Part shown: piece after piece, positions 1-64,000 of the stretch
How positions within the stretch are numbered: the first letter of the stretch is position 1
How the letters are laid out: the number at the start of each line of letters is the position of its first letter
Origin: Rhodospirillales bacterium
GTDB taxonomy: Bacteria > Pseudomonadota > Alphaproteobacteria > Rhodospirillales > Casp-alpha2
Length of the DNA stretch: 64,000 bases
Reading direction: 5' to 3'
NCBI GenBank assembly: GCA_017640505.1
Contig: JAEPQO010000001.1
Span: 262,625 to 326,624 of the forward strand
Notes under the pieces: generated by a model
Told to the model about the DNA's origin: nothing
Database searches by the model: none
Seen by the model: only the letters and a program-made list of their open reading frames with translations
Program-made: the position numbers and the translations under genes

Positions 1-179
1 TTACCGCCGCCGCGCACATTTCGACGCTGGATTACATCGGCGATGTGCCGTGGAACGACCACGAGATCGCCAAGGACTGGTATGCGCGCATCAAATCGCG
101 GCCGAGCTTCCGGCCCCTGTTGTCGGACCGCATCCCGAGCGCCCCGCCGCCCAAGCACTACGCCGATCTCGACTTCTGA
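1..179 (+). CDS. glutathione S-transferase family protein, C-terminal fragment (5' end outside window)
   Basis: Frame 3 reads TAAAHISTLDYIGDVPWNDHEIAKDWYARIKSRPSFRPLLSDRIPSAPPPKHYADLDF, then TGA at 177-179. This is a GST C-terminal-domain-like pattern. No start codon lies in the window. Confidence 0.5.
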   Translation, partial: TAAAHISTLDYIGDVPWNDHEIAKDWYARIKSRPSFRPLLSDRIPSAPPPKHYADLDF

Positions 180-193
180 TTGGCCGCCGCGGC

Positions 194-952
194 TTAGTTG
201 CCGGTCTGAACGTCCATTTTCTCGATGTTAGCGCGCGCGAGCTTCCCGGCCTCGCCGTCCGGGTCGATTTCCAACACCCGCACCCAATCGGCCCGCGCGG
301 CATCGTCATTCCCCCGAAGGCGAAACAGAATCCCCCTCTCCAGCAGCGCCGCCGGGTTATCGGGATCCAGCAGCAACGCCGCGTCCGCGTCCGCCTTAGC
401 CTTACCCAGTTCATCCAGGTAACGATACGCGCTGGCGCGGAACGTATAGGCATCGACCATCGACGGATCGGCGGAAATGGCGTTGGTCAGGTCCTCGACC
501 GCACCCTTGTAGTCGCCCATGGCGGCGCGTGCCTGTGCGCGGTCGACCATCACCGCCGGCTGGCCACGCAACAGTTCGACGGCCTTCGAAAGCGCGGCCT
601 CGGCGCGCGGCGCATCACCGTGCAGCAGCCACGCCTGTCCGGCCTGCGCCAGGATCTGCCCCTTGAAGTCCGGTTCGGCGACGATGGTCTCGGCCAGCAC
701 CTCGAGCCGGCGCGCGGCGAACTCCGCCTGCCCCGAGTAAAGCAGCGCCACCGCGGCACAGTGTTCCGCGGCATCACCGCCGCCCAGCGCCTTCCATGCG
801 GTGGCCATCTCGAAAGCGTCGTCGGGGTCGGACGGCGCCAGCCCCATGCAGCGTGCGTACTCGCGCGCATGATTGAGCTCATCCGCGCGAACCGCCGGCG
901 CGACCAAAAGAACCGCGGTGCAAATCGTCACAAAACGGCTTACAGAGGCCAT
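194..952 (-). CDS. secreted TPR-repeat protein
   Basis: ORF 194-1195. The internal ATG at 952 gives MASVSRFVTICTAVLLVAPAVRA, a signal-peptide-like N-terminus. The body has repeated A/L/Y-rich TPR-like helices (AYTFRASAYRYLDELGKAKADADAALLLDPDNPAAL). ATG 994 is an alternative start. Confidence 0.6.
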   Translation of the reverse strand: MASVSRFVTICTAVLLVAPAVRADELNHAREYARCMGLAPSDPDDAFEMATAWKALGGGDAAEHCAAVALLYSGQAEFAARRLEVLAETIVAEPDFKGQILAQAGQAWLLHGDAPRAEAALSKAVELLRGQPAVMVDRAQARAAMGDYKGAVEDLTNAISADPSMVDAYTFRASAYRYLDELGKAKADADAALLLDPDNPAALLERGILFRLRGNDDAARADWVRVLEIDPDGEAGKLARANIEKMDVQTGN

Positions 953-1063
953 CGCATTCAGCCATGTTTTCGGGTTATACTGCGCATCAAGCATATCCAA
1001 GGCTTCTACGGGCCCGACGGCACTCCGGCAAGCCCTGAGAAATATGTACCGGGAGTATATTGA

Positions 1064-1954
1064 GTGACGAGACGCGGCGGTCCTCGCCTTTTCTGTTTCG
1101 GCATCGGCTTTTCCGCCGAAGCCCTGATCAACCATCTGCCGGTCGCGGAGTGGACGGTCGCAGGCACCGTCCGCGATCCGGATAAGGCGCGGCAACTTCT
1201 AAAGACCGGGATCGACGCACAGATCTGGAGCGGCGAAAAGCCCGGCAAGGCGCTGGTTGCCAAACTTCACGCGGCCAATCATGTGCTGATATCCGTTCCG
1301 CCCGGCGAAGACGGCGATCCCGTGCTGAACGCGGCCGCCGATGCGATCCGGTCGATCCCGTCGCTGAACTGGGTCGGCTATCTGTCGACGACGGGGGTTT
1401 ACGGCGATACGGGTGGGGCGTGGGTCAACGAGACCGCCGACCTGCATCCCTCCAGCGACCGGTCAAAGCGGCGCGTCGAGGCGGAACAGGGCTGGCTTCG
1501 GCTATATCAGGATCACGGCGTCCCCGTGCATATATTCCGCCTGGCCGGGATATACGGACCGGGCCGGTCGGTGTTCAACCAGATCAGGAATAAGCGCGCC
1601 AAACGGATCGACAAACCTGGCCACGCGTTTTCGCGCATCCACGTGGACGACATCGCGCGCGTGCTTGCGGCCTCCATCGCCAAACCGAACCCGGGGGCAA
1701 TCTACAATGTCTGCGATAACGAACCGGCGCCGCCCGCCGAGGTCACCGCGTATGCCTGCGGTTTGCTGGGGATCGATCCGCCGCCGTTGGAGGATTTCGA
1801 CAAAGCCAGGGAACGCATGAGCCCGATGGCACTCAGTTTCTGGAACGACAACCGGCGCGTCGACAACGCGCGTATCCGGAACGAACTCGGCATTAAATTC
1901 AGACACCCCGACTACCGGTCGGGCCTGCAGGAAATCCTTGTCGAGGAAGCCTGA
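1064..1954 (+). CDS. SDR / NAD-dependent epimerase-dehydratase family protein
   Basis: 296-aa ORF with an N-terminal FGIGFSAEAL Rossmann-like segment and LSTTGVYGD, IYGPGR motifs typical of the extended-SDR fold. Confidence 0.6.
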   Translation: MTRRGGPRLFCFGIGFSAEALINHLPVAEWTVAGTVRDPDKARQLLKTGIDAQIWSGEKPGKALVAKLHAANHVLISVPPGEDGDPVLNAAADAIRSIPSLNWVGYLSTTGVYGDTGGAWVNETADLHPSSDRSKRRVEAEQGWLRLYQDHGVPVHIFRLAGIYGPGRSVFNQIRNKRAKRIDKPGHAFSRIHVDDIARVLAASIAKPNPGAIYNVCDNEPAPPAEVTAYACGLLGIDPPPLEDFDKARERMSPMALSFWNDNRRVDNARIRNELGIKFRHPDYRSGLQEILVEEA

Positions 1955-2593
1955 TCAGGTGACGGGTTCGAAACGGCCCGATTTGGAATCGTAAATCTCG
2001 AGCTCGGCGGTTTCGATATTAAAGAACCAGCCATGCAGCTTGAGCGTCTTTTCCGCGATCCGTTCGCGGATCCAGGGGAACGTGGTCAGGTTTTCCAGCG
2101 ACACCAGCACCGAGTTCTTTTCGCACGCGCGCTGCGTTTCCTCGGGCGTTGCGTCCGGCATGGTTGCCAGCACGCGGCGGTGCGCCGACGACAGCATCGA
2201 CACCCACGCCGGCACGAACTGATAGCCGTCCTTGACGACTTCCTGGCCTTTGATCATGGCGTTGATGCCACCACAGTGCGCATGGCCGAGCACGATGATG
2301 TTCGGCACGTTGAGGCCGAGGATCGCAAACTCGAGCGCCGCACTTGTACCGTGAAACGTGCCTTCCTCCTCCATCGGCGGAACCAGGTTGGCGACGTTGC
2401 GGATCATGAAGATATCGCCCGGCTCGGCACGAAAGACGAATGCCGGGTCAACGCGGGAATCCGAGCACGCGATCACGCAAGCCTGGGGCTTCTGTCCCGC
2501 CTCAACGAGTGCGCGAAGTTTCTTTGCGTGATCTTCGGGCATCCCGTCTCGAAAATCGCGGTACCCGCCGAGCATCCGTTCAATTGCATCCAT
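1955..2593 (-). CDS. beta-class carbonic anhydrase
   Basis: CSDSRVDP and GHAHCGG zinc-ligand motifs; 212 aa. Confidence 0.85.
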   Translation of the reverse strand: MDAIERMLGGYRDFRDGMPEDHAKKLRALVEAGQKPQACVIACSDSRVDPAFVFRAEPGDIFMIRNVANLVPPMEEEGTFHGTSAALEFAILGLNVPNIIVLGHAHCGGINAMIKGQEVVKDGYQFVPAWVSMLSSAHRRVLATMPDATPEETQRACEKNSVLVSLENLTTFPWIRERIAEKTLKLHGWFFNIETAELEIYDSKSGRFEPVT

Positions 2594-2595
2594 GC

Positions 2596-3363
2596 CTAAA
2601 CGTTCTCCAGCAATGTGCCGACCGTCCGGGTCAGACGGTCCAGGTCATGGGGCTCTGATAGTCTGTGATCCCCTGCTTTGACAAACTGAATTTCGACATC
2701 GTCGCTTTTGACGTGCTCCATGATTTTATGCGCGGTCTGCCACGGCACATCCTCGTCCCGGATGCCGTGGATCAGCCGGATCGGCATATCCAGGTTGATT
2801 TTTCCGTTCAAGAGAAGATGGCTATCACCTTCATCCAAAAGGGTTTTTCTGATCCGATACGGCTCCTGATCGTCGTAGCAATTGGGAATATCGCAGTATC
2901 CATCCCGGTCCATCTGCTCGAGCTGGTCCGGCGTCAGTGCGGGCGGAATCAGGTCCCGGGTGAAATCGGGGGCCGCCGCGATGCCGACCAGCGCGGCAAC
3001 GCGTTCGGGCCGTGCCAGCGCCGCCAGCAGCATGATCCAGCCGCCCATCGACGAGCCGACAAGGATCTGCGGTCCGTCGGTCACGTTGTCCAGCACGTGA
3101 ACGGCATCGTCGGCCCAGCGGCCGATGGTGCCGTCCTCGAACGCGCCGGACGATTCGCCGTGGCCGTAATAATCGAAGCGGGTGAATGCGTACCCTCGTT
3201 CCGTGCAGTACGCTTCCAGCGCCAGTGCCTTGCCGCCCTGCATGTCGGATTTGAAGCCTGTCAGGAACGTTACACCGGGTGACTTGCCAGCCGTGTGACG
3301 GTAGGCAATCATCGAACCATCGTCGCGTGTCAGAATCTCTGGGTCTTTTGTTTGATCGGACAT
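2596..3363 (-). CDS. alpha/beta hydrolase
   Basis: GSSMGG nucleophile elbow, later D and H residues; 255 aa. Confidence 0.7.
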   Translation of the reverse strand: MSDQTKDPEILTRDDGSMIAYRHTAGKSPGVTFLTGFKSDMQGGKALALEAYCTERGYAFTRFDYYGHGESSGAFEDGTIGRWADDAVHVLDNVTDGPQILVGSSMGGWIMLLAALARPERVAALVGIAAAPDFTRDLIPPALTPDQLEQMDRDGYCDIPNCYDDQEPYRIRKTLLDEGDSHLLLNGKINLDMPIRLIHGIRDEDVPWQTAHKIMEHVKSDDVEIQFVKAGDHRLSEPHDLDRLTRTVGTLLENV

Positions 3364-3386
3364 GCGGGCTCCCGTATTACAGTGTG

Positions 3387-4604
3387 ATGGTCATGAACGA
3401 CACTGCGCACCTTAACACTCAAGACGACGAGATGGCACGTCCGGAACGCCCGGACGGCCGCCCGCCGACCGTGCTGCAGATCCTACCGGCGCTGGGCGGC
3501 AGCGGCGGCGTCGAACGGGGGACGGTGGAGATCGCGGGCGCCATCACCGCCGCCGGCGGCCGTGCGCTGGTGGCGAGCGAGGGCGGTCTTCTTGTGCACG
3601 ATCTCACCCGGGTTCATGCCGAGCACATTTTGCTGCCCGTGGCCTCCAAGAACCCGGTCGTCATGTACCGTAACATTCGGCGAATCGCCGACCTCATCCG
3701 CCAAGAGCGCGTGGATGTGGTGCACGTCCGCTCCCGCGCGCCGGCGTGGAGCGCGTTTTTCGCCTGCCAGCGGACCAAGGTGCCCTTCGTGACTACATTC
3801 CATGGAACGTATTCCATCGGCAACTGGCTCAAGCGCAAGTACAACTCGATCATGACCAAGGGCGAGCGGGTGATCGCCATTTCGGCATTCATCGGCGGCC
3901 ACATCCGGCGTCACTACGGTGTGCCGGTCGAGAAAATCCGCATTATCCATCGCGGTGTCGATCTGGAACGGTTCGATCCCGAGAAAGTCTCCGCCGAGCG
4001 GGTCATTAAACTCGCCAACGACTGGCGGCTGCCGGACGGCATCCCCATCGTCATGCTGCCGGGACGTCTGACCCGGTGGAAGGGCCAGCTTGTCCTGATC
4101 GAAGCGATTGCCAACATGGCGCGCAAGGATATTCGCTGCCTGCTGGTCGGCAGCGATCAGGGCCGCGAGGATTACCGCCGGGAACTCGAAAACCGGATCA
4201 TGCAGCATGGCCTCGAGGAGGTGATCCGCATCGTCGATCACTGCGACGACATGCCGGCGGCCTACAAACTGACCGACCTCGTGGTCTCCGCGTCGACCGA
4301 CCCCGAGGCGTTTGGCCGCATCGTCTGCGAAGCGCAGGCGATGGGCCGTCCCGTCATCGCGACGGATCACGGCGGCGCCAAGGAAACGGTCATTCCGGAT
4401 GTCACCGGCTGGCTGACCCCGCCGGGCGACGCCGACGCCCTGGCCGCGGCGATCCACAAGGGGCTGTCACTCAACGGCCCGGCCCGAAACCAGCTCGCGG
4501 ACATCGCCATCGATCACGTGCGCAAGAACTTCTCCAAGACGCAGATGTGCGACAAGACGCTCGACGTCTATAACGAGGTGCTGGCGGAACAGGGCCGCGC
4601 CTGA
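3387..4604 (+). CDS. glycosyltransferase family 4 (GT-B)
   Basis: ORF 3279-4604, start trimmed to ATG 3387 because upstream of it would overlap the divergent hydrolase. C-terminal E-x7-E-like region (EAFGRIVCEAQAMGRPVIATDHGGAKE). Confidence 0.75.
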   Translation: MVMNDTAHLNTQDDEMARPERPDGRPPTVLQILPALGGSGGVERGTVEIAGAITAAGGRALVASEGGLLVHDLTRVHAEHILLPVASKNPVVMYRNIRRIADLIRQERVDVVHVRSRAPAWSAFFACQRTKVPFVTTFHGTYSIGNWLKRKYNSIMTKGERVIAISAFIGGHIRRHYGVPVEKIRIIHRGVDLERFDPEKVSAERVIKLANDWRLPDGIPIVMLPGRLTRWKGQLVLIEAIANMARKDIRCLLVGSDQGREDYRRELENRIMQHGLEEVIRIVDHCDDMPAAYKLTDLVVSASTDPEAFGRIVCEAQAMGRPVIATDHGGAKETVIPDVTGWLTPPGDADALAAAIHKGLSLNGPARNQLADIAIDHVRKNFSKTQMCDKTLDVYNEVLAEQGRA

Positions 4605-4609
4605 GCCCC

Positions 4610-5560
4610 ATGGCTGCACCCGGCTCAGCACGAAACAATATCCTCGTCATCAAACTGGGCGCACTCGGCGACGTGGTGCAGGCGCTGGGGCCGATGGCGG
4701 CCATTCGCCGCGACCATGCCGGCGACCGCATCTCGGTGCTGACTACCGCGCCCTATGCCGAACTGATCCGCGCCGCGGGCGTCGCCGACGACATTATTGT
4801 CGATGAACGACCCCGCTTCGCCGAATTCGGCAAGTGGCTGGCGCTCAGGAAGTCGCTTCGCAACGGCGACTTCGCGCGCGTCTACGACCTGCAGACCTCC
4901 GACCGCTCAAGCAGCTACTTCCGCCTGTTCTGGCCGGGCGCGAAACCCGAATGGTCGGGGGTCGCCAAGGGCTGCTCGCATCCGCACGACAACCCGAAGC
5001 GGGATTTCATGCACACCATCGAGCGCCAGGCCGAACAGCTCGCCATGGCCGGGATCGAGGATGTGCCGCTGCCGGAGCTTTCGCCGATCACAAGCGACGT
5101 CACGCACCTGAAACTGCCAAGGCGGTTCTGCCTGATCGTCCCCGGCGGCGCCGAACACCGGCCCGCCAAACGCTGGCCGCGCGAGCATTACTACGAGCTG
5201 ATCAAAAAGCTGGACGGCACCGGCGTGGTTCCCGTTGTCTGCGGCACCGAGGCCGAACGCCCGCTGGCTGCCGCGCTGATCGAGGGGGCCATCGCGGCCC
5301 GCAACATCGCCGGCGAAACATCGCTCGTCGACCTCGTCACCGTGGCGAAACGAGCCGCGTTCGCGCTCGGCAACGACAATGGTACGATGCACATCGCGGC
5401 CTTCGCCGGTATCCCGTCGGTGGTGCTTTATTCGGATGCCTCCGACCCCGCGCTATGCGCGCAGCGGGGTCCGGATGTGACGATCCTGAGGCGTCAACCG
5501 TTGAGCGCACTCAGCGTCGACGAGGTTTTTGCCGCCCTGCCCCATGAAGCCGGTTCTTGA
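4610..5560 (+). CDS. glycosyltransferase family 9 (heptosyltransferase-like)
   Basis: ILVIKLGALGDVVQA N-terminal motif and the GNDNGTMHIAA motif of GT9 enzymes. Lies 5 nt after the GT4 gene. Confidence 0.75.
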   Translation: MAAPGSARNNILVIKLGALGDVVQALGPMAAIRRDHAGDRISVLTTAPYAELIRAAGVADDIIVDERPRFAEFGKWLALRKSLRNGDFARVYDLQTSDRSSSYFRLFWPGAKPEWSGVAKGCSHPHDNPKRDFMHTIERQAEQLAMAGIEDVPLPELSPITSDVTHLKLPRRFCLIVPGGAEHRPAKRWPREHYYELIKKLDGTGVVPVVCGTEAERPLAAALIEGAIAARNIAGETSLVDLVTVAKRAAFALGNDNGTMHIAAFAGIPSVVLYSDASDPALCAQRGPDVTILRRQPLSALSVDEVFAALPHEAGS

Positions 5561-5618
5561 CGCTTCGCGCGCCGCACTTTAACTAGCCGCTAAGTTTGAA
5601 ACTCAAGGCATTCGATTA

Positions 5619-7610
5619 ATGGTCGCGATCACTCTCCCGGACGGTTCCGTCCGCAGCTACGACAACCCGGTGACGGGCGCGGAAATCGCCCAGTCCATCG
5701 GCCCCGGCCTCGCCAAGGCGGCGATGGTCGTGAAGGTCGACGGCGAGCTGTGGGATCTCGACCGAACCATCGAAAGCGACGCGAATGTCGCCATCATCAC
5801 CGACAAGCAGGAAGACGATGCGCTCGACGTGATCCGTCACGATGCCGCGCACGTGCTGGCGATGGCGGTGCAGGAACTGTACCCGGACACCCAGATCACA
5901 TTCGGCCCGGCGACGGAAGAAGGCTTTTATTACGATTTCCATCGCGAAACGCCGTTCTCGACCGAGGATTTCGAAGCAATCGAAAAGCGCATGGCCGAGA
6001 TCGTCGACCGTGACGTGCCGATCGTGCGTGAAGTCTGGACCCGAGACGACGTCGCCGCGTTCTTCAAGGAAAAGGGCGAGACCTTCAAGGCCGAGTGGGT
6101 CCTGGAGCTCCCGGACGGCGAAGACATCACGATGTACCGCCAGGGTGACTGGATCGATCTTTGCCGCGGGCCGCACCTGCCGTCGACGGGCCGCCTCGGC
6201 AAGTCGTTCAAGCTGATGAAGCTGGCCGGTGCCTATTGGCGCGGCGATGCCCGCAACCCGCAGCTGCAGCGCATCTACGGTACGGCGTGGCGCAACGACA
6301 AGGAACTGAAGGCCTACCTGACGCGGATCGAGGAAGCGGAAAAGCGCGATCACCGCCGCCTCGGCAAGGAAATGGACCTGTTCCACATCCAGGAAGAAGC
6401 CCGCGGTTCCGTGTTCTGGCACCCGAAGGGCTGGTCGCTTTACCGGACGTGCGAGCAGTACATGCGCAAGCGCCTGGACGCGGCGGGCTATGTGGAAGTG
6501 AAAACGCCGCAGCTCGTCGACCGCAAGCTGTGGGAAGAATCCGGCCACTGGGAAAAGTTCCGCGAGCACATGTTCATCGCCGAAGTGGACGAAGGTTCGG
6601 GCCAGGCCAGCGAAAGCGCGGGCAGCGCGGAAGATGCTGACGCGGCAGAAGCCGAGGGCGGCGTGCATCACCTCGCGCTGAAACCGATGAACTGCCCGTG
6701 TCACGTGCAGATTTTCCGCCAAGGCATCAAGAGCTACCGCGACCTGCCGCTGCGCATGGCCGAATTCGGGTCGTGCCACCGCTACGAGCCGTCGGGCGCG
6801 CTGCACGGCCTGATGCGGGTGCGCGCGTTCACGCAGGACGACGCGCATATCTTCTGCACCGAAGACCAGATCGAGAGCGAGACGAAGATCTTCATCGATC
6901 TGCTGGCCTCGATCTACCGGGACTTCGGGTTCGAGGAATTCACGGTCAAGTTCTCCGACCGCCCGGACGTGCGCGCCGGGTCCGATGAAACGTGGGACAA
7001 GGCCGAGGCCGCGTTGCTCGACGCCACCAAGGCTGCCGGTACGGACGTCATCATGAACCCGGGCGAAGGCGCGTTCTACGGCCCGAAGCTGGAATTCGTG
7101 CTGCGCGACGCCATCGGCCGCGACTGGCAGTGCGGCACGCTGCAAGTCGATTTCGTGCTGCCGGAACGGCTCGACGCCGAATATGTCGGCGAGGACGGCG
7201 ACCGGCACCGTCCGGTCATGCTGCACCGGGCGATCCTGGGCTCGTTCGAACGCTTTATCGGCATCCTGATCGAAAACTTCGCCGGCCGCCTGCCGATGTG
7301 GCTCGCCCCCGTGCAGGCCGTGGTCGCGCCGATCACCAACGACCTGGACGGCTATGCCAGCGACGTCGTCGCGGCGCTTGGTGCTGCCGGCATCCGCGCC
7401 GAAGCCGACCTCAGGAACGAAAAAATCAACTACAAGATCCGCGAGCATTCGCACGCCAAGGTCCCGGCGATCCTGGTCGTCGGCAATCGCGAGGCGGAGG
7501 GCCGCCAGGTGGCGCTCAGGCGCCTCGGCGGCAAGGATCAAGAAATTCTTGCGCTGGAAGAGGCAGTCGATAGACTTAGCCGGGAAGCGCTCGGTCCGCT
7601 TGCCGGATAA
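5619..7610 (+). CDS. thrS: threonine--tRNA ligase
   Basis: 663 aa with a TGS-like N-terminus (ITLPDGS), editing domain, class II motifs ([36 protein letters not shown]) and an anticodon-binding C-terminus. Confidence 0.97.
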
Positions 7611-7686
7611 CGCTTTAACGGATTTTTTTTAACAAAACGGCCCGTTTAGGCGGGTCTTTGGTGTAACTGCAACAGGAGATTTTTCC

Positions 7687-8226
7687 ATAGCTCGCAGACC
7701 TGGCCCACCGGCGCCGCCGTCCAAGGATGGACCCCGCGCCAACGAAGATATTCTCGCCGATCCCGTCCGCGTCGTTGACGCCGATGGCGAAATGGTCGGT
7801 GTCATCGGCCTTCAGGAAGCAATCGATATGGCGGCAGAAGTCGGTCTCGACCTTGTCGAAGTGTCGCCGAATGCCGAGCCGCCCGTGTGCAAGATTCTCG
7901 ATTACGGGAAATACAAGTACGAGGCGCAGAAGAAAGCCAACGAAGCCCGCAAGAAACAGAAAGTCATCGAAGTTAAGGAAATCAAGATGCGTCCCGGCAT
8001 CGACGACCACGATTACGAGGTCAAGATGAAGGCGGTGCGGCGGTTCCTGGACGATGGTGACAAGGTCAAGATGACCATCCGTTTCCGCGGCCGTGAAATG
8101 GCCCACCAGGACCTGGGACTGAAGGTCCTCGAACGCGTGCGTGACGAACTCGACGAAGTTGCAAAGGTTGAGCAGCACCCGCGTCCGGAAGGCCGTTTGA
8201 TGACCATGGTCATCGCGCCCAAATAA
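7687..8226 (+). CDS. infC: translation initiation factor IF-3 with non-canonical ATA start
   Basis: The track ORF starts at ATG 7792, but the same frame is open from 7633 and encodes the conserved IF-3 N-domain ([22 protein letters not shown]). The only plausible start is ATA 7687-7689, 7 nt after AGGAGA (7674-7679). Confidence 0.8.
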
Positions 8227-8303
8227 TCCATCCTGTGAGAAGTACGTATTCCGTTGCGTGAATGAGACTGATAGTCACATTCACGTAAATGGAATGTGGG
8301 TTA

Positions 8304-8951
8304 ATGCAAAAAATATCAATCTTTCTCGCCGCTTTGCTGTTCATTGTCCTTTCTGTCGAGCAGGTATCGGCATTTGAACGCGCCGGTACTGTTGAGCGGC
8401 AGAAGGGTAACGCAATCAGCACACGGGGCGGTGAATCGGTCGGGCTGCGCGTCGGCAGCACCATTTATGTCGGCGACAAGATCCAGACCGCAGACGGCGC
8501 TCGGCTGCTCGTACGTTTCGACGATGCCTCGACCCTGCAAATGGGCGCGGCCGCTGTCATCGACATCGACGAAATGGTCTACGAAGCCGCCGGCAGTGCA
8601 AACAGGCAGGGACTGAAGTTTGTCGAAGGCGTATTCCGTTATGTTTCTGGCGCGATCGCCAAGGAAAGCTTCACTCAGGTCGCCATTAACACCCCTGTTG
8701 CGACCATCGGCATTCGCGGCACCGATTTCGTTGCCGGGCGCCTGACGGTCGGCATGCCGCCGGGAACCTCGCACTACGGCTATCAGATCCGCGACGGCGC
8801 CATTGAAGTCATCGCACCGGGCGGTTCCGTGACGCTGGATACGCCGGGCGAAGGCACGTTCCTGCCGTTCGGCCGGGTTGCCGCGCCGACGCCGGTGCGT
8901 CAGTGGACCGCCGCGGAAGCGCAGGAAGCCGACAACCTGCTGGCGTTCTAG
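8304..8951 (+). CDS. FecR-domain secreted protein
   Basis: MQKISIFLAALLFIVLSVEQVSA signal peptide, then a FecR-like beta-rich region (GDKIQTADGARLLVRFDDASTLQMGAAAVIDIDE). Confidence 0.6.
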   Translation: MQKISIFLAALLFIVLSVEQVSAFERAGTVERQKGNAISTRGGESVGLRVGSTIYVGDKIQTADGARLLVRFDDASTLQMGAAAVIDIDEMVYEAAGSANRQGLKFVEGVFRYVSGAIAKESFTQVAINTPVATIGIRGTDFVAGRLTVGMPPGTSHYGYQIRDGAIEVIAPGGSVTLDTPGEGTFLPFGRVAAPTPVRQWTAAEAQEADNLLAF

Positions 8952-8977
8952 GCAGGCGCGAAAAACCGTCACACCCC

Positions 8978-9006
8978 TTGCCATTTGGGGACTTCACCGC
9001 TATAAA
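8978..9006 (+). promoter_or_regulatory. sigma70-type promoter for rpmI-rplT
   Basis: TTGCCA (8978-8983), 17-nt spacer, TATAAA (9001-9006). Followed by a ~135-nt leader with hairpin CCGTCGA-GATA-TCGACGG (9014-9031). Confidence 0.5.
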
Positions 9007-9141
9007 CCGCGCGCCGTCGAGATATCGACGGTCGGGCGGTATGGCTGAAAGGGCATGCCTCGCCGCTTGAACCCCCCGGCTTAATGCGCCGGAACGGACC
9101 AACCGGGCCTCAGTGCCCATCAAGATGTAAGGAAGAGGGAA

Positions 9142-9339
9142 ATGCCCAAACTGAAGACCAAGTCGAGCGCTAAAAAGCGCTTCAAGCTGACGGGTACCGG
9201 CAAGGTACGCGCGGCCGTCGCCTTCAAGCGGCACAATCTCCGTAAACGTTCCACCAAGATGAAGCGCCAGGCGCGCGGCATGATGACCCTGTCCCCGCAG
9301 GACGCACGGATCGTCAAGTCGTACATGCCGAACGCTTAA
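9142..9339 (+). CDS. rpmI: 50S ribosomal protein L35
   Basis: [22 protein letters not shown]...; 65 aa; GGAAGAGGG upstream. Confidence 0.95.
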
Positions 9340-9355
9340 GCGGAGGAGATTAGTC

Positions 9356-9721
9356 ATGGCACGTGTTACTCGCGGCAAAACGTCGCACGCCCGTCACAAA
9401 AAGGTTCTGAAACTGGCCAAGGGTTATCGGGGCCGTAACAGCACCAATTTCCGTATCGCCATCGAGCGCGTCGAGAAAGGCCTGCAGTACGCCTATCGCG
9501 ACCGCCGTCAGAAAAAGCGGCAGTTCCGCCGTCTCTGGATCCAGCGGATCAACGCCGGTGCGCGTGAAAACGGACTTTCTTATTCGGTGTTCATGAACGG
9601 CCTTTCGAAGGCCGGTGTCGAGCTGGACCGCAAGGTTCTCGCCGATCTCGCCATGAACGAACCGGAAGCGTTTAAGGCGCTGGTGGATCAGGCCCAGGCC
9701 GCTCTCAGCCAGAACGCTTAA
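9356..9721 (+). CDS. rplT: 50S ribosomal protein L20
   Basis: [27 protein letters not shown]...; 121 aa. Confidence 0.95.
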
Positions 9722-9725
9722 TCGA

Positions 9726-9800
9726 ACCCCGGGTATTCGGGGGCATCCGAGTTTTGGAACGGGAGTAGCGCCTAGGGCGTTACTCCCGTTCGTGTGTTTA
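9726..9800 (+). terminator. two hairpins between rplT and pheS (putative terminator/attenuator)
   Basis: CCCCG-GGTATT-CGGGG (9727-9742) and a long stem AACGGGAGTA...TACTCCCGTT (9758-9790) followed by a U-containing tract (cgtgtgttt). Confidence 0.35.
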
Positions 9801-9814
9801 AAGGCAGGGTAAAG

Positions 9815-10888
9815 ATGGACAATCCGGACCAGCTTCGAGACGACATCCTGAAAGACGTCGACGCCGCATCGAGCGTCGATGCGCTGGAGGAAATTCGCGT
9901 TTCCGTCCTCGGCAAGAAGGGCCGCATTACGGACATGATGAAGGGCCTTGGCCAGATGGCGCCGGAAGAACGCAAGGCTGCCGGCCAGGCGCTGAACGCC
10001 CTCAAGGATGAAATCGCCGACGCGCTCGAAACCAAGAAAACCGCGCTTGCCGATGCCGACCTCGATCGCCGCCTGATGACCGAGAAGATCGACGTCACGC
10101 TCCCCGCCGCGCCGGAAACCCTGGGCGCCATCCACCCCATCAGCCAGACCATCGACGAGATCACCGCGATTTTCGGCGAAATGGGCTTCACCGTCGCCGA
10201 AGGCCCGGACATCGAGGACGACTGGCACAACTTCACGGCGCTGAACATTCCCGCCGATCACCCGGCGCGCCAGGAGCACGATACGTTCTACCTGCCGGGC
10301 GAGCACGGTGAGCGCAAGGTGCTCCGCACCCACACCAGCCCGGTTCAGATCCGTACCATGTCGGCGACCAAACCGCCGATCCGAATCATCACGCCGGGCC
10401 GCACGTACCGTTCCGATTACGACGCAACCCATTCGCCGATGTTCCACCAGGTCGAAGGCTTGGTCATCGACAAGACGTCGCACATGGGCCATCTGAAGGG
10501 CTGCCTGATCGAGTTCTGCAGCGCGTTCTTCGAAGTGGACGACCTGCCGGTGCGCTTTCGTCCAAGCTACTTCCCGTTCACCGAACCCTCGGCGGAAGTC
10601 GATATCGGCTGCACCCGCGAGGGCGGCGAGTTCCGCATCGGGCACGGAGACGACTGGCTGGAAATTCTCGGTTCCGGCATGGTCAATCCGAACGTGCTCT
10701 CAAACTGCGGCATCGATCCGACCGAGTATCAGGGCTTTGCCTTCGGTATCGGTATCGAGCGTCTGGCGATGCTGAAATACGGCATCCCCGATCTGCGCAC
10801 GTTCTTCGAAAGCGACCTCCGGTGGCTCCGGCACTACGGGTTCCGCTCGCTCGAGGTGCCCGGCATGGTGGGAGGACTTGTGCGATGA
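9815..10888 (+). CDS. pheS: phenylalanine--tRNA ligase alpha subunit
   Basis: [12 protein letters not shown]..., class II motifs ([27 protein letters not shown]). Start trimmed to ATG 9815. Confidence 0.95.
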
Positions 10889-13290
10889 AATTCACCCTTT
10901 CCTGGCTCAAGGAACACCTCGACACCAACGCGTCGCTGACGGAAATCACCGATGCACTGACCATGGTCGGTCTCGAACTCGAAGGGGTCGAGGACCGCGC
11001 CAAGGGACTGGAAACCTTCGTCACCGCCAAGGTGATCGAAGCGAAACAGCACCCCAACGCCGACCGGCTGCGGGTTTGCCAGGTCGATCCCGGCAACGGC
11101 GAAACGGTCGAGCTCGTGTGCGGCGCACCCAATGCGCGCACCGGCATGATCGGCGTGTTCGCGCCCGGCGGGTCCTACATCCCCGGTATCGACGTCACCC
11201 TGAAACCGACCGAGATCCGGGGCGTGCTGTCCAACGGCATGCTGCTGTCCGAACGCGAGATGGGGATTTCCGACGAGCACGACGGCATCGTCGAGCTGCC
11301 GGAAGACACCCCGATCGGCAAACCGGCCGTCGATATCATGGGCCTCGCTGATCCGATCATCGATATCGCGATTACGCCGAACCGGGGCGACTGCCTGGGC
11401 GTGCGCGGCGTCGCACGCGATCTGGCCGCCGCCGGGATCGGTTCGCTGAAGCCGCTCGCCAACGGTCCGGTACCGGGCAGCTTCGAAAGCCCGATCAAGG
11501 TGCATCTCGAATTCGACGATCCCGACAACAAGCCGTGCCCGTACTTCGTTGGCCGCTACGTCAAGGGCGTCACCAACGGCGAGAGCCCGGACTGGCTGAA
11601 GGAAAAACTTCTCGCCATCGGCCTTCGCCCGATCTCGGCCCTGGTCGACATCACCAACCTGATGACCATCGACCTGAACCGGCCGCTGCACGTGTTCGAT
11701 GCCGACAAGGTGAAAGGCGACATCCGGGTGCGTTTGTCGAAGTCCGGCGAAAAGATGCTGGCGCTCAACGAGAAGGAATACACCTTCGACGACGAGATGA
11801 CCCTCATCACCGACGACAACGGTCCCGAGGGCCTTGGCGGCGTTATGGGCGGCGAGGTGTCCGGTGTTACCGAAGAGACCGTCAACGTGTTCATCGAAAG
11901 CGCGTATTTCGATCCGGTGCGCACGGCCATGACCGGCCGCAAGTTGCAGATCATCTCGGACGCGCGTTATCGCTTCGAACGCGGCATCGATCCGGCGTTC
12001 CTGGAAACCGGGATGGAGATCGCGACGCGGCTCGTTATGGATCTCTGCGGCGGCGAGCCGTCCGAGGTCGTCGTTGCCGGCGGTAACCCGGATCCGGGCC
12101 GGAGCCTCGATTTCCGCCCGGACCGAGTCCGGGAACTGACCGGTGTCGAGGTGACCCGCGATGAAATCCAGCGCATCCTTGCCGTGCTCGGCTTCGAGAT
12201 TTCCGGCGACGGCGATACATGGCAGGTTCAAATTCCGTCCTGGCGCAGCGACATCGTGCACGAAGCCTGCCTGGTCGAGGAAGTGATCCGCATCAACGGT
12301 TTCGACAACATCCCGGCAACGCCGCTGCCGCGCGAAACGACGCTGCCGAAACCGGCAATGAACGAGTCCCAGAAGCGCCGCGCCATCGCGCGCCGGACGT
12401 TGGCGGCGCGTAGCCTGACCGAGGCGGTGACCTATTCGTTCATGGGCGAGAAGGAAGCCGCACTGTTCGCCGATATCCCGGACAGCATCCGGATCGGCAA
12501 CCCGATCAGTTCCGAGCTTTCCGTCATGCGGCCGAGCGCGCTCGCCAACCTGATCCAGGCCGCGGGCCGCAATGCCGCGCGCGGCTTCGCTAACGCCGAC
12601 CTGTTCGAGGTCGGACCCGAGTACTTCGGCGACGGCCCCGACGAGCAGCGCATTGCCGCGGCCGGTATCCGTACCGGTCAGACCGGGCCGAAACACTGGT
12701 CCGACGCACCCGCGCCGGTCGATGCCTACATGGCCAAGGCGGATGCGATGGCGGTGCTTGAAGCCCTCGGTGCGCCGGTCGGCAACCTGCAGGTGTTCAC
12801 CGACGTACAGGGCTACTATCACCCGGGCCGCGCCGGTGAACTGCGCCTTGGGCCGAAGAACACGCTGGCGCGCTTCGGCGAGGTCAACCCGAAGGTGCTG
12901 CGCGCGCTCGACGTCAAAGGCCCGGTGGTCGCGTTCGAGATCTATCCGGACGCCGTGCCGCAACCCAAGGCGAAATCCGCCGCCCGGCCGCTGCTGACGC
13001 TGTCCGCATTCCAGCCGATCGAGCGCGACTTCGCGTTCGTGGTCGATGCGGACGTGGAAGCGGCCGAGATCGTCAAGGCCGCGCGCGGTGCGGAGAAGGT
13101 GCTGATCGACGATGTCCGCGTGTTCGACGTGTTCGAAGGCGCGTCACTCGGTGAGGGTAAGAAGTCCCTCGCCATCACGGTGGTGCTGCAGCCGACGGAA
13201 AACACGCTGACCGACGAAGAGATCGAGGGCATTTCGCAGAAGATCGTCCAGGCGGTCGAGAAAGCGACGGGCGGCACGCTCAGGGGGTAG
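10885..13290 (+). CDS. pheT: phenylalanine--tRNA ligase beta subunit
   Basis: [14 protein letters not shown]... is the canonical PheT N-terminus. ATGA overlap with the pheS stop (10885-10888). Confidence 0.95.
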
Positions 13291-13292
13291 AT

Positions 13293-13397
13293 CCCCTCAC
13301 CCGACGCTCCGCGTCACCCTCTCCCAAGGGAGAGGGGAAATGTGCGATCATTCTCCGTGAGTCCCTTCTCCCTTTGGGAGAAGGACAGGATGAGGGG
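13293..13397. repeat. nested palindromic (REP-like) element / bidirectional terminator
   Basis: Outer arms CCCCTCA (13293-13299) and TGAGGGG (13391-13397). Two inner hairpins: CCCTCTCCC-aa-GGGAGAGGG (13317-13336) and CCTTCTCCC-ttt-GGGAGAAGG (13364-13384). Sits between convergent pheT and the cyclase gene. Confidence 0.6.
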
Positions 13398-13399
13398 GG

Positions 13400-14716
13400 C
13401 TAAGCCGGCGAATACACCTTCACCGGCTGGGCGCGGCCCTTGACCTGCGTTTCACAGACGAGCCTGCAAGGATAGTCGCCATTCACCGCGGCGTGCGTCG
13501 CTTCGCCCATCATGATGTAAGTCCCGTAGTCCTTGTTGAGCTGTTCGAGCCGGGCGGCGATGTTGACGTTATCGCCGTGCACCGTGAACACGAGCCGGTC
13601 CTGCGCGCCGACCGCACCGACCGTGATCTCGCCGGTGTTGATGCCGCAGCGGGTCTTGAGCGCAACGCCATTGAAGGTCCGGGTGCGCGCCACCTCCTCA
13701 ATCTCCAGGGCGGTGCGGATTGCGTTCCGCGCATGATCCGGGTCTTCCTGCACGGCATTGAATGTGATCAGCATCAGGTCGCCCTCGAACAGCGTGATGA
13801 CGCCGCCGTGACGGTCGATGACCTCGCCCATGGCACCGAAGTACTCGTTCAGCGTCTTGGCAAGTTCCTGCGCCGACATGTTTTCGGACACCGTCGAATA
13901 CCCCTCGATATCCGTGAAGATGATCGTCGCTTCCCGGCTTTCGCCGTCACCCGGCTGGATCTGCCGGTCGGACGACGTGATGCGCTGCGCCACTTCCTTG
14001 GAGACGAAACGGGACAGATCTTCGGCCGCCGTCTGCTCGAGGACGGCCCGGAAAAACGCCCGGCGCGCGCGCACCACGGCGATGCTGAGGACGGCCGTGA
14101 CCAGCGCGATCGATACCATCTTGTCGATCTCGGCGCCGATCAGGACCGAGTTCGACGTCATGTACTGCACGTAGTCCCGCGTGATCATCGGATCGTCGGG
14201 CACGACGGACACCACGTACCAGACGAGGATGCTCCAGCCGACGATGGCCGTGATCCCGGCGGTCAGGATATAACGCGGCTCGAAGCGGAGCGCCCTGAGC
14301 GCGATGAAGATGAAGACGTACATGATCGTCGGCGCCTTCAGATAGAAGCTCGCCGGCTGCTCGTACTGGATATGGAAGCTCCAGATCAGCAGCATCAGCA
14401 ACGCCATGTCCATCAGCACGGAGATGGTGAGCAGCCAGTGCGGCAGGGCGATCCGGTAAGACAGCACCAGTCTGGTCACGGTAAAGACGAAGTATCCCGC
14501 CAGCGCCGTCGGGACGACCTGGAACGGGGTATCGGTCATGTTGACCTGTTGCGCGGCCAGCCAGAGACTGCCGAACAACAGGATCAGCGCGAACTGCACC
14601 CAGGAGATCAGTCGCTCGCTGACCGCCTGACGCTGCTCGATCTGCTGCTTAACCCGGGCCGGCAGAGCCTGCGGGACGGGTTCGCCGAAAACGAAGTCGG
14701 AAAGTTGCTGCCACAT
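13400..14716 (-). CDS. membrane-anchored class III adenylate/guanylate cyclase
   Basis: Several N-terminal hydrophobic helices, then a cyclase catalytic domain (ATIIFTDIEGYSTVSE, GDLMLITFN, RCGINTGEITVGAVG, FTVHGDNVNIAARLE). Confidence 0.85.
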   Translation of the reverse strand: MWQQLSDFVFGEPVPQALPARVKQQIEQRQAVSERLISWVQFALILLFGSLWLAAQQVNMTDTPFQVVPTALAGYFVFTVTRLVLSYRIALPHWLLTISVLMDMALLMLLIWSFHIQYEQPASFYLKAPTIMYVFIFIALRALRFEPRYILTAGITAIVGWSILVWYVVSVVPDDPMITRDYVQYMTSNSVLIGAEIDKMVSIALVTAVLSIAVVRARRAFFRAVLEQTAAEDLSRFVSKEVAQRITSSDRQIQPGDGESREATIIFTDIEGYSTVSENMSAQELAKTLNEYFGAMGEVIDRHGGVITLFEGDLMLITFNAVQEDPDHARNAIRTALEIEEVARTRTFNGVALKTRCGINTGEITVGAVGAQDRLVFTVHGDNVNIAARLEQLNKDYGTYIMMGEATHAAVNGDYPCRLVCETQVKGRAQPVKVYSPA

Positions 14717-15020
14717 GCGAGGCAGTTTAGCCGCAAGTGGCCGGCAAGCCAGTCACGAAATGGCGAGAGCGCCGTGACTTAAAGGTGACCTCAACGTGCG
14801 GACGGCGGGATGCGGAAAACGACCGGACGGGCATGACGGCGAAGGCCGAGCAGGCGCGCAACGCCACGGAAGAAATGTACCGTTTGCTGGGAGTGCCTGA
14901 AATCGATGTGTGTGAACATGGTCGTCGCCCTGTCGTCGAATTTGTTGATCGACTCATAGGCGCATGGAAGGTCGGAGTCTGTGACCGGCGTCACCCGAAC
15001 AGGGTTAACGCGCAGATTCT

Positions 15021-15722
15021 TCAGTCATAGGCGACGCCGGTGCCCTGCACTTCGGTGCCGCCTTCGCGGAACGCCTGGCGCACGGTACGGCGCTTGTTCT
15101 CCAGATGCTGTGACAGAATACCGGACAGCAGCTTGCCGTCACGCGCCTCGAGCGCGGAGAGGATTTCCTCGTGCTCCTTCATCGCCTGATCCCAGCGTTC
15201 CTTCGACATGTTGGACCAGTAGCGCGCGAGGCGGATGCGCCCGACCAGCGCATTGTACTGCGCCTCCAGCGTCGGGTTGCGGGCCGCCTTCAGGATCGCG
15301 TCATGGATCTGCCGGTTGAGCTGGAAATAGGGTGCCAGTTCGCCCCGCGTATGGTGCAGCGCCATCTGATAGTGCATCGCCCGGATCTCGGCGAATTCGG
15401 CGTCCGTCAGGTTGGCGCAGGCCAGTTCGCCGGAAAGCGCCTCGAGCGCGCCCATCACCGGGAAGATCTCGTCTATGTCGGCCTCGCTCAGCGTCGCCAC
15501 CCGCGCCCCCCGGTTCGGCAGCAGTTCCAGCAGCCCTTCGTTGCCGAGCACCTTGAGCGCTTCACGGAGTGGCGTCCGGGAAACGCCCAGCTGATCGCAG
15601 AGTTTCTGTTCCGGCACGCGGTCGCCGCCGCGAAGCTCACCGGAGAAAATCATCTCGCGGAGTTTCCCGACCAGTTCCTCGTGTAGCGTCGTGCGGGGCG
15701 TCGGCTGCGTCATTTCGTTCAT
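15021..15722 (-). CDS. GntR-family (FCD-type) transcriptional regulator
   Basis: Winged-HTH N-terminus (LCDQLGVSRTPLREALKVLGNEGLLE) and a helical FCD-like C-domain. 4-nt overlap with the upstream oxidoreductase gene. Confidence 0.85.
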   Translation of the reverse strand: MNEMTQPTPRTTLHEELVGKLREMIFSGELRGGDRVPEQKLCDQLGVSRTPLREALKVLGNEGLLELLPNRGARVATLSEADIDEIFPVMGALEALSGELACANLTDAEFAEIRAMHYQMALHHTRGELAPYFQLNRQIHDAILKAARNPTLEAQYNALVGRIRLARYWSNMSKERWDQAMKEHEEILSALEARDGKLLSGILSQHLENKRRTVRQAFREGGTEVQGTGVAYD

Positions 15723-18721
15723 GCCGCGTCCTCCTTCGTGGCCAGCGCCATGTCGAGCACCCGGGCGACGTGGACCGCATCGCGCGCCGCACCGTCAGCG
15801 ATCTGGTGACGGCAGCTCGTCCCGTCGGCGACGACAATGGTGTCTTTGTCCGTTTCCCGCACCTTCGGCAGCAGACTCAGCTCCGCCATCTTGATCGAGG
15901 TCTCGTAATTGGCGGCCTCGTAGCCGAAGGCTCCCGCCATGCCGCAACAACTGCTCTCAACCGTTTCGACCTTGAGGCCCGGCACGAACCCGAGCGCCTT
16001 CTCGACCGCGCCCATGGTGGCGAATGCCTTCTGGTGACAATGCCCGTGCAGCAACGCCTTGCCCTGCATCAGCGGCTGCAGGTCGAGACGGAACGTGCCG
16101 GCATCGATTTCCGACGCGATGAACTCCTCGAACAGCATGGCGTGCCTGGCGATGACCTCGGCCTCGTCCTTCGGCAGCAGGGACGAAAATTCGTCGCGCA
16201 GCGTGAACAGGCATGACGGCTCCAGGCCGATGATCGGCACACCGGCCATCACGAACGGCAGCACGGCATCGGCCATGCGCCGCGCTTCGGCCTTGGCCTC
16301 GTCGACTAAGCCGGCGGCGAGGAACGTACGTCCGCAGCAAAGCGGCCGTTCGCCCGCGTTCGGTTTCGCGACGACAACCCGGTAACCGGCGGCGTCCAGC
16401 ACGCGCTTCGCGGCATGCAGGTTCTCGGGCTCGAAATAGGTCGAGAACGTATCGGCGAACAGCACCACGGCCTGGCCGACCGGACAGCTTTCCGGATGGA
16501 CGCCCGCCGATCCGGCCTCGAAAATATCCCAGCGCCATTTCGGCAGCGTGCGCTTGGCCGAAAAGCCGAGCAGCCATTCCGACAGCTTGGCGAGACCGGG
16601 GACGGTATCGCGCAGGTTCAGCACGCCCGCCATTTTTGAGGCCATCGGCGCGTAGCGCGGCAAATACGCGATCAGCTTGTCCTTCAGCGAAACGCCGTGA
16701 CGCTTGTTGTAATGATAAAGGAACTCGACCTTCATCTTCGCCATGTCGATGCCGGTCGGGCATTCGCGCTTGCAACCCTTGCAGCCGACGCAGAGCTGCA
16801 TGGTGTCCTTCATGGCGTCCGACGTGAAAGCCTCGGCGCCCAGCTGACCCGAGATCGCGAGACGCAGGGTGTTGGCGCGGCCGCGCGTCAGGTGCTGCTC
16901 ATCGCCCGTCACGCGGAACGACGGGCACATGACGCCCGGATCCGGTTTGCGGCAGGCGCCGTTGTTGTTGCACATCTCGACCGCGCCGGAGAACCCGCCC
17001 CAGTCGGACCAGTCCATCGCGGTCTCGATCTCGATCGGCTGATAGCCCGGCTTGAAACGGAACAGCGAGCGGTCGTCCATCTTCGGCGGATCGACGATCT
17101 TGCCCGGATTGAACAGGCCGTCTTCGTCGAACGCCTGCTTCACGTTCCGGAAGGCCGCGACCATTTCCTTGCCGAACATCGGTTCGTGGAATTCGGACCG
17201 CACGAGGCCGTCGCCGTGCTCGCCGGAGTGCGAGCCCTTGTACTCGCGCACCATCTCGAACGCTTCCTCGGCGATGGCGCGCATCTGCTTGGCGCCCATT
17301 TCCTGTTTCAGGTTGACCACCGGGCGGACATGCAGCGTGCCGACGGAGGCATGCGCATACCACGTGCCTTCGGTGCCGTGCTTGTGAAAGACCTGCGTCA
17401 GGCGGTCGGTATACTCGGCCAGGTCTTCGAGCTGCACCGCGCAGTCCTCGATGAACGAGATCGGCTTCCCGTCACCCTTCATCGACATCATGATGTTGAG
17501 GCCGGACTTGCGGACCTCCCAGATCGCCTTCTGGAATTCGGGATCGATCGCTTCGACCACCGCGTCCGGGAAGCCGAGATCACCCATCAGCTCGCCCAGC
17601 TGCCTGAGGCGTTTCAGGTTCTCTTCGGGGTCCGGTTCGGCGAACTCCACCAGCAGCACGGCATCCGGCTCACCCTTGATGAACCGGTTGACGGTATAAG
17701 TGAAGATCGGGATCGCGCGGGAAAGCTCGATCATGGTGCGGTCGACGAGCTCGACGGCGACCGGCCCGAGTTTCACCAGATGCTGGGCCGCATCCATCGC
17801 GTCGTAGAACTTCGGGAAGTGACAGACACCCAAGGTCTTGTGCTTGGGCAGCGGCTGCAGGTCGATATCGACCGACGTCGAAAACGCGAGCGTCCCTTCG
17901 GAACCGATCAGCAGGTGCGCGAGGTTCGGCAGCGCCGCCGACTGATGAACCGTCTGGTTGTCCCAGCCGCCCCGCGCCGGGCCGGCCGGCATCAGCGCAT
18001 CGATGTTGTAGCCGCCGACGCGCCGCATAAGGTCGGGAAAGCGCGCCTTGATAAGTTCTTCGTTATCGCGGCCGATACCGAGCAGCTTCGCCACCAGGTC
18101 GCGCTGCGTGTCACTCAGGTGCGCCATTGTCTGGTTGTCGGACACCTCGCCGAAGTGCATGTCGGCACCGTCGGCGAGCACGGCATCGATGGCGCGCACG
18201 TTGTCGCGCATGGTGCCGTAGCGGATCGAGCGCGAGCCGCAGGAGTTGTTACCGGTCATGCCGCCGATGGTGGCGCGGCTCGACGTCGAGACGTCGACCG
18301 GGAACCAGAGACCGTGCGGCTTCAGATACGCGTTCAGGCGGTCCAGCACGATGCCGGGCTCGACGCGCGCGGTGCGTGACGACGCATCGAATTCCAGCAC
18401 GTTATTCATGAATTTCGAAGTGTCGAGAACGATGGCCTCGCCGACTGTCTGCCCGCATTGCGAGGTGCCGCCGCCCCGCGGCAGCACCGGCATGCCCTCG
18501 TCCCGCGCGATATCGATAACGGCGCGCACGTCGTCCGCCGTTTCCGGCACCACGACGCCGACGGGTTCGATCTGATAGAATGACGCGTCCGTGGCATAGC
18601 GCCCACGTGAAAACGGGTCGAACAGGACGCGGCCGGAAACGGCCTTGTCGATCCGTTTTGCGAGTTTTTCGTCGCCGATCCGGCCGGTGGCGCGCAATCC
18701 GTAGTCGTCGCGGGGCATCAA
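15719..18721 (-). CDS. FAD-binding + 4Fe-4S + CCG-domain oxidoreductase (GlcD/GlcF-type fusion, YdiJ-like)
   Basis: 1000 aa. PCMH-type FAD domain (PRGGGTSQCGQ), ferredoxin-type cysteine clusters (CNNNGACRK, CVGCKGCKRECP) and C-terminal Cys-rich repeats. Confidence 0.8.
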   Translation of the reverse strand: MMPRDDYGLRATGRIGDEKLAKRIDKAVSGRVLFDPFSRGRYATDASFYQIEPVGVVVPETADDVRAVIDIARDEGMPVLPRGGGTSQCGQTVGEAIVLDTSKFMNNVLEFDASSRTARVEPGIVLDRLNAYLKPHGLWFPVDVSTSSRATIGGMTGNNSCGSRSIRYGTMRDNVRAIDAVLADGADMHFGEVSDNQTMAHLSDTQRDLVAKLLGIGRDNEELIKARFPDLMRRVGGYNIDALMPAGPARGGWDNQTVHQSAALPNLAHLLIGSEGTLAFSTSVDIDLQPLPKHKTLGVCHFPKFYDAMDAAQHLVKLGPVAVELVDRTMIELSRAIPIFTYTVNRFIKGEPDAVLLVEFAEPDPEENLKRLRQLGELMGDLGFPDAVVEAIDPEFQKAIWEVRKSGLNIMMSMKGDGKPISFIEDCAVQLEDLAEYTDRLTQVFHKHGTEGTWYAHASVGTLHVRPVVNLKQEMGAKQMRAIAEEAFEMVREYKGSHSGEHGDGLVRSEFHEPMFGKEMVAAFRNVKQAFDEDGLFNPGKIVDPPKMDDRSLFRFKPGYQPIEIETAMDWSDWGGFSGAVEMCNNNGACRKPDPGVMCPSFRVTGDEQHLTRGRANTLRLAISGQLGAEAFTSDAMKDTMQLCVGCKGCKRECPTGIDMAKMKVEFLYHYNKRHGVSLKDKLIAYLPRYAPMASKMAGVLNLRDTVPGLAKLSEWLLGFSAKRTLPKWRWDIFEAGSAGVHPESCPVGQAVVLFADTFSTYFEPENLHAAKRVLDAAGYRVVVAKPNAGERPLCCGRTFLAAGLVDEAKAEARRMADAVLPFVMAGVPIIGLEPSCLFTLRDEFSSLLPKDEAEVIARHAMLFEEFIASEIDAGTFRLDLQPLMQGKALLHGHCHQKAFATMGAVEKALGFVPGLKVETVESSCCGMAGAFGYEAANYETSIKMAELSLLPKVRETDKDTIVVADGTSCRHQIADGAARDAVHVARVLDMALATKEDAA

Positions 18722-18750
18722 TGTCTCCTTGCTAGCGGATTGATGCTACT

Positions 18751-18830
18751 AAATTGTATGCAAAAATCAACACTGAAATAGAAACCCGCAGAAAATAAGG
18801 GTTGATTGACCTGAAAATTGTATTCATTAT
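18751..18830 (+). promoter_or_regulatory. candidate promoter plus duplicated 12-mer (possible GntR operator)
   Basis: AAATTGTATGCA (18751-18762) and AAATTGTATTCA (18815-18826). TTGATT (18802-18807), 17 nt, CATTAT (18825-18830). The second 12-mer lies over the spacer and -10. Confidence 0.35.
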
Positions 18831-18868
18831 CCGCGAAATCACAACGCAGCCGTTCACGGAGGAACATC

Positions 18869-20044
18869 ATGGCGTATAAAAGCGGCCGACATTTTCTGCA
18901 GATCCCGGGCCCGAGCCCGGTCCCCGACCGCATTCTGAGGGCCATGGACATGCCGGTGATCGATCACCGCGGCCCCGAGTTCGGCGAGTTGGGCAAGCGC
19001 GTCCTGGAAAAACTGAAGGGCGTGTTCAAGACCGAATGCCCGGTCATCGTCTTCCCGTCATCGGGCACCGGCGCGTGGGAAGCAGCCCTCGTCAACGCGC
19101 TCAGCCCCGGCGACAAGGTACTGATGTACGAAACAGGCCAGTTCGCCACGCTGTGGCATGAACTGGCGACGCGCGTCGGGCTTGAGCCGGAATTCATTCC
19201 CGGCGACTGGCGCCACGGCGTCGATCCGGAAAAGGTCGCGGCGCGTCTTCGCGAAGACACGAACCACGAGATCAAGGCCGTCTGCTGCGTGCACAACGAA
19301 ACATCGACCGGCGTCACGTCGCGCATCGGCGAGGTGCGCAAGGCGATCGACAGCACTGGCCACCCGGCGCTGTTCATGGTCGACACCATCTCCGGTCTGG
19401 CGTCGGCGGATTACCGCCACGACGAATGGGGTGTCGACGTCACCGTCACCGGCTCACAGAAGGGCCTCATGCTGCCGCCGGGTCTCGGCTTCAACTGCGT
19501 CTCGCAGAAAGCGCTCGATGCCCACGAAAAGAGCGGCTTCAAGAAATCCTACTGGGACTGGGGCGCGATGCTTGGCAATAATGCCAGCGGGTTCTTCCCC
19601 TATACGCCGGCAACTAACTTGCTTTACGGCCTCGAAGAAGCGCTCAAGATGCTGCTCGACGAGGAAGGGCTCGAGAACGTGTTCACGCGCCACCAGCGCC
19701 ACGCCAAGGCGTGCCGTATCGCCGTTGAACACTGGGGCCTCGAAACGCTCTGCCAGGTCGAGGAAGAACATTCGCCCGTGCTGACCGGTGTCGTCGTGCC
19801 GGACGGCCATGACGCCGACGAGATCCGCAAGCTGATCCTCGACAAGTTCGACATGTCGCTCGGCACCGGCCTCGGCAAGGTGAAGGGCAAGGTTTTCCGC
19901 ATCGGCCACCTCGGTCACTTCAACGATCTGACCCTGATGGGCACTCTTTCCGGTGTCGAAATGGGCCTCGCGCTGGCCGGTGTGCCGATCAATAAGGGCG
20001 GCTGCCAGGCAGCGATGGACTTCCTCGCGGAAACAGCGGACTGA
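18869..20044 (+). CDS. class V aminotransferase (serine/alanine-glyoxylate aminotransferase-like)
   Basis: MAYKSGRHFLQIPGPSPVPDRIL N-terminus and TGSQKGLMLPPGLG PLP-lysine motif. Start ATG 18869 follows GGAGGA. Confidence 0.8.
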   Translation: MAYKSGRHFLQIPGPSPVPDRILRAMDMPVIDHRGPEFGELGKRVLEKLKGVFKTECPVIVFPSSGTGAWEAALVNALSPGDKVLMYETGQFATLWHELATRVGLEPEFIPGDWRHGVDPEKVAARLREDTNHEIKAVCCVHNETSTGVTSRIGEVRKAIDSTGHPALFMVDTISGLASADYRHDEWGVDVTVTGSQKGLMLPPGLGFNCVSQKALDAHEKSGFKKSYWDWGAMLGNNASGFFPYTPATNLLYGLEEALKMLLDEEGLENVFTRHQRHAKACRIAVEHWGLETLCQVEEEHSPVLTGVVVPDGHDADEIRKLILDKFDMSLGTGLGKVKGKVFRIGHLGHFNDLTLMGTLSGVEMGLALAGVPINKGGCQAAMDFLAETAD

Positions 20045-20047
20045 CCG

Positions 20048-20833
20048 ATGGCTGAGGATACAATTCTTGTTGAACGTGACGACAAGGACATCGTCACGAT
20101 CACGATCAACCGCCCGGACAAGCTGAACGCCCTGACCAAGACCATGTGGGGCAAGTTGGGCGAGACGTTCGCGGAGCTGGCCAAGGACGACGGTGTTCGC
20201 TGCATCATCCTGACGGGTGCCGGGGAAAAGTCGTTCAGCCCGGGCAACGATATCTCCGAGTTCGAGACCGACCGCTCGAATTCGGAACAGGCCGCCGCCT
20301 ACGGCGCCCTGATGGCACGGAACATCGACGCCATGCGCGCCTGTCCGCATCCGACGGTCGCCGCCATCCGCGGCATCTGCGTCGGCGGCGGCATGGAGAT
20401 TGCCGGGCTTTGCGATATCCGGATCTGCGGTGAAGGCTCGCGTTTCGGTGCGCCGATCTCCAAGCTCGGCCTCGTCATGGGCTATCACGAGATCGGTGCG
20501 CTTAAATCCCTCGTCGGCGCGGGTCCGGCGCTTGAGATTCTTTTGGAAGGCCGCATCTTCGGCTCGGAAGAAGCCCTCCGGCTTGGCGTCGTATCACGTG
20601 TCGTTGCGGATGCGGAGGTGATGAACGAGGCCCGTGCCGCTGCCGAACGTGTCGCCGCCGGGGCACCGCTGGTACATCGCTGGCACAAGAAATTCCTGGA
20701 ACGCCTCGAAGATCCGACCCCGCTGACGGAACAGGAGATCGCGGAAGGTTTCGAATGTTATGACACCGAAGACTTCCAAACCGGCTACAAAGCATTTCTG
20801 GAGAAAAAGACGCCCGCGTTTAAAGGGCGCTAA
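20048..20833 (+). CDS. enoyl-CoA hydratase/isomerase (crotonase) family protein
   Basis: LNALT, GAGEKSFSPGNDISEF and CVGGGMEIA oxyanion-hole motifs. Confidence 0.85.
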   Translation: MAEDTILVERDDKDIVTITINRPDKLNALTKTMWGKLGETFAELAKDDGVRCIILTGAGEKSFSPGNDISEFETDRSNSEQAAAYGALMARNIDAMRACPHPTVAAIRGICVGGGMEIAGLCDIRICGEGSRFGAPISKLGLVMGYHEIGALKSLVGAGPALEILLEGRIFGSEEALRLGVVSRVVADAEVMNEARAAAERVAAGAPLVHRWHKKFLERLEDPTPLTEQEIAEGFECYDTEDFQTGYKAFLEKKTPAFKGR

Positions 20834-20851
20834 TAAGAAGGGAAGACATCC

Positions 20852-22060
20852 ATGAAAAAATCGTTCGGCCCGCTGGCCGGGATGAAAGTCGTCGAACTGG
20901 CCCACATCATGGCAGGACCCGTATGCGGGCTGATGCTCGCCGATATGGGCGCCGACGTGATCAAAGTCGAGAAGATTCCCGGCGGCGACGACTCGCGCCG
21001 CTTCCTGCCCCCCGACATCGACGGCGAGTCGGCGGCCTACATGATGATGAACCGAAACAAGCGCGGCGTCGCCCTCGACCTCAAGACCGAGAACGGTAAG
21101 AACGTGCTCCGAAAACTTCTGGCCGATGCCGACGTGGTCACCGAGAACTACCGTCACGACACCATGCAGAAACTCGGTTTCGGATACGAGGACCTGAAGA
21201 AGGACAATCCGGGCCTGATCTATTGCGCCATATCCGGCTTCGGCCGCACCGGCCCTTACGCCGAGCGCGGCGGCTTCGATTTGATCGCACAGGGGATGAG
21301 CGGCCTGATGTCGTTCACCGGCGAAGGCCCGGGCCGACCGCCGTGCAAGGTCGGCGCGCCCGTTACCGACATCACCGCCGGCATCCTGGCCGCGCTGGGT
21401 TGCGTTTCCGCCTACGTGCACAAGCTCAAGACCGGCGAGGGACAGATCGTCGACACGTCACTGTTCGAAGCCGGGATCGTGCACACCTACTGGCAGAGCG
21501 CCATCGCGCTCGCGACCGGCGTCGCGCCCGGTCCAATGGGCTCCGCGCATCCGCTCAATGGTCCCTATCAGGCGTTCGAGACCAGCGACGGCTGGATCAC
21601 CATCGGCGCCGCCAACCAGCGCAACTGGGAACGGCTGCTCAATGTCATGGAAGCGACGGAAATCGGCGAAGACCCCCGTTTCGCCAGCAACTCGGAACGC
21701 ATGGCGCACCTGAAGGAACTCGAAGCCGTGCTGGCCCCTATTTTCAAGACGCGCACCAAGGACGACTGGCTGACGCGGCTGGAAAACGCCGGCGTCCCGG
21801 CCGGGCCGGTCATGGATGTCTGCGAGATGTTCGAAGACCCGCATGCGCAGGCCCGCGGCATGATCCCGACCGTCGATCATGCGAAGCTCGGCCCCGTGCG
21901 CACACTCGGTTTGCCGATCAAGTTGTCGGAGACGCCGGGCGAGGTGGCGACGGCAGCGCCTTTATTCGGCCAGCATACCGAGGAAGTCCTGAAAGAGTAT
22001 GGATTTGCCGAGGATGAAATTGCGGCATTCGCCGACGAAGGCGCGGTCGCGACGTCCTGA
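20852..22060 (+). CDS. family III CoA-transferase (CaiB/BaiF)
   Basis: VVELAHIMAGPVCGLMLADMGADVIKVE N-terminal signature; 402 aa. Confidence 0.85.
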   Translation: MKKSFGPLAGMKVVELAHIMAGPVCGLMLADMGADVIKVEKIPGGDDSRRFLPPDIDGESAAYMMMNRNKRGVALDLKTENGKNVLRKLLADADVVTENYRHDTMQKLGFGYEDLKKDNPGLIYCAISGFGRTGPYAERGGFDLIAQGMSGLMSFTGEGPGRPPCKVGAPVTDITAGILAALGCVSAYVHKLKTGEGQIVDTSLFEAGIVHTYWQSAIALATGVAPGPMGSAHPLNGPYQAFETSDGWITIGAANQRNWERLLNVMEATEIGEDPRFASNSERMAHLKELEAVLAPIFKTRTKDDWLTRLENAGVPAGPVMDVCEMFEDPHAQARGMIPTVDHAKLGPVRTLGLPIKLSETPGEVATAAPLFGQHTEEVLKEYGFAEDEIAAFADEGAVATS

Positions 22061-22061
22061 C

Positions 22062-22811
22062 TCAGGCGAGCCGGCGCAAGGCTGCCTCCACCGCCGCAAC
22101 CTGACGGTCAACGTCGATATTGATAATGGACGTTACCTCCAGGTTCTTGTCGTCAAATACGTCGACACCGGCATCTGCTGTTTCGTACGCGGACACGACT
22201 TCGTCGCGCGCATGCAACAGCGCCTCCACCGTCGGCTGAAACAATGTCAGCATCGCGCCGACCCATTCATTCGTCTCCGGCGAAGGATTCCCGTGGCCGA
22301 TCCGGAAATGCGGCAACAACCGCGTCACGACGCCCGCGTCATACCAGGCCTCGCCGGTGACCCAACGGTTCGTGGTGAACAGGCGGATCGCGCGTCCGTC
22401 GAACCCCATCGAAATGGCCACGAGATGCGCGGGCGGGTTTTGCTCTCGGGTGTTGGGGCCGCACTCGGCGGTTTCCCCGGCAATGACGTCCATCGGAAAT
22501 CCGCCCGGACGCAGAAACGTATGGAAATGCCCGTGCTCGTCGCCCCACGTGTTGTCACGCACATCGGGCGGGTGGGAGTGATAGTAATACTGCGCATGGC
22601 TATCCGGACAGAACACATCGCCCGCAGGATAATGGTCCCACTGAAAAAATTCCTCGCTCGAGGAAAGAAGTTCCGCCACCACGTTGCTGCCAGCTTCGGC
22701 AAGGGCACGCTCGCTGGCCAGGACCCGGCGCCCGGCGTCGTTCATTTCGTCCAGCCGCGGACGCGGCAGGTCGTCCAGCGGCATTACGTCATCAAATGTC
22801 AGAACACGCAT
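22062..22811 (-). CDS. hypothetical protein (conserved-looking, His-rich core)
   Basis: 249-aa ORF with host-like codon usage. HSHPPDVRDNTWGDEHGHFHTF looks like a metal-binding segment. No family recognised. Confidence 0.45.
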   Translation of the reverse strand: MRVLTFDDVMPLDDLPRPRLDEMNDAGRRVLASERALAEAGSNVVAELLSSSEEFFQWDHYPAGDVFCPDSHAQYYYHSHPPDVRDNTWGDEHGHFHTFLRPGGFPMDVIAGETAECGPNTREQNPPAHLVAISMGFDGRAIRLFTTNRWVTGEAWYDAGVVTRLLPHFRIGHGNPSPETNEWVGAMLTLFQPTVEALLHARDEVVSAYETADAGVDVFDDKNLEVTSIINIDVDRQVAAVEAALRRLA

Positions 22812-23771
22812 CTAAGGACCGATGCCAAGGGCAATAGAAATCATCTGTTTGCCGTTACCCCTGAGAGTTTCGAGCTTCATCGTTTCGCCGGCACGTTTCA
22901 TAAATATTTTGGCTTCAAGCGACGGCATCGACAACACAGGACTTCCGTCGAGACGTGTAATGATATCCCCCGCCTCGAGCCCGGCCTTGAACGCCGGGCC
23001 GTCGACGACGACACTTTCGACAAGCACGCCGGCGCGCCCTGCCGCCAATTGCGGCGGCAGGACCTGGGCCCTGAACCCGGCGAACCCGCGCTTCACCTTG
23101 CCGTGGGCCTTGAGATCATCAACCACGCGCATCAGCAGCGGAACCGACGTGGCAAAGTTGACGCCGATATCGGCGTCGCTGGCCTTGGTGAAGATCGCCG
23201 CAACCATACCGACGAGACGCCCGTCCCGATCGACCAATGCACCGCCGGAGCCGCCGGGATTGACTGCGGCATCGGTCTGGATGAAATCCTCGACCGGGTT
23301 GAAGCCGATGCCGGCGCGACCCACCGCTGAAACGACGCCGCATGTCACGCTGAGCCCCAGGCCGAACTGGTTGCCGATCGCACAGACGGGCGCAGCCAGA
23401 TCCGGATCCGGCGCCGCGTCGAGGACCGGCAGGTCGGCCGTCACCCGCAACAAGGCGATGTCGGTCATCCGGTCGCGTCCGACAATCTCTGCTTTTAGCG
23501 TCCGGCCGTCCTCAGTCATGACCTCGATGTTTTCCGCATCGCCGATCACGTGAACATTGGTTGCGACATATCCGCCCGGCAGCACGGCGACGCCGGTCCC
23601 CTGCGGGTCACGGGGCGCGCCCGACGCATCGGTGCCGCGAGCCGCAAGCGACCAGTCAGGCTTGATCCGCACGACGGAGTCCAACACGCTCCGGTCCAGC
23701 GCCGATGCCATCGGCGGGCAGGCCACGGCCGCGACAAGCACAACCAAAAGTATGCGAATTCTTGCAGTCAT
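22812..23771 (-). CDS. periplasmic trypsin-like serine protease with PDZ domain (S1C/HtrA-like)
   Basis: Start trimmed to ATG 23771 (MTARIRILLVVLVAAVACPPMASA signal peptide). TNVHV, DIALL, GGSGGAL catalytic-triad contexts and a C-terminal PDZ-like GDIITRLDG. The upstream 256 codons of the track ORF are shadow. Confidence 0.8.
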   Translation of the reverse strand: MTARIRILLVVLVAAVACPPMASALDRSVLDSVVRIKPDWSLAARGTDASGAPRDPQGTGVAVLPGGYVATNVHVIGDAENIEVMTEDGRTLKAEIVGRDRMTDIALLRVTADLPVLDAAPDPDLAAPVCAIGNQFGLGLSVTCGVVSAVGRAGIGFNPVEDFIQTDAAVNPGGSGGALVDRDGRLVGMVAAIFTKASDADIGVNFATSVPLLMRVVDDLKAHGKVKRGFAGFRAQVLPPQLAAGRAGVLVESVVVDGPAFKAGLEAGDIITRLDGSPVLSMPSLEAKIFMKRAGETMKLETLRGNGKQMISIALGIGP

Positions 23772-23828
23772 CAAGAAACAGGATGACGTGAAGCCGCATG
23801 TCAGTAAACTCAAATGGGGAGAACATTC

Positions 23829-24869
23829 ATGCTCGATATTGCAGACGATCCGGTTACCGGATTCCCGCGGGCCACGCTGGCACATGCGCCAACACCGCTC
23901 GTGCCGCTGGAAAGCGTCATGCGGCGATACGGGCATCCTCACCTTTACGTTAAACGCGACGACCTCACCGGCCTCGCCATGGGCGGCAACAAGGCACGGC
24001 AGCTCGAGTACTATTTCGGTCAGGCGCTGGCCGAAGGTGCAGACACGGTGCTGATCACCGGCGCCATTCAGTCGAACTTCGCCCGCCAGTGCGCGGCATC
24101 CGCGCGCAAGCTCGGGCTGAACTGCGAAATCCAGCTTGAGAACAGGGTGCAGGGGATGCCCGAAGGCCAGGAGCGCACCGGCAATTACCTGCTCGACCGC
24201 ATTCTCGGCGTGCCGGTGCATCTGTTCCCGGTTGGCGAGGACGAATCGGCCGCCGACGACAATCTCGAGAAGATCGCGGACGACATCCGCGCACGCGGCG
24301 GCAAACCCTATGTCATTCATCTGGGTGCGGATCATGCGCCGCTTGGCGCACTGGGATATGTGGACTGCGCACGCGAGGTTCTCGAACAGACCGAGGCACG
24401 CGGCATTTCGCTCGGGGCCGTCGTCGTCGCAAGCGGCAGCGCGGCGTCGCATGCCGGAATGATTACGGGCCTTCGGCATTACGGCTCCGACGCAACGGTG
24501 TTCGGTATCTGTGTCCGGCGTGCAGCGGCGCTGCAGCACCCACGCGTGTTGAAACGGAGCATGGAACTCGCGGCAATGCTGGGAAAACCGGACCTACTGA
24601 CGGATACCGACATCATCACCACCGACGATTACCTCGGCGAGGGGTACGGCAAACCCACGGCGGGCACGCTCAGCGCCATCGAGCGCGGCGCGCGTGATGA
24701 AACGCTGCTTCTGGATCCGGTATACAGCGGCAAGGCGTATGACGGTTTCCTGAGCCTTCTCGGCAACGGCGCAATGCCGGCCGACAAGGCCTGCGTGTTC
24801 ATTCACACCGGCGGCACACCCGGGCTGTTCGCCTACGCGCATTTGTGGGAGCCGGGTGGTACGCCATGA
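23829..24869 (+). CDS. PLP-dependent D-cysteine desulfhydrase / ACC deaminase family protein
   Basis: GGNKARQLEY PLP-lysine motif and fold-type II pattern. ATG 23829 is preceded by GGGGAG. Confidence 0.75.
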   Translation: MLDIADDPVTGFPRATLAHAPTPLVPLESVMRRYGHPHLYVKRDDLTGLAMGGNKARQLEYYFGQALAEGADTVLITGAIQSNFARQCAASARKLGLNCEIQLENRVQGMPEGQERTGNYLLDRILGVPVHLFPVGEDESAADDNLEKIADDIRARGGKPYVIHLGADHAPLGALGYVDCAREVLEQTEARGISLGAVVVASGSAASHAGMITGLRHYGSDATVFGICVRRAAALQHPRVLKRSMELAAMLGKPDLLTDTDIITTDDYLGEGYGKPTAGTLSAIERGARDETLLLDPVYSGKAYDGFLSLLGNGAMPADKACVFIHTGGTPGLFAYAHLWEPGGTP

Positions 24870-25345
24870 AACTGCCACGCACCATTCGCCTCGATCCCTC
24901 GGACGCGCGCGTATTCGCACGCGCTGCGGAACCCGGCGAGTGGGCGGTCACCGGCACTTTTGCTTTCGTCGACGCCGTACCGGGCGAACTGGATAACAAG
25001 ACCCAGCTCGCGTTCAAATCCGGATGGCTCGGCCTCGACAGTTTCGGGTTTTCGACGTTCGTCCAGGTCACGGTTGTGCCAGAGGGCGAAGACGAAGCCG
25101 CAGCCCGGGCGCTTGCGGTGCATCTGTTCGAGACCTATGGCGCCCCGGATATGCTGATGGCGATGACCGCCGCCCGAAGCGAAATTGCCTATGCGGCATC
25201 GCTGTGCGATCAGCCTGCGGGCACCCTGCTCGCGATCGACCGGGAGATGACCGAGGACGGCATCACAGAAAAGATCAAGGTTGTGCCACGCCCGGACGAA
25301 GACGGCGGTCACGCGCAGATCTGGACGATCGCCGAAGACTGCTGA
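24866..25345 (+). CDS. hypothetical protein, translationally coupled to the desulfhydrase-like gene
   Basis: ATGA overlap at 24866-24869. 159 aa starting MKLPRTIRLDPSDARVF. No motif recognised. Confidence 0.5.
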   Translation: MKLPRTIRLDPSDARVFARAAEPGEWAVTGTFAFVDAVPGELDNKTQLAFKSGWLGLDSFGFSTFVQVTVVPEGEDEAAARALAVHLFETYGAPDMLMAMTAARSEIAYAASLCDQPAGTLLAIDREMTEDGITEKIKVVPRPDEDGGHAQIWTIAEDC

Positions 25346-25736
25346 GACGCCCGCCGTCCAGATACCGGCGCAGCTGCCACGGCGTCAGCACCGACCGCGC
25401 CCGAATGCCGAGGACGCGTTTGACGGCCTCGACACAGGTAAACGGCGCAAGTGGCATTGTCTTCATGACAGGCGGTTTTCGTTGTACCGCAACAACGTCG
25501 CACCCGGCATCGCGAAACGAGGCCACGATTTCCCGCGGCGTGACGTCGCCGAGCGACAGGATTTCCATGCCGTTGGACAGTGGATCGAGCAAATGCCATT
25601 GCCCGCCGGCCTGCGTTGCCACGAGGCAATGCTGATATCCTGACTTCAAGACCTGAAGATACCGCAGCGACGACGGCCCGAAGGCGACGATCGCCAGTGA
25701 CTGCCCGCGGGGCCGGATTTTTGCCGCCCCCATCAT
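25275..25736 (-). CDS. hypothetical protein
   Basis: 153-aa ORF, 4-nt overlap with the upstream 123-aa ORF. Its C-terminal ~24 codons are low complexity (RLSSLRRSSRSARDRRLRPG) and overlap the convergent gene by 71 nt, so the true 3' end is uncertain. Confidence 0.4.
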   Translation of the reverse strand: MMGAAKIRPRGQSLAIVAFGPSSLRYLQVLKSGYQHCLVATQAGGQWHLLDPLSNGMEILSLGDVTPREIVASFRDAGCDVVAVQRKPPVMKTMPLAPFTCVEAVKRVLGIRARSVLTPWQLRRYLDGGRLSSLRRSSRSARDRRLRPGVAQP

Positions 25737-26104
25737 TCGACGATCCCCTTGCCGACGAGGTAGGGCTCCAGGGTGTCGAACGCATCCACCCAGATGACCC
25801 AGTCGACCGTTTCGTCGTCTTCCTGCGCAAACGGCGGACGATCCAGATAACCGTATTCACCCATGACTTCGAGATGCAGGTCAAAGAGTTCGGCTTTCCT
25901 GTGCAAACGCGAGACCAGACTGTAAATGTCGTCCGGCAGGCACGGACGGTCGAAGACGGGGGCCGACTGCTCCGCCTTCGCGCGTTCGGCACGTGCCTTT
26001 TCGGTTCGAATGAACCAGAACCACGCTTCTTCCGCGGAACTGAACTTGATGATGGGTTTCGATCCACTTGTCGCGGGACCATAAGCTTTCTGTGTTGCCG
26101 TCAT
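25733..26104 (-). CDS. hypothetical protein
   Basis: 123-aa ORF (AEEAWFWFIRTEKARAERAKAE...RPCLPDDIYSLVSRLHRKAELFDLHLEVMGEYG). Possible small HTH-like protein; no family recognised. Confidence 0.4.
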   Translation of the reverse strand: MTATQKAYGPATSGSKPIIKFSSAEEAWFWFIRTEKARAERAKAEQSAPVFDRPCLPDDIYSLVSRLHRKAELFDLHLEVMGEYGYLDRPPFAQEDDETVDWVIWVDAFDTLEPYLVGKGIVE

Positions 26105-26296
26105 TGTGGGTGCCTCCCGGATGTATTTCGCTTTGCTGTTGGATTACTGAAATTGATGCACGGGCGCCTGCCCGGTGCGGTCACGCAGGTTGATATACGC
26201 GCGCATATTTTACTATTTACCGGAGTTTTCCGGCTGTCTTGGTCGCTTTTGACTCTTCGCGGTAAAGGTATAAAAAAGACCGGAGGAGGGCCCAGC

Positions 26297-27154
26297 ATGG
26301 CACATAACCAACCCGGCACGGTCTGGACATACACAGGCGACGAATGGCATGAGGGTGACAAAGCCGTTCTCTCACCGAGACATCAGGCCTTCTGGCTTGC
26401 CTCCACCGTATTCGACGGGGCGCGTTACATGTCGGGTCGGGCACCCGATCTCGATAAACACATCGAGCGCCTCATGAACTCGGCGCGTATCCTCGGCCTC
26501 AAACCGACAAAGACCGTCGAGGAAATCGAGAAACTGGCCTGGGAAGGCATCGCCAAGTTCGACAAGGACGCGGATCTTTACATCTGCCCGATCTTCTATG
26601 CCGAGGAAGGCGCCGTCGTGCTGCCGATCCCCGAGAGCACTCAGTTTTCGATGGTCGTGCGCGAGGCGCCGATGCCGCCCTTCGAAGGCTTCAGTGCCTG
26701 TCGTTCGAGCTTCCGCCGGCCGGCGCGCGACCAGGCACCGACGGAAGCCAAGGCGTCCTGTCTTTACCCCAACGTCGCACGCAGCGTCGGTGAAGCGCAG
26801 GAAAAGGGTTTCGACGTGGGGGTCGTGCTCGATCCGTCCGGCAATGTCGCCGAGTTCTCGTACGCCAACCTTTTCATGGTGAAAGACGGCGTCGTATCGA
26901 CGCCGGCCATCAACGGCACATTCCTGAACGGGATCACGCGCCAGCGTGTCATCAAGCTTTTGAGCGATGACGGTTACAAGGTCGTGGAGCGTGCGATCGA
27001 CTTCGACGAGCTTCTCGGCGCGGACGAACTGTTCGCCACTGGGAACTATGCCAAGGTCAAACCGTGTACGAAGCTCGAAGACCGGGAATACCAGCCGGGG
27101 CCCGTGGCGACACGCGCACGCGAGCTGTATTTCGATTTCGCGAAAACCGCCTGA
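26297..27154 (+). CDS. branched-chain amino acid aminotransferase (fold type IV)
   Basis: Start trimmed to ATG 26297 after GGAGGAGGG. 285 aa with class IV aminotransferase pattern (EAKASCLYPN, ANLFMVKDGVVSTP, GITRQRVI). Confidence 0.8.
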   Translation: MAHNQPGTVWTYTGDEWHEGDKAVLSPRHQAFWLASTVFDGARYMSGRAPDLDKHIERLMNSARILGLKPTKTVEEIEKLAWEGIAKFDKDADLYICPIFYAEEGAVVLPIPESTQFSMVVREAPMPPFEGFSACRSSFRRPARDQAPTEAKASCLYPNVARSVGEAQEKGFDVGVVLDPSGNVAEFSYANLFMVKDGVVSTPAINGTFLNGITRQRVIKLLSDDGYKVVERAIDFDELLGADELFATGNYAKVKPCTKLEDREYQPGPVATRARELYFDFAKTA

Positions 27155-27157
27155 GCG

Positions 27158-28084
27158 TTAGCCCAGCAGCGCGCCTAGGAAGATCATCAAGCCCGCATCG
27201 CGGTTCGACTTGAAGCGTTCGAGACAGTTCTTCGGCTCGTCGATATCGAGCGTCCCAACCTGCCAGGCGAACTGTGCCGCAGCCGCGGCCAGCATCAGGA
27301 AATAGAACCAGCCCATGCCGGCGGCACTGCCCGAGAACGCCAGGAACGCCACCGTCACCGTATACACCAGCAGCGCAAACGGCCGCGTGTTGCGGCCGAG
27401 CTTGATCGACGACGACTTCACACCCACCAGAATGTCGTCTTCCTTATCCTGGTGGCCGTAGATCGTGTCGTAACCGAGCGTCCAGAAGAAGCCGCCCGCG
27501 TACATCAGAATTGCCGGCCAGCCGACACTCCCTTCCACCGCGCACCAGGCAAGCAATGCCCCCCAGTTGAACGTGATCCCGAGAAAAGCCTGCGGCCAGT
27601 ATGTCACCCGTTTCATTAGCGGATAGACGGCGACAAGGCCCAGCGACGCCACGCCCATGGCCACTGTCGTGCCGTTGAACTGCAGCAGAATGACAAGCCC
27701 GACCAGCAGAAGGCAGCCGAGAAAGACCAGCGCCGAGCGGACGGATACCTCACCCGATGCGATGGGTCGGTCTGCTGTGCGGGCAACCTTGCCGTCGATG
27801 TCCCGATCCCAGAGATCGTTGACCACGCATCCTGCACCCCTCATCACGAAGGCGCCGATACCGAACAATAGGACGAACCAGGGGTCCGGCGTGGACCCTG
27901 TAACGGCCTGGCTGGCCATCGCCACCGACCAGAGGCACGGCAGCAGCAGCAACCACGTGCCGATCGGCCGGTCGGCACGTATCAACCGCATGTACGGTCT
28001 GGCCACTGCGGGCGCGAGGCGGATCATCCAGGAATCCCGCTGGATATCGCTTGCGTGCTGAAAATGGGGCGCTGTCCTAGACAT
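27158..28084 (-). CDS. ubiA: 4-hydroxybenzoate polyprenyltransferase
   Basis: Start trimmed to ATG 28084. RPYMRLIRADRPIGTWLLL and NDLWDRDIDGKVARTADRP (UbiA Asp-rich motif), multiple TM helices. Confidence 0.85.
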   Translation of the reverse strand: MSRTAPHFQHASDIQRDSWMIRLAPAVARPYMRLIRADRPIGTWLLLLPCLWSVAMASQAVTGSTPDPWFVLLFGIGAFVMRGAGCVVNDLWDRDIDGKVARTADRPIASGEVSVRSALVFLGCLLLVGLVILLQFNGTTVAMGVASLGLVAVYPLMKRVTYWPQAFLGITFNWGALLAWCAVEGSVGWPAILMYAGGFFWTLGYDTIYGHQDKEDDILVGVKSSSIKLGRNTRPFALLVYTVTVAFLAFSGSAAGMGWFYFLMLAAAAAQFAWQVGTLDIDEPKNCLERFKSNRDAGLMIFLGALLG

Positions 28085-28192
28085 CCCGGGTTTATAGCTG
28101 ACGCACGGGTCAAGATGAAAGTCCTGTTCGGCATAGGCCCGGCGGTTTACGCCGGAGTGCGCCCGGACAATAATCCGGGCTGGGAGGCAGGC

Positions 28193-28927
28193 ATGACGGA
28201 GACCCCATCGATACGGCTGTTCGTGGACAGCGCCCTGGAAGCCGGTGCGGCGGTTCAGCTCGACCGTGGACAAAGCCATTACCTGGTCAACGTGATGCGG
28301 CAGCCGCAGGGTGCTGGTCTGCTGCTGTTCAACGGTCGGGACGGTGAGTGGCTTTGCGAGATCGCCGCCGCGGACAAGAAGGCGACCGTCATTACCGTGA
28401 TGTCCCGTACCCGCGAGCAGGATGCGGAGCCGGACGTATGGCTGGCATTTGCCCCCCTCAAGAAGGACCGGACCGACTTCCTGATCGAAAAAGCGACGGA
28501 GTTGGGCGTCCGGCGCCTTTTGCCCGTGACGACGCAACACACCCAGTCAGCGCGCCTTAGAACGGACCGCCTGCATGCCACGGCCATTGAAGCCGCAGAA
28601 CAGTCGCGCCGCCTTTCCGTACCGGCGATTGCGGAGCCCGCCTCACTCGACCGCGTCCTGGCGGACTGGCCCGCGGGGCGACGTCTCGTATACCTCGACG
28701 AAACCGGCACCGGCGCGCCGCTCGCCGCGGTTCTCGCCGAAGGGCATGACGCTCTCGGCTTTTTGATCGGTCCCGAGGGCGGGTTCTCACGGGCGGAGCT
28801 TGACGCGCTTCGCAATCTGACCTTTTCTGTCGCCGCCGATCTGGGCCCACGCATTCTCAGAGCCGAAACCGCCGCCACCGCTGCACTTGCAATTCGCCAA
28901 TCCATCGCCGATCTCAATCGGAACTGA
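28193..28927 (+). CDS. rsmE: 16S rRNA (uracil1498-N3)-methyltransferase
   Basis: Start trimmed to ATG 28193. RLFVD...HYLVNVMR N-terminus and a C-terminal SPOUT knot ([12 protein letters not shown]...[12 protein letters not shown]). Confidence 0.85.
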
Positions 28928-28947
28928 CCCTTACGTCGGAGAAAAAC

Positions 28948-30315
28948 ATGTCCGGTGCATCCGCCAAAAACGACACCCCCATCGAGAGCAAGGACATCCT
29001 TGTCAGCTATATGGAAAGCGGATGCAAACCGCCCGAAAAATGGCGGATCGGCACGGAGCACGAGAAGTTCGCGTTCCGTCTCGCCGACCTGAAACCCCTC
29101 ACCTATGACGGCGATCAGGGAATTCGCGAACTTCTGATGCGCCTGACACGGTTCGGCTGGGAGCCCGTCTATGAGGGCGAGAACGTCATTGCGCTTTCGT
29201 CCAAGGAAGGCGGTTCGGTATCGCTTGAACCTGCGGGACAACTGGAACTGTCCGGTGCTGCTGTCGAGAATATTCACCAGACCTGCGACGAGGTTTCGAG
29301 CCACCTCCAGCAGGTGAAGGCCATCGCCCGGGAAATGGAAATCGGGTTCGTCGGCCTCGGCTATAGGCCGAAGTGGCCTGTCGAGGACGTGCCGTGGATG
29401 CCGAAGGGCCGTTACAAGATCATGCGCGAGTACATGCCGAAGAAAGGCAAGCTCGGCCTCGAGATGATGCAGTCGACCTGCACGGTTCAGGTCAACCTGG
29501 ATTTCTGTTCCGAGCAATCGATGGTGCAGATGTTCCGGATCGCACTGGCCCTGCAACCGGTGGCGACGGCGCTTTGGGCCAACTCCCCGTTCCGCAAGGG
29601 CAAGCCCAGCGAGTACCTCTCGTACCGCAGCCACATCTGGACCGACGTCGACCCGGACCGGAGCGGCATGCTGCCGTTCGTGTTCGAGGACGGCATGGGC
29701 TTCGAGCGTTACGTGGATTACGCGCTCGACGTACCGATGTACTTCGTCTACCGCGACGGTGAATACATTGATGCAAGCGGGCAGTCATTTCGCGACTTCA
29801 TGGAAGGCAAACTGCCCGCCTACCCCGGCCATAAGCCCGTGCTGTCGGACTGGGCGGACCACATTTCGACGATTTTCCCGGAAGTGCGCCTGAAGACGTT
29901 TCTCGAAATGCGCGGCGCCGACGGCGGACCGTGGAACCGTCTGTGCGCGCTTTCGGCATTCTGGGTCGGGCTTTTGTACGACGACGAAGCACGCGCCGCG
30001 GCGTGGGATCTGGTCAAGGATTGGACCGCCGAGGAACGCCAGGCGCTTCGTGACGAGGTGCCGAAGATGGCGCTGAAAACGCCGTTCCGCAACCAGACGG
30101 TGCGCGAGATCGCCAGCGAGGCACTCTGCATTTCGCATCGCGGCCTCAAGAACCGCAACCGGCTCGACAATGTCGGCATGGACGAAAGCCACTTCCTGCA
30201 GCCGATCTTCCAGACCGCCGAAAGCGGCCTGACGCCGGCCGACGAACTGCTCGCCGCTTATCACCGGCTCTGGAAAGGCAACGTCGATCCAGTGTTCACC
30301 GAGTACGCGTACTGA
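28948..30315 (+). CDS. gshA: glutamate--cysteine ligase, plant/alphaproteobacterial type
   Basis: 455 aa. [19 protein letters not shown] and [10 protein letters not shown]-like motifs of GCS family 2. Confidence 0.85.
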
Positions 30316-30320
30316 CAACC

Positions 30321-30352
30321 GAAAAAGCCGTCGCTTCGGCGACGGCTAATCC
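30321..30352 (-). terminator. bidirectional intrinsic terminator between gshA and the tautomerase gene
   Basis: GCCGTCGC-ttcg-GCGACGGC (30327-30346). The A-run on the plus side becomes a U-run for the minus-strand transcript. Confidence 0.6.
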
Positions 30353-30372
30353 GGCAGTAGATCGAGACGTTG

Positions 30373-30579
30373 TTACTGTCCCGATCGTTTCCTGTATTCG
30401 GGGACCGGCAGTCCGCCGATCCCCCAATCTTCCATGTCCACCTCGTCAATCACCACGAACGTCGTGTTCGGGTTCTTGCCGAGTACATCCTGCAGCAACG
30501 TCGTCACACCCGCGATCAACTCGGCCTTGTGGGCAGGTGTCACGTTTTCGCGGGTAATCTTTATGTTTACATAGGGCAT
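30373..30579 (-). CDS. 4-oxalocrotonate tautomerase family protein
   Basis: MPYVNIKITRENVT... gives an N-terminal catalytic Pro after Met; 68 aa; AGGAG precedes ATG 30579. Confidence 0.8.
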   Translation of the reverse strand: MPYVNIKITRENVTPAHKAELIAGVTTLLQDVLGKNPNTTFVVIDEVDMEDWGIGGLPVPEYRKRSGQ

Positions 30580-30590
30580 CAGATCTCCTC

Positions 30591-30965
30591 TCAACTTGTT
30601 CGAACTTCGATTTGGAAGACTTTGGCGATGATCCGCCATTCACCGGCCGAGCGGATCAGTGTCAGGAAATCCGTGAACTGACGATCGCCGATAGCGCACC
30701 GCGCACGGGCAAAGGCCGTGTTCTCGCCGGCAAACTCGATGCTCTCGACGGCATCTATCCGTGCTTCGCCTCTGGACGCCGGAGACGTCCGCGCCGCAAC
30801 GACCGGCACGTACTCTTCCATCGTGCGATAAAGCAGCGGCTGCTCATCCGCCGTCGCATAGATTGCACGCGGATGAAACACCTGCGTCAGCTTGTCGGTA
30901 TCGCAATAATAAAGTGCGTCGAAGTAGGCATCGAGGACACGGCATACGGCATCGTACGGGCTCAT
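30591..30965 (-). CDS. NTF2-like (SnoaL/lumazine-binding-like) protein
   Basis: 124 aa. The YFDALYYCDTDKL...GEWRIIAKVF pattern is typical of NTF2-fold proteins. 4-nt overlap with the upstream GST. Confidence 0.5.
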   Translation of the reverse strand: MSPYDAVCRVLDAYFDALYYCDTDKLTQVFHPRAIYATADEQPLLYRTMEEYVPVVAARTSPASRGEARIDAVESIEFAGENTAFARARCAIGDRQFTDFLTLIRSAGEWRIIAKVFQIEVRTS

Positions 30966-31588
30966 GCCGCGGCCTCGTCACCGATCAGACCTTCGGCCTT
31001 CATTGCTTTCCGTACCGATGGCCGGTCTTGCACACGCGCCAGGTATTCATGCACGTGCGGCCACTGGCTGGTGTCGATGCCGACGAAGTTCGACCAGTTC
31101 AGGACGACGAATGCATAGGCGTCGGCGACCGAGAACGCATCACCCAACAGGTAAGGTTTTTCGGCCAGCGTTGCTTCGATGAATTTCACGCGCCGGGTTA
31201 CGCCGGCTTCCGCGTTGGCGCGTTCATCGTCGGTGAGGTCCTGACCGCTGAAGAAAGGCCCGAACGCCTTGTGCAATTCCGAGGACAGGAAATTCAACAT
31301 TTCCTGCAGCCGTATCCGTGCCATCGTTCCGGCCACGGGCACGAGACTACCGACCGTCGCACGGTCACCCAGCAATTGCAGGATCGCCGGGTTCTCGGTG
31401 ACGATGTCGCCACTGTCCAGCTGCAGCGCAGGCACGTATCCGTTGGGGCTTATCCGCGAGTAATCCGCACCGTTTTCGGTGCGTCCATTTGCCGTGTCGA
31501 CCTTCTCCAGATCAAACGGCGCACCAAGTTCGTTGAGAATGATGTGCGACGCCAACGAGCAGGCACCCGGTTTGTAGTATAGCTTCAT
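30962..31588 (-). CDS. glutathione S-transferase
   Basis: MKLYYKPGACSLASHIIL... beta-class GST N-terminus (Cys10 type); 208 aa. Confidence 0.85.
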   Translation of the reverse strand: MKLYYKPGACSLASHIILNELGAPFDLEKVDTANGRTENGADYSRISPNGYVPALQLDSGDIVTENPAILQLLGDRATVGSLVPVAGTMARIRLQEMLNFLSSELHKAFGPFFSGQDLTDDERANAEAGVTRRVKFIEATLAEKPYLLGDAFSVADAYAFVVLNWSNFVGIDTSQWPHVHEYLARVQDRPSVRKAMKAEGLIGDEAAA

Positions 31589-31705
31589 GGTTGATCTCCT
31601 TTCATGTAACCGGGCAATACATGAGCCGATGAGTTTCTATTGACAACCTAGTTTCTAACGGTAACTTAATTATTGAGTTTCTCCCAGGTAACCAGGTATC
31701 ACCCC

Positions 31706-32074
31706 ATGCCTCTCAAGATGCGTAAGAACAGAAGCCCCGCACCGCCCGAACCATGCATGCTGACGGAGTGCATGGCGGTGATTTCCGGTGCTTGGGCAGT
31801 TAATGTCATCTGGTCGCTGCGCGCCGGGCCGCGCCGGTTCAGCGAACTACGCGCCGACATCCCGCCGGTTTCCGCGAAGGTATTGTCGACGCGGCTGTCG
31901 GAGCTGGAAGAACGCGGTGTGCTGACGCGGAACGTCCGCCCGACATCGCCGCCATCCGTGGAATACGAACTTACGCCGCTTGGCGGTGAGCTGATCCCGG
32001 CACTCGACGCGATCGTCCAGGTCGGGCACCGGCTCAAGGACAACGGGAATCTGCCGCTGTCTGCAGCCGGCTGA
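31706..32074 (+). CDS. HxlR-family transcriptional regulator
   Basis: CMLTECMAVISGAWAVNVIWSL...RRFSELRADIPPVSAKVLSTRLSELEERGVL is the HxlR wHTH signature. Divergent from the GST operon. Confidence 0.8.
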   Translation: MPLKMRKNRSPAPPEPCMLTECMAVISGAWAVNVIWSLRAGPRRFSELRADIPPVSAKVLSTRLSELEERGVLTRNVRPTSPPSVEYELTPLGGELIPALDAIVQVGHRLKDNGNLPLSAAG

Positions 32075-32289
32075 GGGGCATGCACCGCCGATGTCCTGCC
32101 TGACATCGAAAAATCGAATGGCTGCGCCCATCAGATCTTCGACGCAAAGGTCGCAATTTCTCGGGCGCAGATGCCTGTGTCCCATTACCCCATTATTTTA
32201 TCTACGATTTTGGCACCACTTTTCGTATGTTTGATGCCGCATGGCGGGCGCCGTATAGCGCTCGCTGCGATCTGGTATGAGGAAACAGC

Positions 32290-33228
32290 ATGCGAAACCT
32301 AAAACAGCGGCTACCGCCATTGGCCTGCCTCGTCGCCTTCGAAGCGGCATCGCGGCACGGCAGCTTTTCGCATGCCGCCGAGGAACTGGCGTCGACCCAA
32401 TCCGCCGTAAGCCGGCAGATCAAGCAGCTCGAGGGTTTCTTTAACATCCAGCTCTTTGAGCGCCGTCATCGCGACGTTGTCGTCACCGACCGTGGGCGTT
32501 ATCTCGCCGAGGTCGTGTCCGAGACGCTCGGCGAGATCGCCATGGCCAGTGACCGGCTGCGGATGATGCGTGAATCTCGAAACATCTTCCGTCTCCGCAT
32601 CGATTCTGATCACGCCAACACGGTTCTGATCCCCCACCTGCAGGAGCTGGAGCATCGCTTTCCGGAGATCCAGCTCGACGTGATGATCACCTCAAACCCG
32701 CTCGACTTTCCTTTTGAGGCGTTCGACATCGGCTTTCATTCATACTCGATGGACTACAAGCACTACACGCGCACGCCGATTTCCGACGACTGGATCATAC
32801 CGGTCTGTTCGCCGGCGTTTGCCGAGTCCCTGCCCAGTCCCTGCACCGGCGAAGACATCGCCCGCGCGCGCTTGCTTCACTATCGCAACCCGCTCCGCGA
32901 ATGGACGGACTGGCGGGCATTCCTCTCAGAGTTTGGTGTCGACACCGATAAAGCCGACATGGGCCCGACTTTCAGTCAGTACTCGGCGTGTTTCGATGCC
33001 GCGGAGAACGGCTTGGGCATCGCACTCGCCTGGTTCAGCCAGGCGAAGGCGCGACTGGATCAAGGGAGCCTCGTGCGCGTTTCGGAATGCACGATGCATC
33101 TACCCAAAGACTTTGCCATTTACTCGGACGATACGACCTCGACGCATGCGTCGACGGAGGCGGTCGTCAATTTCTTTTGCAACAGGGTCGATCTGTCGCT
33201 CGGCGAGAACCAGTACCGGGTACGTTGA
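32290..33228 (+). CDS. LysR-family transcriptional regulator (GcvA-like)
   Basis: LPPLACLVAFEAASRHGSFSHAAEELASTQSAVSRQIKQLE HTH; 312 aa. Confidence 0.85.
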   Translation: MRNLKQRLPPLACLVAFEAASRHGSFSHAAEELASTQSAVSRQIKQLEGFFNIQLFERRHRDVVVTDRGRYLAEVVSETLGEIAMASDRLRMMRESRNIFRLRIDSDHANTVLIPHLQELEHRFPEIQLDVMITSNPLDFPFEAFDIGFHSYSMDYKHYTRTPISDDWIIPVCSPAFAESLPSPCTGEDIARARLLHYRNPLREWTDWRAFLSEFGVDTDKADMGPTFSQYSACFDAAENGLGIALAWFSQAKARLDQGSLVRVSECTMHLPKDFAIYSDDTTSTHASTEAVVNFFCNRVDLSLGENQYRVR

Positions 33229-33261
33229 CCCGGTGTTGATGCGGCACGTTGGCACGGAAGC

Positions 33262-33338
33262 TGGTGCGCCCGGCAGGATTCGAACCTGCGGCCCCAGGAT
33301 TAGGAATCCTGTGCTCTATCCGACTGAGCTACGGGCGC
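33262..33338 (-). tRNA. tRNA-Arg (anticodon CCU)
   Basis: The reverse complement folds as a cloverleaf: GCGCCCG acceptor, UAGCUCAGUCGGAUAGAGCA D-arm, CAGGA-UUCCUAA-UCCUG anticodon arm, GCAGG-UUCGAAU-CCUGC T-arm, CGGGCGC-A-CCA. Confidence 0.93.
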
Positions 33339-33395
33339 CTCGGGCTTTGACTACACCAGCCCGCTTCGCTTGGCAATCTTGCCGGCGCCCCTGAA

Positions 33396-34295
33396 TCAGG
33401 GTGCAGGTCGCCGGCGCAATGCCTTTTCGAACCAGTGGTGCGCATAGGGCTCGTCACTGAACCGGGGCACTTCCCGATAGCCCGCGTCCTGATAGAGCGC
33501 ACGCGCTTCCGCAAGGTTTCGGTTCGTCTCAAGACGCAATGTTCGAAGCTGAAGTTCCGCAGCCTGTTCTTCGAGGGCATCAAGCATCCGGCGCCCCAAT
33601 CCGAGACCGCGCACTTCGCTCGCGATCCACATGCGGCGGATATGGCCAATGAACCCGGTCTCGACGATCAATGCGCCGCATCCGACGGGACGACCGTCAA
33701 GTCTGGCGACAAGAAACACGCCGCGCGGCGGCGTCATTTCCGCGATCGGGGCCGGCAGCCCCTTGGCCGGGTTGAAGCCGGCGTCGAAACGCGCCGCGAT
33801 CTCGGCGAAGTATTCATTGAGGCACCACAGGGCCGCCGGGGAGCTGGCCTTTTCGGGCCCGATACGCACGGCGGCAGCACGAGTCAATCGTTCGACGTCC
33901 GCCATCGCCTCGATCAGGCGTTGCCGGTCGGCCGGGCGCAGCGGCGCAAGCAGTCCGGCGGCGACCGTGTCGCCGGCGCGGTCGATGTCGGCAAAAAGCC
34001 GCTTCCCCTTCGCCGTGAGTTCGATGCGCCGCACGCGTGCATCCGCCGCGGACGCATGCGTTGCGAGCAGTTTCCGCTCTTCAAGTTTCCGAAGAAGGCG
34101 GCTCATGTAACCGGAATCGAGCCCCAAGCGGTTCCTGAGATCGCGAACATCGATCCCGGTCGTACCGACTTCGTAGACCAGTCGCGCTTCGCCAAGAGGC
34201 AAGCCCAGTTTCTGATAGCTTTCCTGCAGCGCGCCGATGCGCTGGCTGAACGTGCGGTTAAACCTGCGAACGTCGGAAATTTGTTTTTTAGCCAT
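33396..34295 (-). CDS. MarR-type HTH fused to GNAT N-acetyltransferase
   Basis: N-terminal MarR wHTH (LGLDSGYMSRLLRKLEERKLL). C-terminal GNAT motif A (RMWIASEVRGLGLGRRMLDALE). Confidence 0.8.
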   Translation of the reverse strand: MAKKQISDVRRFNRTFSQRIGALQESYQKLGLPLGEARLVYEVGTTGIDVRDLRNRLGLDSGYMSRLLRKLEERKLLATHASAADARVRRIELTAKGKRLFADIDRAGDTVAAGLLAPLRPADRQRLIEAMADVERLTRAAAVRIGPEKASSPAALWCLNEYFAEIAARFDAGFNPAKGLPAPIAEMTPPRGVFLVARLDGRPVGCGALIVETGFIGHIRRMWIASEVRGLGLGRRMLDALEEQAAELQLRTLRLETNRNLAEARALYQDAGYREVPRFSDEPYAHHWFEKALRRRPAP

Positions 34296-34377
34296 TCTCT
34301 GACTTTAGTCAGATAATATTGCACGATCAATAGTCGACGAAGCGTGCCGATATGGATCACCTATGCGATCAGGCTGA

Positions 34378-34899
34378 TCAGTTGCCGAACAAGGTCGTCG
34401 GAATGGAGACGTTCACCATCAGTGACTCGGTACCCGGATTGGTGTCGCCCAGGCTGGCATTGGAACTGTGCGAAAACGAAAGGCCGAGACGGGATTTGTC
34501 GGGAAAGCGGTAAGCAACCTCGAGCCGGGAGCGGAATTCCAACGCGTAACCGAGATCGAGATCGTCGGTCTTGCCACGCCACCACGTCGGTGCGAACGAC
34601 GGCTGGATAATCCAGTTGTCGCCGACCTGCACGTCGATCAACACGCCGGCCCCGACGAAGCTCATGCCGTTCGTGACGTACGCGGCATGTGCAAACGGCT
34701 TGAAAATCCACAGTTCGACATCGGAGCGATATTCGAGGGAAAACTCGGCGCCTTCGTCTTTTTGCCGGTTGATGTCGAAGTAACCGCCGGAAAACGTCAG
34801 GTACGCGGGATCCTTGGCGAGCTCGATGCCGTCGGCCAAGGCAGGCTGAGCCAGCAGCACGATCGCCAGCAGCAATGCTCTCTGGAAAATAACCGCCAT
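34378..34899 (-). CDS. acyloxyacyl hydrolase (PagL-like lipid A deacylase, outer-membrane beta-barrel)
   Basis: Signal peptide MAVIFQRALLLAIVLLAQPALA, alternating beta-strand pattern, SHSSNASLG (H-x-S-N catalytic motif). Confidence 0.7.
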   Translation of the reverse strand: MAVIFQRALLLAIVLLAQPALADGIELAKDPAYLTFSGGYFDINRQKDEGAEFSLEYRSDVELWIFKPFAHAAYVTNGMSFVGAGVLIDVQVGDNWIIQPSFAPTWWRGKTDDLDLGYALEFRSRLEVAYRFPDKSRLGLSFSHSSNASLGDTNPGTESLMVNVSIPTTLFGN

Positions 34900-34961
34900 G
34901 ACGTGTCCCCCTAAATTCCCGTGCACTTTACTGTCAGGCCTCAGAGGGGTCAATTCCGGCG

Positions 34962-35921
34962 TCAGATCCGGTCTTTCATGCTTTCCGTTGCACGCACAAG
35001 CTGTGAGCGGATACCCGGCTCCATCGCCGAATGGCCTGCATCCGGCACGATTCGGTAGTCAATTTCGGGCCACGCACGCACCAGCGCGTCCGCGGTCCGG
35101 ATCGGACAAACCATGTCATACCGTCCCTGCACAACGACGCAGGGCAGATGCCGAAGGCCCGGCACACCATCGAGAATCTCGGTGTCGCCAATAAAGACAT
35201 CGTTGATGAAAAAGTGTGCTTCGATCCGCGCCAGCGAAAGGGCGCCGCTTGAAGCCTGCGGAGGCGCTTCGCTCGGGCTCGCCAGCAAATTGGAGCACGA
35301 CGTTTCGTATCCCGCCCAGTAGGCGGCCGCCGGCATATGAACTTCCGGCGACGGGTCGACCAGACGCATGTGGTATGCCGTCAGCAGGTCGCTTTGTTCA
35401 GCATCCGGTATATTCTCGGAAAACCGGCGCCAAGCCTCTGGAAAGACGGTGCGCATGCCGTAAAGGAACCAGTCGAGTTCCGCGTTGCTGCCAAGGAAGA
35501 TCCCCCTGAGCACAAGACCGCGGCAGCGCGACGTGTGCCGCAGCGCATAGACGAGCGCCAAGGTCGATCCCCACGATCCGCCGAACACGAGCCAGTTCTG
35601 AATATTCAGATGCGTGCGCAGGCTTTCGATGTCCTGGACGAGGTGATCGGTCGTGTTGTTTTCGACCGATGCAAACGGCCGGGAGCGACCGGCACCCCGC
35701 TGGTCGAAAATGACGATACGATACACATCCGGATCGAAAAACCGCCTGTGCGCCGGGTTCGACCCCGCGCCGGGTCCGCCGTGCAGGAAAACAACCGGGA
35801 TACCCTGCGGGTTACCCGACTGCTCATAATAAAGTCGATGACCGTCGCCGACGTCGAGCATGCCTCGGTCGTAGGGCTCGATCTTCGGGTAAAGATCCAT
35901 ATGCCGGGGAGCTGTATCCAT
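34962..35921 (-). CDS. pip: prolyl aminopeptidase (proline iminopeptidase)
   Basis: LHGGPG, GGSWGSTLAL nucleophile motif; 319 aa. Confidence 0.9.
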   Translation of the reverse strand: MDTAPRHMDLYPKIEPYDRGMLDVGDGHRLYYEQSGNPQGIPVVFLHGGPGAGSNPAHRRFFDPDVYRIVIFDQRGAGRSRPFASVENNTTDHLVQDIESLRTHLNIQNWLVFGGSWGSTLALVYALRHTSRCRGLVLRGIFLGSNAELDWFLYGMRTVFPEAWRRFSENIPDAEQSDLLTAYHMRLVDPSPEVHMPAAAYWAGYETSCSNLLASPSEAPPQASSGALSLARIEAHFFINDVFIGDTEILDGVPGLRHLPCVVVQGRYDMVCPIRTADALVRAWPEIDYRIVPDAGHSAMEPGIRSQLVRATESMKDRI

Positions 35922-35960
35922 GGACTTACTTTAGCAACGCGCGCACGCGGGGGGAAAGCC

Positions 35961-36833
35961 TCAACGTACCCTGCCCGGCGAAAAACGCCCGACACGAATG
36001 GCCTCGGTGATTTCTATGTATTCAGGGTCGTCCGGCTCAAGCACCCCGTGCCGGACGGCGAAATCAATGATAACCAGCGCCGCGTTGAACTTGAAATCGT
36101 CGGTCTCGCGGATACGCGCAATGACGTCGCCGATTGGCCAGAGATAAAACTCGTCGACCTCGCCATCGGTCGGCGTCGGCTGAAAACGTTCCGGCAGTTC
36201 GATATCGTAATTGAACAGCACATCATGGCGCAGGCCTTCGTCGCGCTCCGTCAGGTAGGAAACGGTACCGACAGGAACGGCGCAACGGGCCAGGTCGTCC
36301 GGCATACCCGCTTCTTCCCCGCATTCCTTCATCAGGTTATCCCACACCGAAAGGCCCACCGGTTGCCCGCCGGCAACTACCTGATCCAACTTTCCGGGAC
36401 CCGTCGGTTTCCGCATCGAGCGCTTGCCGATCCACATGCGTATCCCGTCGTCACCCTTAACGTACCCGTTCAGATGCACACCGTATCCCATGGTGCCGAA
36501 CCTTGGCACGGTGGCCCGCTCCACCGTTAGTGCCGGCGCCGCGTAAAAACTCTTCGACACCGGATAGTGTTCGCCGCGCCAGCCCGGGAACATGCCTTCC
36601 GCCCTCAGTTGCGCCAGCACGTCTGCAACAGCAGCCGTCCGCGCGTCCGGTGTTGCCAGATCTGGCGAAAGCACAACATCACTACTTGAAACGCCGAAAA
36701 CCTCACCGTATGCCGACAAAGTCTCGGCGAAGGCATGGTCAACACGACCCAACGGCATGCCGTCGACGATGAAAGTCCGATAGTTCGCCGGCGTGAAGCG
36801 TGCGCAGGCGTCAAGACGGTCGATCAAACTCAA
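35961..36833 (-). CDS. NUDIX hydrolase with N-terminal accessory domain
   Basis: Nudix box GGQPVGLSVWDNLMKECGEEAGM; 290 aa. Confidence 0.75.
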   Translation of the reverse strand: MSLIDRLDACARFTPANYRTFIVDGMPLGRVDHAFAETLSAYGEVFGVSSSDVVLSPDLATPDARTAAVADVLAQLRAEGMFPGWRGEHYPVSKSFYAAPALTVERATVPRFGTMGYGVHLNGYVKGDDGIRMWIGKRSMRKPTGPGKLDQVVAGGQPVGLSVWDNLMKECGEEAGMPDDLARCAVPVGTVSYLTERDEGLRHDVLFNYDIELPERFQPTPTDGEVDEFYLWPIGDVIARIRETDDFKFNAALVIIDFAVRHGVLEPDDPEYIEITEAIRVGRFSPGRVR

Positions 36834-36852
36834 GGCCTGCTCTCCATGATTG

Positions 36853-37161
36853 TCAGATGCGTTCCGCCGCGCGCTTTTCCGACGTCAGCACGGTCTGCAC
36901 CAGATACAGCCCGCGCAGATCGTTGGCGAGTCGCCAGCTCGTTTCCGCGTCGGCATCTGCCAGCTGAAGATCGACGTGCAGGGTCTCGCCCCGCTCGCCG
37001 GTCCGCATGGCATAAACGTGCGACGGGGTGAGGCCACGTTTGGTAAACGGCTCCAGGACCCGGCTCAGCGCATTGGGGTCGCTTGCGGAAACGACGGAGA
37101 AACAGGCGGTAAACGGTTCGGGGTTCTGGGCCGGCTCGGGGCGGCCCGCTTGGGTGCTCAT
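36853..37161 (-). CDS. hypothetical protein (ACT-like size and pattern)
   Basis: Start trimmed to ATG 37161; 102 aa; no motif recognised. Confidence 0.4.
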   Translation of the reverse strand: MSTQAGRPEPAQNPEPFTACFSVVSASDPNALSRVLEPFTKRGLTPSHVYAMRTGERGETLHVDLQLADADAETSWRLANDLRGLYLVQTVLTSEKRAAERI

Positions 37162-37345
37162 AACGTAATCCTTTCGACGGGTGATCGGTAAAGCGCACAA
37201 ATGAACGTGCGTGTCCCGGCAACCTCAGAGGGTCACCGGGTCCGTAATTCGACCAATCACACGTAGCGAAAAGAATGTCGTCATGGGGCAGAGCATACGC
37301 CGATTGATTCTGGCGTCAAGGGGACGTCCGTTTACCGCTGTCACA

Positions 37346-37374
37346 CAAAAAAAGCTGCCGGACTTTCATCCGGC
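37346..37374 (-). terminator. intrinsic terminator downstream of gcrA
   Basis: Minus-strand UGCCGGA-ugaaag-UCCGGCA followed by GC and a U7 run (plus-strand A-run 37346-37352). Confidence 0.7.
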
Positions 37375-37424
37375 AACTCCGATGGATCGTTTTCTTGGCT
37401 GCGGCGCTGGCCGCCACTTCGATG

Positions 37425-37796
37425 TCAGCCGTTGGCAGCACGCTTGCGGCGGTCTTCCTTGGACGGCTTGACGTACGCACGCTCACAGTGGGTCTCGCAG
37501 TAAGGGCGGCCAGGCGCCGCCTTGTCACCACAGAAATGAAAATCGTCAGTCGCCGGATCGCCGGTCGGCCAGACGCACATCCCGGGCCGAAGCTGCGCCA
37601 TCGATACGACGTTGGTCTTCTTCTCGGGCTTGGGCTTAATCGGCGAACCGCGTTTCGGCAGACCAAGGCGATGAACCTTTCCGACCACCGCGTTCTTGGT
37701 GATCCCCATGCGGCTTCCGATTTCGCTGGTGGTATGTCCTTCGTTCCAAAGGGCGATCAGTGTCTTGATATGCTCCGGTGTCCACTCGAAGGTCAT
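37425..37796 (-). CDS. gcrA: GcrA cell-cycle regulator
   Basis: MTFEWTPEHIKTLIALWNEGHTTSEIGSRMGITKNAVVGKVHRLGLP plus a C-terminal Cys-containing conserved block (CVWPTGDP...FCGDKAAPGRPYCETHCERAY). GAGGAG precedes ATG 37796. Confidence 0.9.
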   Translation of the reverse strand: MTFEWTPEHIKTLIALWNEGHTTSEIGSRMGITKNAVVGKVHRLGLPKRGSPIKPKPEKKTNVVSMAQLRPGMCVWPTGDPATDDFHFCGDKAAPGRPYCETHCERAYVKPSKEDRRKRAANG

Positions 37797-38057
37797 GTCG
37801 GTCTCCTCGGCTTGCCCCTGACGGCAAAGTGATTGCATCCCCTACTCACGGCCAATTCAGCGCTCGATCCGTGATTTCAGACACCATATTTTGTTTCGAA
37901 GAGCCTGGCAATCGCATCATGTGGATAACTGCGCAATATTTTGGGGTTGACATGATTTTTCCCCATTTTCCATTTCGCACCTGCAAAATTCATGGAAGAG
38001 TCGGCGGCCGCTCGTTTATAATTCCCCCTCTTGGGAGAGAAGCGTTCGGAGGAAGAA

Positions 38058-40211
38058 ATGACGGTTAAAAACAATCCGGGAACGGATGACTGGCGCGCCG
38101 CTTCGGAAACGGAACTGAAGGGCAAAAGCGTCGACGACCTGAACTGGGAAACGCCTGAAGGCATCACCGTCAAGCCGCTTTATACCGCCGCCGATCTCGA
38201 AGGCCTTAAGCACATCGACACGCTGCCCGGTTTTGCACCGTTCGTACGCGGACCGCGCGCGACGATGTACGCGAACCGGCCGTGGACCATTCGCCAATAT
38301 GCCGGCTTTTCGACGGCTGAAGAATCCAACAAGTTCTACCGCGAAAACCTCGCCGCCGGGCAGAAGGGCCTGAGCGTCGCGTTCGATCTGGCGACCCATC
38401 GCGGCTACGATTCCGATCATGCGCGCGTTATCGGCGACGTCGGCAAGGCAGGCGTCGCCATCGACAGCGTCGAGGACATGAAGATCCTGTTCGACGGCAT
38501 TCCGCTGGACGAGATGTCGGTCTCCATGACCATGAACGGCGCCGTGTTGCCGGTGCTTGCGGGCTACATTGTCGCCGCCGAGGAACAAGGCGTTAGTGCC
38601 GACAAGCTGTCGGGCACGATCCAGAACGATATCCTGAAAGAGTTTATGGTTCGGAACACTTATATATATCCGCCTGAACCGTCGATGCGGATTGTCGCCG
38701 ACATCATCGGTTACACCGCCGAGCACATGCCGCGCTTCAACTCGATCTCGATTTCCGGCTATCACATGCAGGAAGCGGGCGCCACGTGTGTACAGGAACT
38801 GGCTTACACGCTTGCCGACGGGGTCGAATATGTGCGCGCCGCAATCGCCAAGGGACTGGACGTCGACAAGTTTGCGCCGCGCCTGTCGTTCTTCTTCTGC
38901 ATCGGCATGAACTTCTTTATGGAAGTCGCCAAGCTCCGCGCCGCGCGCATTCTGTGGTCGGAGTTAATGAGCGAGTTCGATCCGAAGGACCCGCGCTCCA
39001 GCATGCTGCGCACGCACTGCCAGACGTCGGGTGTCTCGCTGACCGAGAAAGACGCTTATAATAATGTCATCCGCACAACGATCGAGGCGATGGCCGCAGT
39101 ACTTGGTGGCACGCAGTCGCTGCACACCAATGCGCTTGATGAAGCGATCGGCCTGCCGACACGTTTTTCGGCCCGGATCGCACGCAACACGCAGCTGATC
39201 ATCGCCGAGGAAAGCGGCATCCCGCACGTGGTCGATCCGCTCGGCGGCAGCTATTATGTGGAGAGCCTGACCAATTCGATGGTCGTCGAAGCCCGCAAGC
39301 TCATTGCCGAGGTGGAAGAGATGGGCGGCATGACCAAGGCCGTCGCCGCCGGCCTGCCGAAGCTCAGGATCGAGGAAGCCGCAGCCCGCAAGCAGGCCCG
39401 CATCGACCGTGGCGAGGAAGTTGTCGTCGGCGTCAACAAGTACCAGCGCAGCGACGAAGACAGCATCGACATTCTGGATATCGACAACGCCAAGGTGCGC
39501 GAGTCCCAGGTCACGCGCCTTCAGACCATCCGCAACACCCGCGACCAGGCGGCGTGCGACGAAGCACTGGCTGCACTGACCAAGGCAGCGGAAACGGGCG
39601 AAGGGAACCTGCTTGAACTCGCTGTCGAAGCCACTCGCAAGCGTGCCACCGTCGGCGAAATCTCAGATGCGCTTGAAAAGGTTTATACGCGCTACCGCGC
39701 GGAGATCCGTTCGATCTCAGGTGTTTATGGCTCGGCCTACGACGAGGACGCGAGTTTCAAACAGATCCGCGACGACGTCGCTGCGTTTGCCGAGGCCGAA
39801 GGCCGCCGGCCGCGCATGCTTGTCGTCAAGATGGGACAAGACGGACATGACCGCGGCGCCAAGGTCATCGCGACAGCCTTCGCCGACATCGGCTTCGACG
39901 TCGACGTCGGCCCGCTGTTCCAGACGCCGGAAGAAGCCGCCCGCGAAGCCATCGAGAACGATGTCCACGTAATCGGCGTATCGTCACAGGCGGCCGGACA
40001 CAAAACCCTGGTTCCGGAACTGATCGAAGAACTTAAGAAACAGGGTGCTGAAGACATTATGGTCGTCTGCGGCGGCGTGATCCCGACGCAGGACTATGAC
40101 TTCCTGTTCGCCAAGGGTGTGGCTGCGGTCTATGGCCCCGGCACGCACATCCCGACGGCGGCAGCGGAAATTCTCGACCGGCTGTCGAAAAAACCGCAGG
40201 CGGCCGAGTAA
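38058..40211 (+). CDS. methylmalonyl-CoA mutase (single large subunit with B12-binding domain)
   Basis: ~717 aa. [18 protein letters not shown], substrate barrel, C-terminal B12 domain ([13 protein letters not shown]). ATG 38058 follows GGAGGA; the track start 38031 is possible. Confidence 0.93.
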
Positions 40212-40212
40212 G

Positions 40213-40749
40213 TCAGAACGCGCGAAGCAGAATCCAGATCAGTGCTCCGACTGTCAGAATAACGGTCGGGTAGAACGTGAGGGCGAAGCCAAAGGCACGT
40301 GCGCCGGCACCCTTCGCGTAGCCTTCGACAAAGAAAATACGGCCAATGACAAAGAGCACGACCGCGGCTGGAATGGCGGCCTGGGCGCCGAATGGCATGA
40401 TCGATGCCCAAAAAAGGTGCGCAACAACGGCAATCACGGATTGCTCCAGCGTGTTCTGCAAAACCGCCTGAAGGACTTGCGCCCGCGCCGTACCGGATGT
40501 CAGGCCGCTGCCGTCAATATCTGCCGGTGTAAGAAAGCGATGCCGCGCCAGCGTGCCGATGGCAAGGATAAGACACACGAGGATACCGGCATCCCACGTG
40601 AGCGCCCACGTGAGGGATGTCGCGGAGTCGACAGGCGGCAGCAGGAATGCCGGCCCCATGACCGCCGCCGTGCCAAGCGCGGCGAGGCTGAGCACCAGAG
40701 CCGACAACATATTTCGCAGGACATGTCGTTGCTTTTCGTCAAGCGGCAT
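40213..40749 (-). CDS. MAPEG-family membrane protein
   Basis: 178 aa, four hydrophobic helices, RIFFVEGY..GAGARAFGF pattern. Confidence 0.55.
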   Translation of the reverse strand: MPLDEKQRHVLRNMLSALVLSLAALGTAAVMGPAFLLPPVDSATSLTWALTWDAGILVCLILAIGTLARHRFLTPADIDGSGLTSGTARAQVLQAVLQNTLEQSVIAVVAHLFWASIMPFGAQAAIPAAVVLFVIGRIFFVEGYAKGAGARAFGFALTFYPTVILTVGALIWILLRAF

Positions 40750-40864
40750 TTCCGAAGCCTTTCACATCATGGATGCCATCGGCCCACGTCCCGATGGTAG
40801 CACACATGACGGCTGTGATCGTCGGACATGTCGGACCGGAATACGCATGAGTTGTCCGAATACG

Positions 40865-42364
40865 TCAGACATCGAAATCCGCGGATAAACGTACGGGCGA
40901 CAAAGCGTTGCGCCACGCCGTCATATTGCGCGCGCGAGGATCGCGAACACGATCCGGCTCCGCGAGCCGCACCGGTTCCGAAAGCAGGCAACCAGCCACC
41001 GCATCAAGTCCGTCGTCGCGGCCGTTGCCACCCGGCTGCCATTCGCGCATTTCACGGATGAACGGACTGTCCCAGACGCGACGATGCGCGTTCAGGCGAC
41101 CCGCCGCAAGAACCGCATCGAATGCTTCGAGAATCCTTTCGCTCTTTCCCCGGCTGGACGCATGCTCAATCACTGCCGTCGCCAAGCCCGCGCGGTTCAA
41201 TTCGCGACGGAACAACCCTGGTAGAAACCGGCCGATACCATTTGTTTCGATGGTGACCGCCGGCACGAAATGCCGGCGCGCAAACGAGACTGCCTGCCGA
41301 CAAAGCTGCGTCGCCTCATCGATCCTGTCGACTATCGCAGGATTGTGCGTCAGGTATTCGATCCCGTGCAGCCAATACCCACCTTCCTGATCGGTAAAGA
41401 CGGCGGCGATTACGCTGGCATCGCCTTTGCCTGGCCGGCCGAAGCTCGGGTCCCAGAAACACGACGCCGAGATCAGCCGGCGTTCGTCAAGCCGCAGCAA
41501 AGGCTCGCCATTTCCCTCCCGGTACTCAAGCCTGCCTTCGTAAGGAATGATCCGATCCGGGTCGAGCCGCGAATCGACCACGTTCGTCGGTTCCAGCATC
41601 ATCTGCGATGCAAACTTCGCCGGCCCCGAACGCCGGCGGATCGCCTCGATTCTCTCCGCCGGGAACCGATCCGGCCAGCGCGTATCGCCCGTTTCGTCGT
41701 AGATGGGCAACGTAAGCCGCGTAAAACCGGCAAGGTAGGCAGCACTCTCGCCGGTTTCCGGCCGCGCACGATCTGCATAGACGGAGTAGTAAGTGTGCGG
41801 CGTTCCGACAAACAATCGCAAGCCTCCGGGCACGAGGATAAAATCGATCTCATCGAGACGTTCGCGCAGTTCCTCGCGTTTAAACGCCGTATCGCATGTA
41901 TTGGGAACTTCAACGTCATCGCAGATGACCACATCAGCGCGCGATCCCGTCACGTTGGCACCGATTCCCTTGGCAAGCATCGACGGATCACGCTGCTCGC
42001 GTCCTCTGTTGACCGTGAAGCGGTCCGACGCCCACTCTTCGGTCCGTGCAGGCCGGAGCCCTACGGACAGCGGGTGGCGCTCAAGAATACGACGAACGTT
42101 TCGCACCATCTTCTGCGCCAACTGATGATCCGCAGCCAGCACCATAATTCTGATTTCCGGGTCACATACCAGGAGCCAAGCAGCAAACAGACCCACCAAC
42201 GTCGACTTTCCGGAATTCCGGAATGCCATCAGCAATAACTCGCGATCCCCTTCGCGCCAGCGATCTTCGAGCCAAGCAGCGATTTCGAAATGAAGGTCCG
42301 GCGTGCTTAGTCTCTGAACGTCGTTCCAGGCAGCCAGAAACACAAGGAACGACGGCTGTTTCAT
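40865..42364 (-). CDS. phage terminase large subunit
   Basis: 499 aa. Walker A-like AFRNSGKST, Walker B-like ADVVICDDVE, C-terminal nuclease-sized domain. ATGA overlap with the upstream ORF. Confidence 0.75.
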   Translation of the reverse strand: MKQPSFLVFLAAWNDVQRLSTPDLHFEIAAWLEDRWREGDRELLLMAFRNSGKSTLVGLFAAWLLVCDPEIRIMVLAADHQLAQKMVRNVRRILERHPLSVGLRPARTEEWASDRFTVNRGREQRDPSMLAKGIGANVTGSRADVVICDDVEVPNTCDTAFKREELRERLDEIDFILVPGGLRLFVGTPHTYYSVYADRARPETGESAAYLAGFTRLTLPIYDETGDTRWPDRFPAERIEAIRRRSGPAKFASQMMLEPTNVVDSRLDPDRIIPYEGRLEYREGNGEPLLRLDERRLISASCFWDPSFGRPGKGDASVIAAVFTDQEGGYWLHGIEYLTHNPAIVDRIDEATQLCRQAVSFARRHFVPAVTIETNGIGRFLPGLFRRELNRAGLATAVIEHASSRGKSERILEAFDAVLAAGRLNAHRRVWDSPFIREMREWQPGGNGRDDGLDAVAGCLLSEPVRLAEPDRVRDPRARNMTAWRNALSPVRLSADFDV

Positions 42365-42735
42365 AATGGTGGCTCCTTTTCTTCTTTTGCTGTTTTCGGG
42401 TTTGAATATGCATCGACGCTGGCTTCGGCTCGGGCAACGATCGAAGCGGTGTCGGCGTTCCCGGCATCCCGCTGACCGAACGTCGCGTCCGCAGAGGCGG
42501 CCAGTTTCATGAGCGCCTCGATATGCTGTAGTGCGGCCTTACACGCTGCCTGATGTTGCTGAAACTCCTTTGCATCAGACGGTGGTTCGGCAAACGCTAC
42601 ACTCCGGTAGTTCTGAACTGCATGCCGAATGGATGCCGGTAAAAATTTACGCAACGCGCCCACGCCAACTTCAATCGGAGACTTCCGCGGCCCGCGAAAT
42701 CGCGGATGCTGATCTTGTGACGGCATGGGCATCAC
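42361..42735 (-). CDS. hypothetical protein in the terminase-small-subunit position
   Basis: 124 aa immediately 5' of the large terminase with overlapping stop/start codons on both sides. Positional inference only. Confidence 0.3.
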   Translation of the reverse strand: MMPMPSQDQHPRFRGPRKSPIEVGVGALRKFLPASIRHAVQNYRSVAFAEPPSDAKEFQQHQAACKAALQHIEALMKLAASADATFGQRDAGNADTASIVARAEASVDAYSNPKTAKEEKEPPL

Positions 42736-43217
42736 CAGGTAATCTGATCGGCGTGGCCTGTTCCTTTGGCAGGGGCGTCGATGCTTGAAAGCACTTTCCC
42801 ACCTGTGCCGATAACAGAATTCAGGATGCTGTTTCTCGTCTCCAGAAGGTTCAGCCGCTGTTGCGCTCTTTGGTTCTCACGCAAACTTTCGATGTTGAAA
42901 TCGAGAGCTCTACGGTCGTCAGCAATTGCATCATCAGTGTCGGCCTGAATTCCCTGAAGTAACGCGTTTGCGGACCCGCCGGTAGACGACACACCTCGCG
43001 CACCGAATGACGCACGAGCTGTCGCCTGGTTGCGTTTGGCCTGCTCGCGCATTTCCTTTTCGCGCCGCTGTTGCTCCATGCGTCTCGCCTGAACCTGCCG
43101 GTTCGTCGCAGCCTGCTGTGCACGTTGCTGGGCACGCGCCTGAGATTTGGCCTGCACAGCACCAACGGCGGTCGATACTGCAGACATCACGATTCCAGTT
43201 GTGACCGGATCACCCAT
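42732..43217 (-). CDS. hypothetical virion protein (coiled-coil, Q/R-rich)
   Basis: 161 aa. Hydrophobic N-terminus (TTGIVMSAVSTAVGAV), then a Q/R/A-rich helix. Occupies the position of T7 gp13/14-type small internal proteins. Confidence 0.35.
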   Translation of the reverse strand: MGDPVTTGIVMSAVSTAVGAVQAKSQARAQQRAQQAATNRQVQARRMEQQRREKEMREQAKRNQATARASFGARGVSSTGGSANALLQGIQADTDDAIADDRRALDFNIESLRENQRAQQRLNLLETRNSILNSVIGTGGKVLSSIDAPAKGTGHADQITW

Positions 43218-43241
43218 TACTCTCTCCTTCTCGTCGTCAAA

Positions 43242-45140
43242 TTAACCGTTGGCGGAAATTTTCGTGGCTACAGACAATAGTGTGAATGGCAACGGTACAT
43301 CCTGACGAACCGACCACATCGGTTCGGGTCCAACCGTCCGCCAACCGAGCGCGCGGACGGTCTTATCGCCGGTGAAGGTCGTCACCGGCTGATCCAGCAA
43401 AGACGCACCCAATGACTGAAAGGGGATCGCTTTGTAGCCGCGTCCGACATCAAGCGAAAGCGCCGCCGTATTCTGAAGCCGCAACGTTACAGAGATCGGA
43501 CGCACCTTTGTGCCAAGGCCACTGTTTACGGCGGAGAGGATTGGCGGCATCGGTTCGACAATGTGCTCATAGGCAAGACCGGCCTCAACCTTCGATGCGT
43601 CATAGACCAGTGTAATCTCGCCCGAGGAAACCGACGCGTCATCACGTGGAGACCCATCGGCGAGAACGCTCAATGTCCGACCTTCGAGATGAGAATAACC
43701 TGCCCACGTATCAGTTGCGGTTTCTTGGGTAGCGGCAATGGCACTATCAGTAGACAGGATGTCGTCGAACCGCTCGATCAAAACGTCTTCGTCACGCTCG
43801 ATCAGCAGATACGTATCGCCGCCGACAATGGCGACAGATAGAAAGCTGCCAGCTGTCGTTTGCACCGACCAAGCATTGACTTTTTCCGCACGATAAACCG
43901 TGAGCGTTCCAAGAGTTCCATCTCCCATTACCACATGCAGCAGTCGGCCTGCGTTGTCATAATCCTGATCGACCGGTGCATTGATGAGATGCTGTGCCGT
44001 GGTCGCAAGGTCGGTCGCCTGATATGCCTGCTCCACGTCTGCAAACAGGAACTCGCGGATGCCCGATCCATCCCGCGGCACAAAAATTGTCGCGCCGTCC
44101 ACGTCCCTCGGCGGCACCGATCTGTCGACCGGTGAGCCGATCCGCGTCTGTCGTTTAAGCTGCAGATTCTGCGGCGTTAACGGCTCGCCCGTCACCATCC
44201 ACTCTGCACCGGACGTGAAGACCTGAAGATGCCGGCCGGAGAACACGGCGCGAATGGCATTGACCTGATCGGACAGGATCGCGAACTCGATCGCTTCGTC
44301 ATCAAGTCCTTCGCCAAGATCAAAATTAAACAGGTCGGCGGATTTCGATATCCAGAGCCGGTTTGGCAAATCACGTGACCCACCGATAACCAGCCGGTCT
44401 TGGTGGAAACAGACGGACGACGGCCAGCCGCGATAGGAGGAGAACGCCTGTTCTTCCCAATCCTTTGTTGCGGCGGTGCCCGAAAGCGTTTCCTTGACCG
44501 TCGCGGTCGCAGATGTGGCGGATGCAACAGCGGTAATCTCGACTTCCTTGTTGCCGATCCGCAGACGACCGCCGACGTGTCCTGCATCGAACGCATCGGC
44601 GGACGCCGTCAACGTAATCGATCCTGACGTTGTGCTTGGCGTAAGCGTTATCGCTTCGTCCGCAAACTTGTGATGAGGCTGCTGAATGCGGTCGTCTTTC
44701 TCGAGAAACGTCCACGTATCAATGGCCCAGTCAGTATGCGATGTTCGCGTGATCTTGCGGGGCTCGATATCCGGATGAACCACGAATAGCGTATCCGCGC
44801 TCTGCACCCATTTGATCTCGGCAACCTGGGCTTCGGTCCAAGGCGTCGCGAAATCAGCGACCTGCTCACCGTCCTTATAGACATCCAGGTGTCCGTCAGT
44901 GAAGGCGAGCAGGTAGACCTGTTCAGTATTGAATTCGAACGCAACCAGTCGGCCGGCACCACGTGCAGTGTCGACATAGCGTAGGCCGGGTCTGCGTGTC
45001 ACGCCGCCCGTCGGATGGATGAACACATTTCGTAGTTTGCCTGCACCGTTGGCATAGGTTCGGAGATCGCCCCGGCCCAACAGGCGCGGCGAAATTTCGC
45101 CCCCTGTGAAGTTGGATTTATCGATGTTTATATGAACCAT
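43242..45140 (-). CDS. tail tubular protein B (T7 gp12-like)
   Basis: The N-terminus NFTGGEISPRLLGRGDLRTYANGAGKLRNVFIHPTGGVTRRPGLRYV parallels T7 gp12 LKGGISQQPDILRY.DQG..QVNGW....GLQKRPPL. It is followed by VAFEFNTEQVYLLAFTDG (compare INRDEHEQYYAVFTG). 632 aa. Confidence 0.65.
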   Translation of the reverse strand: MVHINIDKSNFTGGEISPRLLGRGDLRTYANGAGKLRNVFIHPTGGVTRRPGLRYVDTARGAGRLVAFEFNTEQVYLLAFTDGHLDVYKDGEQVADFATPWTEAQVAEIKWVQSADTLFVVHPDIEPRKITRTSHTDWAIDTWTFLEKDDRIQQPHHKFADEAITLTPSTTSGSITLTASADAFDAGHVGGRLRIGNKEVEITAVASATSATATVKETLSGTAATKDWEEQAFSSYRGWPSSVCFHQDRLVIGGSRDLPNRLWISKSADLFNFDLGEGLDDEAIEFAILSDQVNAIRAVFSGRHLQVFTSGAEWMVTGEPLTPQNLQLKRQTRIGSPVDRSVPPRDVDGATIFVPRDGSGIREFLFADVEQAYQATDLATTAQHLINAPVDQDYDNAGRLLHVVMGDGTLGTLTVYRAEKVNAWSVQTTAGSFLSVAIVGGDTYLLIERDEDVLIERFDDILSTDSAIAATQETATDTWAGYSHLEGRTLSVLADGSPRDDASVSSGEITLVYDASKVEAGLAYEHIVEPMPPILSAVNSGLGTKVRPISVTLRLQNTAALSLDVGRGYKAIPFQSLGASLLDQPVTTFTGDKTVRALGWRTVGPEPMWSVRQDVPLPFTLLSVATKISANG

Positions 45141-45709
45141 TACGAACGCACCTCTACGAGCGAAAAATCCTCGAGATGAACCGACGATTCCTGCTGACCA
45201 TCGATGATCTTGGCCTGCTGAAAACCGCTTTCAGCAAGCCGCGTCAGCACCTCTGAACGCGTTGTGCTGTCGGTCAGTGGGATGCAGAATTCCGCCGCCA
45301 AACGCACAATCAGCGCCTGGTCAAAGAACGGCGGGAAAGTTTGCTCGTCGGGCCGGAAAATATAGGTCAGCGTCACTTGTGACGCGTCGGTGTGCAAACG
45401 CCGCTCGGCGATGCGGTAATCGATCCCGCGGCCGCGACCGCCAACACCGGCTGAAAGGACACGCAGGAAATCACTCGGCAACTGATATGCGTAAGCATAA
45501 TCGGCGACCGGTTCCGCAGCGAGGCGCGCAAGGCTGATTTGTCCTGTTGCGAAACTCCATGGATATGCCGACAGAAGCGCATCGCGGGTCGGGCCGTAAA
45601 GGCTTGCCGCGACTTCTGCCTCGGCAGTACCGTCCTCGAACGAGGTAATGCTGTCCGCCCCCAGCTTCATGAGCGCGCGCGAACAAAGCGCGATACTGGT
45701 AAGAGCCAT
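45140..45709 (-). CDS. tail tubular protein A (T7 gp11-like)
   Basis: Start trimmed to ATG 45709 after AAGGAG. CSRALMKLGADSITSFEDGTAEAEVAASLY...YPWSFA parallels T7 gp11 [26 protein letters not shown]...RGWTFN. 189 aa versus 196 aa in T7. TAATG overlap with the gp12-like gene. Confidence 0.6.
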   Translation of the reverse strand: MALTSIALCSRALMKLGADSITSFEDGTAEAEVAASLYGPTRDALLSAYPWSFATGQISLARLAAEPVADYAYAYQLPSDFLRVLSAGVGGRGRGIDYRIAERRLHTDASQVTLTYIFRPDEQTFPPFFDQALIVRLAAEFCIPLTDSTTRSEVLTRLAESGFQQAKIIDGQQESSVHLEDFSLVEVRS

Positions 45710-45740
45710 CGTCTTCACTCCTTTGATGATGTCGGGACAT

Positions 45741-45764
45741 AAAAAAAGCGGCTTAAGCCGCCGG
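45741..45764 (-). terminator. intrinsic terminator after the 497-aa gene
   Basis: Minus-strand GCGGCTTAAGCCGC palindrome (45748-45761) followed by U7 (plus-strand A-run 45741-45747). Confidence 0.65.
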
Positions 45765-45785
45765 GTCGGGAAAATTCGGAAACCT

Positions 45786-47279
45786 TCAGTCCACAAATCC
45801 GAGCATGGAGGCATAAGATGTCGCCAGTTTCTTTGGCCCTGTTTCGACAAGCGCAGAACGAAATGCGTCCGTGGTCTTTGATCCGATAATTCCGTCAACC
45901 GTCAACGGCTCCGGTGCGGGCTGCCGGTGCTCCGCTGCCGCCTTTGCGCTCAGGTCGTTGAGACTTTCCTGTAACGCCTCGGCGGCGATGTTCGGCCGAT
46001 GCGAGGCGAATAAAGGCTGTACGTCTTTTTCAATCGTCTCCCTTAGGCCCGACGCTGATCCGCCGGTGCTCCGTTCCGTCTCTGCAAAACGCTTGAAGCG
46101 GCCAATGCCGAACGCCTCCTCCGCCCCGCCCGCGCCCCGTTTGGCGACGGTGCGTTTCAACGCGGCTTTGGTCTTCGAACCGGAAACGCCGTCGACCTTG
46201 AGGGGCTCCCCTAACAGTGAGAGCCCCGTCTGCAATGCCTTCACCACGTTCGCCTCGCCGTCATCCGCAACGGGCCGGGCGAGTTTGTCTGCGACGCGTT
46301 TCAACGCCCCGGCCACCGGTGCGCCGTCCGGCATTGCTAGGCCCTTCGGTTTCACAGGTACGCTGCGCACCGGTTCAGGTGCGACTAGGCGCCCTGTCTC
46401 ATCAGTCTTCGAAGGCTGGTCGCCATAATTTAAGCGGTAGAAATCCCGGCGGCGGTCTTCGATCTCCAGGCGCTTCGGATCATTGGACGGCAGTTTCCAC
46501 GACCACCCGCCAAGAATCTTGATTTCACGCTCGGTCAAATCGTCAACGTTCTTGAGCATCAGGTCGTCGAGATCGGCCTCAAGCTCGGCCGTGCCGTTGT
46601 CCTTGTTATCGTCGGCGACAATGGCCATGGCCGCTGCGCGCACGGACTCCGGGTAGGTGTCAGACGTCTCGGCCCTCTGCTCTACGTCGGCGCCGAGCTC
46701 TAAGCCCCCATCTGACTGAGAAAGTTCAAGAGGGCTGGCATCCGGCGCACCGTCGCCCTCGGCGTGCGGACCGAAAGGCGCATTTTCCGAATCCCTGAAC
46801 GTCTTGACGTCTTTGTCGACATCGATGATCAGGCCGCGCCGCTGCACCTCATCGCCTGCGCCATAGGGAATGTCGCCCAGGTCGTCCAATTCCTGCTCGG
46901 TGAAGATTTTGTCAATCCGGGTGTCAGCTCCGGATGCATCCAATGCGCCTTGAACGAGGTCGATGCAGTTTTTGCTGAACAGCTGATACTCACCCGGATT
47001 ACCCCGGGCATCGGCAATGTACTTCGCAGCTTTCTCGGCTTGCGTTTTGGTCAACGGAACCGAACGCTCGATCACGCTCGTCCTGCTCTCTCGGGCGGAA
47101 TCGTCGCGCACCGCGCCTGCCGAGCCCCCCATCACCGCACCGGTTTTTCCGAAAACAGTTTCGTCTCGGAGGTACTTGCCGACAATAGGCTGATTGATGC
47201 CCGGCCCGGTCACGCCGACTGAGAAATGGCCAAAACGACCTTCCTTGTCTGCGTAGATCGTCAGCTTATACTCACTCAT
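45786..47279 (-). CDS. putative cell-wall hydrolase: LRAT/NlpC-P60-like N-domain plus two peptidoglycan-binding-like repeats
   Basis: N-terminal His context (RFGHFSVGV) and a YQLFSKNCIDLVQ motif resembling the Y-x-L-x-x-NC-x-x-F catalytic Cys box of LRAT/NlpC-P60 enzymes. C-terminal VKALQTGLSLLGEPLKVDGVSGSKTKAAL and LTVDGIIGSKTTDAF (PG_binding_1-like). Confidence 0.45.
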   Translation of the reverse strand: MSEYKLTIYADKEGRFGHFSVGVTGPGINQPIVGKYLRDETVFGKTGAVMGGSAGAVRDDSARESRTSVIERSVPLTKTQAEKAAKYIADARGNPGEYQLFSKNCIDLVQGALDASGADTRIDKIFTEQELDDLGDIPYGAGDEVQRRGLIIDVDKDVKTFRDSENAPFGPHAEGDGAPDASPLELSQSDGGLELGADVEQRAETSDTYPESVRAAAMAIVADDNKDNGTAELEADLDDLMLKNVDDLTEREIKILGGWSWKLPSNDPKRLEIEDRRRDFYRLNYGDQPSKTDETGRLVAPEPVRSVPVKPKGLAMPDGAPVAGALKRVADKLARPVADDGEANVVKALQTGLSLLGEPLKVDGVSGSKTKAALKRTVAKRGAGGAEEAFGIGRFKRFAETERSTGGSASGLRETIEKDVQPLFASHRPNIAAEALQESLNDLSAKAAAEHRQPAPEPLTVDGIIGSKTTDAFRSALVETGPKKLATSYASMLGFVD

Positions 47280-47456
47280 AGTCTTGTACTCCTTGCGAAA
47301 GGTTACGAATCCGGCGCTGCCCGAAAGGATGGCACACAGGCACCTCTCGGTTCCGGATCAATTAAGTTTTGAAAAATGCGTAGGGCTCACTGGAGCTTCG
47401 AATTTTTCTCTCTGGCCCGTCCATACTCCAGAACAGCGAAACCAAGGAGAGAATTG

Positions 47457-47591
47457 ATGCCTGCTCAAATCGCAATCGGGCGCATACGTGCCATCATCGT
47501 GCCATTTCTCATTATGGCGTTGGTGACAATGTACTTTTTACCACACGCCTACCTCTTGGTAAAAAGCATGGCTACGAATACGCCCAACTAA
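47457..47591 (+). CDS. small single-pass membrane protein (hypothetical)
   Basis: AAGGAGA lies 6 nt before ATG 47457. 44 aa with one hydrophobic helix (AIIVPFLIMALVTMYFL). The only plus-strand candidate inside the cluster, in AT-rich DNA. Confidence 0.3.
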   Translation: MPAQIAIGRIRAIIVPFLIMALVTMYFLPHAYLLVKSMATNTPN

Positions 47592-47837
47592 GAAGTATGG
47601 CGCAACACAACCGGTGCGACAGACCAGATGCTAGGTGCACGTACGGACGTTGATCCAGCAGGCAATATCAGAAAAAAGCATGCCATCGACCAGAAAATGG
47701 ACCGCAATAGGAACCCATAAACTGCCGAACCGGCGATAAAAGAATAATCTGATTGTGTCGGCTCTGTTCGGAGACCCGGCTAAAGCCGCCGCGATGCTGT
47801 ATCATACTTACCTTCGTTTTCCGCCACCGCTGGGTAA

Positions 47838-48221
47838 TCACACACAAACCCAGTTGTCCAAACAAATGCCTGTAACCGGAATGCAGAACCGTTTGTTTGT
47901 TGAATAATACCCGACTGGGCGAGATATTGCTGTCTTCTGTGCCTCTTGCCGCAGACCCCGCCGCTCCTTTCGGCGTGCCGTCGCATCGTGGCGCTCCGTC
48001 TCGCCGCCCGGCTCCATCACGCCATCGACTTGGAGCTCATTGGCTTTCTGATACGCTTTGAAGCCATCGGACATCCGCTCATCCGGATAGGACGTCACGC
48101 CTTAACCGGGCGTCTTGTAGTAGCCGAGCGCCTTGAGTGCCGCCTTGGTCTGAAGTGTATCGTCTTCGTGGATCGGGGCGGGGCGGTCGACGTGACCGTG
48201 GAGTTTCAGAAGTAGGTACAT
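47838..48221 (-). pseudogene. peptidoglycan-binding-module paralog interrupted by an in-frame TAA
   Basis: MYLLLKLHGHVDRPAPIHEDDTLQTKAALKALGYYKTPG-stop(48102-48104)-GVTSYPDERMSDGFKAYQKANELQVDGVMEPGGETE aligns colinearly with the intact paralog at 49061-49669 (…YYKTPTFGMTSWPDEQMFEGIQAFQKAHNLKVDGVMKRGGETE). Confidence 0.7.
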
Positions 48222-48244
48222 ACTGTTTCTGCCTCGGGCTGTAG

Positions 48245-48279
48245 ATATGAAAAGGCCACGCCGATTTCTCGGCATGGCG
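48245..48279 (-). terminator. hairpin plus CUUUUCAUAU box (copy A)
   Basis: Minus-strand GCCAUGCCG-agaaau-CGGCGUGGC (48255-48278), then CUUUUCAUAUC. Lies between the 247-aa gene and the pseudogene. Confidence 0.55.
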
Positions 48280-48309
48280 CATGAGTGCTTCTTGAATTTT
48301 GATTTTCGG

Positions 48310-49053
48310 TCAGTAGACCACGATCTCGTGCCAGTGTGCATCGAACTTACGGCGCACAGTCAATTCATCATCGCCGGGTTCAAGGTACTGATAGAGAAAG
48401 ATCAGAACCTTTTTATCGATTGGAGCAAGCGTCCTTCGGTATGTTCTATCGGGACCGTCGTAAGTCAGGCTTTCGCGATAGATCTGATGATCATTGCGGA
48501 CGCCGAATGACTGGTAGACTTCTTCCAGTAACGTGCTCGCCTGCCCGTGGTCGTCCTGATCTTCATCAACCAAAATGAATACGGTATCAATCTCATCGGT
48601 ATTTGCATCGACGTGAACACATGCGGCACCGTCCACCAGATAGCCAACGAATCGTCCGCAACCAGCCGCTTGCCAAATTCGTTGCATCCCGGATTGGGCG
48701 ATGACGCCGATCAAGGCATCATACTCATCGCGCCTTTCTGTCATAAAAGATGCTTGAAGGCCGACACCTGAAAGCACCTGATTGACCGTTTCAACTGCTT
48801 GGCGTGCAGCTTTCTGCTGGGATGGTGATTCCATAAAAGCAAAATACTTTGGGGATTTTGACCACCGATAAACACTTCCCCGTCCCTCTTTGTTGTCGTA
48901 GGACAGGAGAACCTGCCGCACAAATGCCCAGTCCCGCGCTTTTGCCGTTTCTGGGAATGCCGCAGACGGAGAAAAGACCAGCATGCCGACAATCAATAAG
49001 GCGCACCGCCAGCCCCCCTTCATTCGAAAGTACATGGAAATTTCGTCTGTCAT
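48310..49053 (-). CDS. secreted protein of unknown function (candidate periplasmic partner of the upstream gene)
   Basis: Start taken as ATG 49053, 8 nt after the upstream stop, with TAAGG upstream. Signal peptide KGGWRCALLIVGMLVFSPSAAFP. The ASTLLEEVYQSFGVRNDH segment weakly recalls DUF2927-type lipoproteins, which I could not verify. Confidence 0.45.
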   Translation of the reverse strand: MTDEISMYFRMKGGWRCALLIVGMLVFSPSAAFPETAKARDWAFVRQVLLSYDNKEGRGSVYRWSKSPKYFAFMESPSQQKAARQAVETVNQVLSGVGLQASFMTERRDEYDALIGVIAQSGMQRIWQAAGCGRFVGYLVDGAACVHVDANTDEIDTVFILVDEDQDDHGQASTLLEEVYQSFGVRNDHQIYRESLTYDGPDRTYRRTLAPIDKKVLIFLYQYLEPGDDELTVRRKFDAHWHEIVVY

Positions 49054-49060
49054 CCTTGCC

Positions 49061-49669
49061 TTACATGTCCAGCCACTCATAGGGATCGTAACTTCCGCGA
49101 CCATAAGGAGAATATCGTTTCGGATTGATTCCCATTCCACCACCGCCGCCGCCCCGGAACGGTCTGGCATTCTTGGGGGGCGTCTGGTGGTCTTTTAGCT
49201 TGTCGAGCCTTTGTTTTCGACGGGTCAAGCCGTCCATGTATTTTTTCTTCGCTTCATCCTCAGCCTTGCTGCGCACATAGTTCTCCAGTGCCTCTCCATA
49301 TGAATTCGGCAGATTATTTTCAGTCTTGGCGTTTCGGCGCTCACGTTGAAGCGCGTCCCGTCGATCCTTCCGGCGCCCCGCGGCACCATGCTGAACCCGC
49401 TCAGCAGCCTGCGATCCAGCGAGCCGGATGTTCATCGACTGCTCTGTCTCTCCGCCACGCTTCATTACACCATCCACTTTAAGATTATGCGCTTTCTGGA
49501 ACGCCTGGATACCCTCGAACATCTGCTCATCTGGCCAGGACGTCATTCCAAAAGTCGGTGTCTTGTAATAGCCGAGCGCCTTGAGTGCCGCCTTGGTCTG
49601 GAGTGTGTCGTCTTCGTGGACCTGCGCGGCGCGGTCGATTCGGCCGGCAAGCTTCAGGGGATTGAACAT
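49061..49669 (-). CDS. protein with N-terminal peptidoglycan-binding-like module and charged, Gly-rich C-terminus
   Basis: Start trimmed to ATG 49669 (GAAGGAAA upstream), because the track ORF start 49735 would include the hairpin. TLQTKAALKALGYYKTP...FQKAHNLKVDGVMKRGGETEQ matches the PG_binding_1 pattern. Confidence 0.55.
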   Translation of the reverse strand: MFNPLKLAGRIDRAAQVHEDDTLQTKAALKALGYYKTPTFGMTSWPDEQMFEGIQAFQKAHNLKVDGVMKRGGETEQSMNIRLAGSQAAERVQHGAAGRRKDRRDALQRERRNAKTENNLPNSYGEALENYVRSKAEDEAKKKYMDGLTRRKQRLDKLKDHQTPPKNARPFRGGGGGGMGINPKRYSPYGRGSYDPYEWLDM

Positions 49670-49700
49670 CTCGGATTTCCTTCGGTTGATGAATATGGAA

Positions 49701-49728
49701 GGGCCACGCCGGTTTTTCGGCGTGGCCC
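49701..49728 (-). terminator. 11-bp GC hairpin (copy B of the cassette-junction hairpin)
   Basis: GGGCCACGCCG-5 nt-CGGCGTGGCCC, followed on the minus strand by CUUCCAUAUUCAU, a weak U-tract. Sits after the capsid operon and before the 202-aa gene. Confidence 0.45.
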
Positions 49729-49787
49729 CACCCATATGGGCGCCGGGAAGCCCCGGCAGGCAGTGGCGGCGAACCTGCCGCGCAGGT

Positions 49788-50057
49788 TTAGTCCGTATCG
49801 CTGCCGCCGACCTGCGTCATGTCGGCAACGTCGACAGTGCCGGACGCATTGGCGTTGACATAGAAGATGCCGCCTGCCGGCGTGCCGTCGGTGTCCACAT
49901 TCGCAAACAGCATGTCGCCGACACGCAGCATATCGGCCGCGTCGTTAAAGTATCCGGCAGTATCGACATCGGCCGCGGTGTCCACCGTCGTGTAATGCCA
50001 GAGCGTGAACCCGTTGGCATAGGCCAGCACGCTCAGGTCCTTCGATTTGAAGGCCAT
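49788..50057 (-). CDS. small hypothetical protein after the capsid gene (decoration/cement position)
   Basis: 89 aa, 27 nt downstream of the capsid stop, host-like codon usage. Function is positional inference only. Confidence 0.4.
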   Translation of the reverse strand: MAFKSKDLSVLAYANGFTLWHYTTVDTAADVDTAGYFNDAADMLRVGDMLFANVDTDGTPAGGIFYVNANASGTVDVADMTQVGGSDTD

Positions 50058-50084
50058 GATCGGTCTCCTTTCAGTTTTTCAGGA

Positions 50085-50903
50085 TCAGGATTCGAGGCAG
50101 CGCAGCGAGACAACGCCGGCCGTATCGACCAGCACCGAGCCCTGGCTCATCGAGTTGTTGATGAAATGAGCGGCACGGTCGCCGTGCCAGGTGATGTCGG
50201 TCTTCACATCGGAACCGACGGCATGACCGATGGCCGTCTTGTGGTACCAGTAGCAGTACCGAACATTCGACGTCTTGGTCAGTCCGGAGTGCGGCATCCA
50301 GAGCGTCCCCAGCCAGCGCTTGGCCTGGGTGCCCTTCCATGGCAGATCGTCATCGCCGATATAATCGGCGTGTGCGAACTCGTCGATTGCCAGCAGATCC
50401 GACCACTGTTTCCAGCCGACAATGGCGTAACGTTCACCGTCGTCCGGCACGTCGGCACCGCCCAGCATTTCAAATGCGGTCAGCACTTTGGCCTTCATCA
50501 GGCCATCGGCACCGGTACCGGCGTAGTTAGTCGAAGTGTCGAGTTGCTCGATCACAAGTTCGTCTGTCTTGCGGCCGAGTGCGTAGGCACCGGCGCGTGC
50601 GATGACGCCGCGTTCGTCATGTGCGGTCTTTAGTTCGTCCAGGCTGTCGACCCAATCACCCGCGTAATAGTCGTATAGCGTGCACTCCACGGGTTCATGA
50701 TCAACGTTCATTACCGGGACCTTGCCGTGACGAGCTTTGGTCGATGCAGTGCCCTTGCCGATCTTCTGGAAGGTGGTCGACGATCCTTTGATGTCGTTCT
50801 TGGTACGAACGGTGTTCCGAAGCTTCGAGCCCATCCGCTGGTAAGCCAGATGGACGTCCGCCTGAAAATGTTTGACGAACGATTGTTCGACGGAAGTGGA
50901 CAT
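50085..50903 (-). CDS. major capsid protein (T7 gp10-like, short form)
   Basis: 272 aa. FVKHFQADVHLAYQRMGSKLRNTVRTKNDIKGSSTTFQKIGKGTA...DELKTAHDERGVIARAGAYALGRKTDELVI parallels T7 gp10 FARTSVTTSRHMVRSISSGKSAQFPVLG...YDVRSEYTSQLGESLAMAADGAVL. Confidence 0.65.
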   Translation of the reverse strand: MSTSVEQSFVKHFQADVHLAYQRMGSKLRNTVRTKNDIKGSSTTFQKIGKGTASTKARHGKVPVMNVDHEPVECTLYDYYAGDWVDSLDELKTAHDERGVIARAGAYALGRKTDELVIEQLDTSTNYAGTGADGLMKAKVLTAFEMLGGADVPDDGERYAIVGWKQWSDLLAIDEFAHADYIGDDDLPWKGTQAKRWLGTLWMPHSGLTKTSNVRYCYWYHKTAIGHAVGSDVKTDITWHGDRAAHFINNSMSQGSVLVDTAGVVSLRCLES

Positions 50904-51183
50904 GGTCCATTCTCCATTTCGGTTTCAGTTGGTTTGAGAGAAACCGGCCGGCGCGGGTTATGGCGTCGCATTGTGCGACGCCGCCCGCGCTGCCGAGACG
51001 CGCTTTTAGGGCCAGGCGGGGTCATTGATCCTTACCCGGTTGTCCTAAAGCGAAAATGCTTAAGAAGTCGATGGCTTGATTAGGACGGGGGTGCCGCCGG
51101 AAGAAAGCGGCACCCCCGCCGGATGCGGGGGAGCTGCGAATACCCCTAACGCGCTCCACCCCGCCTCACATCCGGACCATGCG
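50904..51183 (-). other. 280-nt structured non-coding spacer between scaffold-like and capsid genes
   Basis: Hairpins GGCGTCGC-attgt-GCGACGCC (50962-50982) and GGGGGTGCCGC-9 nt-GCGGCACCCCC (51087-51117). The latter shares its C5 arm with an alternative hairpin CCCCCGC-cggat-GCGGGGG (51113-51131). Confidence 0.5.
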
Positions 51184-51897
51184 TCAGCCCGGATAGAGCT
51201 TTTCGAATCCGGCGCGGACTTTATTCACCATCGCCGGATCCTGATCGCGCCAGTAACGCGGGTCGGACATCATCTCGCGAAGTTTCTTCTCATCCACGCC
51301 GGCTCCAATCCGGTCACCGTCTCGGGCGATACCAGGTTCGTCCGCGGCCATCATACGATGCAGCGCGAGTACGCCTTCGAACGAGGATCCGAGTGCTGCC
51401 GTCACTTCTTCAGGCAGGTGCGCGCGTGCCCAGTCACCGAGTTGCCGCGACATCGCATTCCAACGTTCCTTGCCGCCGAAATACTCCTCAAGCCTGCCCT
51501 GTACGCCAGCGGCCTCGGCGCCGCGGCGGGCATCCTCGAGATGCGGTTCGACGTACTTGCGCGCCAAGTCATACACAAGCTGAGCCTGTTCATTGGTGAA
51601 CCCGGCCTGATGCAGTAGCTTGTCGACATCCGGATCGCTGGTGCGCTCACCGCAATCAATACAATAATCCGTAGGCGTTTCCGGCACGATGCCGGTACCG
51701 CGCGAGAACCGCTGCTCCAACGCCTGATACGATCGCCACAGCGACCCTGTTCGAACTTCGCCTTTCTCGTCATCCCAGAACTTGTCAGGCAGCCCCTTCG
51801 GTCGCGCGGGCTTCGACATGACTTCGGGCGGCTGGATGGCCGGCGCGTCGTCGATTACATCGGCAGGCGTGCTTGTCTCTTCGATGATATTGTTCAT
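51184..51897 (-). CDS. putative scaffolding/assembly protein
   Basis: 237 aa, acidic and helical, located between portal and capsid as in T7 gp9. No motif recognised. Confidence 0.4.
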   Translation of the reverse strand: MNNIIEETSTPADVIDDAPAIQPPEVMSKPARPKGLPDKFWDDEKGEVRTGSLWRSYQALEQRFSRGTGIVPETPTDYCIDCGERTSDPDVDKLLHQAGFTNEQAQLVYDLARKYVEPHLEDARRGAEAAGVQGRLEEYFGGKERWNAMSRQLGDWARAHLPEEVTAALGSSFEGVLALHRMMAADEPGIARDGDRIGAGVDEKKLREMMSDPRYWRDQDPAMVNKVRAGFEKLYPG

Positions 51898-51906
51898 TGT
51901 CTTCTC

Positions 51907-52182
51907 CTATTGGTCGACGTCGGAAGTAGAAACTGCCATGGACGTAGGTCCGTTTCGGCCACGTTCGGTCAGTGTCAGAATGTGATGAACGAGTTGGCGC
52001 TGCCCTTCGAGATGGCGGAGCTGCGCGTCACACGCCCCCGGCCCCAGCGTGCGCTCCATCGTGATGGAGCGCAGATAAGCTAGCATCTGCCGCCCGTCGC
52101 CACCCTGGAAACAGCGTGCCGCGATCAGAGCAAGCTCGGCCGCATCGGGCCGCGGATCGTTCGCAACCGCTTCACTGGACAT
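51907..52182 (-). CDS. small phage-associated hypothetical protein
   Basis: Start taken as ATG 52182, an 11-nt overlap with the portal stop. FQGGDGRQMLAYLRSIT...LEGQRQLVHHILTL resembles small conserved proteins found next to podovirus portal genes; recalled from memory, unverified. Confidence 0.35.
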   Translation of the reverse strand: MSSEAVANDPRPDAAELALIAARCFQGGDGRQMLAYLRSITMERTLGPGACDAQLRHLEGQRQLVHHILTLTERGRNGPTSMAVSTSDVDQ

Positions 52183-53809
52183 GTGCCGTCTCCGTTGCCA
52201 CGACTTCATCGGTGTCCGTGTCTGTCACGCCGGCGATCGGTACAGCACCGCTGAGAGCATCGCCGATGGCCCCCAGGATGTCCCCGTTCGCGCCGAGCCC
52301 GGGCACTTGCGGCAGATCCTCCGGGACCTCGGCAAGCTCCGCTTCGGTGCGGAGAATATCCTCTGGCACGCCGAATGCGCCCGCCAGGTATCGGGATGCC
52401 TTGAGCGGGTTCAGCAATTGCTGCGCTTCCGGCCCCATCGCCGTTACGGTGGTGATCCAGTCCCGCACCATGCCGGCTTCACGCTGGCGGCGATGACGTG
52501 CGAGTGGTGAGGTGTAGATCATCTCCACGATTCGGCCGTCGATTTCAAAACGACCGATCTCACCTCTACGCTGCAGAATACCAACAGCCCGGACAGCGAG
52601 TGGCGTTAGCAGTTCAGATTGCAAGCGACCGTATGTGGCACCCAAAAGCCGTGCCATTTCCATCGATCGTTCCAGCACTTCCGTTGCCGTCATGTCCGGC
52701 CTATCGGACTGACCCAGCATGTCGATCATCAACGCATGGCGGATGCGCCCCCGCATTTGTTCGAGCACATCGGTGGACAGCGTCATGTCGTTGGCGGGCC
52801 TGAGTGGCGTGAGTCCCGCCGAACCGACGGCCTTGGGAATGATGGTGCCAGGCTCCAGCTTGATCGTTGCCGGGTTGAGCACGCCGTCATCGTCGGCCTG
52901 CCAGATACCCGTGACGGCGATCGACGCGTTCTTCAAAATCAGTTCGACCACTTTGTTGGCAGTCTTGATATCCGGCAGCGCCTTCATCACCGGCGAACGT
53001 CCGTAGATTTCGCCAGGCGCCTTCACCCAGCGGAAGTTGATAAACGGCGATGAACGAAATGTACCGGTCCTGAGCATCTGCGTTTCGGCCGCCTCGCCTT
53101 CGCCACCTTCACGAATGGCGACATACTCGTACCCGCGGCGGGCAGGATAGACGGCCTCGATTACGGCAATCTTCTCGTTGCTTTCCGTCTCTTCGCCTTC
53201 GCTCTCGGTAAGACGGGCCTCGGGATAACGTTCCCGGAACTGCGCGACGGTGAGCTCCGAGCGCCGGAAAGTGGTGTCCAATTTGCCGCCAAGGCTTTCC
53301 TCGAAGACGACTTCGGAAAGCGGCACTGCGGTGAAACGGAACGCGGTGGGCTCGCCGGCCGGTGCTTCTTCGAACATCAGGCACGCAGTCCCTGCAGTAA
53401 CGAGATCGAGATAGCACTGGTGCATTTCAACTGCGAAATTGGACCGATCGAAATGCCCCTGCAGCACCGCTGCCGCATTGCCCAGGATCTGGCTCATTTG
53501 CGGATGCGCTTCTTCGGGCGCTTCACGCCCCGGCTTGAAATCGAACCACTGATCCCAAGGCGGCGTCAGTTCAGACAACAGACTTGCCGCTAGTTGATCA
53601 ACGGCGTCAGTCGCGGTGCCGTCATAGAGGCGCGTGCCTTTCCTAACGCCCGGCGCGGTATCCATGATCGCGGCTTCGCGTTGCGGCAGGGCATGTTCGT
53701 AACAGTCGCGCCAATGCCCTTCCCATGGTTGCCGGCGTTCTCTGGCGCGGCGGTAACGTTCTTTCAGTTTTTCCGGATCGGGGGAGGTTTCGCTCGTTGT
53801 CATCATCAC
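52172..53809 (-). CDS. portal (head-to-tail connector) protein, podovirus type
   Basis: 545 aa. EKLKERYRRARERRQPWEGHWRDCYEHALPQRE...DGTATDAVDQLAASLLSELTPPW parallels T7 gp8 VYERLKNDRAPYETRAQNCAQYTIPSLFP...ARGLNNLASKLMLALFP. Confidence 0.7.
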   Translation of the reverse strand: MMMTTSETSPDPEKLKERYRRARERRQPWEGHWRDCYEHALPQREAAIMDTAPGVRKGTRLYDGTATDAVDQLAASLLSELTPPWDQWFDFKPGREAPEEAHPQMSQILGNAAAVLQGHFDRSNFAVEMHQCYLDLVTAGTACLMFEEAPAGEPTAFRFTAVPLSEVVFEESLGGKLDTTFRRSELTVAQFRERYPEARLTESEGEETESNEKIAVIEAVYPARRGYEYVAIREGGEGEAAETQMLRTGTFRSSPFINFRWVKAPGEIYGRSPVMKALPDIKTANKVVELILKNASIAVTGIWQADDDGVLNPATIKLEPGTIIPKAVGSAGLTPLRPANDMTLSTDVLEQMRGRIRHALMIDMLGQSDRPDMTATEVLERSMEMARLLGATYGRLQSELLTPLAVRAVGILQRRGEIGRFEIDGRIVEMIYTSPLARHRRQREAGMVRDWITTVTAMGPEAQQLLNPLKASRYLAGAFGVPEDILRTEAELAEVPEDLPQVPGLGANGDILGAIGDALSGAVPIAGVTDTDTDEVVATETAHVQ

Positions 53810-54033
53810 TCTCCGAGTTTGTCCTTGAGCGGGTTTGCGGCTTGCACCGTGCTGGACGAGCCTGATCGCTCCTCGAGTACACCGCGTTCGGACGTGGCGA
53901 TGGTGCCGGCACGGCCGCGGCGGCGGCGCTCAATCGCTTCCAAACGACGTTCACGTTCGTCCGCTGCGGGATCCGGCGCCGGTGGCGGCGGCGGCAATGG
54001 TGCAGGCGCGGGTGGTGAGAAAAATCCCCCCAT
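53806..54033 (-). CDS. small Pro-rich protein, first gene of the portal operon
   Basis: AAGGAG lies 8 nt before ATG 54033. ATGA overlap with the portal start. 75 aa (PPAPAPLPPPPPAPDP, then an R/E-rich helix). Confidence 0.45.
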   Translation of the reverse strand: MGGFFSPPAPAPLPPPPPAPDPAADERERRLEAIERRRRGRAGTIATSERGVLEERSGSSSTVQAANPLKDKLGE

Positions 54034-54074
54034 GATCAGTCTCCTTTCTCAGGTTCGTGATGAAAATCAGGCAC

Positions 54075-54101
54075 AAAAAAAGGCGCCCGATTTGGGCGCC
54101 C
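54075..54101 (-). terminator. intrinsic terminator inside the leader of the portal operon
   Basis: Minus-strand GGGCGCCC-aaauc-GGGCGCC followed by U7, then GUGCCUGAUUUUCAUCAC. Lies between the predicted promoter and ATG 54033. Confidence 0.6.
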
Positions 54102-54154
54102 GAAGCGTGATTGCAGTTTAGCAGGGAAGGGCCGGTCCGGCCCGGTAACACAGC

Positions 54155-54195
54155 AGCCCCGGATTGCGGACACACTTGTCCCCCGTGACTTGAGG
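54155..54195 (-). repeat. conserved 5'-leader element, copy 2
   Basis: CCUCAAGUCACGGGGGACAAGUGUGUCCGCAAUCCGGGGCU is ~88% identical to 56553-56592. The GGAC/GUCC inner stem is kept while both loop differences fall in unpaired positions. Confidence 0.6.
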
Positions 54196-54197
54196 CC

Positions 54198-54226
54198 ACT
54201 TTAAAAAATACTTATTCGAGAGTCAA
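54198..54226 (-). promoter_or_regulatory. sigma70-type promoter P2 (portal operon)
   Basis: Minus-strand TTGACT (54221-54226), 17 nt, TAAAGT (54198-54203). The -35 extends to TTGACTC, which contains a GANTC site. Confidence 0.5.
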
Positions 54227-54251
54227 TAGATTTTTTTCGTGTTTTTAGTGT

Positions 54252-54528
54252 TTATGTCAACATCGCGGGTTTGATCGCGGGCACATCGCGCGGCGCGGCA
54301 AAAGCAGCAAGCATGCCGTCCTGCTTCGCCGCAAGCACTTGCGGGCTGCCAAGGTCGGGATCGTCCGGCTGACCTTCGAACGGTGGCGTGTCTGATTCGC
54401 CCGGCACCAGCGGCTCATACGACGGCGGATTGACCGCCCGGTCGGGCTTCGCTGGATGGCCCTCAGAATACCGCCCTTCTGATCGCCATTATACGCCGGG
54501 CGTTCTTCCCGGTCCGGCAGCTTGGGCT
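54252..54528 (-). pseudogene. 5'-truncated, frameshifted remnant of a paralog of the 397-aa gene
   Basis: Begins right after the stop of the 249-aa gene. KPKLPDREERPAYNGDQKGGIL, then after a 1-nt deletion EGHPAKPDRAVNPPSYEPLVPGESD. This aligns with APKLPDREEFPTHQPDPKDGIFKGRPAEPQAPLRTPPLTPPDTGEFHEPLVTPDQSD of 55279-56472. A 21-nt stretch is identical (54503-54523 = 55873-55893). Confidence 0.65.
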
Positions 54529-55278
54529 TTATCTCGGCGGCACCATTGAACGAATCTTATTGCCGCACATCAGCGACCAATCGTAAGCCTTGTCCCAAAA
54601 ATCGTTGTGCCGTTCGGGATATACCGGGTAAGGCCAACCGAGCATGTCGTACACCCGCGCCATGGCGGGGTTCGGCATGCCGGTCTCTTCGTTCCAGTAT
54701 GTTTCAACGTTCATTTCGTAGTGATAGTACCAGGCCCGCAACAGGTCTTCGCCGCCCGCGACCTCGCAGTACGTCTCGATGATCGGAGGCTCGGCGATCA
54801 GCAGGTAGCCCATTTCGTAGTTACCCGTCACCGCCCAGTCCTCGTGCCCGTCGAAGGCGCACATATCGATCCCGGGTACATGCGTCTTCAGATACTCATA
54901 TGCCTCATGGAGCTTCCGCGGGTCGGCAGGACAACGGCAGTACCATGCTTCGTCGTCGGGCCTTTTCTCCTCCGTTGGCGCCCACTCGGCCGACATAATG
55001 AATTCATTCCGCCCCAGCCGCTTCAGGCAGTTCATCAGCGGTTCATAATAGGATGTGATTTCCGGCACACCTTCCTTGCCGGGCCAGTTCGGCTCGTCGT
55101 CCATCACGCCGCTCCACTCAAAATCAGCCGGAAGAAGCACGGCTTTCCAGCCGCGCTCGGTCAACAGGCTCGCATCGCCTTCCCACAACCCCCTTGTGGG
55201 ACCGGCGGGGAGGAGGCGCTTCTGCGCCTCCTCGAGTTCCTGCGACTGACGTGCAAATACGGGTGTAATGCCGGTCAT
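54529..55278 (-). CDS. acidic W/Y/E-rich cytoplasmic protein of unknown function (immunity-like position)
   Basis: 249 aa. Its ATG directly abuts the TAG of the upstream gene (TAGATG). No signal peptide and no family recognised. Confidence 0.45.
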   Translation of the reverse strand: MTGITPVFARQSQELEEAQKRLLPAGPTRGLWEGDASLLTERGWKAVLLPADFEWSGVMDDEPNWPGKEGVPEITSYYEPLMNCLKRLGRNEFIMSAEWAPTEEKRPDDEAWYCRCPADPRKLHEAYEYLKTHVPGIDMCAFDGHEDWAVTGNYEMGYLLIAEPPIIETYCEVAGGEDLLRAWYYHYEMNVETYWNEETGMPNPAMARVYDMLGWPYPVYPERHNDFWDKAYDWSLMCGNKIRSMVPPR

Positions 55279-56472
55279 CTAGCTCTCCTCTCCGTAACGT
55301 CGTTTTATCTGATGAGTCTTGTACTCCGGATGCACGCTCGGCACCTGGATTTCCAACGTGAGACCATTCCCATCGCTCGGGCGGGACATGATGATGACCC
55401 CGGTCGGACTTTCGTATTTAAGCCGCCCCGGTCCCACGTGCTCGACCCTTGCGCCATCCGGGTCATCGCCGAACTTGCGCACCATCGCACGAAAATCGGC
55501 ATCGCGCTGGGATTCCGGTTTGCCCGTTTCGATGTGCATACCTTTGGCATTTCCATGCGTTGCCGTGCCATCGGACAGTCCCGCTTCCTTGACCAGTTGC
55601 GCCGTCGCCGGATCAAGCGCGTCGAGCGCCTTCTGCGTCTCCTCTGGCGGTTTCCCGCCTTTGGCGAACTCAACAGGTTCGGGAAGTTCCTTGAATTCCA
55701 GAATCTGCGGTCCGTTGATCATCGGGTCGTCGGACTGGTCCGGAGTGACGAGCGGTTCATGGAACTCGCCCGTATCCGGCGGCGTCAGCGGCGGCGTACG
55801 AAGCGGTGCCTGCGGCTCCGCCGGGCGACCCTTGAAAATACCGTCCTTCGGGTCGGGCTGGTGTGTCGGGAATTCTTCCCGGTCCGGCAGCTTCGGTGCC
55901 GTGTCCGTGCGCCCATGTTGACGGCGGAGTTGTTCCCCAATCGCGCCTGCAACAACACTCCCCCCGAACAACAAGGGCAGCGTCAAAGCACCCGGACCGA
56001 GCGCGACCTTTACGTCGCCTTGATCATCCTTACGCGAGCGTCGTCCGACGTCACCTGAACCGGTTTCGCGGTGCCCGCCTGCCTTGCCGGTAAGCTTTGC
56101 CAGTGTGCGGATGGTCTCGCCATTCGGATTGATCTGCCCGTCGACCTTGAGGCCGTTCTGCTTTTGGAACATTCGCGTCGCCTCGCGGGTCCGTTCGCCC
56201 CAATAGCCCGTCGGACCGTCGGTCTTTTCCAGATCGAGCGAGCCGGCGCGGCCCAGCATGGTTTCGACCTTGGCGACGTCGCGGCGGTCGTTCCTGCCCT
56301 GCTCGCCCACCGGACGGGCGAGCTTCGACGCATCGCCCAGGTTCGAGATTTCCGGTTCCGGCATAGGCTTCGGCGGCACGCGCCCGAACGGGTCACGCCC
56401 TTCGTTCCTCTTCCGGCCGTCACGCGGTCCGAACGGGTCGCCCGCAAATCCTGGCGCGTCAAAATTCCTCAT
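55279..56472 (-). CDS. modular protein: peptidoglycan-binding-like module, TM helix, Pro-rich linker, unknown C-terminal domain
   Basis: 397 aa. VAKVETMLGRAGSLDLEKTDGPTGYWGERTREATRMFQKQNGLKVDGQINPNGETIRTL (PG_binding_1-like), a hydrophobic segment VALGPGALTLPLLFGGSVVAGAIG, a P-rich linker and a ~130-aa C-domain. Confidence 0.5.
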   Translation of the reverse strand: MRNFDAPGFAGDPFGPRDGRKRNEGRDPFGRVPPKPMPEPEISNLGDASKLARPVGEQGRNDRRDVAKVETMLGRAGSLDLEKTDGPTGYWGERTREATRMFQKQNGLKVDGQINPNGETIRTLAKLTGKAGGHRETGSGDVGRRSRKDDQGDVKVALGPGALTLPLLFGGSVVAGAIGEQLRRQHGRTDTAPKLPDREEFPTHQPDPKDGIFKGRPAEPQAPLRTPPLTPPDTGEFHEPLVTPDQSDDPMINGPQILEFKELPEPVEFAKGGKPPEETQKALDALDPATAQLVKEAGLSDGTATHGNAKGMHIETGKPESQRDADFRAMVRKFGDDPDGARVEHVGPGRLKYESPTGVIIMSRPSDGNGLTLEIQVPSVHPEYKTHQIKRRYGEES

Positions 56473-56493
56473 GGCTTAGACCTCTTGAGTTCA

Positions 56494-56529
56494 CATATGA
56501 AAAGACCCCGCCGATTTTTCGGCAGGGTC
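56494..56529 (-). terminator. hairpin plus CUUUUCAUAU box (copy C)
   Basis: Minus-strand CCCUGCCG-aaaaau-CGGCGGGG, then UCUUUUCAUAUG, about 25 nt before the SD and ATG 56472. Confidence 0.5.
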
Positions 56530-56545
56530 CTGGGAACGGCTGAAA

Positions 56546-56592
56546 ATGAAAAAGCCCCGGACTGCGGACGCACCTGTCCCCGGGACTTGAGG
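56546..56592 (-). repeat. conserved 5'-leader element, copy 1, here ending in a U-run (terminator-like)
   Basis: CCUCAAGUCCCGGGGACAGGUGCGUCCGCAGUCCGGGGCU followed by UUUUCAUUUU. Paralogous to 54155-54195. Confidence 0.6.
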
Positions 56593-56594
56593 TC

Positions 56595-56623
56595 TTTGTA
56601 AAATTACCTCAGCGGAGAGTCAA
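56595..56623 (-). promoter_or_regulatory. sigma70-type promoter P1 (397-aa/249-aa operon)
   Basis: Minus-strand TTGACT (56618-56623), 17 nt, TACAAA (56595-56600). It has the same extended TTGACTCTC -35 as P2, including GANTC. Confidence 0.5.
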
Positions 56624-56699
56624 GAAAAAATTCTCGCCATAGGTGTACGTTTCGGTCACCCCTCGTGATGTGAAATCACACAACCGAAGCGCGACCAAT

Positions 56700-58136
56700 T
56701 CATCCGACTGCGGTTCCGCCGACGGTCAAACCATCGATCCGGAGCGTCGGCTGGCCGACACCGACCGGCACGCCCTGGCCGTTTTTGCCGCATGTGCCGA
56801 TGCCGGGGTCAAGTTCAAGGTCGTCACCAACCATCGTCACCTTGGTCAGCACGTCGGGGCCGGAGCCGATGAGAGTGGCGCCCTTGACCGGCGTGGTCAC
56901 CTTGCCGTTTTCGATCTTGTACGCCTCGGTACAGGTGAAGACGAACTTGCCGTTGGTGATGTCGACCTGGCCACCGCCGAACGACGTGGCGTAAAGCCCC
57001 TTGTCGACGGACGCGATGATCTCTACCGGGTTCTTGTCGCCGGCCAGCATGTACGTGTTGGTCATACGCGGCATCGGCATGTGTGCATAGGACTGCCGCC
57101 GCCCGTTGCCGGTCGAGCCTTCACCCATAAGGCGCGCGTTCATGCGGTCCTGCATGTAGCCTTTCAAAATGCCGTCCTCGATCAGCGTGGTGCAGGACGA
57201 CGGCGTGCCTTCATCGTCGATGGTGAGCGAACCGCGCCGGTCCTGGAGCGTCCCGTCATCGACCACGGTGACGCCGGGCGATGCCACGCGCTCACCGCGG
57301 AGCCCCGCAAACGCCGATGTCTTTTTACGATTGAAATCCCCTTCGAGGCCGTGACCGATGGCTTCGTGCAGCAGGATGCCGGGCCAGCCCGATCCCAGCA
57401 CCACAACCATCTCACCCGCTGGCGCTGGTTCGGCTTCCATGTTAACGCGCGCCTGCCTAAGCGCCTCGTCGACCGCCGGTTTCCATGTGCCGGGCTGCAG
57501 ATAGGCATCGAAGTTCACGCGCCCGCCAATCCCGTGCGAGCCCATTTCCATGCGGCCGTCCTTTTCAAGAACGACCTGCACGTTGAGGCGCACCAGCGGG
57601 CGAATATCGGCGACCCGCATGCCGTCGGCACGAATAATCTGCACCGCTTGCCATGAACCAAGAACAGATGCCGTCACCTGCTTCACCTCGGGATCGAGGC
57701 CGCGGGCATAGGCATCCATCTCGGCCAAGAGCGCGACCTTGTCTTCAAACGGCACGAGCGCCAGCGGATTGTCGTCGCCGTAAAGCGCACGGTTGGTCTG
57801 TTGCAGCGGCACGGCAGCGGCACCGGAATGGCCGTGCGTCACGGCGCGGACGGTGTCGGACGCACGCGCCAGTGCCTGCTCAGATAGTTCCGAAGCATGC
57901 GCATAACCCGTCGCCTCCCCCGAAACGGCACGGAGGCCGAAACCCTGCGCGGTATCGAAACTGGCGCTCTTGACCCGGCCGTCATCGAACATGATGGATT
58001 CGGACTGCCTGTATTCCAGGAAAAGTTCGCCGTCATCCGCGTCCTTCAGTGCGTCGCCGGTAATTTGCTCCGCTTTTTCCCGGCTGAGATCGGTGCCGGT
58101 AAAGAACAGGTTGTCGGTCTGTGTGAGATCGGTCAT
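56700..58136 (-). CDS. tldD: metalloprotease TldD
   Basis: 478 aa. HEAIGHGLEGD zinc motif and the conserved C-terminal GxC...G pattern. Confidence 0.93.
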   Translation of the reverse strand: MTDLTQTDNLFFTGTDLSREKAEQITGDALKDADDGELFLEYRQSESIMFDDGRVKSASFDTAQGFGLRAVSGEATGYAHASELSEQALARASDTVRAVTHGHSGAAAVPLQQTNRALYGDDNPLALVPFEDKVALLAEMDAYARGLDPEVKQVTASVLGSWQAVQIIRADGMRVADIRPLVRLNVQVVLEKDGRMEMGSHGIGGRVNFDAYLQPGTWKPAVDEALRQARVNMEAEPAPAGEMVVVLGSGWPGILLHEAIGHGLEGDFNRKKTSAFAGLRGERVASPGVTVVDDGTLQDRRGSLTIDDEGTPSSCTTLIEDGILKGYMQDRMNARLMGEGSTGNGRRQSYAHMPMPRMTNTYMLAGDKNPVEIIASVDKGLYATSFGGGQVDITNGKFVFTCTEAYKIENGKVTTPVKGATLIGSGPDVLTKVTMVGDDLELDPGIGTCGKNGQGVPVGVGQPTLRIDGLTVGGTAVG

Positions 58137-58237
58137 TGGCTTGCCTCAGGGTTTCCGCTAAAGACGGGGCAACGAATTGCGCGTCTTCCTTTAATATAGT
58201 GACGATAATGCGCAATGACGAGGTGGAGTTCCGGTAA

Positions 58238-59533
58238 ATGGCCTTTGAAGAACACCCGTTGCGGGCCGAATTGACGGCAGAGATGAATGCACGGCCGCAT
58301 GCGGTGATTGCAGCGCCGGCGCAGATCTCTCATATCGTCTGCGTCACCGGCGAAGAAACAATCGAGGCGGATCTCGAACACCTGAAAACCCTGTGTCAGG
58401 CCTTCAAGGTTTCCGCGCCGGCAGCCTCGGCATCGCAGTTCGATGCCGACTTCGGGCCGTTCCGGCTGAAGTGGGAGCGTCACACCGAATTTTCCGCCTA
58501 TACGCTGATCAAGGAAGGCGGCTTCGATCAACCGTTTAAGGGCTGCCCGGTCGGAGAGGTGCCGTCGGACTGGCTGGACAACTTGCCCGGCAAGGTATTA
58601 ACAGCGGTTCATATCGCCATCGAGACCGGCGCGACCCCTGAACGGACGGGCGCGGACCTGGCGGGATTGTTCGATAATAATTCCGTCGTCGGCGGTAACG
58701 TGGCCGAGAATCGCGCCACCGTGTGGACGGATTATCAGCTTCACACGGATGGATTCCTGCGTTTCCTTGTCCGCAACTGTGATATGAGCCCGTCCTCGCT
58801 CGGCCGTCTCGTGAAGCGTCTCTGCGAGATGGAAACCTATCGCATGATGGCGATGCTGGCACTGCCGCCGGCACGTGAAGCGCGCCCGGTCATTGCCGGA
58901 CTGGAACAGGACCTTTCCGATATCCTGCAGACGCTGGCCTTCAGTGACGGCACTGATGACGAACAACGGCTGTTGCAGCTGTTGTCGAAGGTTGCCGCCG
59001 AAACGGAACGCACGTCCGCGTCCCTCAACTACCGCTTCAGTGCATCGCGCGCCTATGAGGAATTGGTAGCAGAGCGTTCGGATGCGATGCGTGTCGAACG
59101 CATCACGGGAATTCAACCGTTTACCGACTACGTCATGGCGCGTTTTGCGCCGGCGATGGAAACCCGCGACAACCTGACGCGCCGCATCGAGACACTCAGC
59201 CGCCGCGTTGCCCGTGCCAGCGACCTGCTGCGCACCCGCGTTGACGTCGCGCTCGAAGCGCAGAACCGGGACCTGCTACAGTCCATGGACCGGCGGGCCA
59301 AGCTGCAGCTTCGTCTGCAACAGACGGTCGAAGGGCTCTCGGTCGTCGCCGTGAGCTACTATTTGTTGGGCCTTCTCGGATACGTCGTCAAAGGCGTCCA
59401 CGACTCATACGATCTCGGTTTTGATACGGATGTCGCATTGATGGCCCTGTTGATCCCCGTTGTCGCGGTCGTCTGGTGGGGCGTGCACCGGGTGAAGGAT
59501 GCCGTCATGAAACCGAAGGGCGGAGGCGACTGA
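58238..59533 (+). CDS. DUF3422-like membrane-anchored protein
   Basis: 431 aa. HPLRAELTAEMNARPH N-terminus, two C-terminal TM helices. Confidence 0.55.
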   Translation: MAFEEHPLRAELTAEMNARPHAVIAAPAQISHIVCVTGEETIEADLEHLKTLCQAFKVSAPAASASQFDADFGPFRLKWERHTEFSAYTLIKEGGFDQPFKGCPVGEVPSDWLDNLPGKVLTAVHIAIETGATPERTGADLAGLFDNNSVVGGNVAENRATVWTDYQLHTDGFLRFLVRNCDMSPSSLGRLVKRLCEMETYRMMAMLALPPAREARPVIAGLEQDLSDILQTLAFSDGTDDEQRLLQLLSKVAAETERTSASLNYRFSASRAYEELVAERSDAMRVERITGIQPFTDYVMARFAPAMETRDNLTRRIETLSRRVARASDLLRTRVDVALEAQNRDLLQSMDRRAKLQLRLQQTVEGLSVVAVSYYLLGLLGYVVKGVHDSYDLGFDTDVALMALLIPVVAVVWWGVHRVKDAVMKPKGGGD

Positions 59534-59580
59534 CCGCAGGGCCTGGCCGTCTTTAAGTGCGGCCGGGCTGAAGGAATGCC

Positions 59581-60051
59581 ATGCCACTCAAGTACAAAGT
59601 TCTGCCGGAACAAAGGTTACTGGTTGGTGTGTTTCACGGCACGCTGCCACCAGACGAATACATGGGTGGGATCGACGAACTTGGCCAGAACCCTGCATTC
59701 GAGCCTAACTTTGACCGGCTCGGCATCCTTCACAACGACCTTGATCTTTCCATGTTCGGGCTTAAGGAGTTTCGGGCAATCCGAGACCGGATGGCGCAAA
59801 CTTACTATGGCGGCAAACCGCCGCAGGATAAGGGAAAGTCATCGTACCGCATCGCGGCGGTATCGATTCCGTCGATCAACGATACGATGCTGAAGCTCTA
59901 TACTGCGACACTAGCAACCAGCTTACTGTCAAAGGTGTCGATGAAGATCTTTCCAGAGCTCGGCAGTGCTCTCCGGTGGCTTGGCCATGACAATCTGATT
60001 GAAGACTTCCAAAGCCGGGACTGGATCGACTTCATGAATGTCCGCCCATAG
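59581..60051 (+). CDS. hypothetical protein, paralog of 62365-62832 (STAS/SpoIIAA-like size and pattern)
   Basis: 156 aa. Shares MPL..(R/K)(I/V)LP...L..G...G......M.G.I......P.F..N.DRL......DLD.S, YFGG..PQ.GKG and AL.WL blocks with the second copy. Confidence 0.45.
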   Translation: MPLKYKVLPEQRLLVGVFHGTLPPDEYMGGIDELGQNPAFEPNFDRLGILHNDLDLSMFGLKEFRAIRDRMAQTYYGGKPPQDKGKSSYRIAAVSIPSINDTMLKLYTATLATSLLSKVSMKIFPELGSALRWLGHDNLIEDFQSRDWIDFMNVRP

Positions 60052-61137
60052 TCACGACAGGGCAAACCTGACGCACGCCACTGGCGGCAGCCGACAGTCG
60101 GGTGCAGACCAGTTCTCTCCGCCGTCTTCCGACACCCAGAGCCCGCCACTGGTCGAACCGAACGCTAGGCGTTCACCCGTATTGTCGATATCCAGCGCGT
60201 GTCGGTACACCAGGTCATACGCGTGCCGGTCGGGAAGCCCTCTGCCGATCACCTCGAACGTTTCGCCGCCGTCGCGCGTTCTGGAGACGACGACTTTGGC
60301 ATCGACGGGGAACCGCTGCTCGTCCTTGATCGCGGGCACAAACCAGGCGGTTTCCGGATCCGTCGGATGGGCGACTACGGCAAAACCGAACCCGGACGGC
60401 TTCGCATTGTCGAGGGGCGCCCACGTGTGACCGTGATCGGTGGAGCGATAGATTTTGGAATGGTGCTGACACCAAATCACGTTCGGGTGCGCCTTGCAGT
60501 GCGCGAGCTGATGGATATCCTGCGCAATCGGATCGTGGCGTTGATCCGGCGGCATGTACTCGTTGTCGAAACCCGCGCCGATATTCGTCCAGGTATTGCC
60601 CTCATCTTTGGTCTGCCAGACGCCTGCGCAGGAAATACCGAGTGTAAGTGTCTTGGGGTTCGAAGGGTCGACCAGAACAGAGCTCAGCCCCGGCTGTTCA
60701 CCGCCGGCGACACCCATCCATTTCAGCCGTTCCGGCATACGCCAAAGGGGCTCGTTGAGAGACCAGGTAACGCCACCGTCGTCGGATCGGAACAGACCGC
60801 CCGGCATGGTGCCCGCCCAGAGGGCCCCGTTGCTGCCGGCAGGCGTGAAGTTCCATATGCGCCCGACCGACCACGGATGCGGATCGTCCACCGCATCTTC
60901 CGGTTTTGCGGGGAACGCCGGCGTTTTCACCTCCAACCAATCGCCGTCGCCTTCGCGGCGCCAGAGCTTTGGCCCGAAATGCCCAAGATCAAGCGCCGCC
61001 AACGTGACGCCGCCGTCCGCAAAAACGGCTGACACCGGTTCACCGAGAAACTTCGTTTCAACGATGTCCCAGCCGCTGCCGTTTCGGCCCAGAACGAACA
61101 GTCCCTTGCGTGTTCCGACATAAATGTTTTCGCCCAT
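60052..61137 (-). CDS. BNR/Asp-box repeat beta-propeller protein
   Basis: Repeated S-x-D-x-G-x-(T/N)-W boxes (SDDGGVTW, TKDEGNTW, STDHGHTW, TRDGGETF, SEDGGENW); 361 aa. Confidence 0.75.
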   Translation of the reverse strand: MGENIYVGTRKGLFVLGRNGSGWDIVETKFLGEPVSAVFADGGVTLAALDLGHFGPKLWRREGDGDWLEVKTPAFPAKPEDAVDDPHPWSVGRIWNFTPAGSNGALWAGTMPGGLFRSDDGGVTWSLNEPLWRMPERLKWMGVAGGEQPGLSSVLVDPSNPKTLTLGISCAGVWQTKDEGNTWTNIGAGFDNEYMPPDQRHDPIAQDIHQLAHCKAHPNVIWCQHHSKIYRSTDHGHTWAPLDNAKPSGFGFAVVAHPTDPETAWFVPAIKDEQRFPVDAKVVVSRTRDGGETFEVIGRGLPDRHAYDLVYRHALDIDNTGERLAFGSTSGGLWVSEDGGENWSAPDCRLPPVACVRFALS

Positions 61138-61151
61138 GGTTTCCTCTTTCG

Positions 61152-61421
61152 TTAACCGCCCGAGAGCGCCTGGAATATGTGAATCTCCGCCTCCGCCGTT
61201 ACACCGCCTGAAAGATTGCTCCTGTCCTTCAGCTGCACCCCGTCGACGAAGACTGCGACATGCTGGCGAACCGCGCCCTGGTCATCCAGAATGTACCCGC
61301 GAAGCTGCGGATTATCCCAGAAGACACAGTCGAGGATCTCGCCCAGGGTTGCTCCCTCGACACTGACTGTCGGCGCGTCGACGAAACGGGCGAGCTGATT
61401 GGTGAAATGTACCGTCGGCAT
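61152..61421 (-). CDS. MoaD/ThiS-like ubiquitin-fold protein ending in Gly-Gly
   Basis: 89 aa from ATG 61421. The C-terminus is ...EIHIFQALSGG-stop. Beta-grasp-like pattern. Confidence 0.65.
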   Translation of the reverse strand: MPTVHFTNQLARFVDAPTVSVEGATLGEILDCVFWDNPQLRGYILDDQGAVRQHVAVFVDGVQLKDRSNLSGGVTAEAEIHIFQALSGG

Positions 61422-61429
61422 GCCGCCCG

Positions 61430-61891
61430 TCACTGTTTCGCCGAAGCGTTGAATAGCGCCTCGAGACGGTCGAAGCTGACCGTCCAGCCTTCACCATGAC
61501 CGGCACACATATCCGCTTCGTCAAACGTGCCATGACGGAACGACATGTGCGTTTTCCCGCCATCTTCACTGAGATCGATCGTAACGACGGTCTCCGACCC
61601 TGCAGCACCGTTTTCAACCCACCAGGTAAAGGAGAGGTGCGTCGGTTGGTCGATCTCCAGATACTTTCCGACAATCACGTGGGATGAATCATCATCAAGC
61701 GTCATCGCGGCTCTAAACTGCCCGCCGACGCGCAAATCGGCACTGACCTCGATGTGCTTCATGTACCCGCAGCCCCACCATCGCGCCATGTGCTCCGGTT
61801 GAGTCCACATCTTGAAAACAAGCGCACGCGGCGCATTGAATGTCCGCTCGATCGTGAGTACGCGGTTCGAAACGTCAGTGTTCGCGTCCAT
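61430..61891 (-). CDS. SRPBCC (AHSA1/START-like) family protein
   Basis: RVLTIERTFNAPRALVFKMWTQPEHMARWWG is the typical SRPBCC N-terminus. ATG 61891 lies 6 nt after GGGAG. It overlaps the arsR stop. Confidence 0.8.
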   Translation of the reverse strand: MDANTDVSNRVLTIERTFNAPRALVFKMWTQPEHMARWWGCGYMKHIEVSADLRVGGQFRAAMTLDDDSSHVIVGKYLEIDQPTHLSFTWWVENGAAGSETVVTIDLSEDGGKTHMSFRHGTFDEADMCAGHGEGWTVSFDRLEALFNASAKQ

Positions 61892-62219
61892 CGTCATCTC
61901 CCTTTTGAATGTCTTCCAAGTACGCGTCGAGCCTGTCGAAGCTCTGCGTCCAGAATTCCCTGTAGCGTTCAATCCAGTCATTTGCGTCCTTGAGCGGTGC
62001 CGCATTGAGCCGGCACGGCCGCCATTGTGCGTTCCGTCCCCTCTCGATCAGTCCGGCGCTCTCCAGCACCTTCAGATGCCTCGATATCGCCGGCATCGAG
62101 ATATGAAAGGGTTCAGCCAATTCCTTTACCGTCATTTCGCCGCCGGCCAACCGCGACAGGATGGCGCGGCGGGTCGGGTCGGCAAGTGCGGCAAAAGTAT
62201 CGCTCAGCGTGTCATACAT
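61875..62219 (-). CDS. ArsR/SmtB-family transcriptional regulator
   Basis: FAALADPTRRAILSRLAGGEMTVKELAEPFHISMPAISRHLKVLESAGLI. Confidence 0.9.
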   Translation of the reverse strand: MYDTLSDTFAALADPTRRAILSRLAGGEMTVKELAEPFHISMPAISRHLKVLESAGLIERGRNAQWRPCRLNAAPLKDANDWIERYREFWTQSFDRLDAYLEDIQKGDDDGREH

Positions 62220-62223
62220 TTAT

Positions 62224-62255
62224 TTAACCAGTTGATTAATTAATTAACACGTTAA
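62224..62255. promoter_or_regulatory. candidate ArsR operator(s)
   Basis: Perfect palindrome TTAACACGTTAA (62244-62255) and imperfect TTAACCAGTTGA (62224-62235) in an AT-rich stretch immediately upstream of the arsR ATG. Confidence 0.4.
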
Positions 62256-62364
62256 TAATGGTCGCGACCTGCGTTGTCAATACCGTGAATGCCGATAGTT
62301 GAAGTACGGTTGGTCTCGGCTAGATTAGATGGCTAATTTGGTGACTGTACCGGAGCGAGTTCCG

Positions 62365-62832
62365 ATGCCTCTGACCATGCGCATTCTTCCTCACAGATCA
62401 TTGGTTATCGGATCAATGCGCGGCCGCATTACGCTCGACGATATGCAGGGGTCGATCCAGGACTTTGCACGGCATCCGGATTTTCGGCTAAACCTCGACC
62501 GGCTTGTGCTCGCATATGACGATCTGGACATATCGGACTCGTTCCTGAAGAACATGTTCACGATCAAGGAAGAGATGGTCGCCGAATATTTCGGGGGCGA
62601 TATTCCGCAAATGGGAAAGGGGCCTCTGTACAAGACCGCGATCGTTACATCATCGACCGGAAATGAGCTGATTACGCGGCTTTTTCAGGCCGTCCTCGAT
62701 GCCGACATGCCGTCGGTCGTCGCACTCAAGACCTTTCGGGAACTGCATGACGCACTGTCGTGGCTGGACCGTGCGGACCTGCCGCAAGAAGAGCTCGAGC
62801 CGGAGCTCGGTACATTCCTGACCACGGATTGA
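62365..62832 (+). CDS. hypothetical protein, paralog of 59581-60051
   Basis: Start trimmed to ATG 62365 (MPLTMRILPHRSLVIG...). About 30% identity by eye to the first copy. Confidence 0.45.
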   Translation: MPLTMRILPHRSLVIGSMRGRITLDDMQGSIQDFARHPDFRLNLDRLVLAYDDLDISDSFLKNMFTIKEEMVAEYFGGDIPQMGKGPLYKTAIVTSSTGNELITRLFQAVLDADMPSVVALKTFRELHDALSWLDRADLPQEELEPELGTFLTTD

Positions 62833-62964
62833 GCCATCCCACGATTGCAAATGACTTGTCACGGGACGGCTCCTCTCATATAAACGCTTCTCACGTGGTG
62901 ATTTGTCCGACCGGCTTGCGGCCACGTTAAATAAACCCGCTAAAAGGTCTCGGTTCGACGAGAC

Positions 62965-62990
62965 CCCTGGCGTGGACGTCAGGGTTTTTT
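62965..62990 (+). terminator. intrinsic terminator / attenuator upstream of metZ
   Basis: CCCTGGCGT-gg-ACGTCAGGG followed by T6. It is preceded by hairpin GGTCTCG-gttcga-CGAGACC (62946-62965). Confidence 0.6.
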
Positions 62991-63023
62991 ATTGGACCGG
63001 GGCCCCAGATTTGGAGGCTCCAG

Positions 63024-64000
63024 ATGAGCAGCAAAGATAATTCCCAAAACTCGTGGCGTCCGGCGACACAACTTGTCCGTGGCGGCACGGCCCGTTCCCC
63101 GTTCGAAGAAACCTCGGAAGCGATCTTCCTGACGTCCGGATACGTCTACCCGACGGCCGACGAGGCGGAGCTTGCTTTCAAGGGCGATAAGCTGCGCTAC
63201 ATCTACTCGCGATACGCCAATCCGACACTCAATATGTTCGAGCAGCGCCTCGCCCTTCTTGAAGACACGGAGTATTGTGTTTCGACATCGAGCGGCATGT
63301 CGGCGGTATTCGCAGCTCTTGCTTCACAGCTCAAGGCCGGCGACCGGGTTGTCGCATCGAAGGCGCTTTTTGGATCTTGCCTATATATTATCGCGGATCA
63401 ACTGCCCAAGTTTGGGATCGAAACCGAGCTTGTCGACGGCACGGACTACGAGGCCTGGGCAAAGGCGCTTTCGAAACCGGCAAATGTCGTATTTCTCGAA
63501 ACCCCGTCCAATCCGTGCCTTGAGGTGATCGATATCGCCAAGGTATCCGAACTGGCGCACACCGCCGGGGCTAAGGTCGTCGTCGACAACGTTTTCGCAA
63601 CACCCGTGCTTCAGCGCCCGATCGCACTCGGCGCCGATATCGTCGTCTATTCGGCAACCAAGCACATCGACGGACAGGGTCGCACACTGGGCGGTGCCAT
63701 CCTGACGAACGACCAGGAATTCATCGAGGACCACCTGACGCCGTGGATGCGTCATACGGGGCCGGCACTTTCGCCGTTTAATGCCTGGGTTCTGCTCAAG
63801 GGCCTTGAGACTCTCGCTGTCCGCGTACGCCAACATTGTGACAACGCGGCAAAAGTCGCGACGTTTCTCGAAACACATCCGAAGATTGAAAAGGCCATTT
63901 ACCCCGGTCTGAAAAGTCATCCGCAGCACAATCTCGCACTGGCACAGATGAGCGGTCAGGGTTCCAGTCTCGTTGCATTCGAGATCAAGGGCGGAAAGGC
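63024..64000 (+). CDS. metZ: O-succinylhomoserine sulfhydrylase (3' end outside window)
   Basis: Not in the ORF track because there is no stop in the window. GGAGG lies 6 nt before ATG 63024. Translation MSSKDNSQNSWRPATQLVRGG...YSRYANPT...SSGMSAV...YSATKHIDGQGR shows Cys/Met-metabolism PLP family motifs with the PLP lysine. Confidence 0.85.
   Translation, partial: MSSKDNSQNSWRPATQLVRGGTARSPFEETSEAIFLTSGYVYPTADEAELAFKGDKLRYIYSRYANPTLNMFEQRLALLEDTEYCVSTSSGMSAVFAALASQLKAGDRVVASKALFGSCLYIIADQLPKFGIETELVDGTDYEAWAKALSKPANVVFLETPSNPCLEVIDIAKVSELAHTAGAKVVVDNVFATPVLQRPIALGADIVVYSATKHIDGQGRTLGGAILTNDQEFIEDHLTPWMRHTGPALSPFNAWVLLKGLETLAVRVRQHCDNAAKVATFLETHPKIEKAIYPGLKSHPQHNLALAQMSGQGSSLVAFEIKGGK

Follow-up and report, generated by a model that had tools for sequence, protein, structure and literature searches.

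The 64,000-nucleotide stretch of Rhodospirillales DNA analyzed here, hereafter the window, carries a copy of a chromosomal element that we regard as a strong candidate, apparently an undescribed one, for a gene transfer agent (GTA) of podovirus origin. Taken as a whole, the explanation that we consider probable is that the element is an ancient chromosomal remnant, 15–16 kb long, of an HTVC010P/GAP227-like podovirus, holding only particle, packaging, lysis, and control genes. That its family is a vertically inherited, nonautonomous element is very likely, and this family may quite possibly work as a GTA, to judge from its gene content and its pattern of evolution. The window copy itself is a damaged, rearranged, and partly deleted member of the family rather than its archetype.

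Profile searches assigned the cluster, which occupies the minus strand from 40865 to 56472 (table 1), to a portal, a scaffold, a capsid, a gp11 adaptor, a gp12 nozzle, a gp14-like protein, and a T7-type large terminase (TerL) with a Walker A motif (SGKST) and an ICDDVE motif, and thereby bore out the portal, scaffold, capsid, gp11-like, gp12-like, and terminase calls of an earlier note on this DNA. Gene coordinates confirm the housekeeping borders given in that note, the cluster being placed between tldD and MAPEG/methylmalonyl-CoA mutase; the overlapping gene junctions that it described agree with the coordinates of the open reading frames (ORFs), and its long ORFs are indeed intact, 13 of the 13 phage-derived genes left in this copy being full length. 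The gp11-like ORF had been given a start at 45898, where the true start is 45709, and the statement that core genes are missing holds for gp15 and gp16 and fails for the 161-aa ORF, which is an internal virion (core-type) protein. The base composition, described as host-like, is somewhat below that of the flanks (G+C of 0.53–0.59 over 42–51 kb vs. 0.60–0.64), and G+C reaches its minimum for the window (0.528) in the cargo block. What had been called an insertion after the capsid gene holds a 497-aa PG_binding_3 protein that is found again in related loci at varying positions, together with PG_binding_1 and DUF2927 cargo and a broken duplicate. Searches of PDB sequences gave no match for the 497-aa protein or for the 124-aa protein, whose position makes it a possible small terminase, and family searches gave none for the 249-aa protein.

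Table 1. Features located in the window, with strand and supporting match or remark.
Feature	Positions	Strand	Match or remark
Two small genes (123 aa, 153 aa)	25275-26104	minus	tblastn 1e-20 to 7e-28
Aminotransferase IV gene	26297-27154	plus	adjoins the two small genes
Flank, mutase	38031-40211		
Flank, MAPEG	40213-40749		
Large terminase (TerL), T7 type	40865-42364	minus	NCBIfam termin_lrg_T7 NF033889 8e-128; phrog_38 8.5e-77
124-aa protein, T7 gp18 position	42361-42735	minus	phrog_31793 2e-13
gp14-like internal virion protein, 161 aa	42732-43217	minus	T7_gp14 PF24072 8e-11; phrog_418
gp12-like tail nozzle	43242-45140	minus	phrog_376 5e-149; PF25675
gp11-like tail adaptor	45140-45709	minus	phrog_394 7e-50; gene call
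497-aa protein, C-terminal PG_binding_3	45786-47279	minus	PF09374 6e-8
Cargo block	47838-49669	minus	PG_binding_1 49061-49669; DUF2927 48310-49053; broken PG_binding_1 duplicate 47838-48341
p89, 89-aa conserved partner of capsid gene	49788-50057	minus	phrog_18004
Major capsid protein	50085-50903	minus	PF19821 8e-85; PDB 9eg4 phage major capsid protein 3e-22
Scaffolding protein, T7 gp9 type	51184-51897	minus	PF05396 3e-10; phrog_1018
Bbp19-like small phage protein	51907-52182 (profile match) or 51907-52209 (feature)	minus	PF25181 8e-15
Portal, T7 gp8 type	52172-53809	minus	PF12236 3e-132; phrog_332 9e-107
p75, 75 aa, first gene of structural operon	53806-54033	minus	phrog_831 (family without known function)
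Second late promoter copy (TTGACT, 17 nt, TAAAGT), leader box 54183-54156, intrinsic terminator 54101-54081 plus T-run	54074-54226	minus	precedes first structural gene
249-aa protein, accessory cargo	54529-55278	minus	gene call
p397, 397-aa PG_binding_1 protein, accessory cargo under late-type promoter	55279-56472	minus	Pfam PF01471 1e-9
First late promoter copy (TTGACT, 17 nt, TACAAA), leader box 56581-56554, hairpin/T-run terminator	56499-56623	minus	upstream of 397-aa gene
Flank, tldD	56700-58136		

The same module is present in at least 257 species-representative genomes and in 168 further IMG/VR entries, spread over many Rhodospirillales genera. Among the best 80 of the 257 species-genome relatives, capsids are 74–98% identical, and the carriers belong to Terasakiella, Caenispirillum, Azospirillum, Roseospirillum, Roseospira, Marivibrio, Magnetovibrio, Magnetospirillum, Phaeospirillum, Telmatospirillum, and Thalassospiraceae; Varunaivibrio is a further carrier. 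In its canonical form (15–16 kb), the element starts with a control end made of a divergent S24 (CI/LexA-like) repressor gene, two small proteins, a late promoter, a leader box, and an intrinsic terminator, continues with head genes (p75, portal, Bbp19-like, scaffold, capsid, p89) and tail genes (gp11 adaptor, gp12 nozzle, sometimes gp14-like, fibres), and finishes with the small protein at the gp18 position and the T7-type large terminase, which are followed by a 104-aa protein, an endolysin, and a holin; this order recurs in about 60 loci. From S24 to the last recognized gene, the 13 IMG/VR entries whose sequence reaches both ends span 13.6–17 kb and hold no integrase or replication module. 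Likewise, neither the approximately 100 copies inspected nor four Pfam-annotated relatives have an integrase, excisionase, polymerase, primase, or helicase, and no copy seen carries gp15 or gp16, the relatives' ORFs between gp12 and TerL being fibres or ORFs shorter than 800 aa with fibre domains. The chromosomal flanks also recur across genera, with lysK/aminotransferase IV on the left and the mutase on the right (aminotransferase IV in 22 loci, lysK in 17, the mutase in seven loci and the window; both flanks in L027, L071, and L073), and no tRNA is present at the junction. It is common for a locus to be split or to have cargo inserted, with the conserved genes retained.

The comparisons with host genes indicate that the element codiverges with its hosts under purifying selection. 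Host-flank and element identities are correlated (Pearson coefficients of 0.5–0.97 for the aminotransferase IV and tldD flanks and 0.27–0.84 for lysK), with rank correlations that are only moderate at deep divergence, and where the genus is named, the nearest neighbor never belongs to a different named genus. Pairwise dN/dS lies between 0.01 and 0.26, the constraint on the capsid matching that on tldD. The element is nevertheless dispensable, since several lineages have lost half of it (L053, L058, L071, L073, L174, and L008); decay in these includes an internal stop in the portal gene of L058, a destroyed portal gene in L008, and the loss of head genes with a fragmented gp14 in L174. A 132-aa gene of L053 and L071 was considered as a pseudogene, but its stops are natural C-terminal ones. 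The family combines three traits by which GTAs are recognized, namely phage-derived particle and packaging genes on the chromosome, an inability to replicate, integrate, or excise on its own, and vertical inheritance with purifying selection, as seen in flanks, gene order, codivergence, and dN/dS. Comparison of relatives, a check that the earlier note had proposed, found presence, synteny, and low dN/dS across many Rhodospirillales genera, and its idea of a domesticated, GTA-like locus survives on synteny and position across genera, the lack of integrase and replication genes, and purifying selection. Its main argument, that missing fibre, lysis, and regulator genes are what domestication would look like, is not supported: fibres of the T7 gp17 type and a Hydrolase_2 endolysin are normal in the family, as are a GTA_holin_3TM holin and the S24 repressor.

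If the window has no fibre, endolysin, holin, or S24 repressor, it is because of a lineage-specific deletion and rearrangement. Indeed, the endolysin–fibre–holin block, kept inside the locus by the closest relatives (L001–L007 and L077), is deleted from the window copy, where the cargo block takes its place. As the note had said of integrase, polymerase, repressor, holin, and fibre genes, none was found anywhere in the 64 kb, and a search of the whole window for endolysin, fibre, holin, and S24 homologs was equally empty; S24 is also missing from L001–L007 and L077. The limits first drawn around the element left out two associated genes, the two small ones, which in most relatives occupy the interval from the S24 repressor to the late promoter and are here 28 kb away, next to the aminotransferase IV gene, an arrangement common to the window and the L004 genome. 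On the terminal branch leading to the window, omega is 0.04–0.06, equal to that of the sister L002, which retains fibres and lysis genes. The complete set of particle functions (receptor binding, release) is lacking in the window and present in relatives, so that the window locus alone could at most yield DNA-filled, fibreless, unreleasable particles; either other parts of the genome encode the missing functions, or the loss of function in this copy is recent. A relocated fibre–lysis operon was looked for in one metagenome scan with the leader box, which returned four loci and no such operon.

With regard to control, the operon does not stand under host-type promoters, as had been supposed, but is preceded by a late promoter in the style of phages, followed by a leader box and a terminator, all of which the family conserves. 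This layout upstream of p75 is seen in the 37 loci inspected, a pattern search recovered it in 50 of 104 loci, and promoter, box, and terminator also stand ahead of capsid operons split from portal genes in L074, L034, and L059. The predicted late promoter is duplicated in the window, upstream of p397: the 28-nt box found there has three mismatches to the box upstream of p75, where no match is expected by chance, and the surrounding region has its homolog in the tldD-proximal promoter of L001–L003. We considered the leader box as an RNA hairpin with compensatory changes, but its invariant positions are asymmetric (A..TG.G.C) and candidate stems shift register between lineages; the region is best termed a sequence box. 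A terminator after capsid/p89 was likewise dropped as a general feature, a strict hairpin with a T-run being present in only 9 of 70 loci. Hairpins lacking T-runs are common after this gene pair, and in the window, a terminator-like hairpin with a T-run precedes the gp11-like adaptor at 45762–45747. The two small proteins have confident AlphaFold models (pLDDT of 86 and 85) with no significant Foldseek match in the PDB, the 153-aa protein giving weak cysteine-peptidase-like matches only (E of 0.06–0.8), and profile searches of PDB sequences, Pfam, PHROGs, and NCBIfam returned nothing for either; our guess, from their position, is that they might act as an antiterminator or activator. Control by a divergent S24 repressor, together with a late promoter that has a terminator, is of the prophage rather than the host kind, which counts against the explanation favored here.

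The closest phage relatives are the HTVC010P-type pelagiphages and GAP227-like podoviruses (Yersinia phage YeP4-6, Pelagibacter phage EXVC031P Hodr), which have in common with the element the order portal, scaffold, capsid, gp11, gp12, and gp14 (capsid identity of 47%, nozzle 34–35%, TerL 30–31%). Among phage capsids, the two highest identities are 59% and 47%, no capsid in phage records exceeding the former, and for TerL and gp12 the values reach 30–35%. Unlike the element, these phages have internal proteins of gp15/gp16 size (783 and 1,247 aa in Hodr) and early and replication modules; from such a prophage, the element has the structural module (portal, scaffold, capsid, gp11, gp12, and terminase) and, of the internal proteins, the gp14-like one, whereas gp15/gp16 and the replication and transcription genes are absent. 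A capsid-forming phage-inducible chromosomal island fits no better, as there are no integrase or replication genes, and where such islands use helper-phage tails, the element itself encodes an adaptor and a nozzle, as well as fibres in relatives. Because related phage genomes measure 32–37 kb and the homologous solved capsid (9eg4) has seven chains, the capsid family is probably T=7, and its heads could hold the whole 16-kb locus, unlike those of classical GTAs.

RcGTA-type GTAs (Rhodogtaviriformidae) resemble the element in being compact chromosomal head, tail, and terminase clusters of ∼15 kb devoid of integrase and replication genes, with vertical descent over an order-level clade, strong purifying selection, and sometimes split loci, and the holin of the relatives belongs to the Pfam family GTA_holin_3TM. 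Both also lack a full DNA-ejection apparatus and may need recipient uptake functions. Their structural genes, however, are unrelated, a T7/HTVC010P-type podovirus module standing against an HK97-type siphovirus module: no HK97-type capsid, siphovirus tail, prohead protease, or tape-measure gene was found, and structural matches were all T7-type. The element further differs in its phage-like control (S24, late promoter with terminator, vs. CtrA/GafA), in a head capacity that probably exceeds its locus, and in its place in Rhodospirillales. In CcGTA, which is controlled by GafYZ (PMC11150451), and in lambdoid Q-type antitermination, a long structural operon likewise follows a terminator close to the promoter, and small regulators dedicated to it are encoded nearby, although the two small proteins have no sequence or fold likeness to known regulators and antitermination is offered here as a hypothesis. 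The novelty formerly claimed for a podovirus-derived GTA has to be narrowed, since the GTA-like FpGTA of Faecalibacterium prausnitzii, a Firmicutes system in two operons whose packaging of host DNA was demonstrated by sequencing, is thought to form podovirus-like particles (PMC12946183). The element, by contrast, is alphaproteobacterial; no alphaproteobacterial T7-like GTA, and no description of the element, was found in full-text literature searches. The mitomycin-induced particles of Azospirillum were reportedly siphovirus-like. With ∼10 kb of DNA, these particles have been read as GTAs (PMC3899980), but they could not be linked to the locus, no prophage-like region of ∼10 kb having been found in strain B510 (PMC2818188).

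Under the GTA reading, the two small proteins would be expressed once repression is lost, and one of them would enable RNA polymerase to initiate at the late promoter or to pass the leader terminator; a subpopulation of cells would then build heads with tail stubs, the terminase would fill these with chromosomal DNA, and holin and endolysin would release the particles as a GTA. RcGTA DNA is delivered to the periplasm and imported by the recipient's competence proteins. The loss of gp15/gp16 suggests a similar course, in which DNA reaches only the periplasm and recipient competence proteins would import it. In its fullest form, that of an ancient, order-wide, podovirus-derived GTA independent of RcGTA, with a switch made of repressor, small proteins, and leader terminator and with periplasm-only delivery, this scheme is put forward tentatively.

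Three other readings have to be weighed. The window copy could be a defective remnant heading for loss, whose intact frames merely reflect how recent the damage is, a serious but somewhat doubtful possibility: although the 64 kb lack what L001–L007 and L077 keep, other members of the clade have suffered independent losses (portal in L008, head module in L174), and the deletion site is marked by the broken PG_binding_1 duplicate and low G+C, every remaining phage-derived gene is full length, omega is not above that of the block-keeping sister lineage, and conservation extends to the two detached small genes and to each of the late promoters. For the family at large, it is highly improbable that these are true temperate podoviruses repeatedly entering one attachment site with integration and replication functions supplied by the host or by unlinked genes. 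Missing mobility and replication genes across the ∼100 copies and the Pfam-annotated loci, a locus with no room for them (S24 to the last fibre gene takes about 15.3 kb in L020), a junction with no tRNA, split or cargo-interrupted loci that still keep conserved genes, codivergence with host flanks, and phage capsids at most 59% identical all argue against it, even if the S24 repressor, the late promoter with its terminator, and the lysis cassette look prophage-like, IMG/VR pipelines label these regions as proviruses, and HTVC010P-type relatives include temperate phages that, unlike the element, carry integrases (PMC8477408).

Domestication may also have served another use, either packaging in situ from a fixed site, as in lateral transduction, or stress-induced lysis with release of DNA or particles for kin. 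T7-type terminases cut at defined sites. A TerL of this type, a likely T=7 head larger than the locus, a chromosomal position fixed across relatives, an S24 repressor suggestive of damage-inducible control, and the many peptidoglycan-binding cargo genes under the late promoter would suit such a use, which we nonetheless consider unlikely. Nothing speaks directly against it; no pac/cos site or terminal repeat was identified, and a conventional GTA fits the same evidence.

Few GTAs are known, and those that have been studied in detail go back to long-tailed phages. The provirus labels given to the element by automated pipelines inflate lysogeny estimates for Rhodospirillales, and its intact, split, and half-deleted copies, among which the window is one, form a natural comparison series. 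If the GTA reading is true, cultivable Terasakiella, Caenispirillum, Azospirillum, Magnetospirillum, and Varunaivibrio would offer a new experimental system, in which one could test which phage parts domestication keeps or loses and how such elements are controlled. Alphaproteobacteria would then have domesticated a phage for a second time, independently and just as long ago, here from a short-tailed T7-like virus, and this would mean that bacteria have repeatedly turned phages into gene-exchange devices.

Mapping the proteins of the window and its relatives onto about 100 loci gave a canonical order, and shows that the locus, of phage origin, encodes particle and packaging functions but no means of propagating itself. 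The order begins with an S24 repressor on the opposite strand (phrog_4, 4e-32) and two small proteins (~120 and 132 aa), continues with a 75-aa product (p75), portal, Bbp19-like protein, scaffold, capsid and an 89-aa product (p89), then gp11, gp12 and, in some loci, a gp14-like protein, followed by one or two fibres whose N-terminus is of the T7 gp17 type (phrog_1640), a 124-aa family and TerL, and finally a 104-aa phage-family protein, a Hydrolase_2 endolysin and a GTA_holin_3TM holin. The distance from repressor to last fibre gene is ~15.3 kb in L020, and the S24-to-last-recognised-gene span is 13.6-17 kb among IMG/VR entries whose sequence covers both element ends. No integrase, excisionase, polymerase, primase or helicase was found in any copy among the ~100 loci mapped, nor was any protein as large as gp15/gp16; in phage EXVC031P, the gp15/gp16 position is taken up by genes of 783 and 1247 aa. 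Cargo varies between lineages; in Caenispirillum salinarum AK4 (locus L087), a SAM-dependent methyltransferase gene (16702-17418) lies among the fibre genes.

As for the window copy, the calls that the earlier note had made (portal, scaffold, capsid, gp11, gp12 and large terminase) are all backed by profile searches. The 161-aa ORF encodes an internal virion protein of the T7 gp14 type (PF24072, 8e-11), and the 124-aa ORF, at the gp18 position, is a member of phrog_31793, a phage family without known function. The portal is preceded upstream by genes for a 75-aa protein, a 249-aa protein and a 397-aa PG_binding_1 protein (p397). Between the capsid region and gp11, the insertion consists of a PG_binding_3 protein of 497 aa, a PG_binding_1 protein, a DUF2927 protein and a broken PG_binding_1 duplicate. 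The other long ORFs examined in the window are housekeeping genes. The window capsid has a homologue (3e-22) in PDB 9eg4, named "Phage major capsid protein"; that entry was deposited with seven chains, a hint that shells of the capsid family are T=7. The window sequence is identical to that of a metagenome-assembled Rhodospirillales genome which recurs in several samples.

Features of the window copy and its surroundings
Feature	Coordinates	Strand	Remark
Gene run	40865-56472	-	flanked by tldD and MAPEG/methylmalonyl-CoA mutase
tldD	56700-58136		flank of element
MAPEG	40213-40749	+	flank of element
Methylmalonyl-CoA mutase	38031-40211	+	flank of element
Portal			PF12236, 3e-132
Scaffold			PF05396, 3e-10
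Capsid	50085-50903		PF19821, 8e-85
gp11-type adaptor	corrected start 45709		phrog_394, 7e-50
gp12-type nozzle			phrog_376, 5e-149
Large terminase			NCBIfam termin_lrg_T7, 8e-128
Regulatory cassette, first structural gene	54074-54226	-	sigma-70-like promoter 54226-54198, box 54183-54156, terminator 54101-54081
Second regulatory cassette, upstream of p397	56499-56623	-	box 56581-56554, own terminator
Broken duplicate	47838-48341	-	stop-interrupted copy of N-terminal part of PG_binding_1 gene 49061-49669
Two small genes	25275-26104	-	next to aminotransferase IV gene, 28 kb from structural genes
tRNA-Arg(CCT)	33262-33338	-	sole tRNA of window; away from element
Alphaproteobacterial SAM riboswitch	62885-62963	+	71.7 bits; away from element

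With each species represented by a single genome, the scan yielded 257 capsid relatives, the best 80 of which are 74-98% identical and spread over many Rhodospirillales genera, isolates among them; carriers include Terasakiella pusilla, Caenispirillum salinarum, Roseospirillum parvum, Azospirillum endophyticum, Marivibrio halodurans, Roseospira visakhapatnamensis, Telmatospirillum and Varunaivibrio sulfuroxidans. In the protein database, 6616 clusters pass E<=1e-10; IMG/VR adds another 168 copies. Judged by sequence identity, phage records stand far further off than family members: the closest capsids among them reach 59% (an unannotated fragment) and 47% (Pelagibacter phage EXVC031P), and for nozzle and terminase the figure is 30-35%, with HTVC010P-type pelagiphages and Yersinia phages YeP4-6 as the matches. 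A study of HTVC010P-type phages remarks in passing that the nearest match of their terminase is a genome sequence from Rhodospirillaceae (PMC8477408). In the databases the proteins go under "phage capsid protein" or "hypothetical", the loci are entered as viral in IMG/VR, and full-text literature searches found no description of the element.

The locus is shown to be passed on with the chromosome throughout an order-level clade, under purifying selection. On the left, 22 loci are flanked by an aminotransferase class IV gene and 17 by lysK; on the right, the mutase is the flank in seven loci and the window. Both flanks occur together in three loci. Identities of flank and element genes correlate positively (Pearson 0.5-0.97 for aminotransferase IV and tldD, 0.27-0.84 for lysK), rank correlations being weaker at deep divergence, and the nearest neighbours of loci from named genera belong to the same genus or to an unnamed MAG, never to another named genus. 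Against the nine closest species, pairwise dN/dS is 0.01-0.08 for the capsid and 0.02-0.26 for other element genes; that of tldD, at 0.02-0.07, is comparable to the capsid's.

Rearrangement and decay are also found in the family. Cargo often interrupts the loci at two hot spots, between scaffold and capsid and between p89 and gp11, and some loci are split. Roseospirillum retains the head half alone at this site, several genomes have the capsid-to-terminase half with the portal half not nearby, four lineages have a capsid truncated right against the mutase (one of the four also with a stop inside the portal), and the portal is destroyed in locus L008. The tail and terminase half is missing from L053, L058, L071 and L073, while L174 (Ga0209273_10000292, 664-14380) has lost the entire head module, from p75 to p89, and retains tldD, leader, gp11, gp12, a fragmented gp14, TerL and mutase; L174 is the mirror image of L053, L058, L071 and L073. 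Decay of this kind follows large deletions; the element is thus dispensable, yet maintained where complete.

Upstream of p75, all 37 loci displayed have the same layout of A-rich tract, promoter, box and terminator, which a pattern search recovered in 50 of 104 loci. The promoter reads TTGAC(T/A), then ~17 nt and a TAnnnT-type -10 (37 loci); the leader box (consensus ACAnnTGyGyCC, ~12 nt, with G/C flanks) falls within roughly the first 30 transcribed bases, and a strong hairpin with a T-run terminator stands 30-70 nt ahead of the p75 start codon. The window's second box has 3 mismatches in 28, where none is expected by chance, and capsid operons separated from portal genes bear their own cassette copy (L074, L034, L059). 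The same cassette region is seen in loci L001-L080 and others. In L175 (FLOH01000104.1, 417-1118), a lone leader box precedes a 190-aa gene, and the 3 kb around it contain no further genes of the element. The late-type promoter may control unlinked cargo. As a functional analogy only, the arrangement resembles phage late operons under antitermination, and also the Caulobacter GTA cluster (PMC11150451). Their position makes the two small proteins the obvious candidates for trans-acting factors; profile, PDB and structure searches gave no fold or family match for them, though the models are confident. The 153-aa one of the window's pair has invariant His36, Cys37 and Cys101, and weak, non-significant structural matches to papain-like cysteine peptidases.

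The window copy is a degraded member of the family. The absence of fibre and lysis genes claimed earlier is borne out, endolysin, fibre and holin being nowhere in the 64 kb, and the S24 gene is absent from the window as well. In the closest relatives (L001-L007, L077), the stretch from p89 to the 497-aa gene contains genes for an endolysin, for one fibre or two, and for a holin, along with a pair of small genes; at that position, the window holds PG_binding_1/DUF2927 cargo and the broken duplicate, and G+C drops to 0.53. This duplicate, at the site of the relatives' endolysin-fibre-holin block, lies in the lowest-G+C part of the window. The window could carry a recently disabled remnant, a reading to which we give a substantial minority probability. 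The estimated omega of its structural genes on the terminal branch (0.04-0.06, three taxa) equals that of sister L002, and either the block deletion is recent or these genes are still in use. The displacement of the two small genes is another matter: the aminotransferase IV side is the ancestral left junction of the element, and since the split is shared with the L004 genome, a species as distant as tldD dS > 1, it is old in the clade, with both parts kept.

For the family, we infer from gene content and evolutionary pattern that the element may work as a GTA. De-repression would lead to read-through of the late operon, and read-through to assembly of heads with tail stubs and fibres; the T7-type terminase would package chromosomal DNA, and holin and endolysin would release the particles. 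RcGTA, the siphovirus-derived GTA of Alphaproteobacteria, delivers DNA to the periplasm only, and loss of gp15/gp16 suggests that delivery here, too, may reach only the periplasm. Two features speak against a classical GTA: a head that is probably T=7, with room for more than the element's own locus, and a prophage-like control circuit. Another domesticated role is possible, such as site-started packaging of the neighbouring chromosome. Overall, we regard the family as a domesticated phage of GTA-like kind, whose viral lineage had not been seen before in such a role in Alphaproteobacteria.
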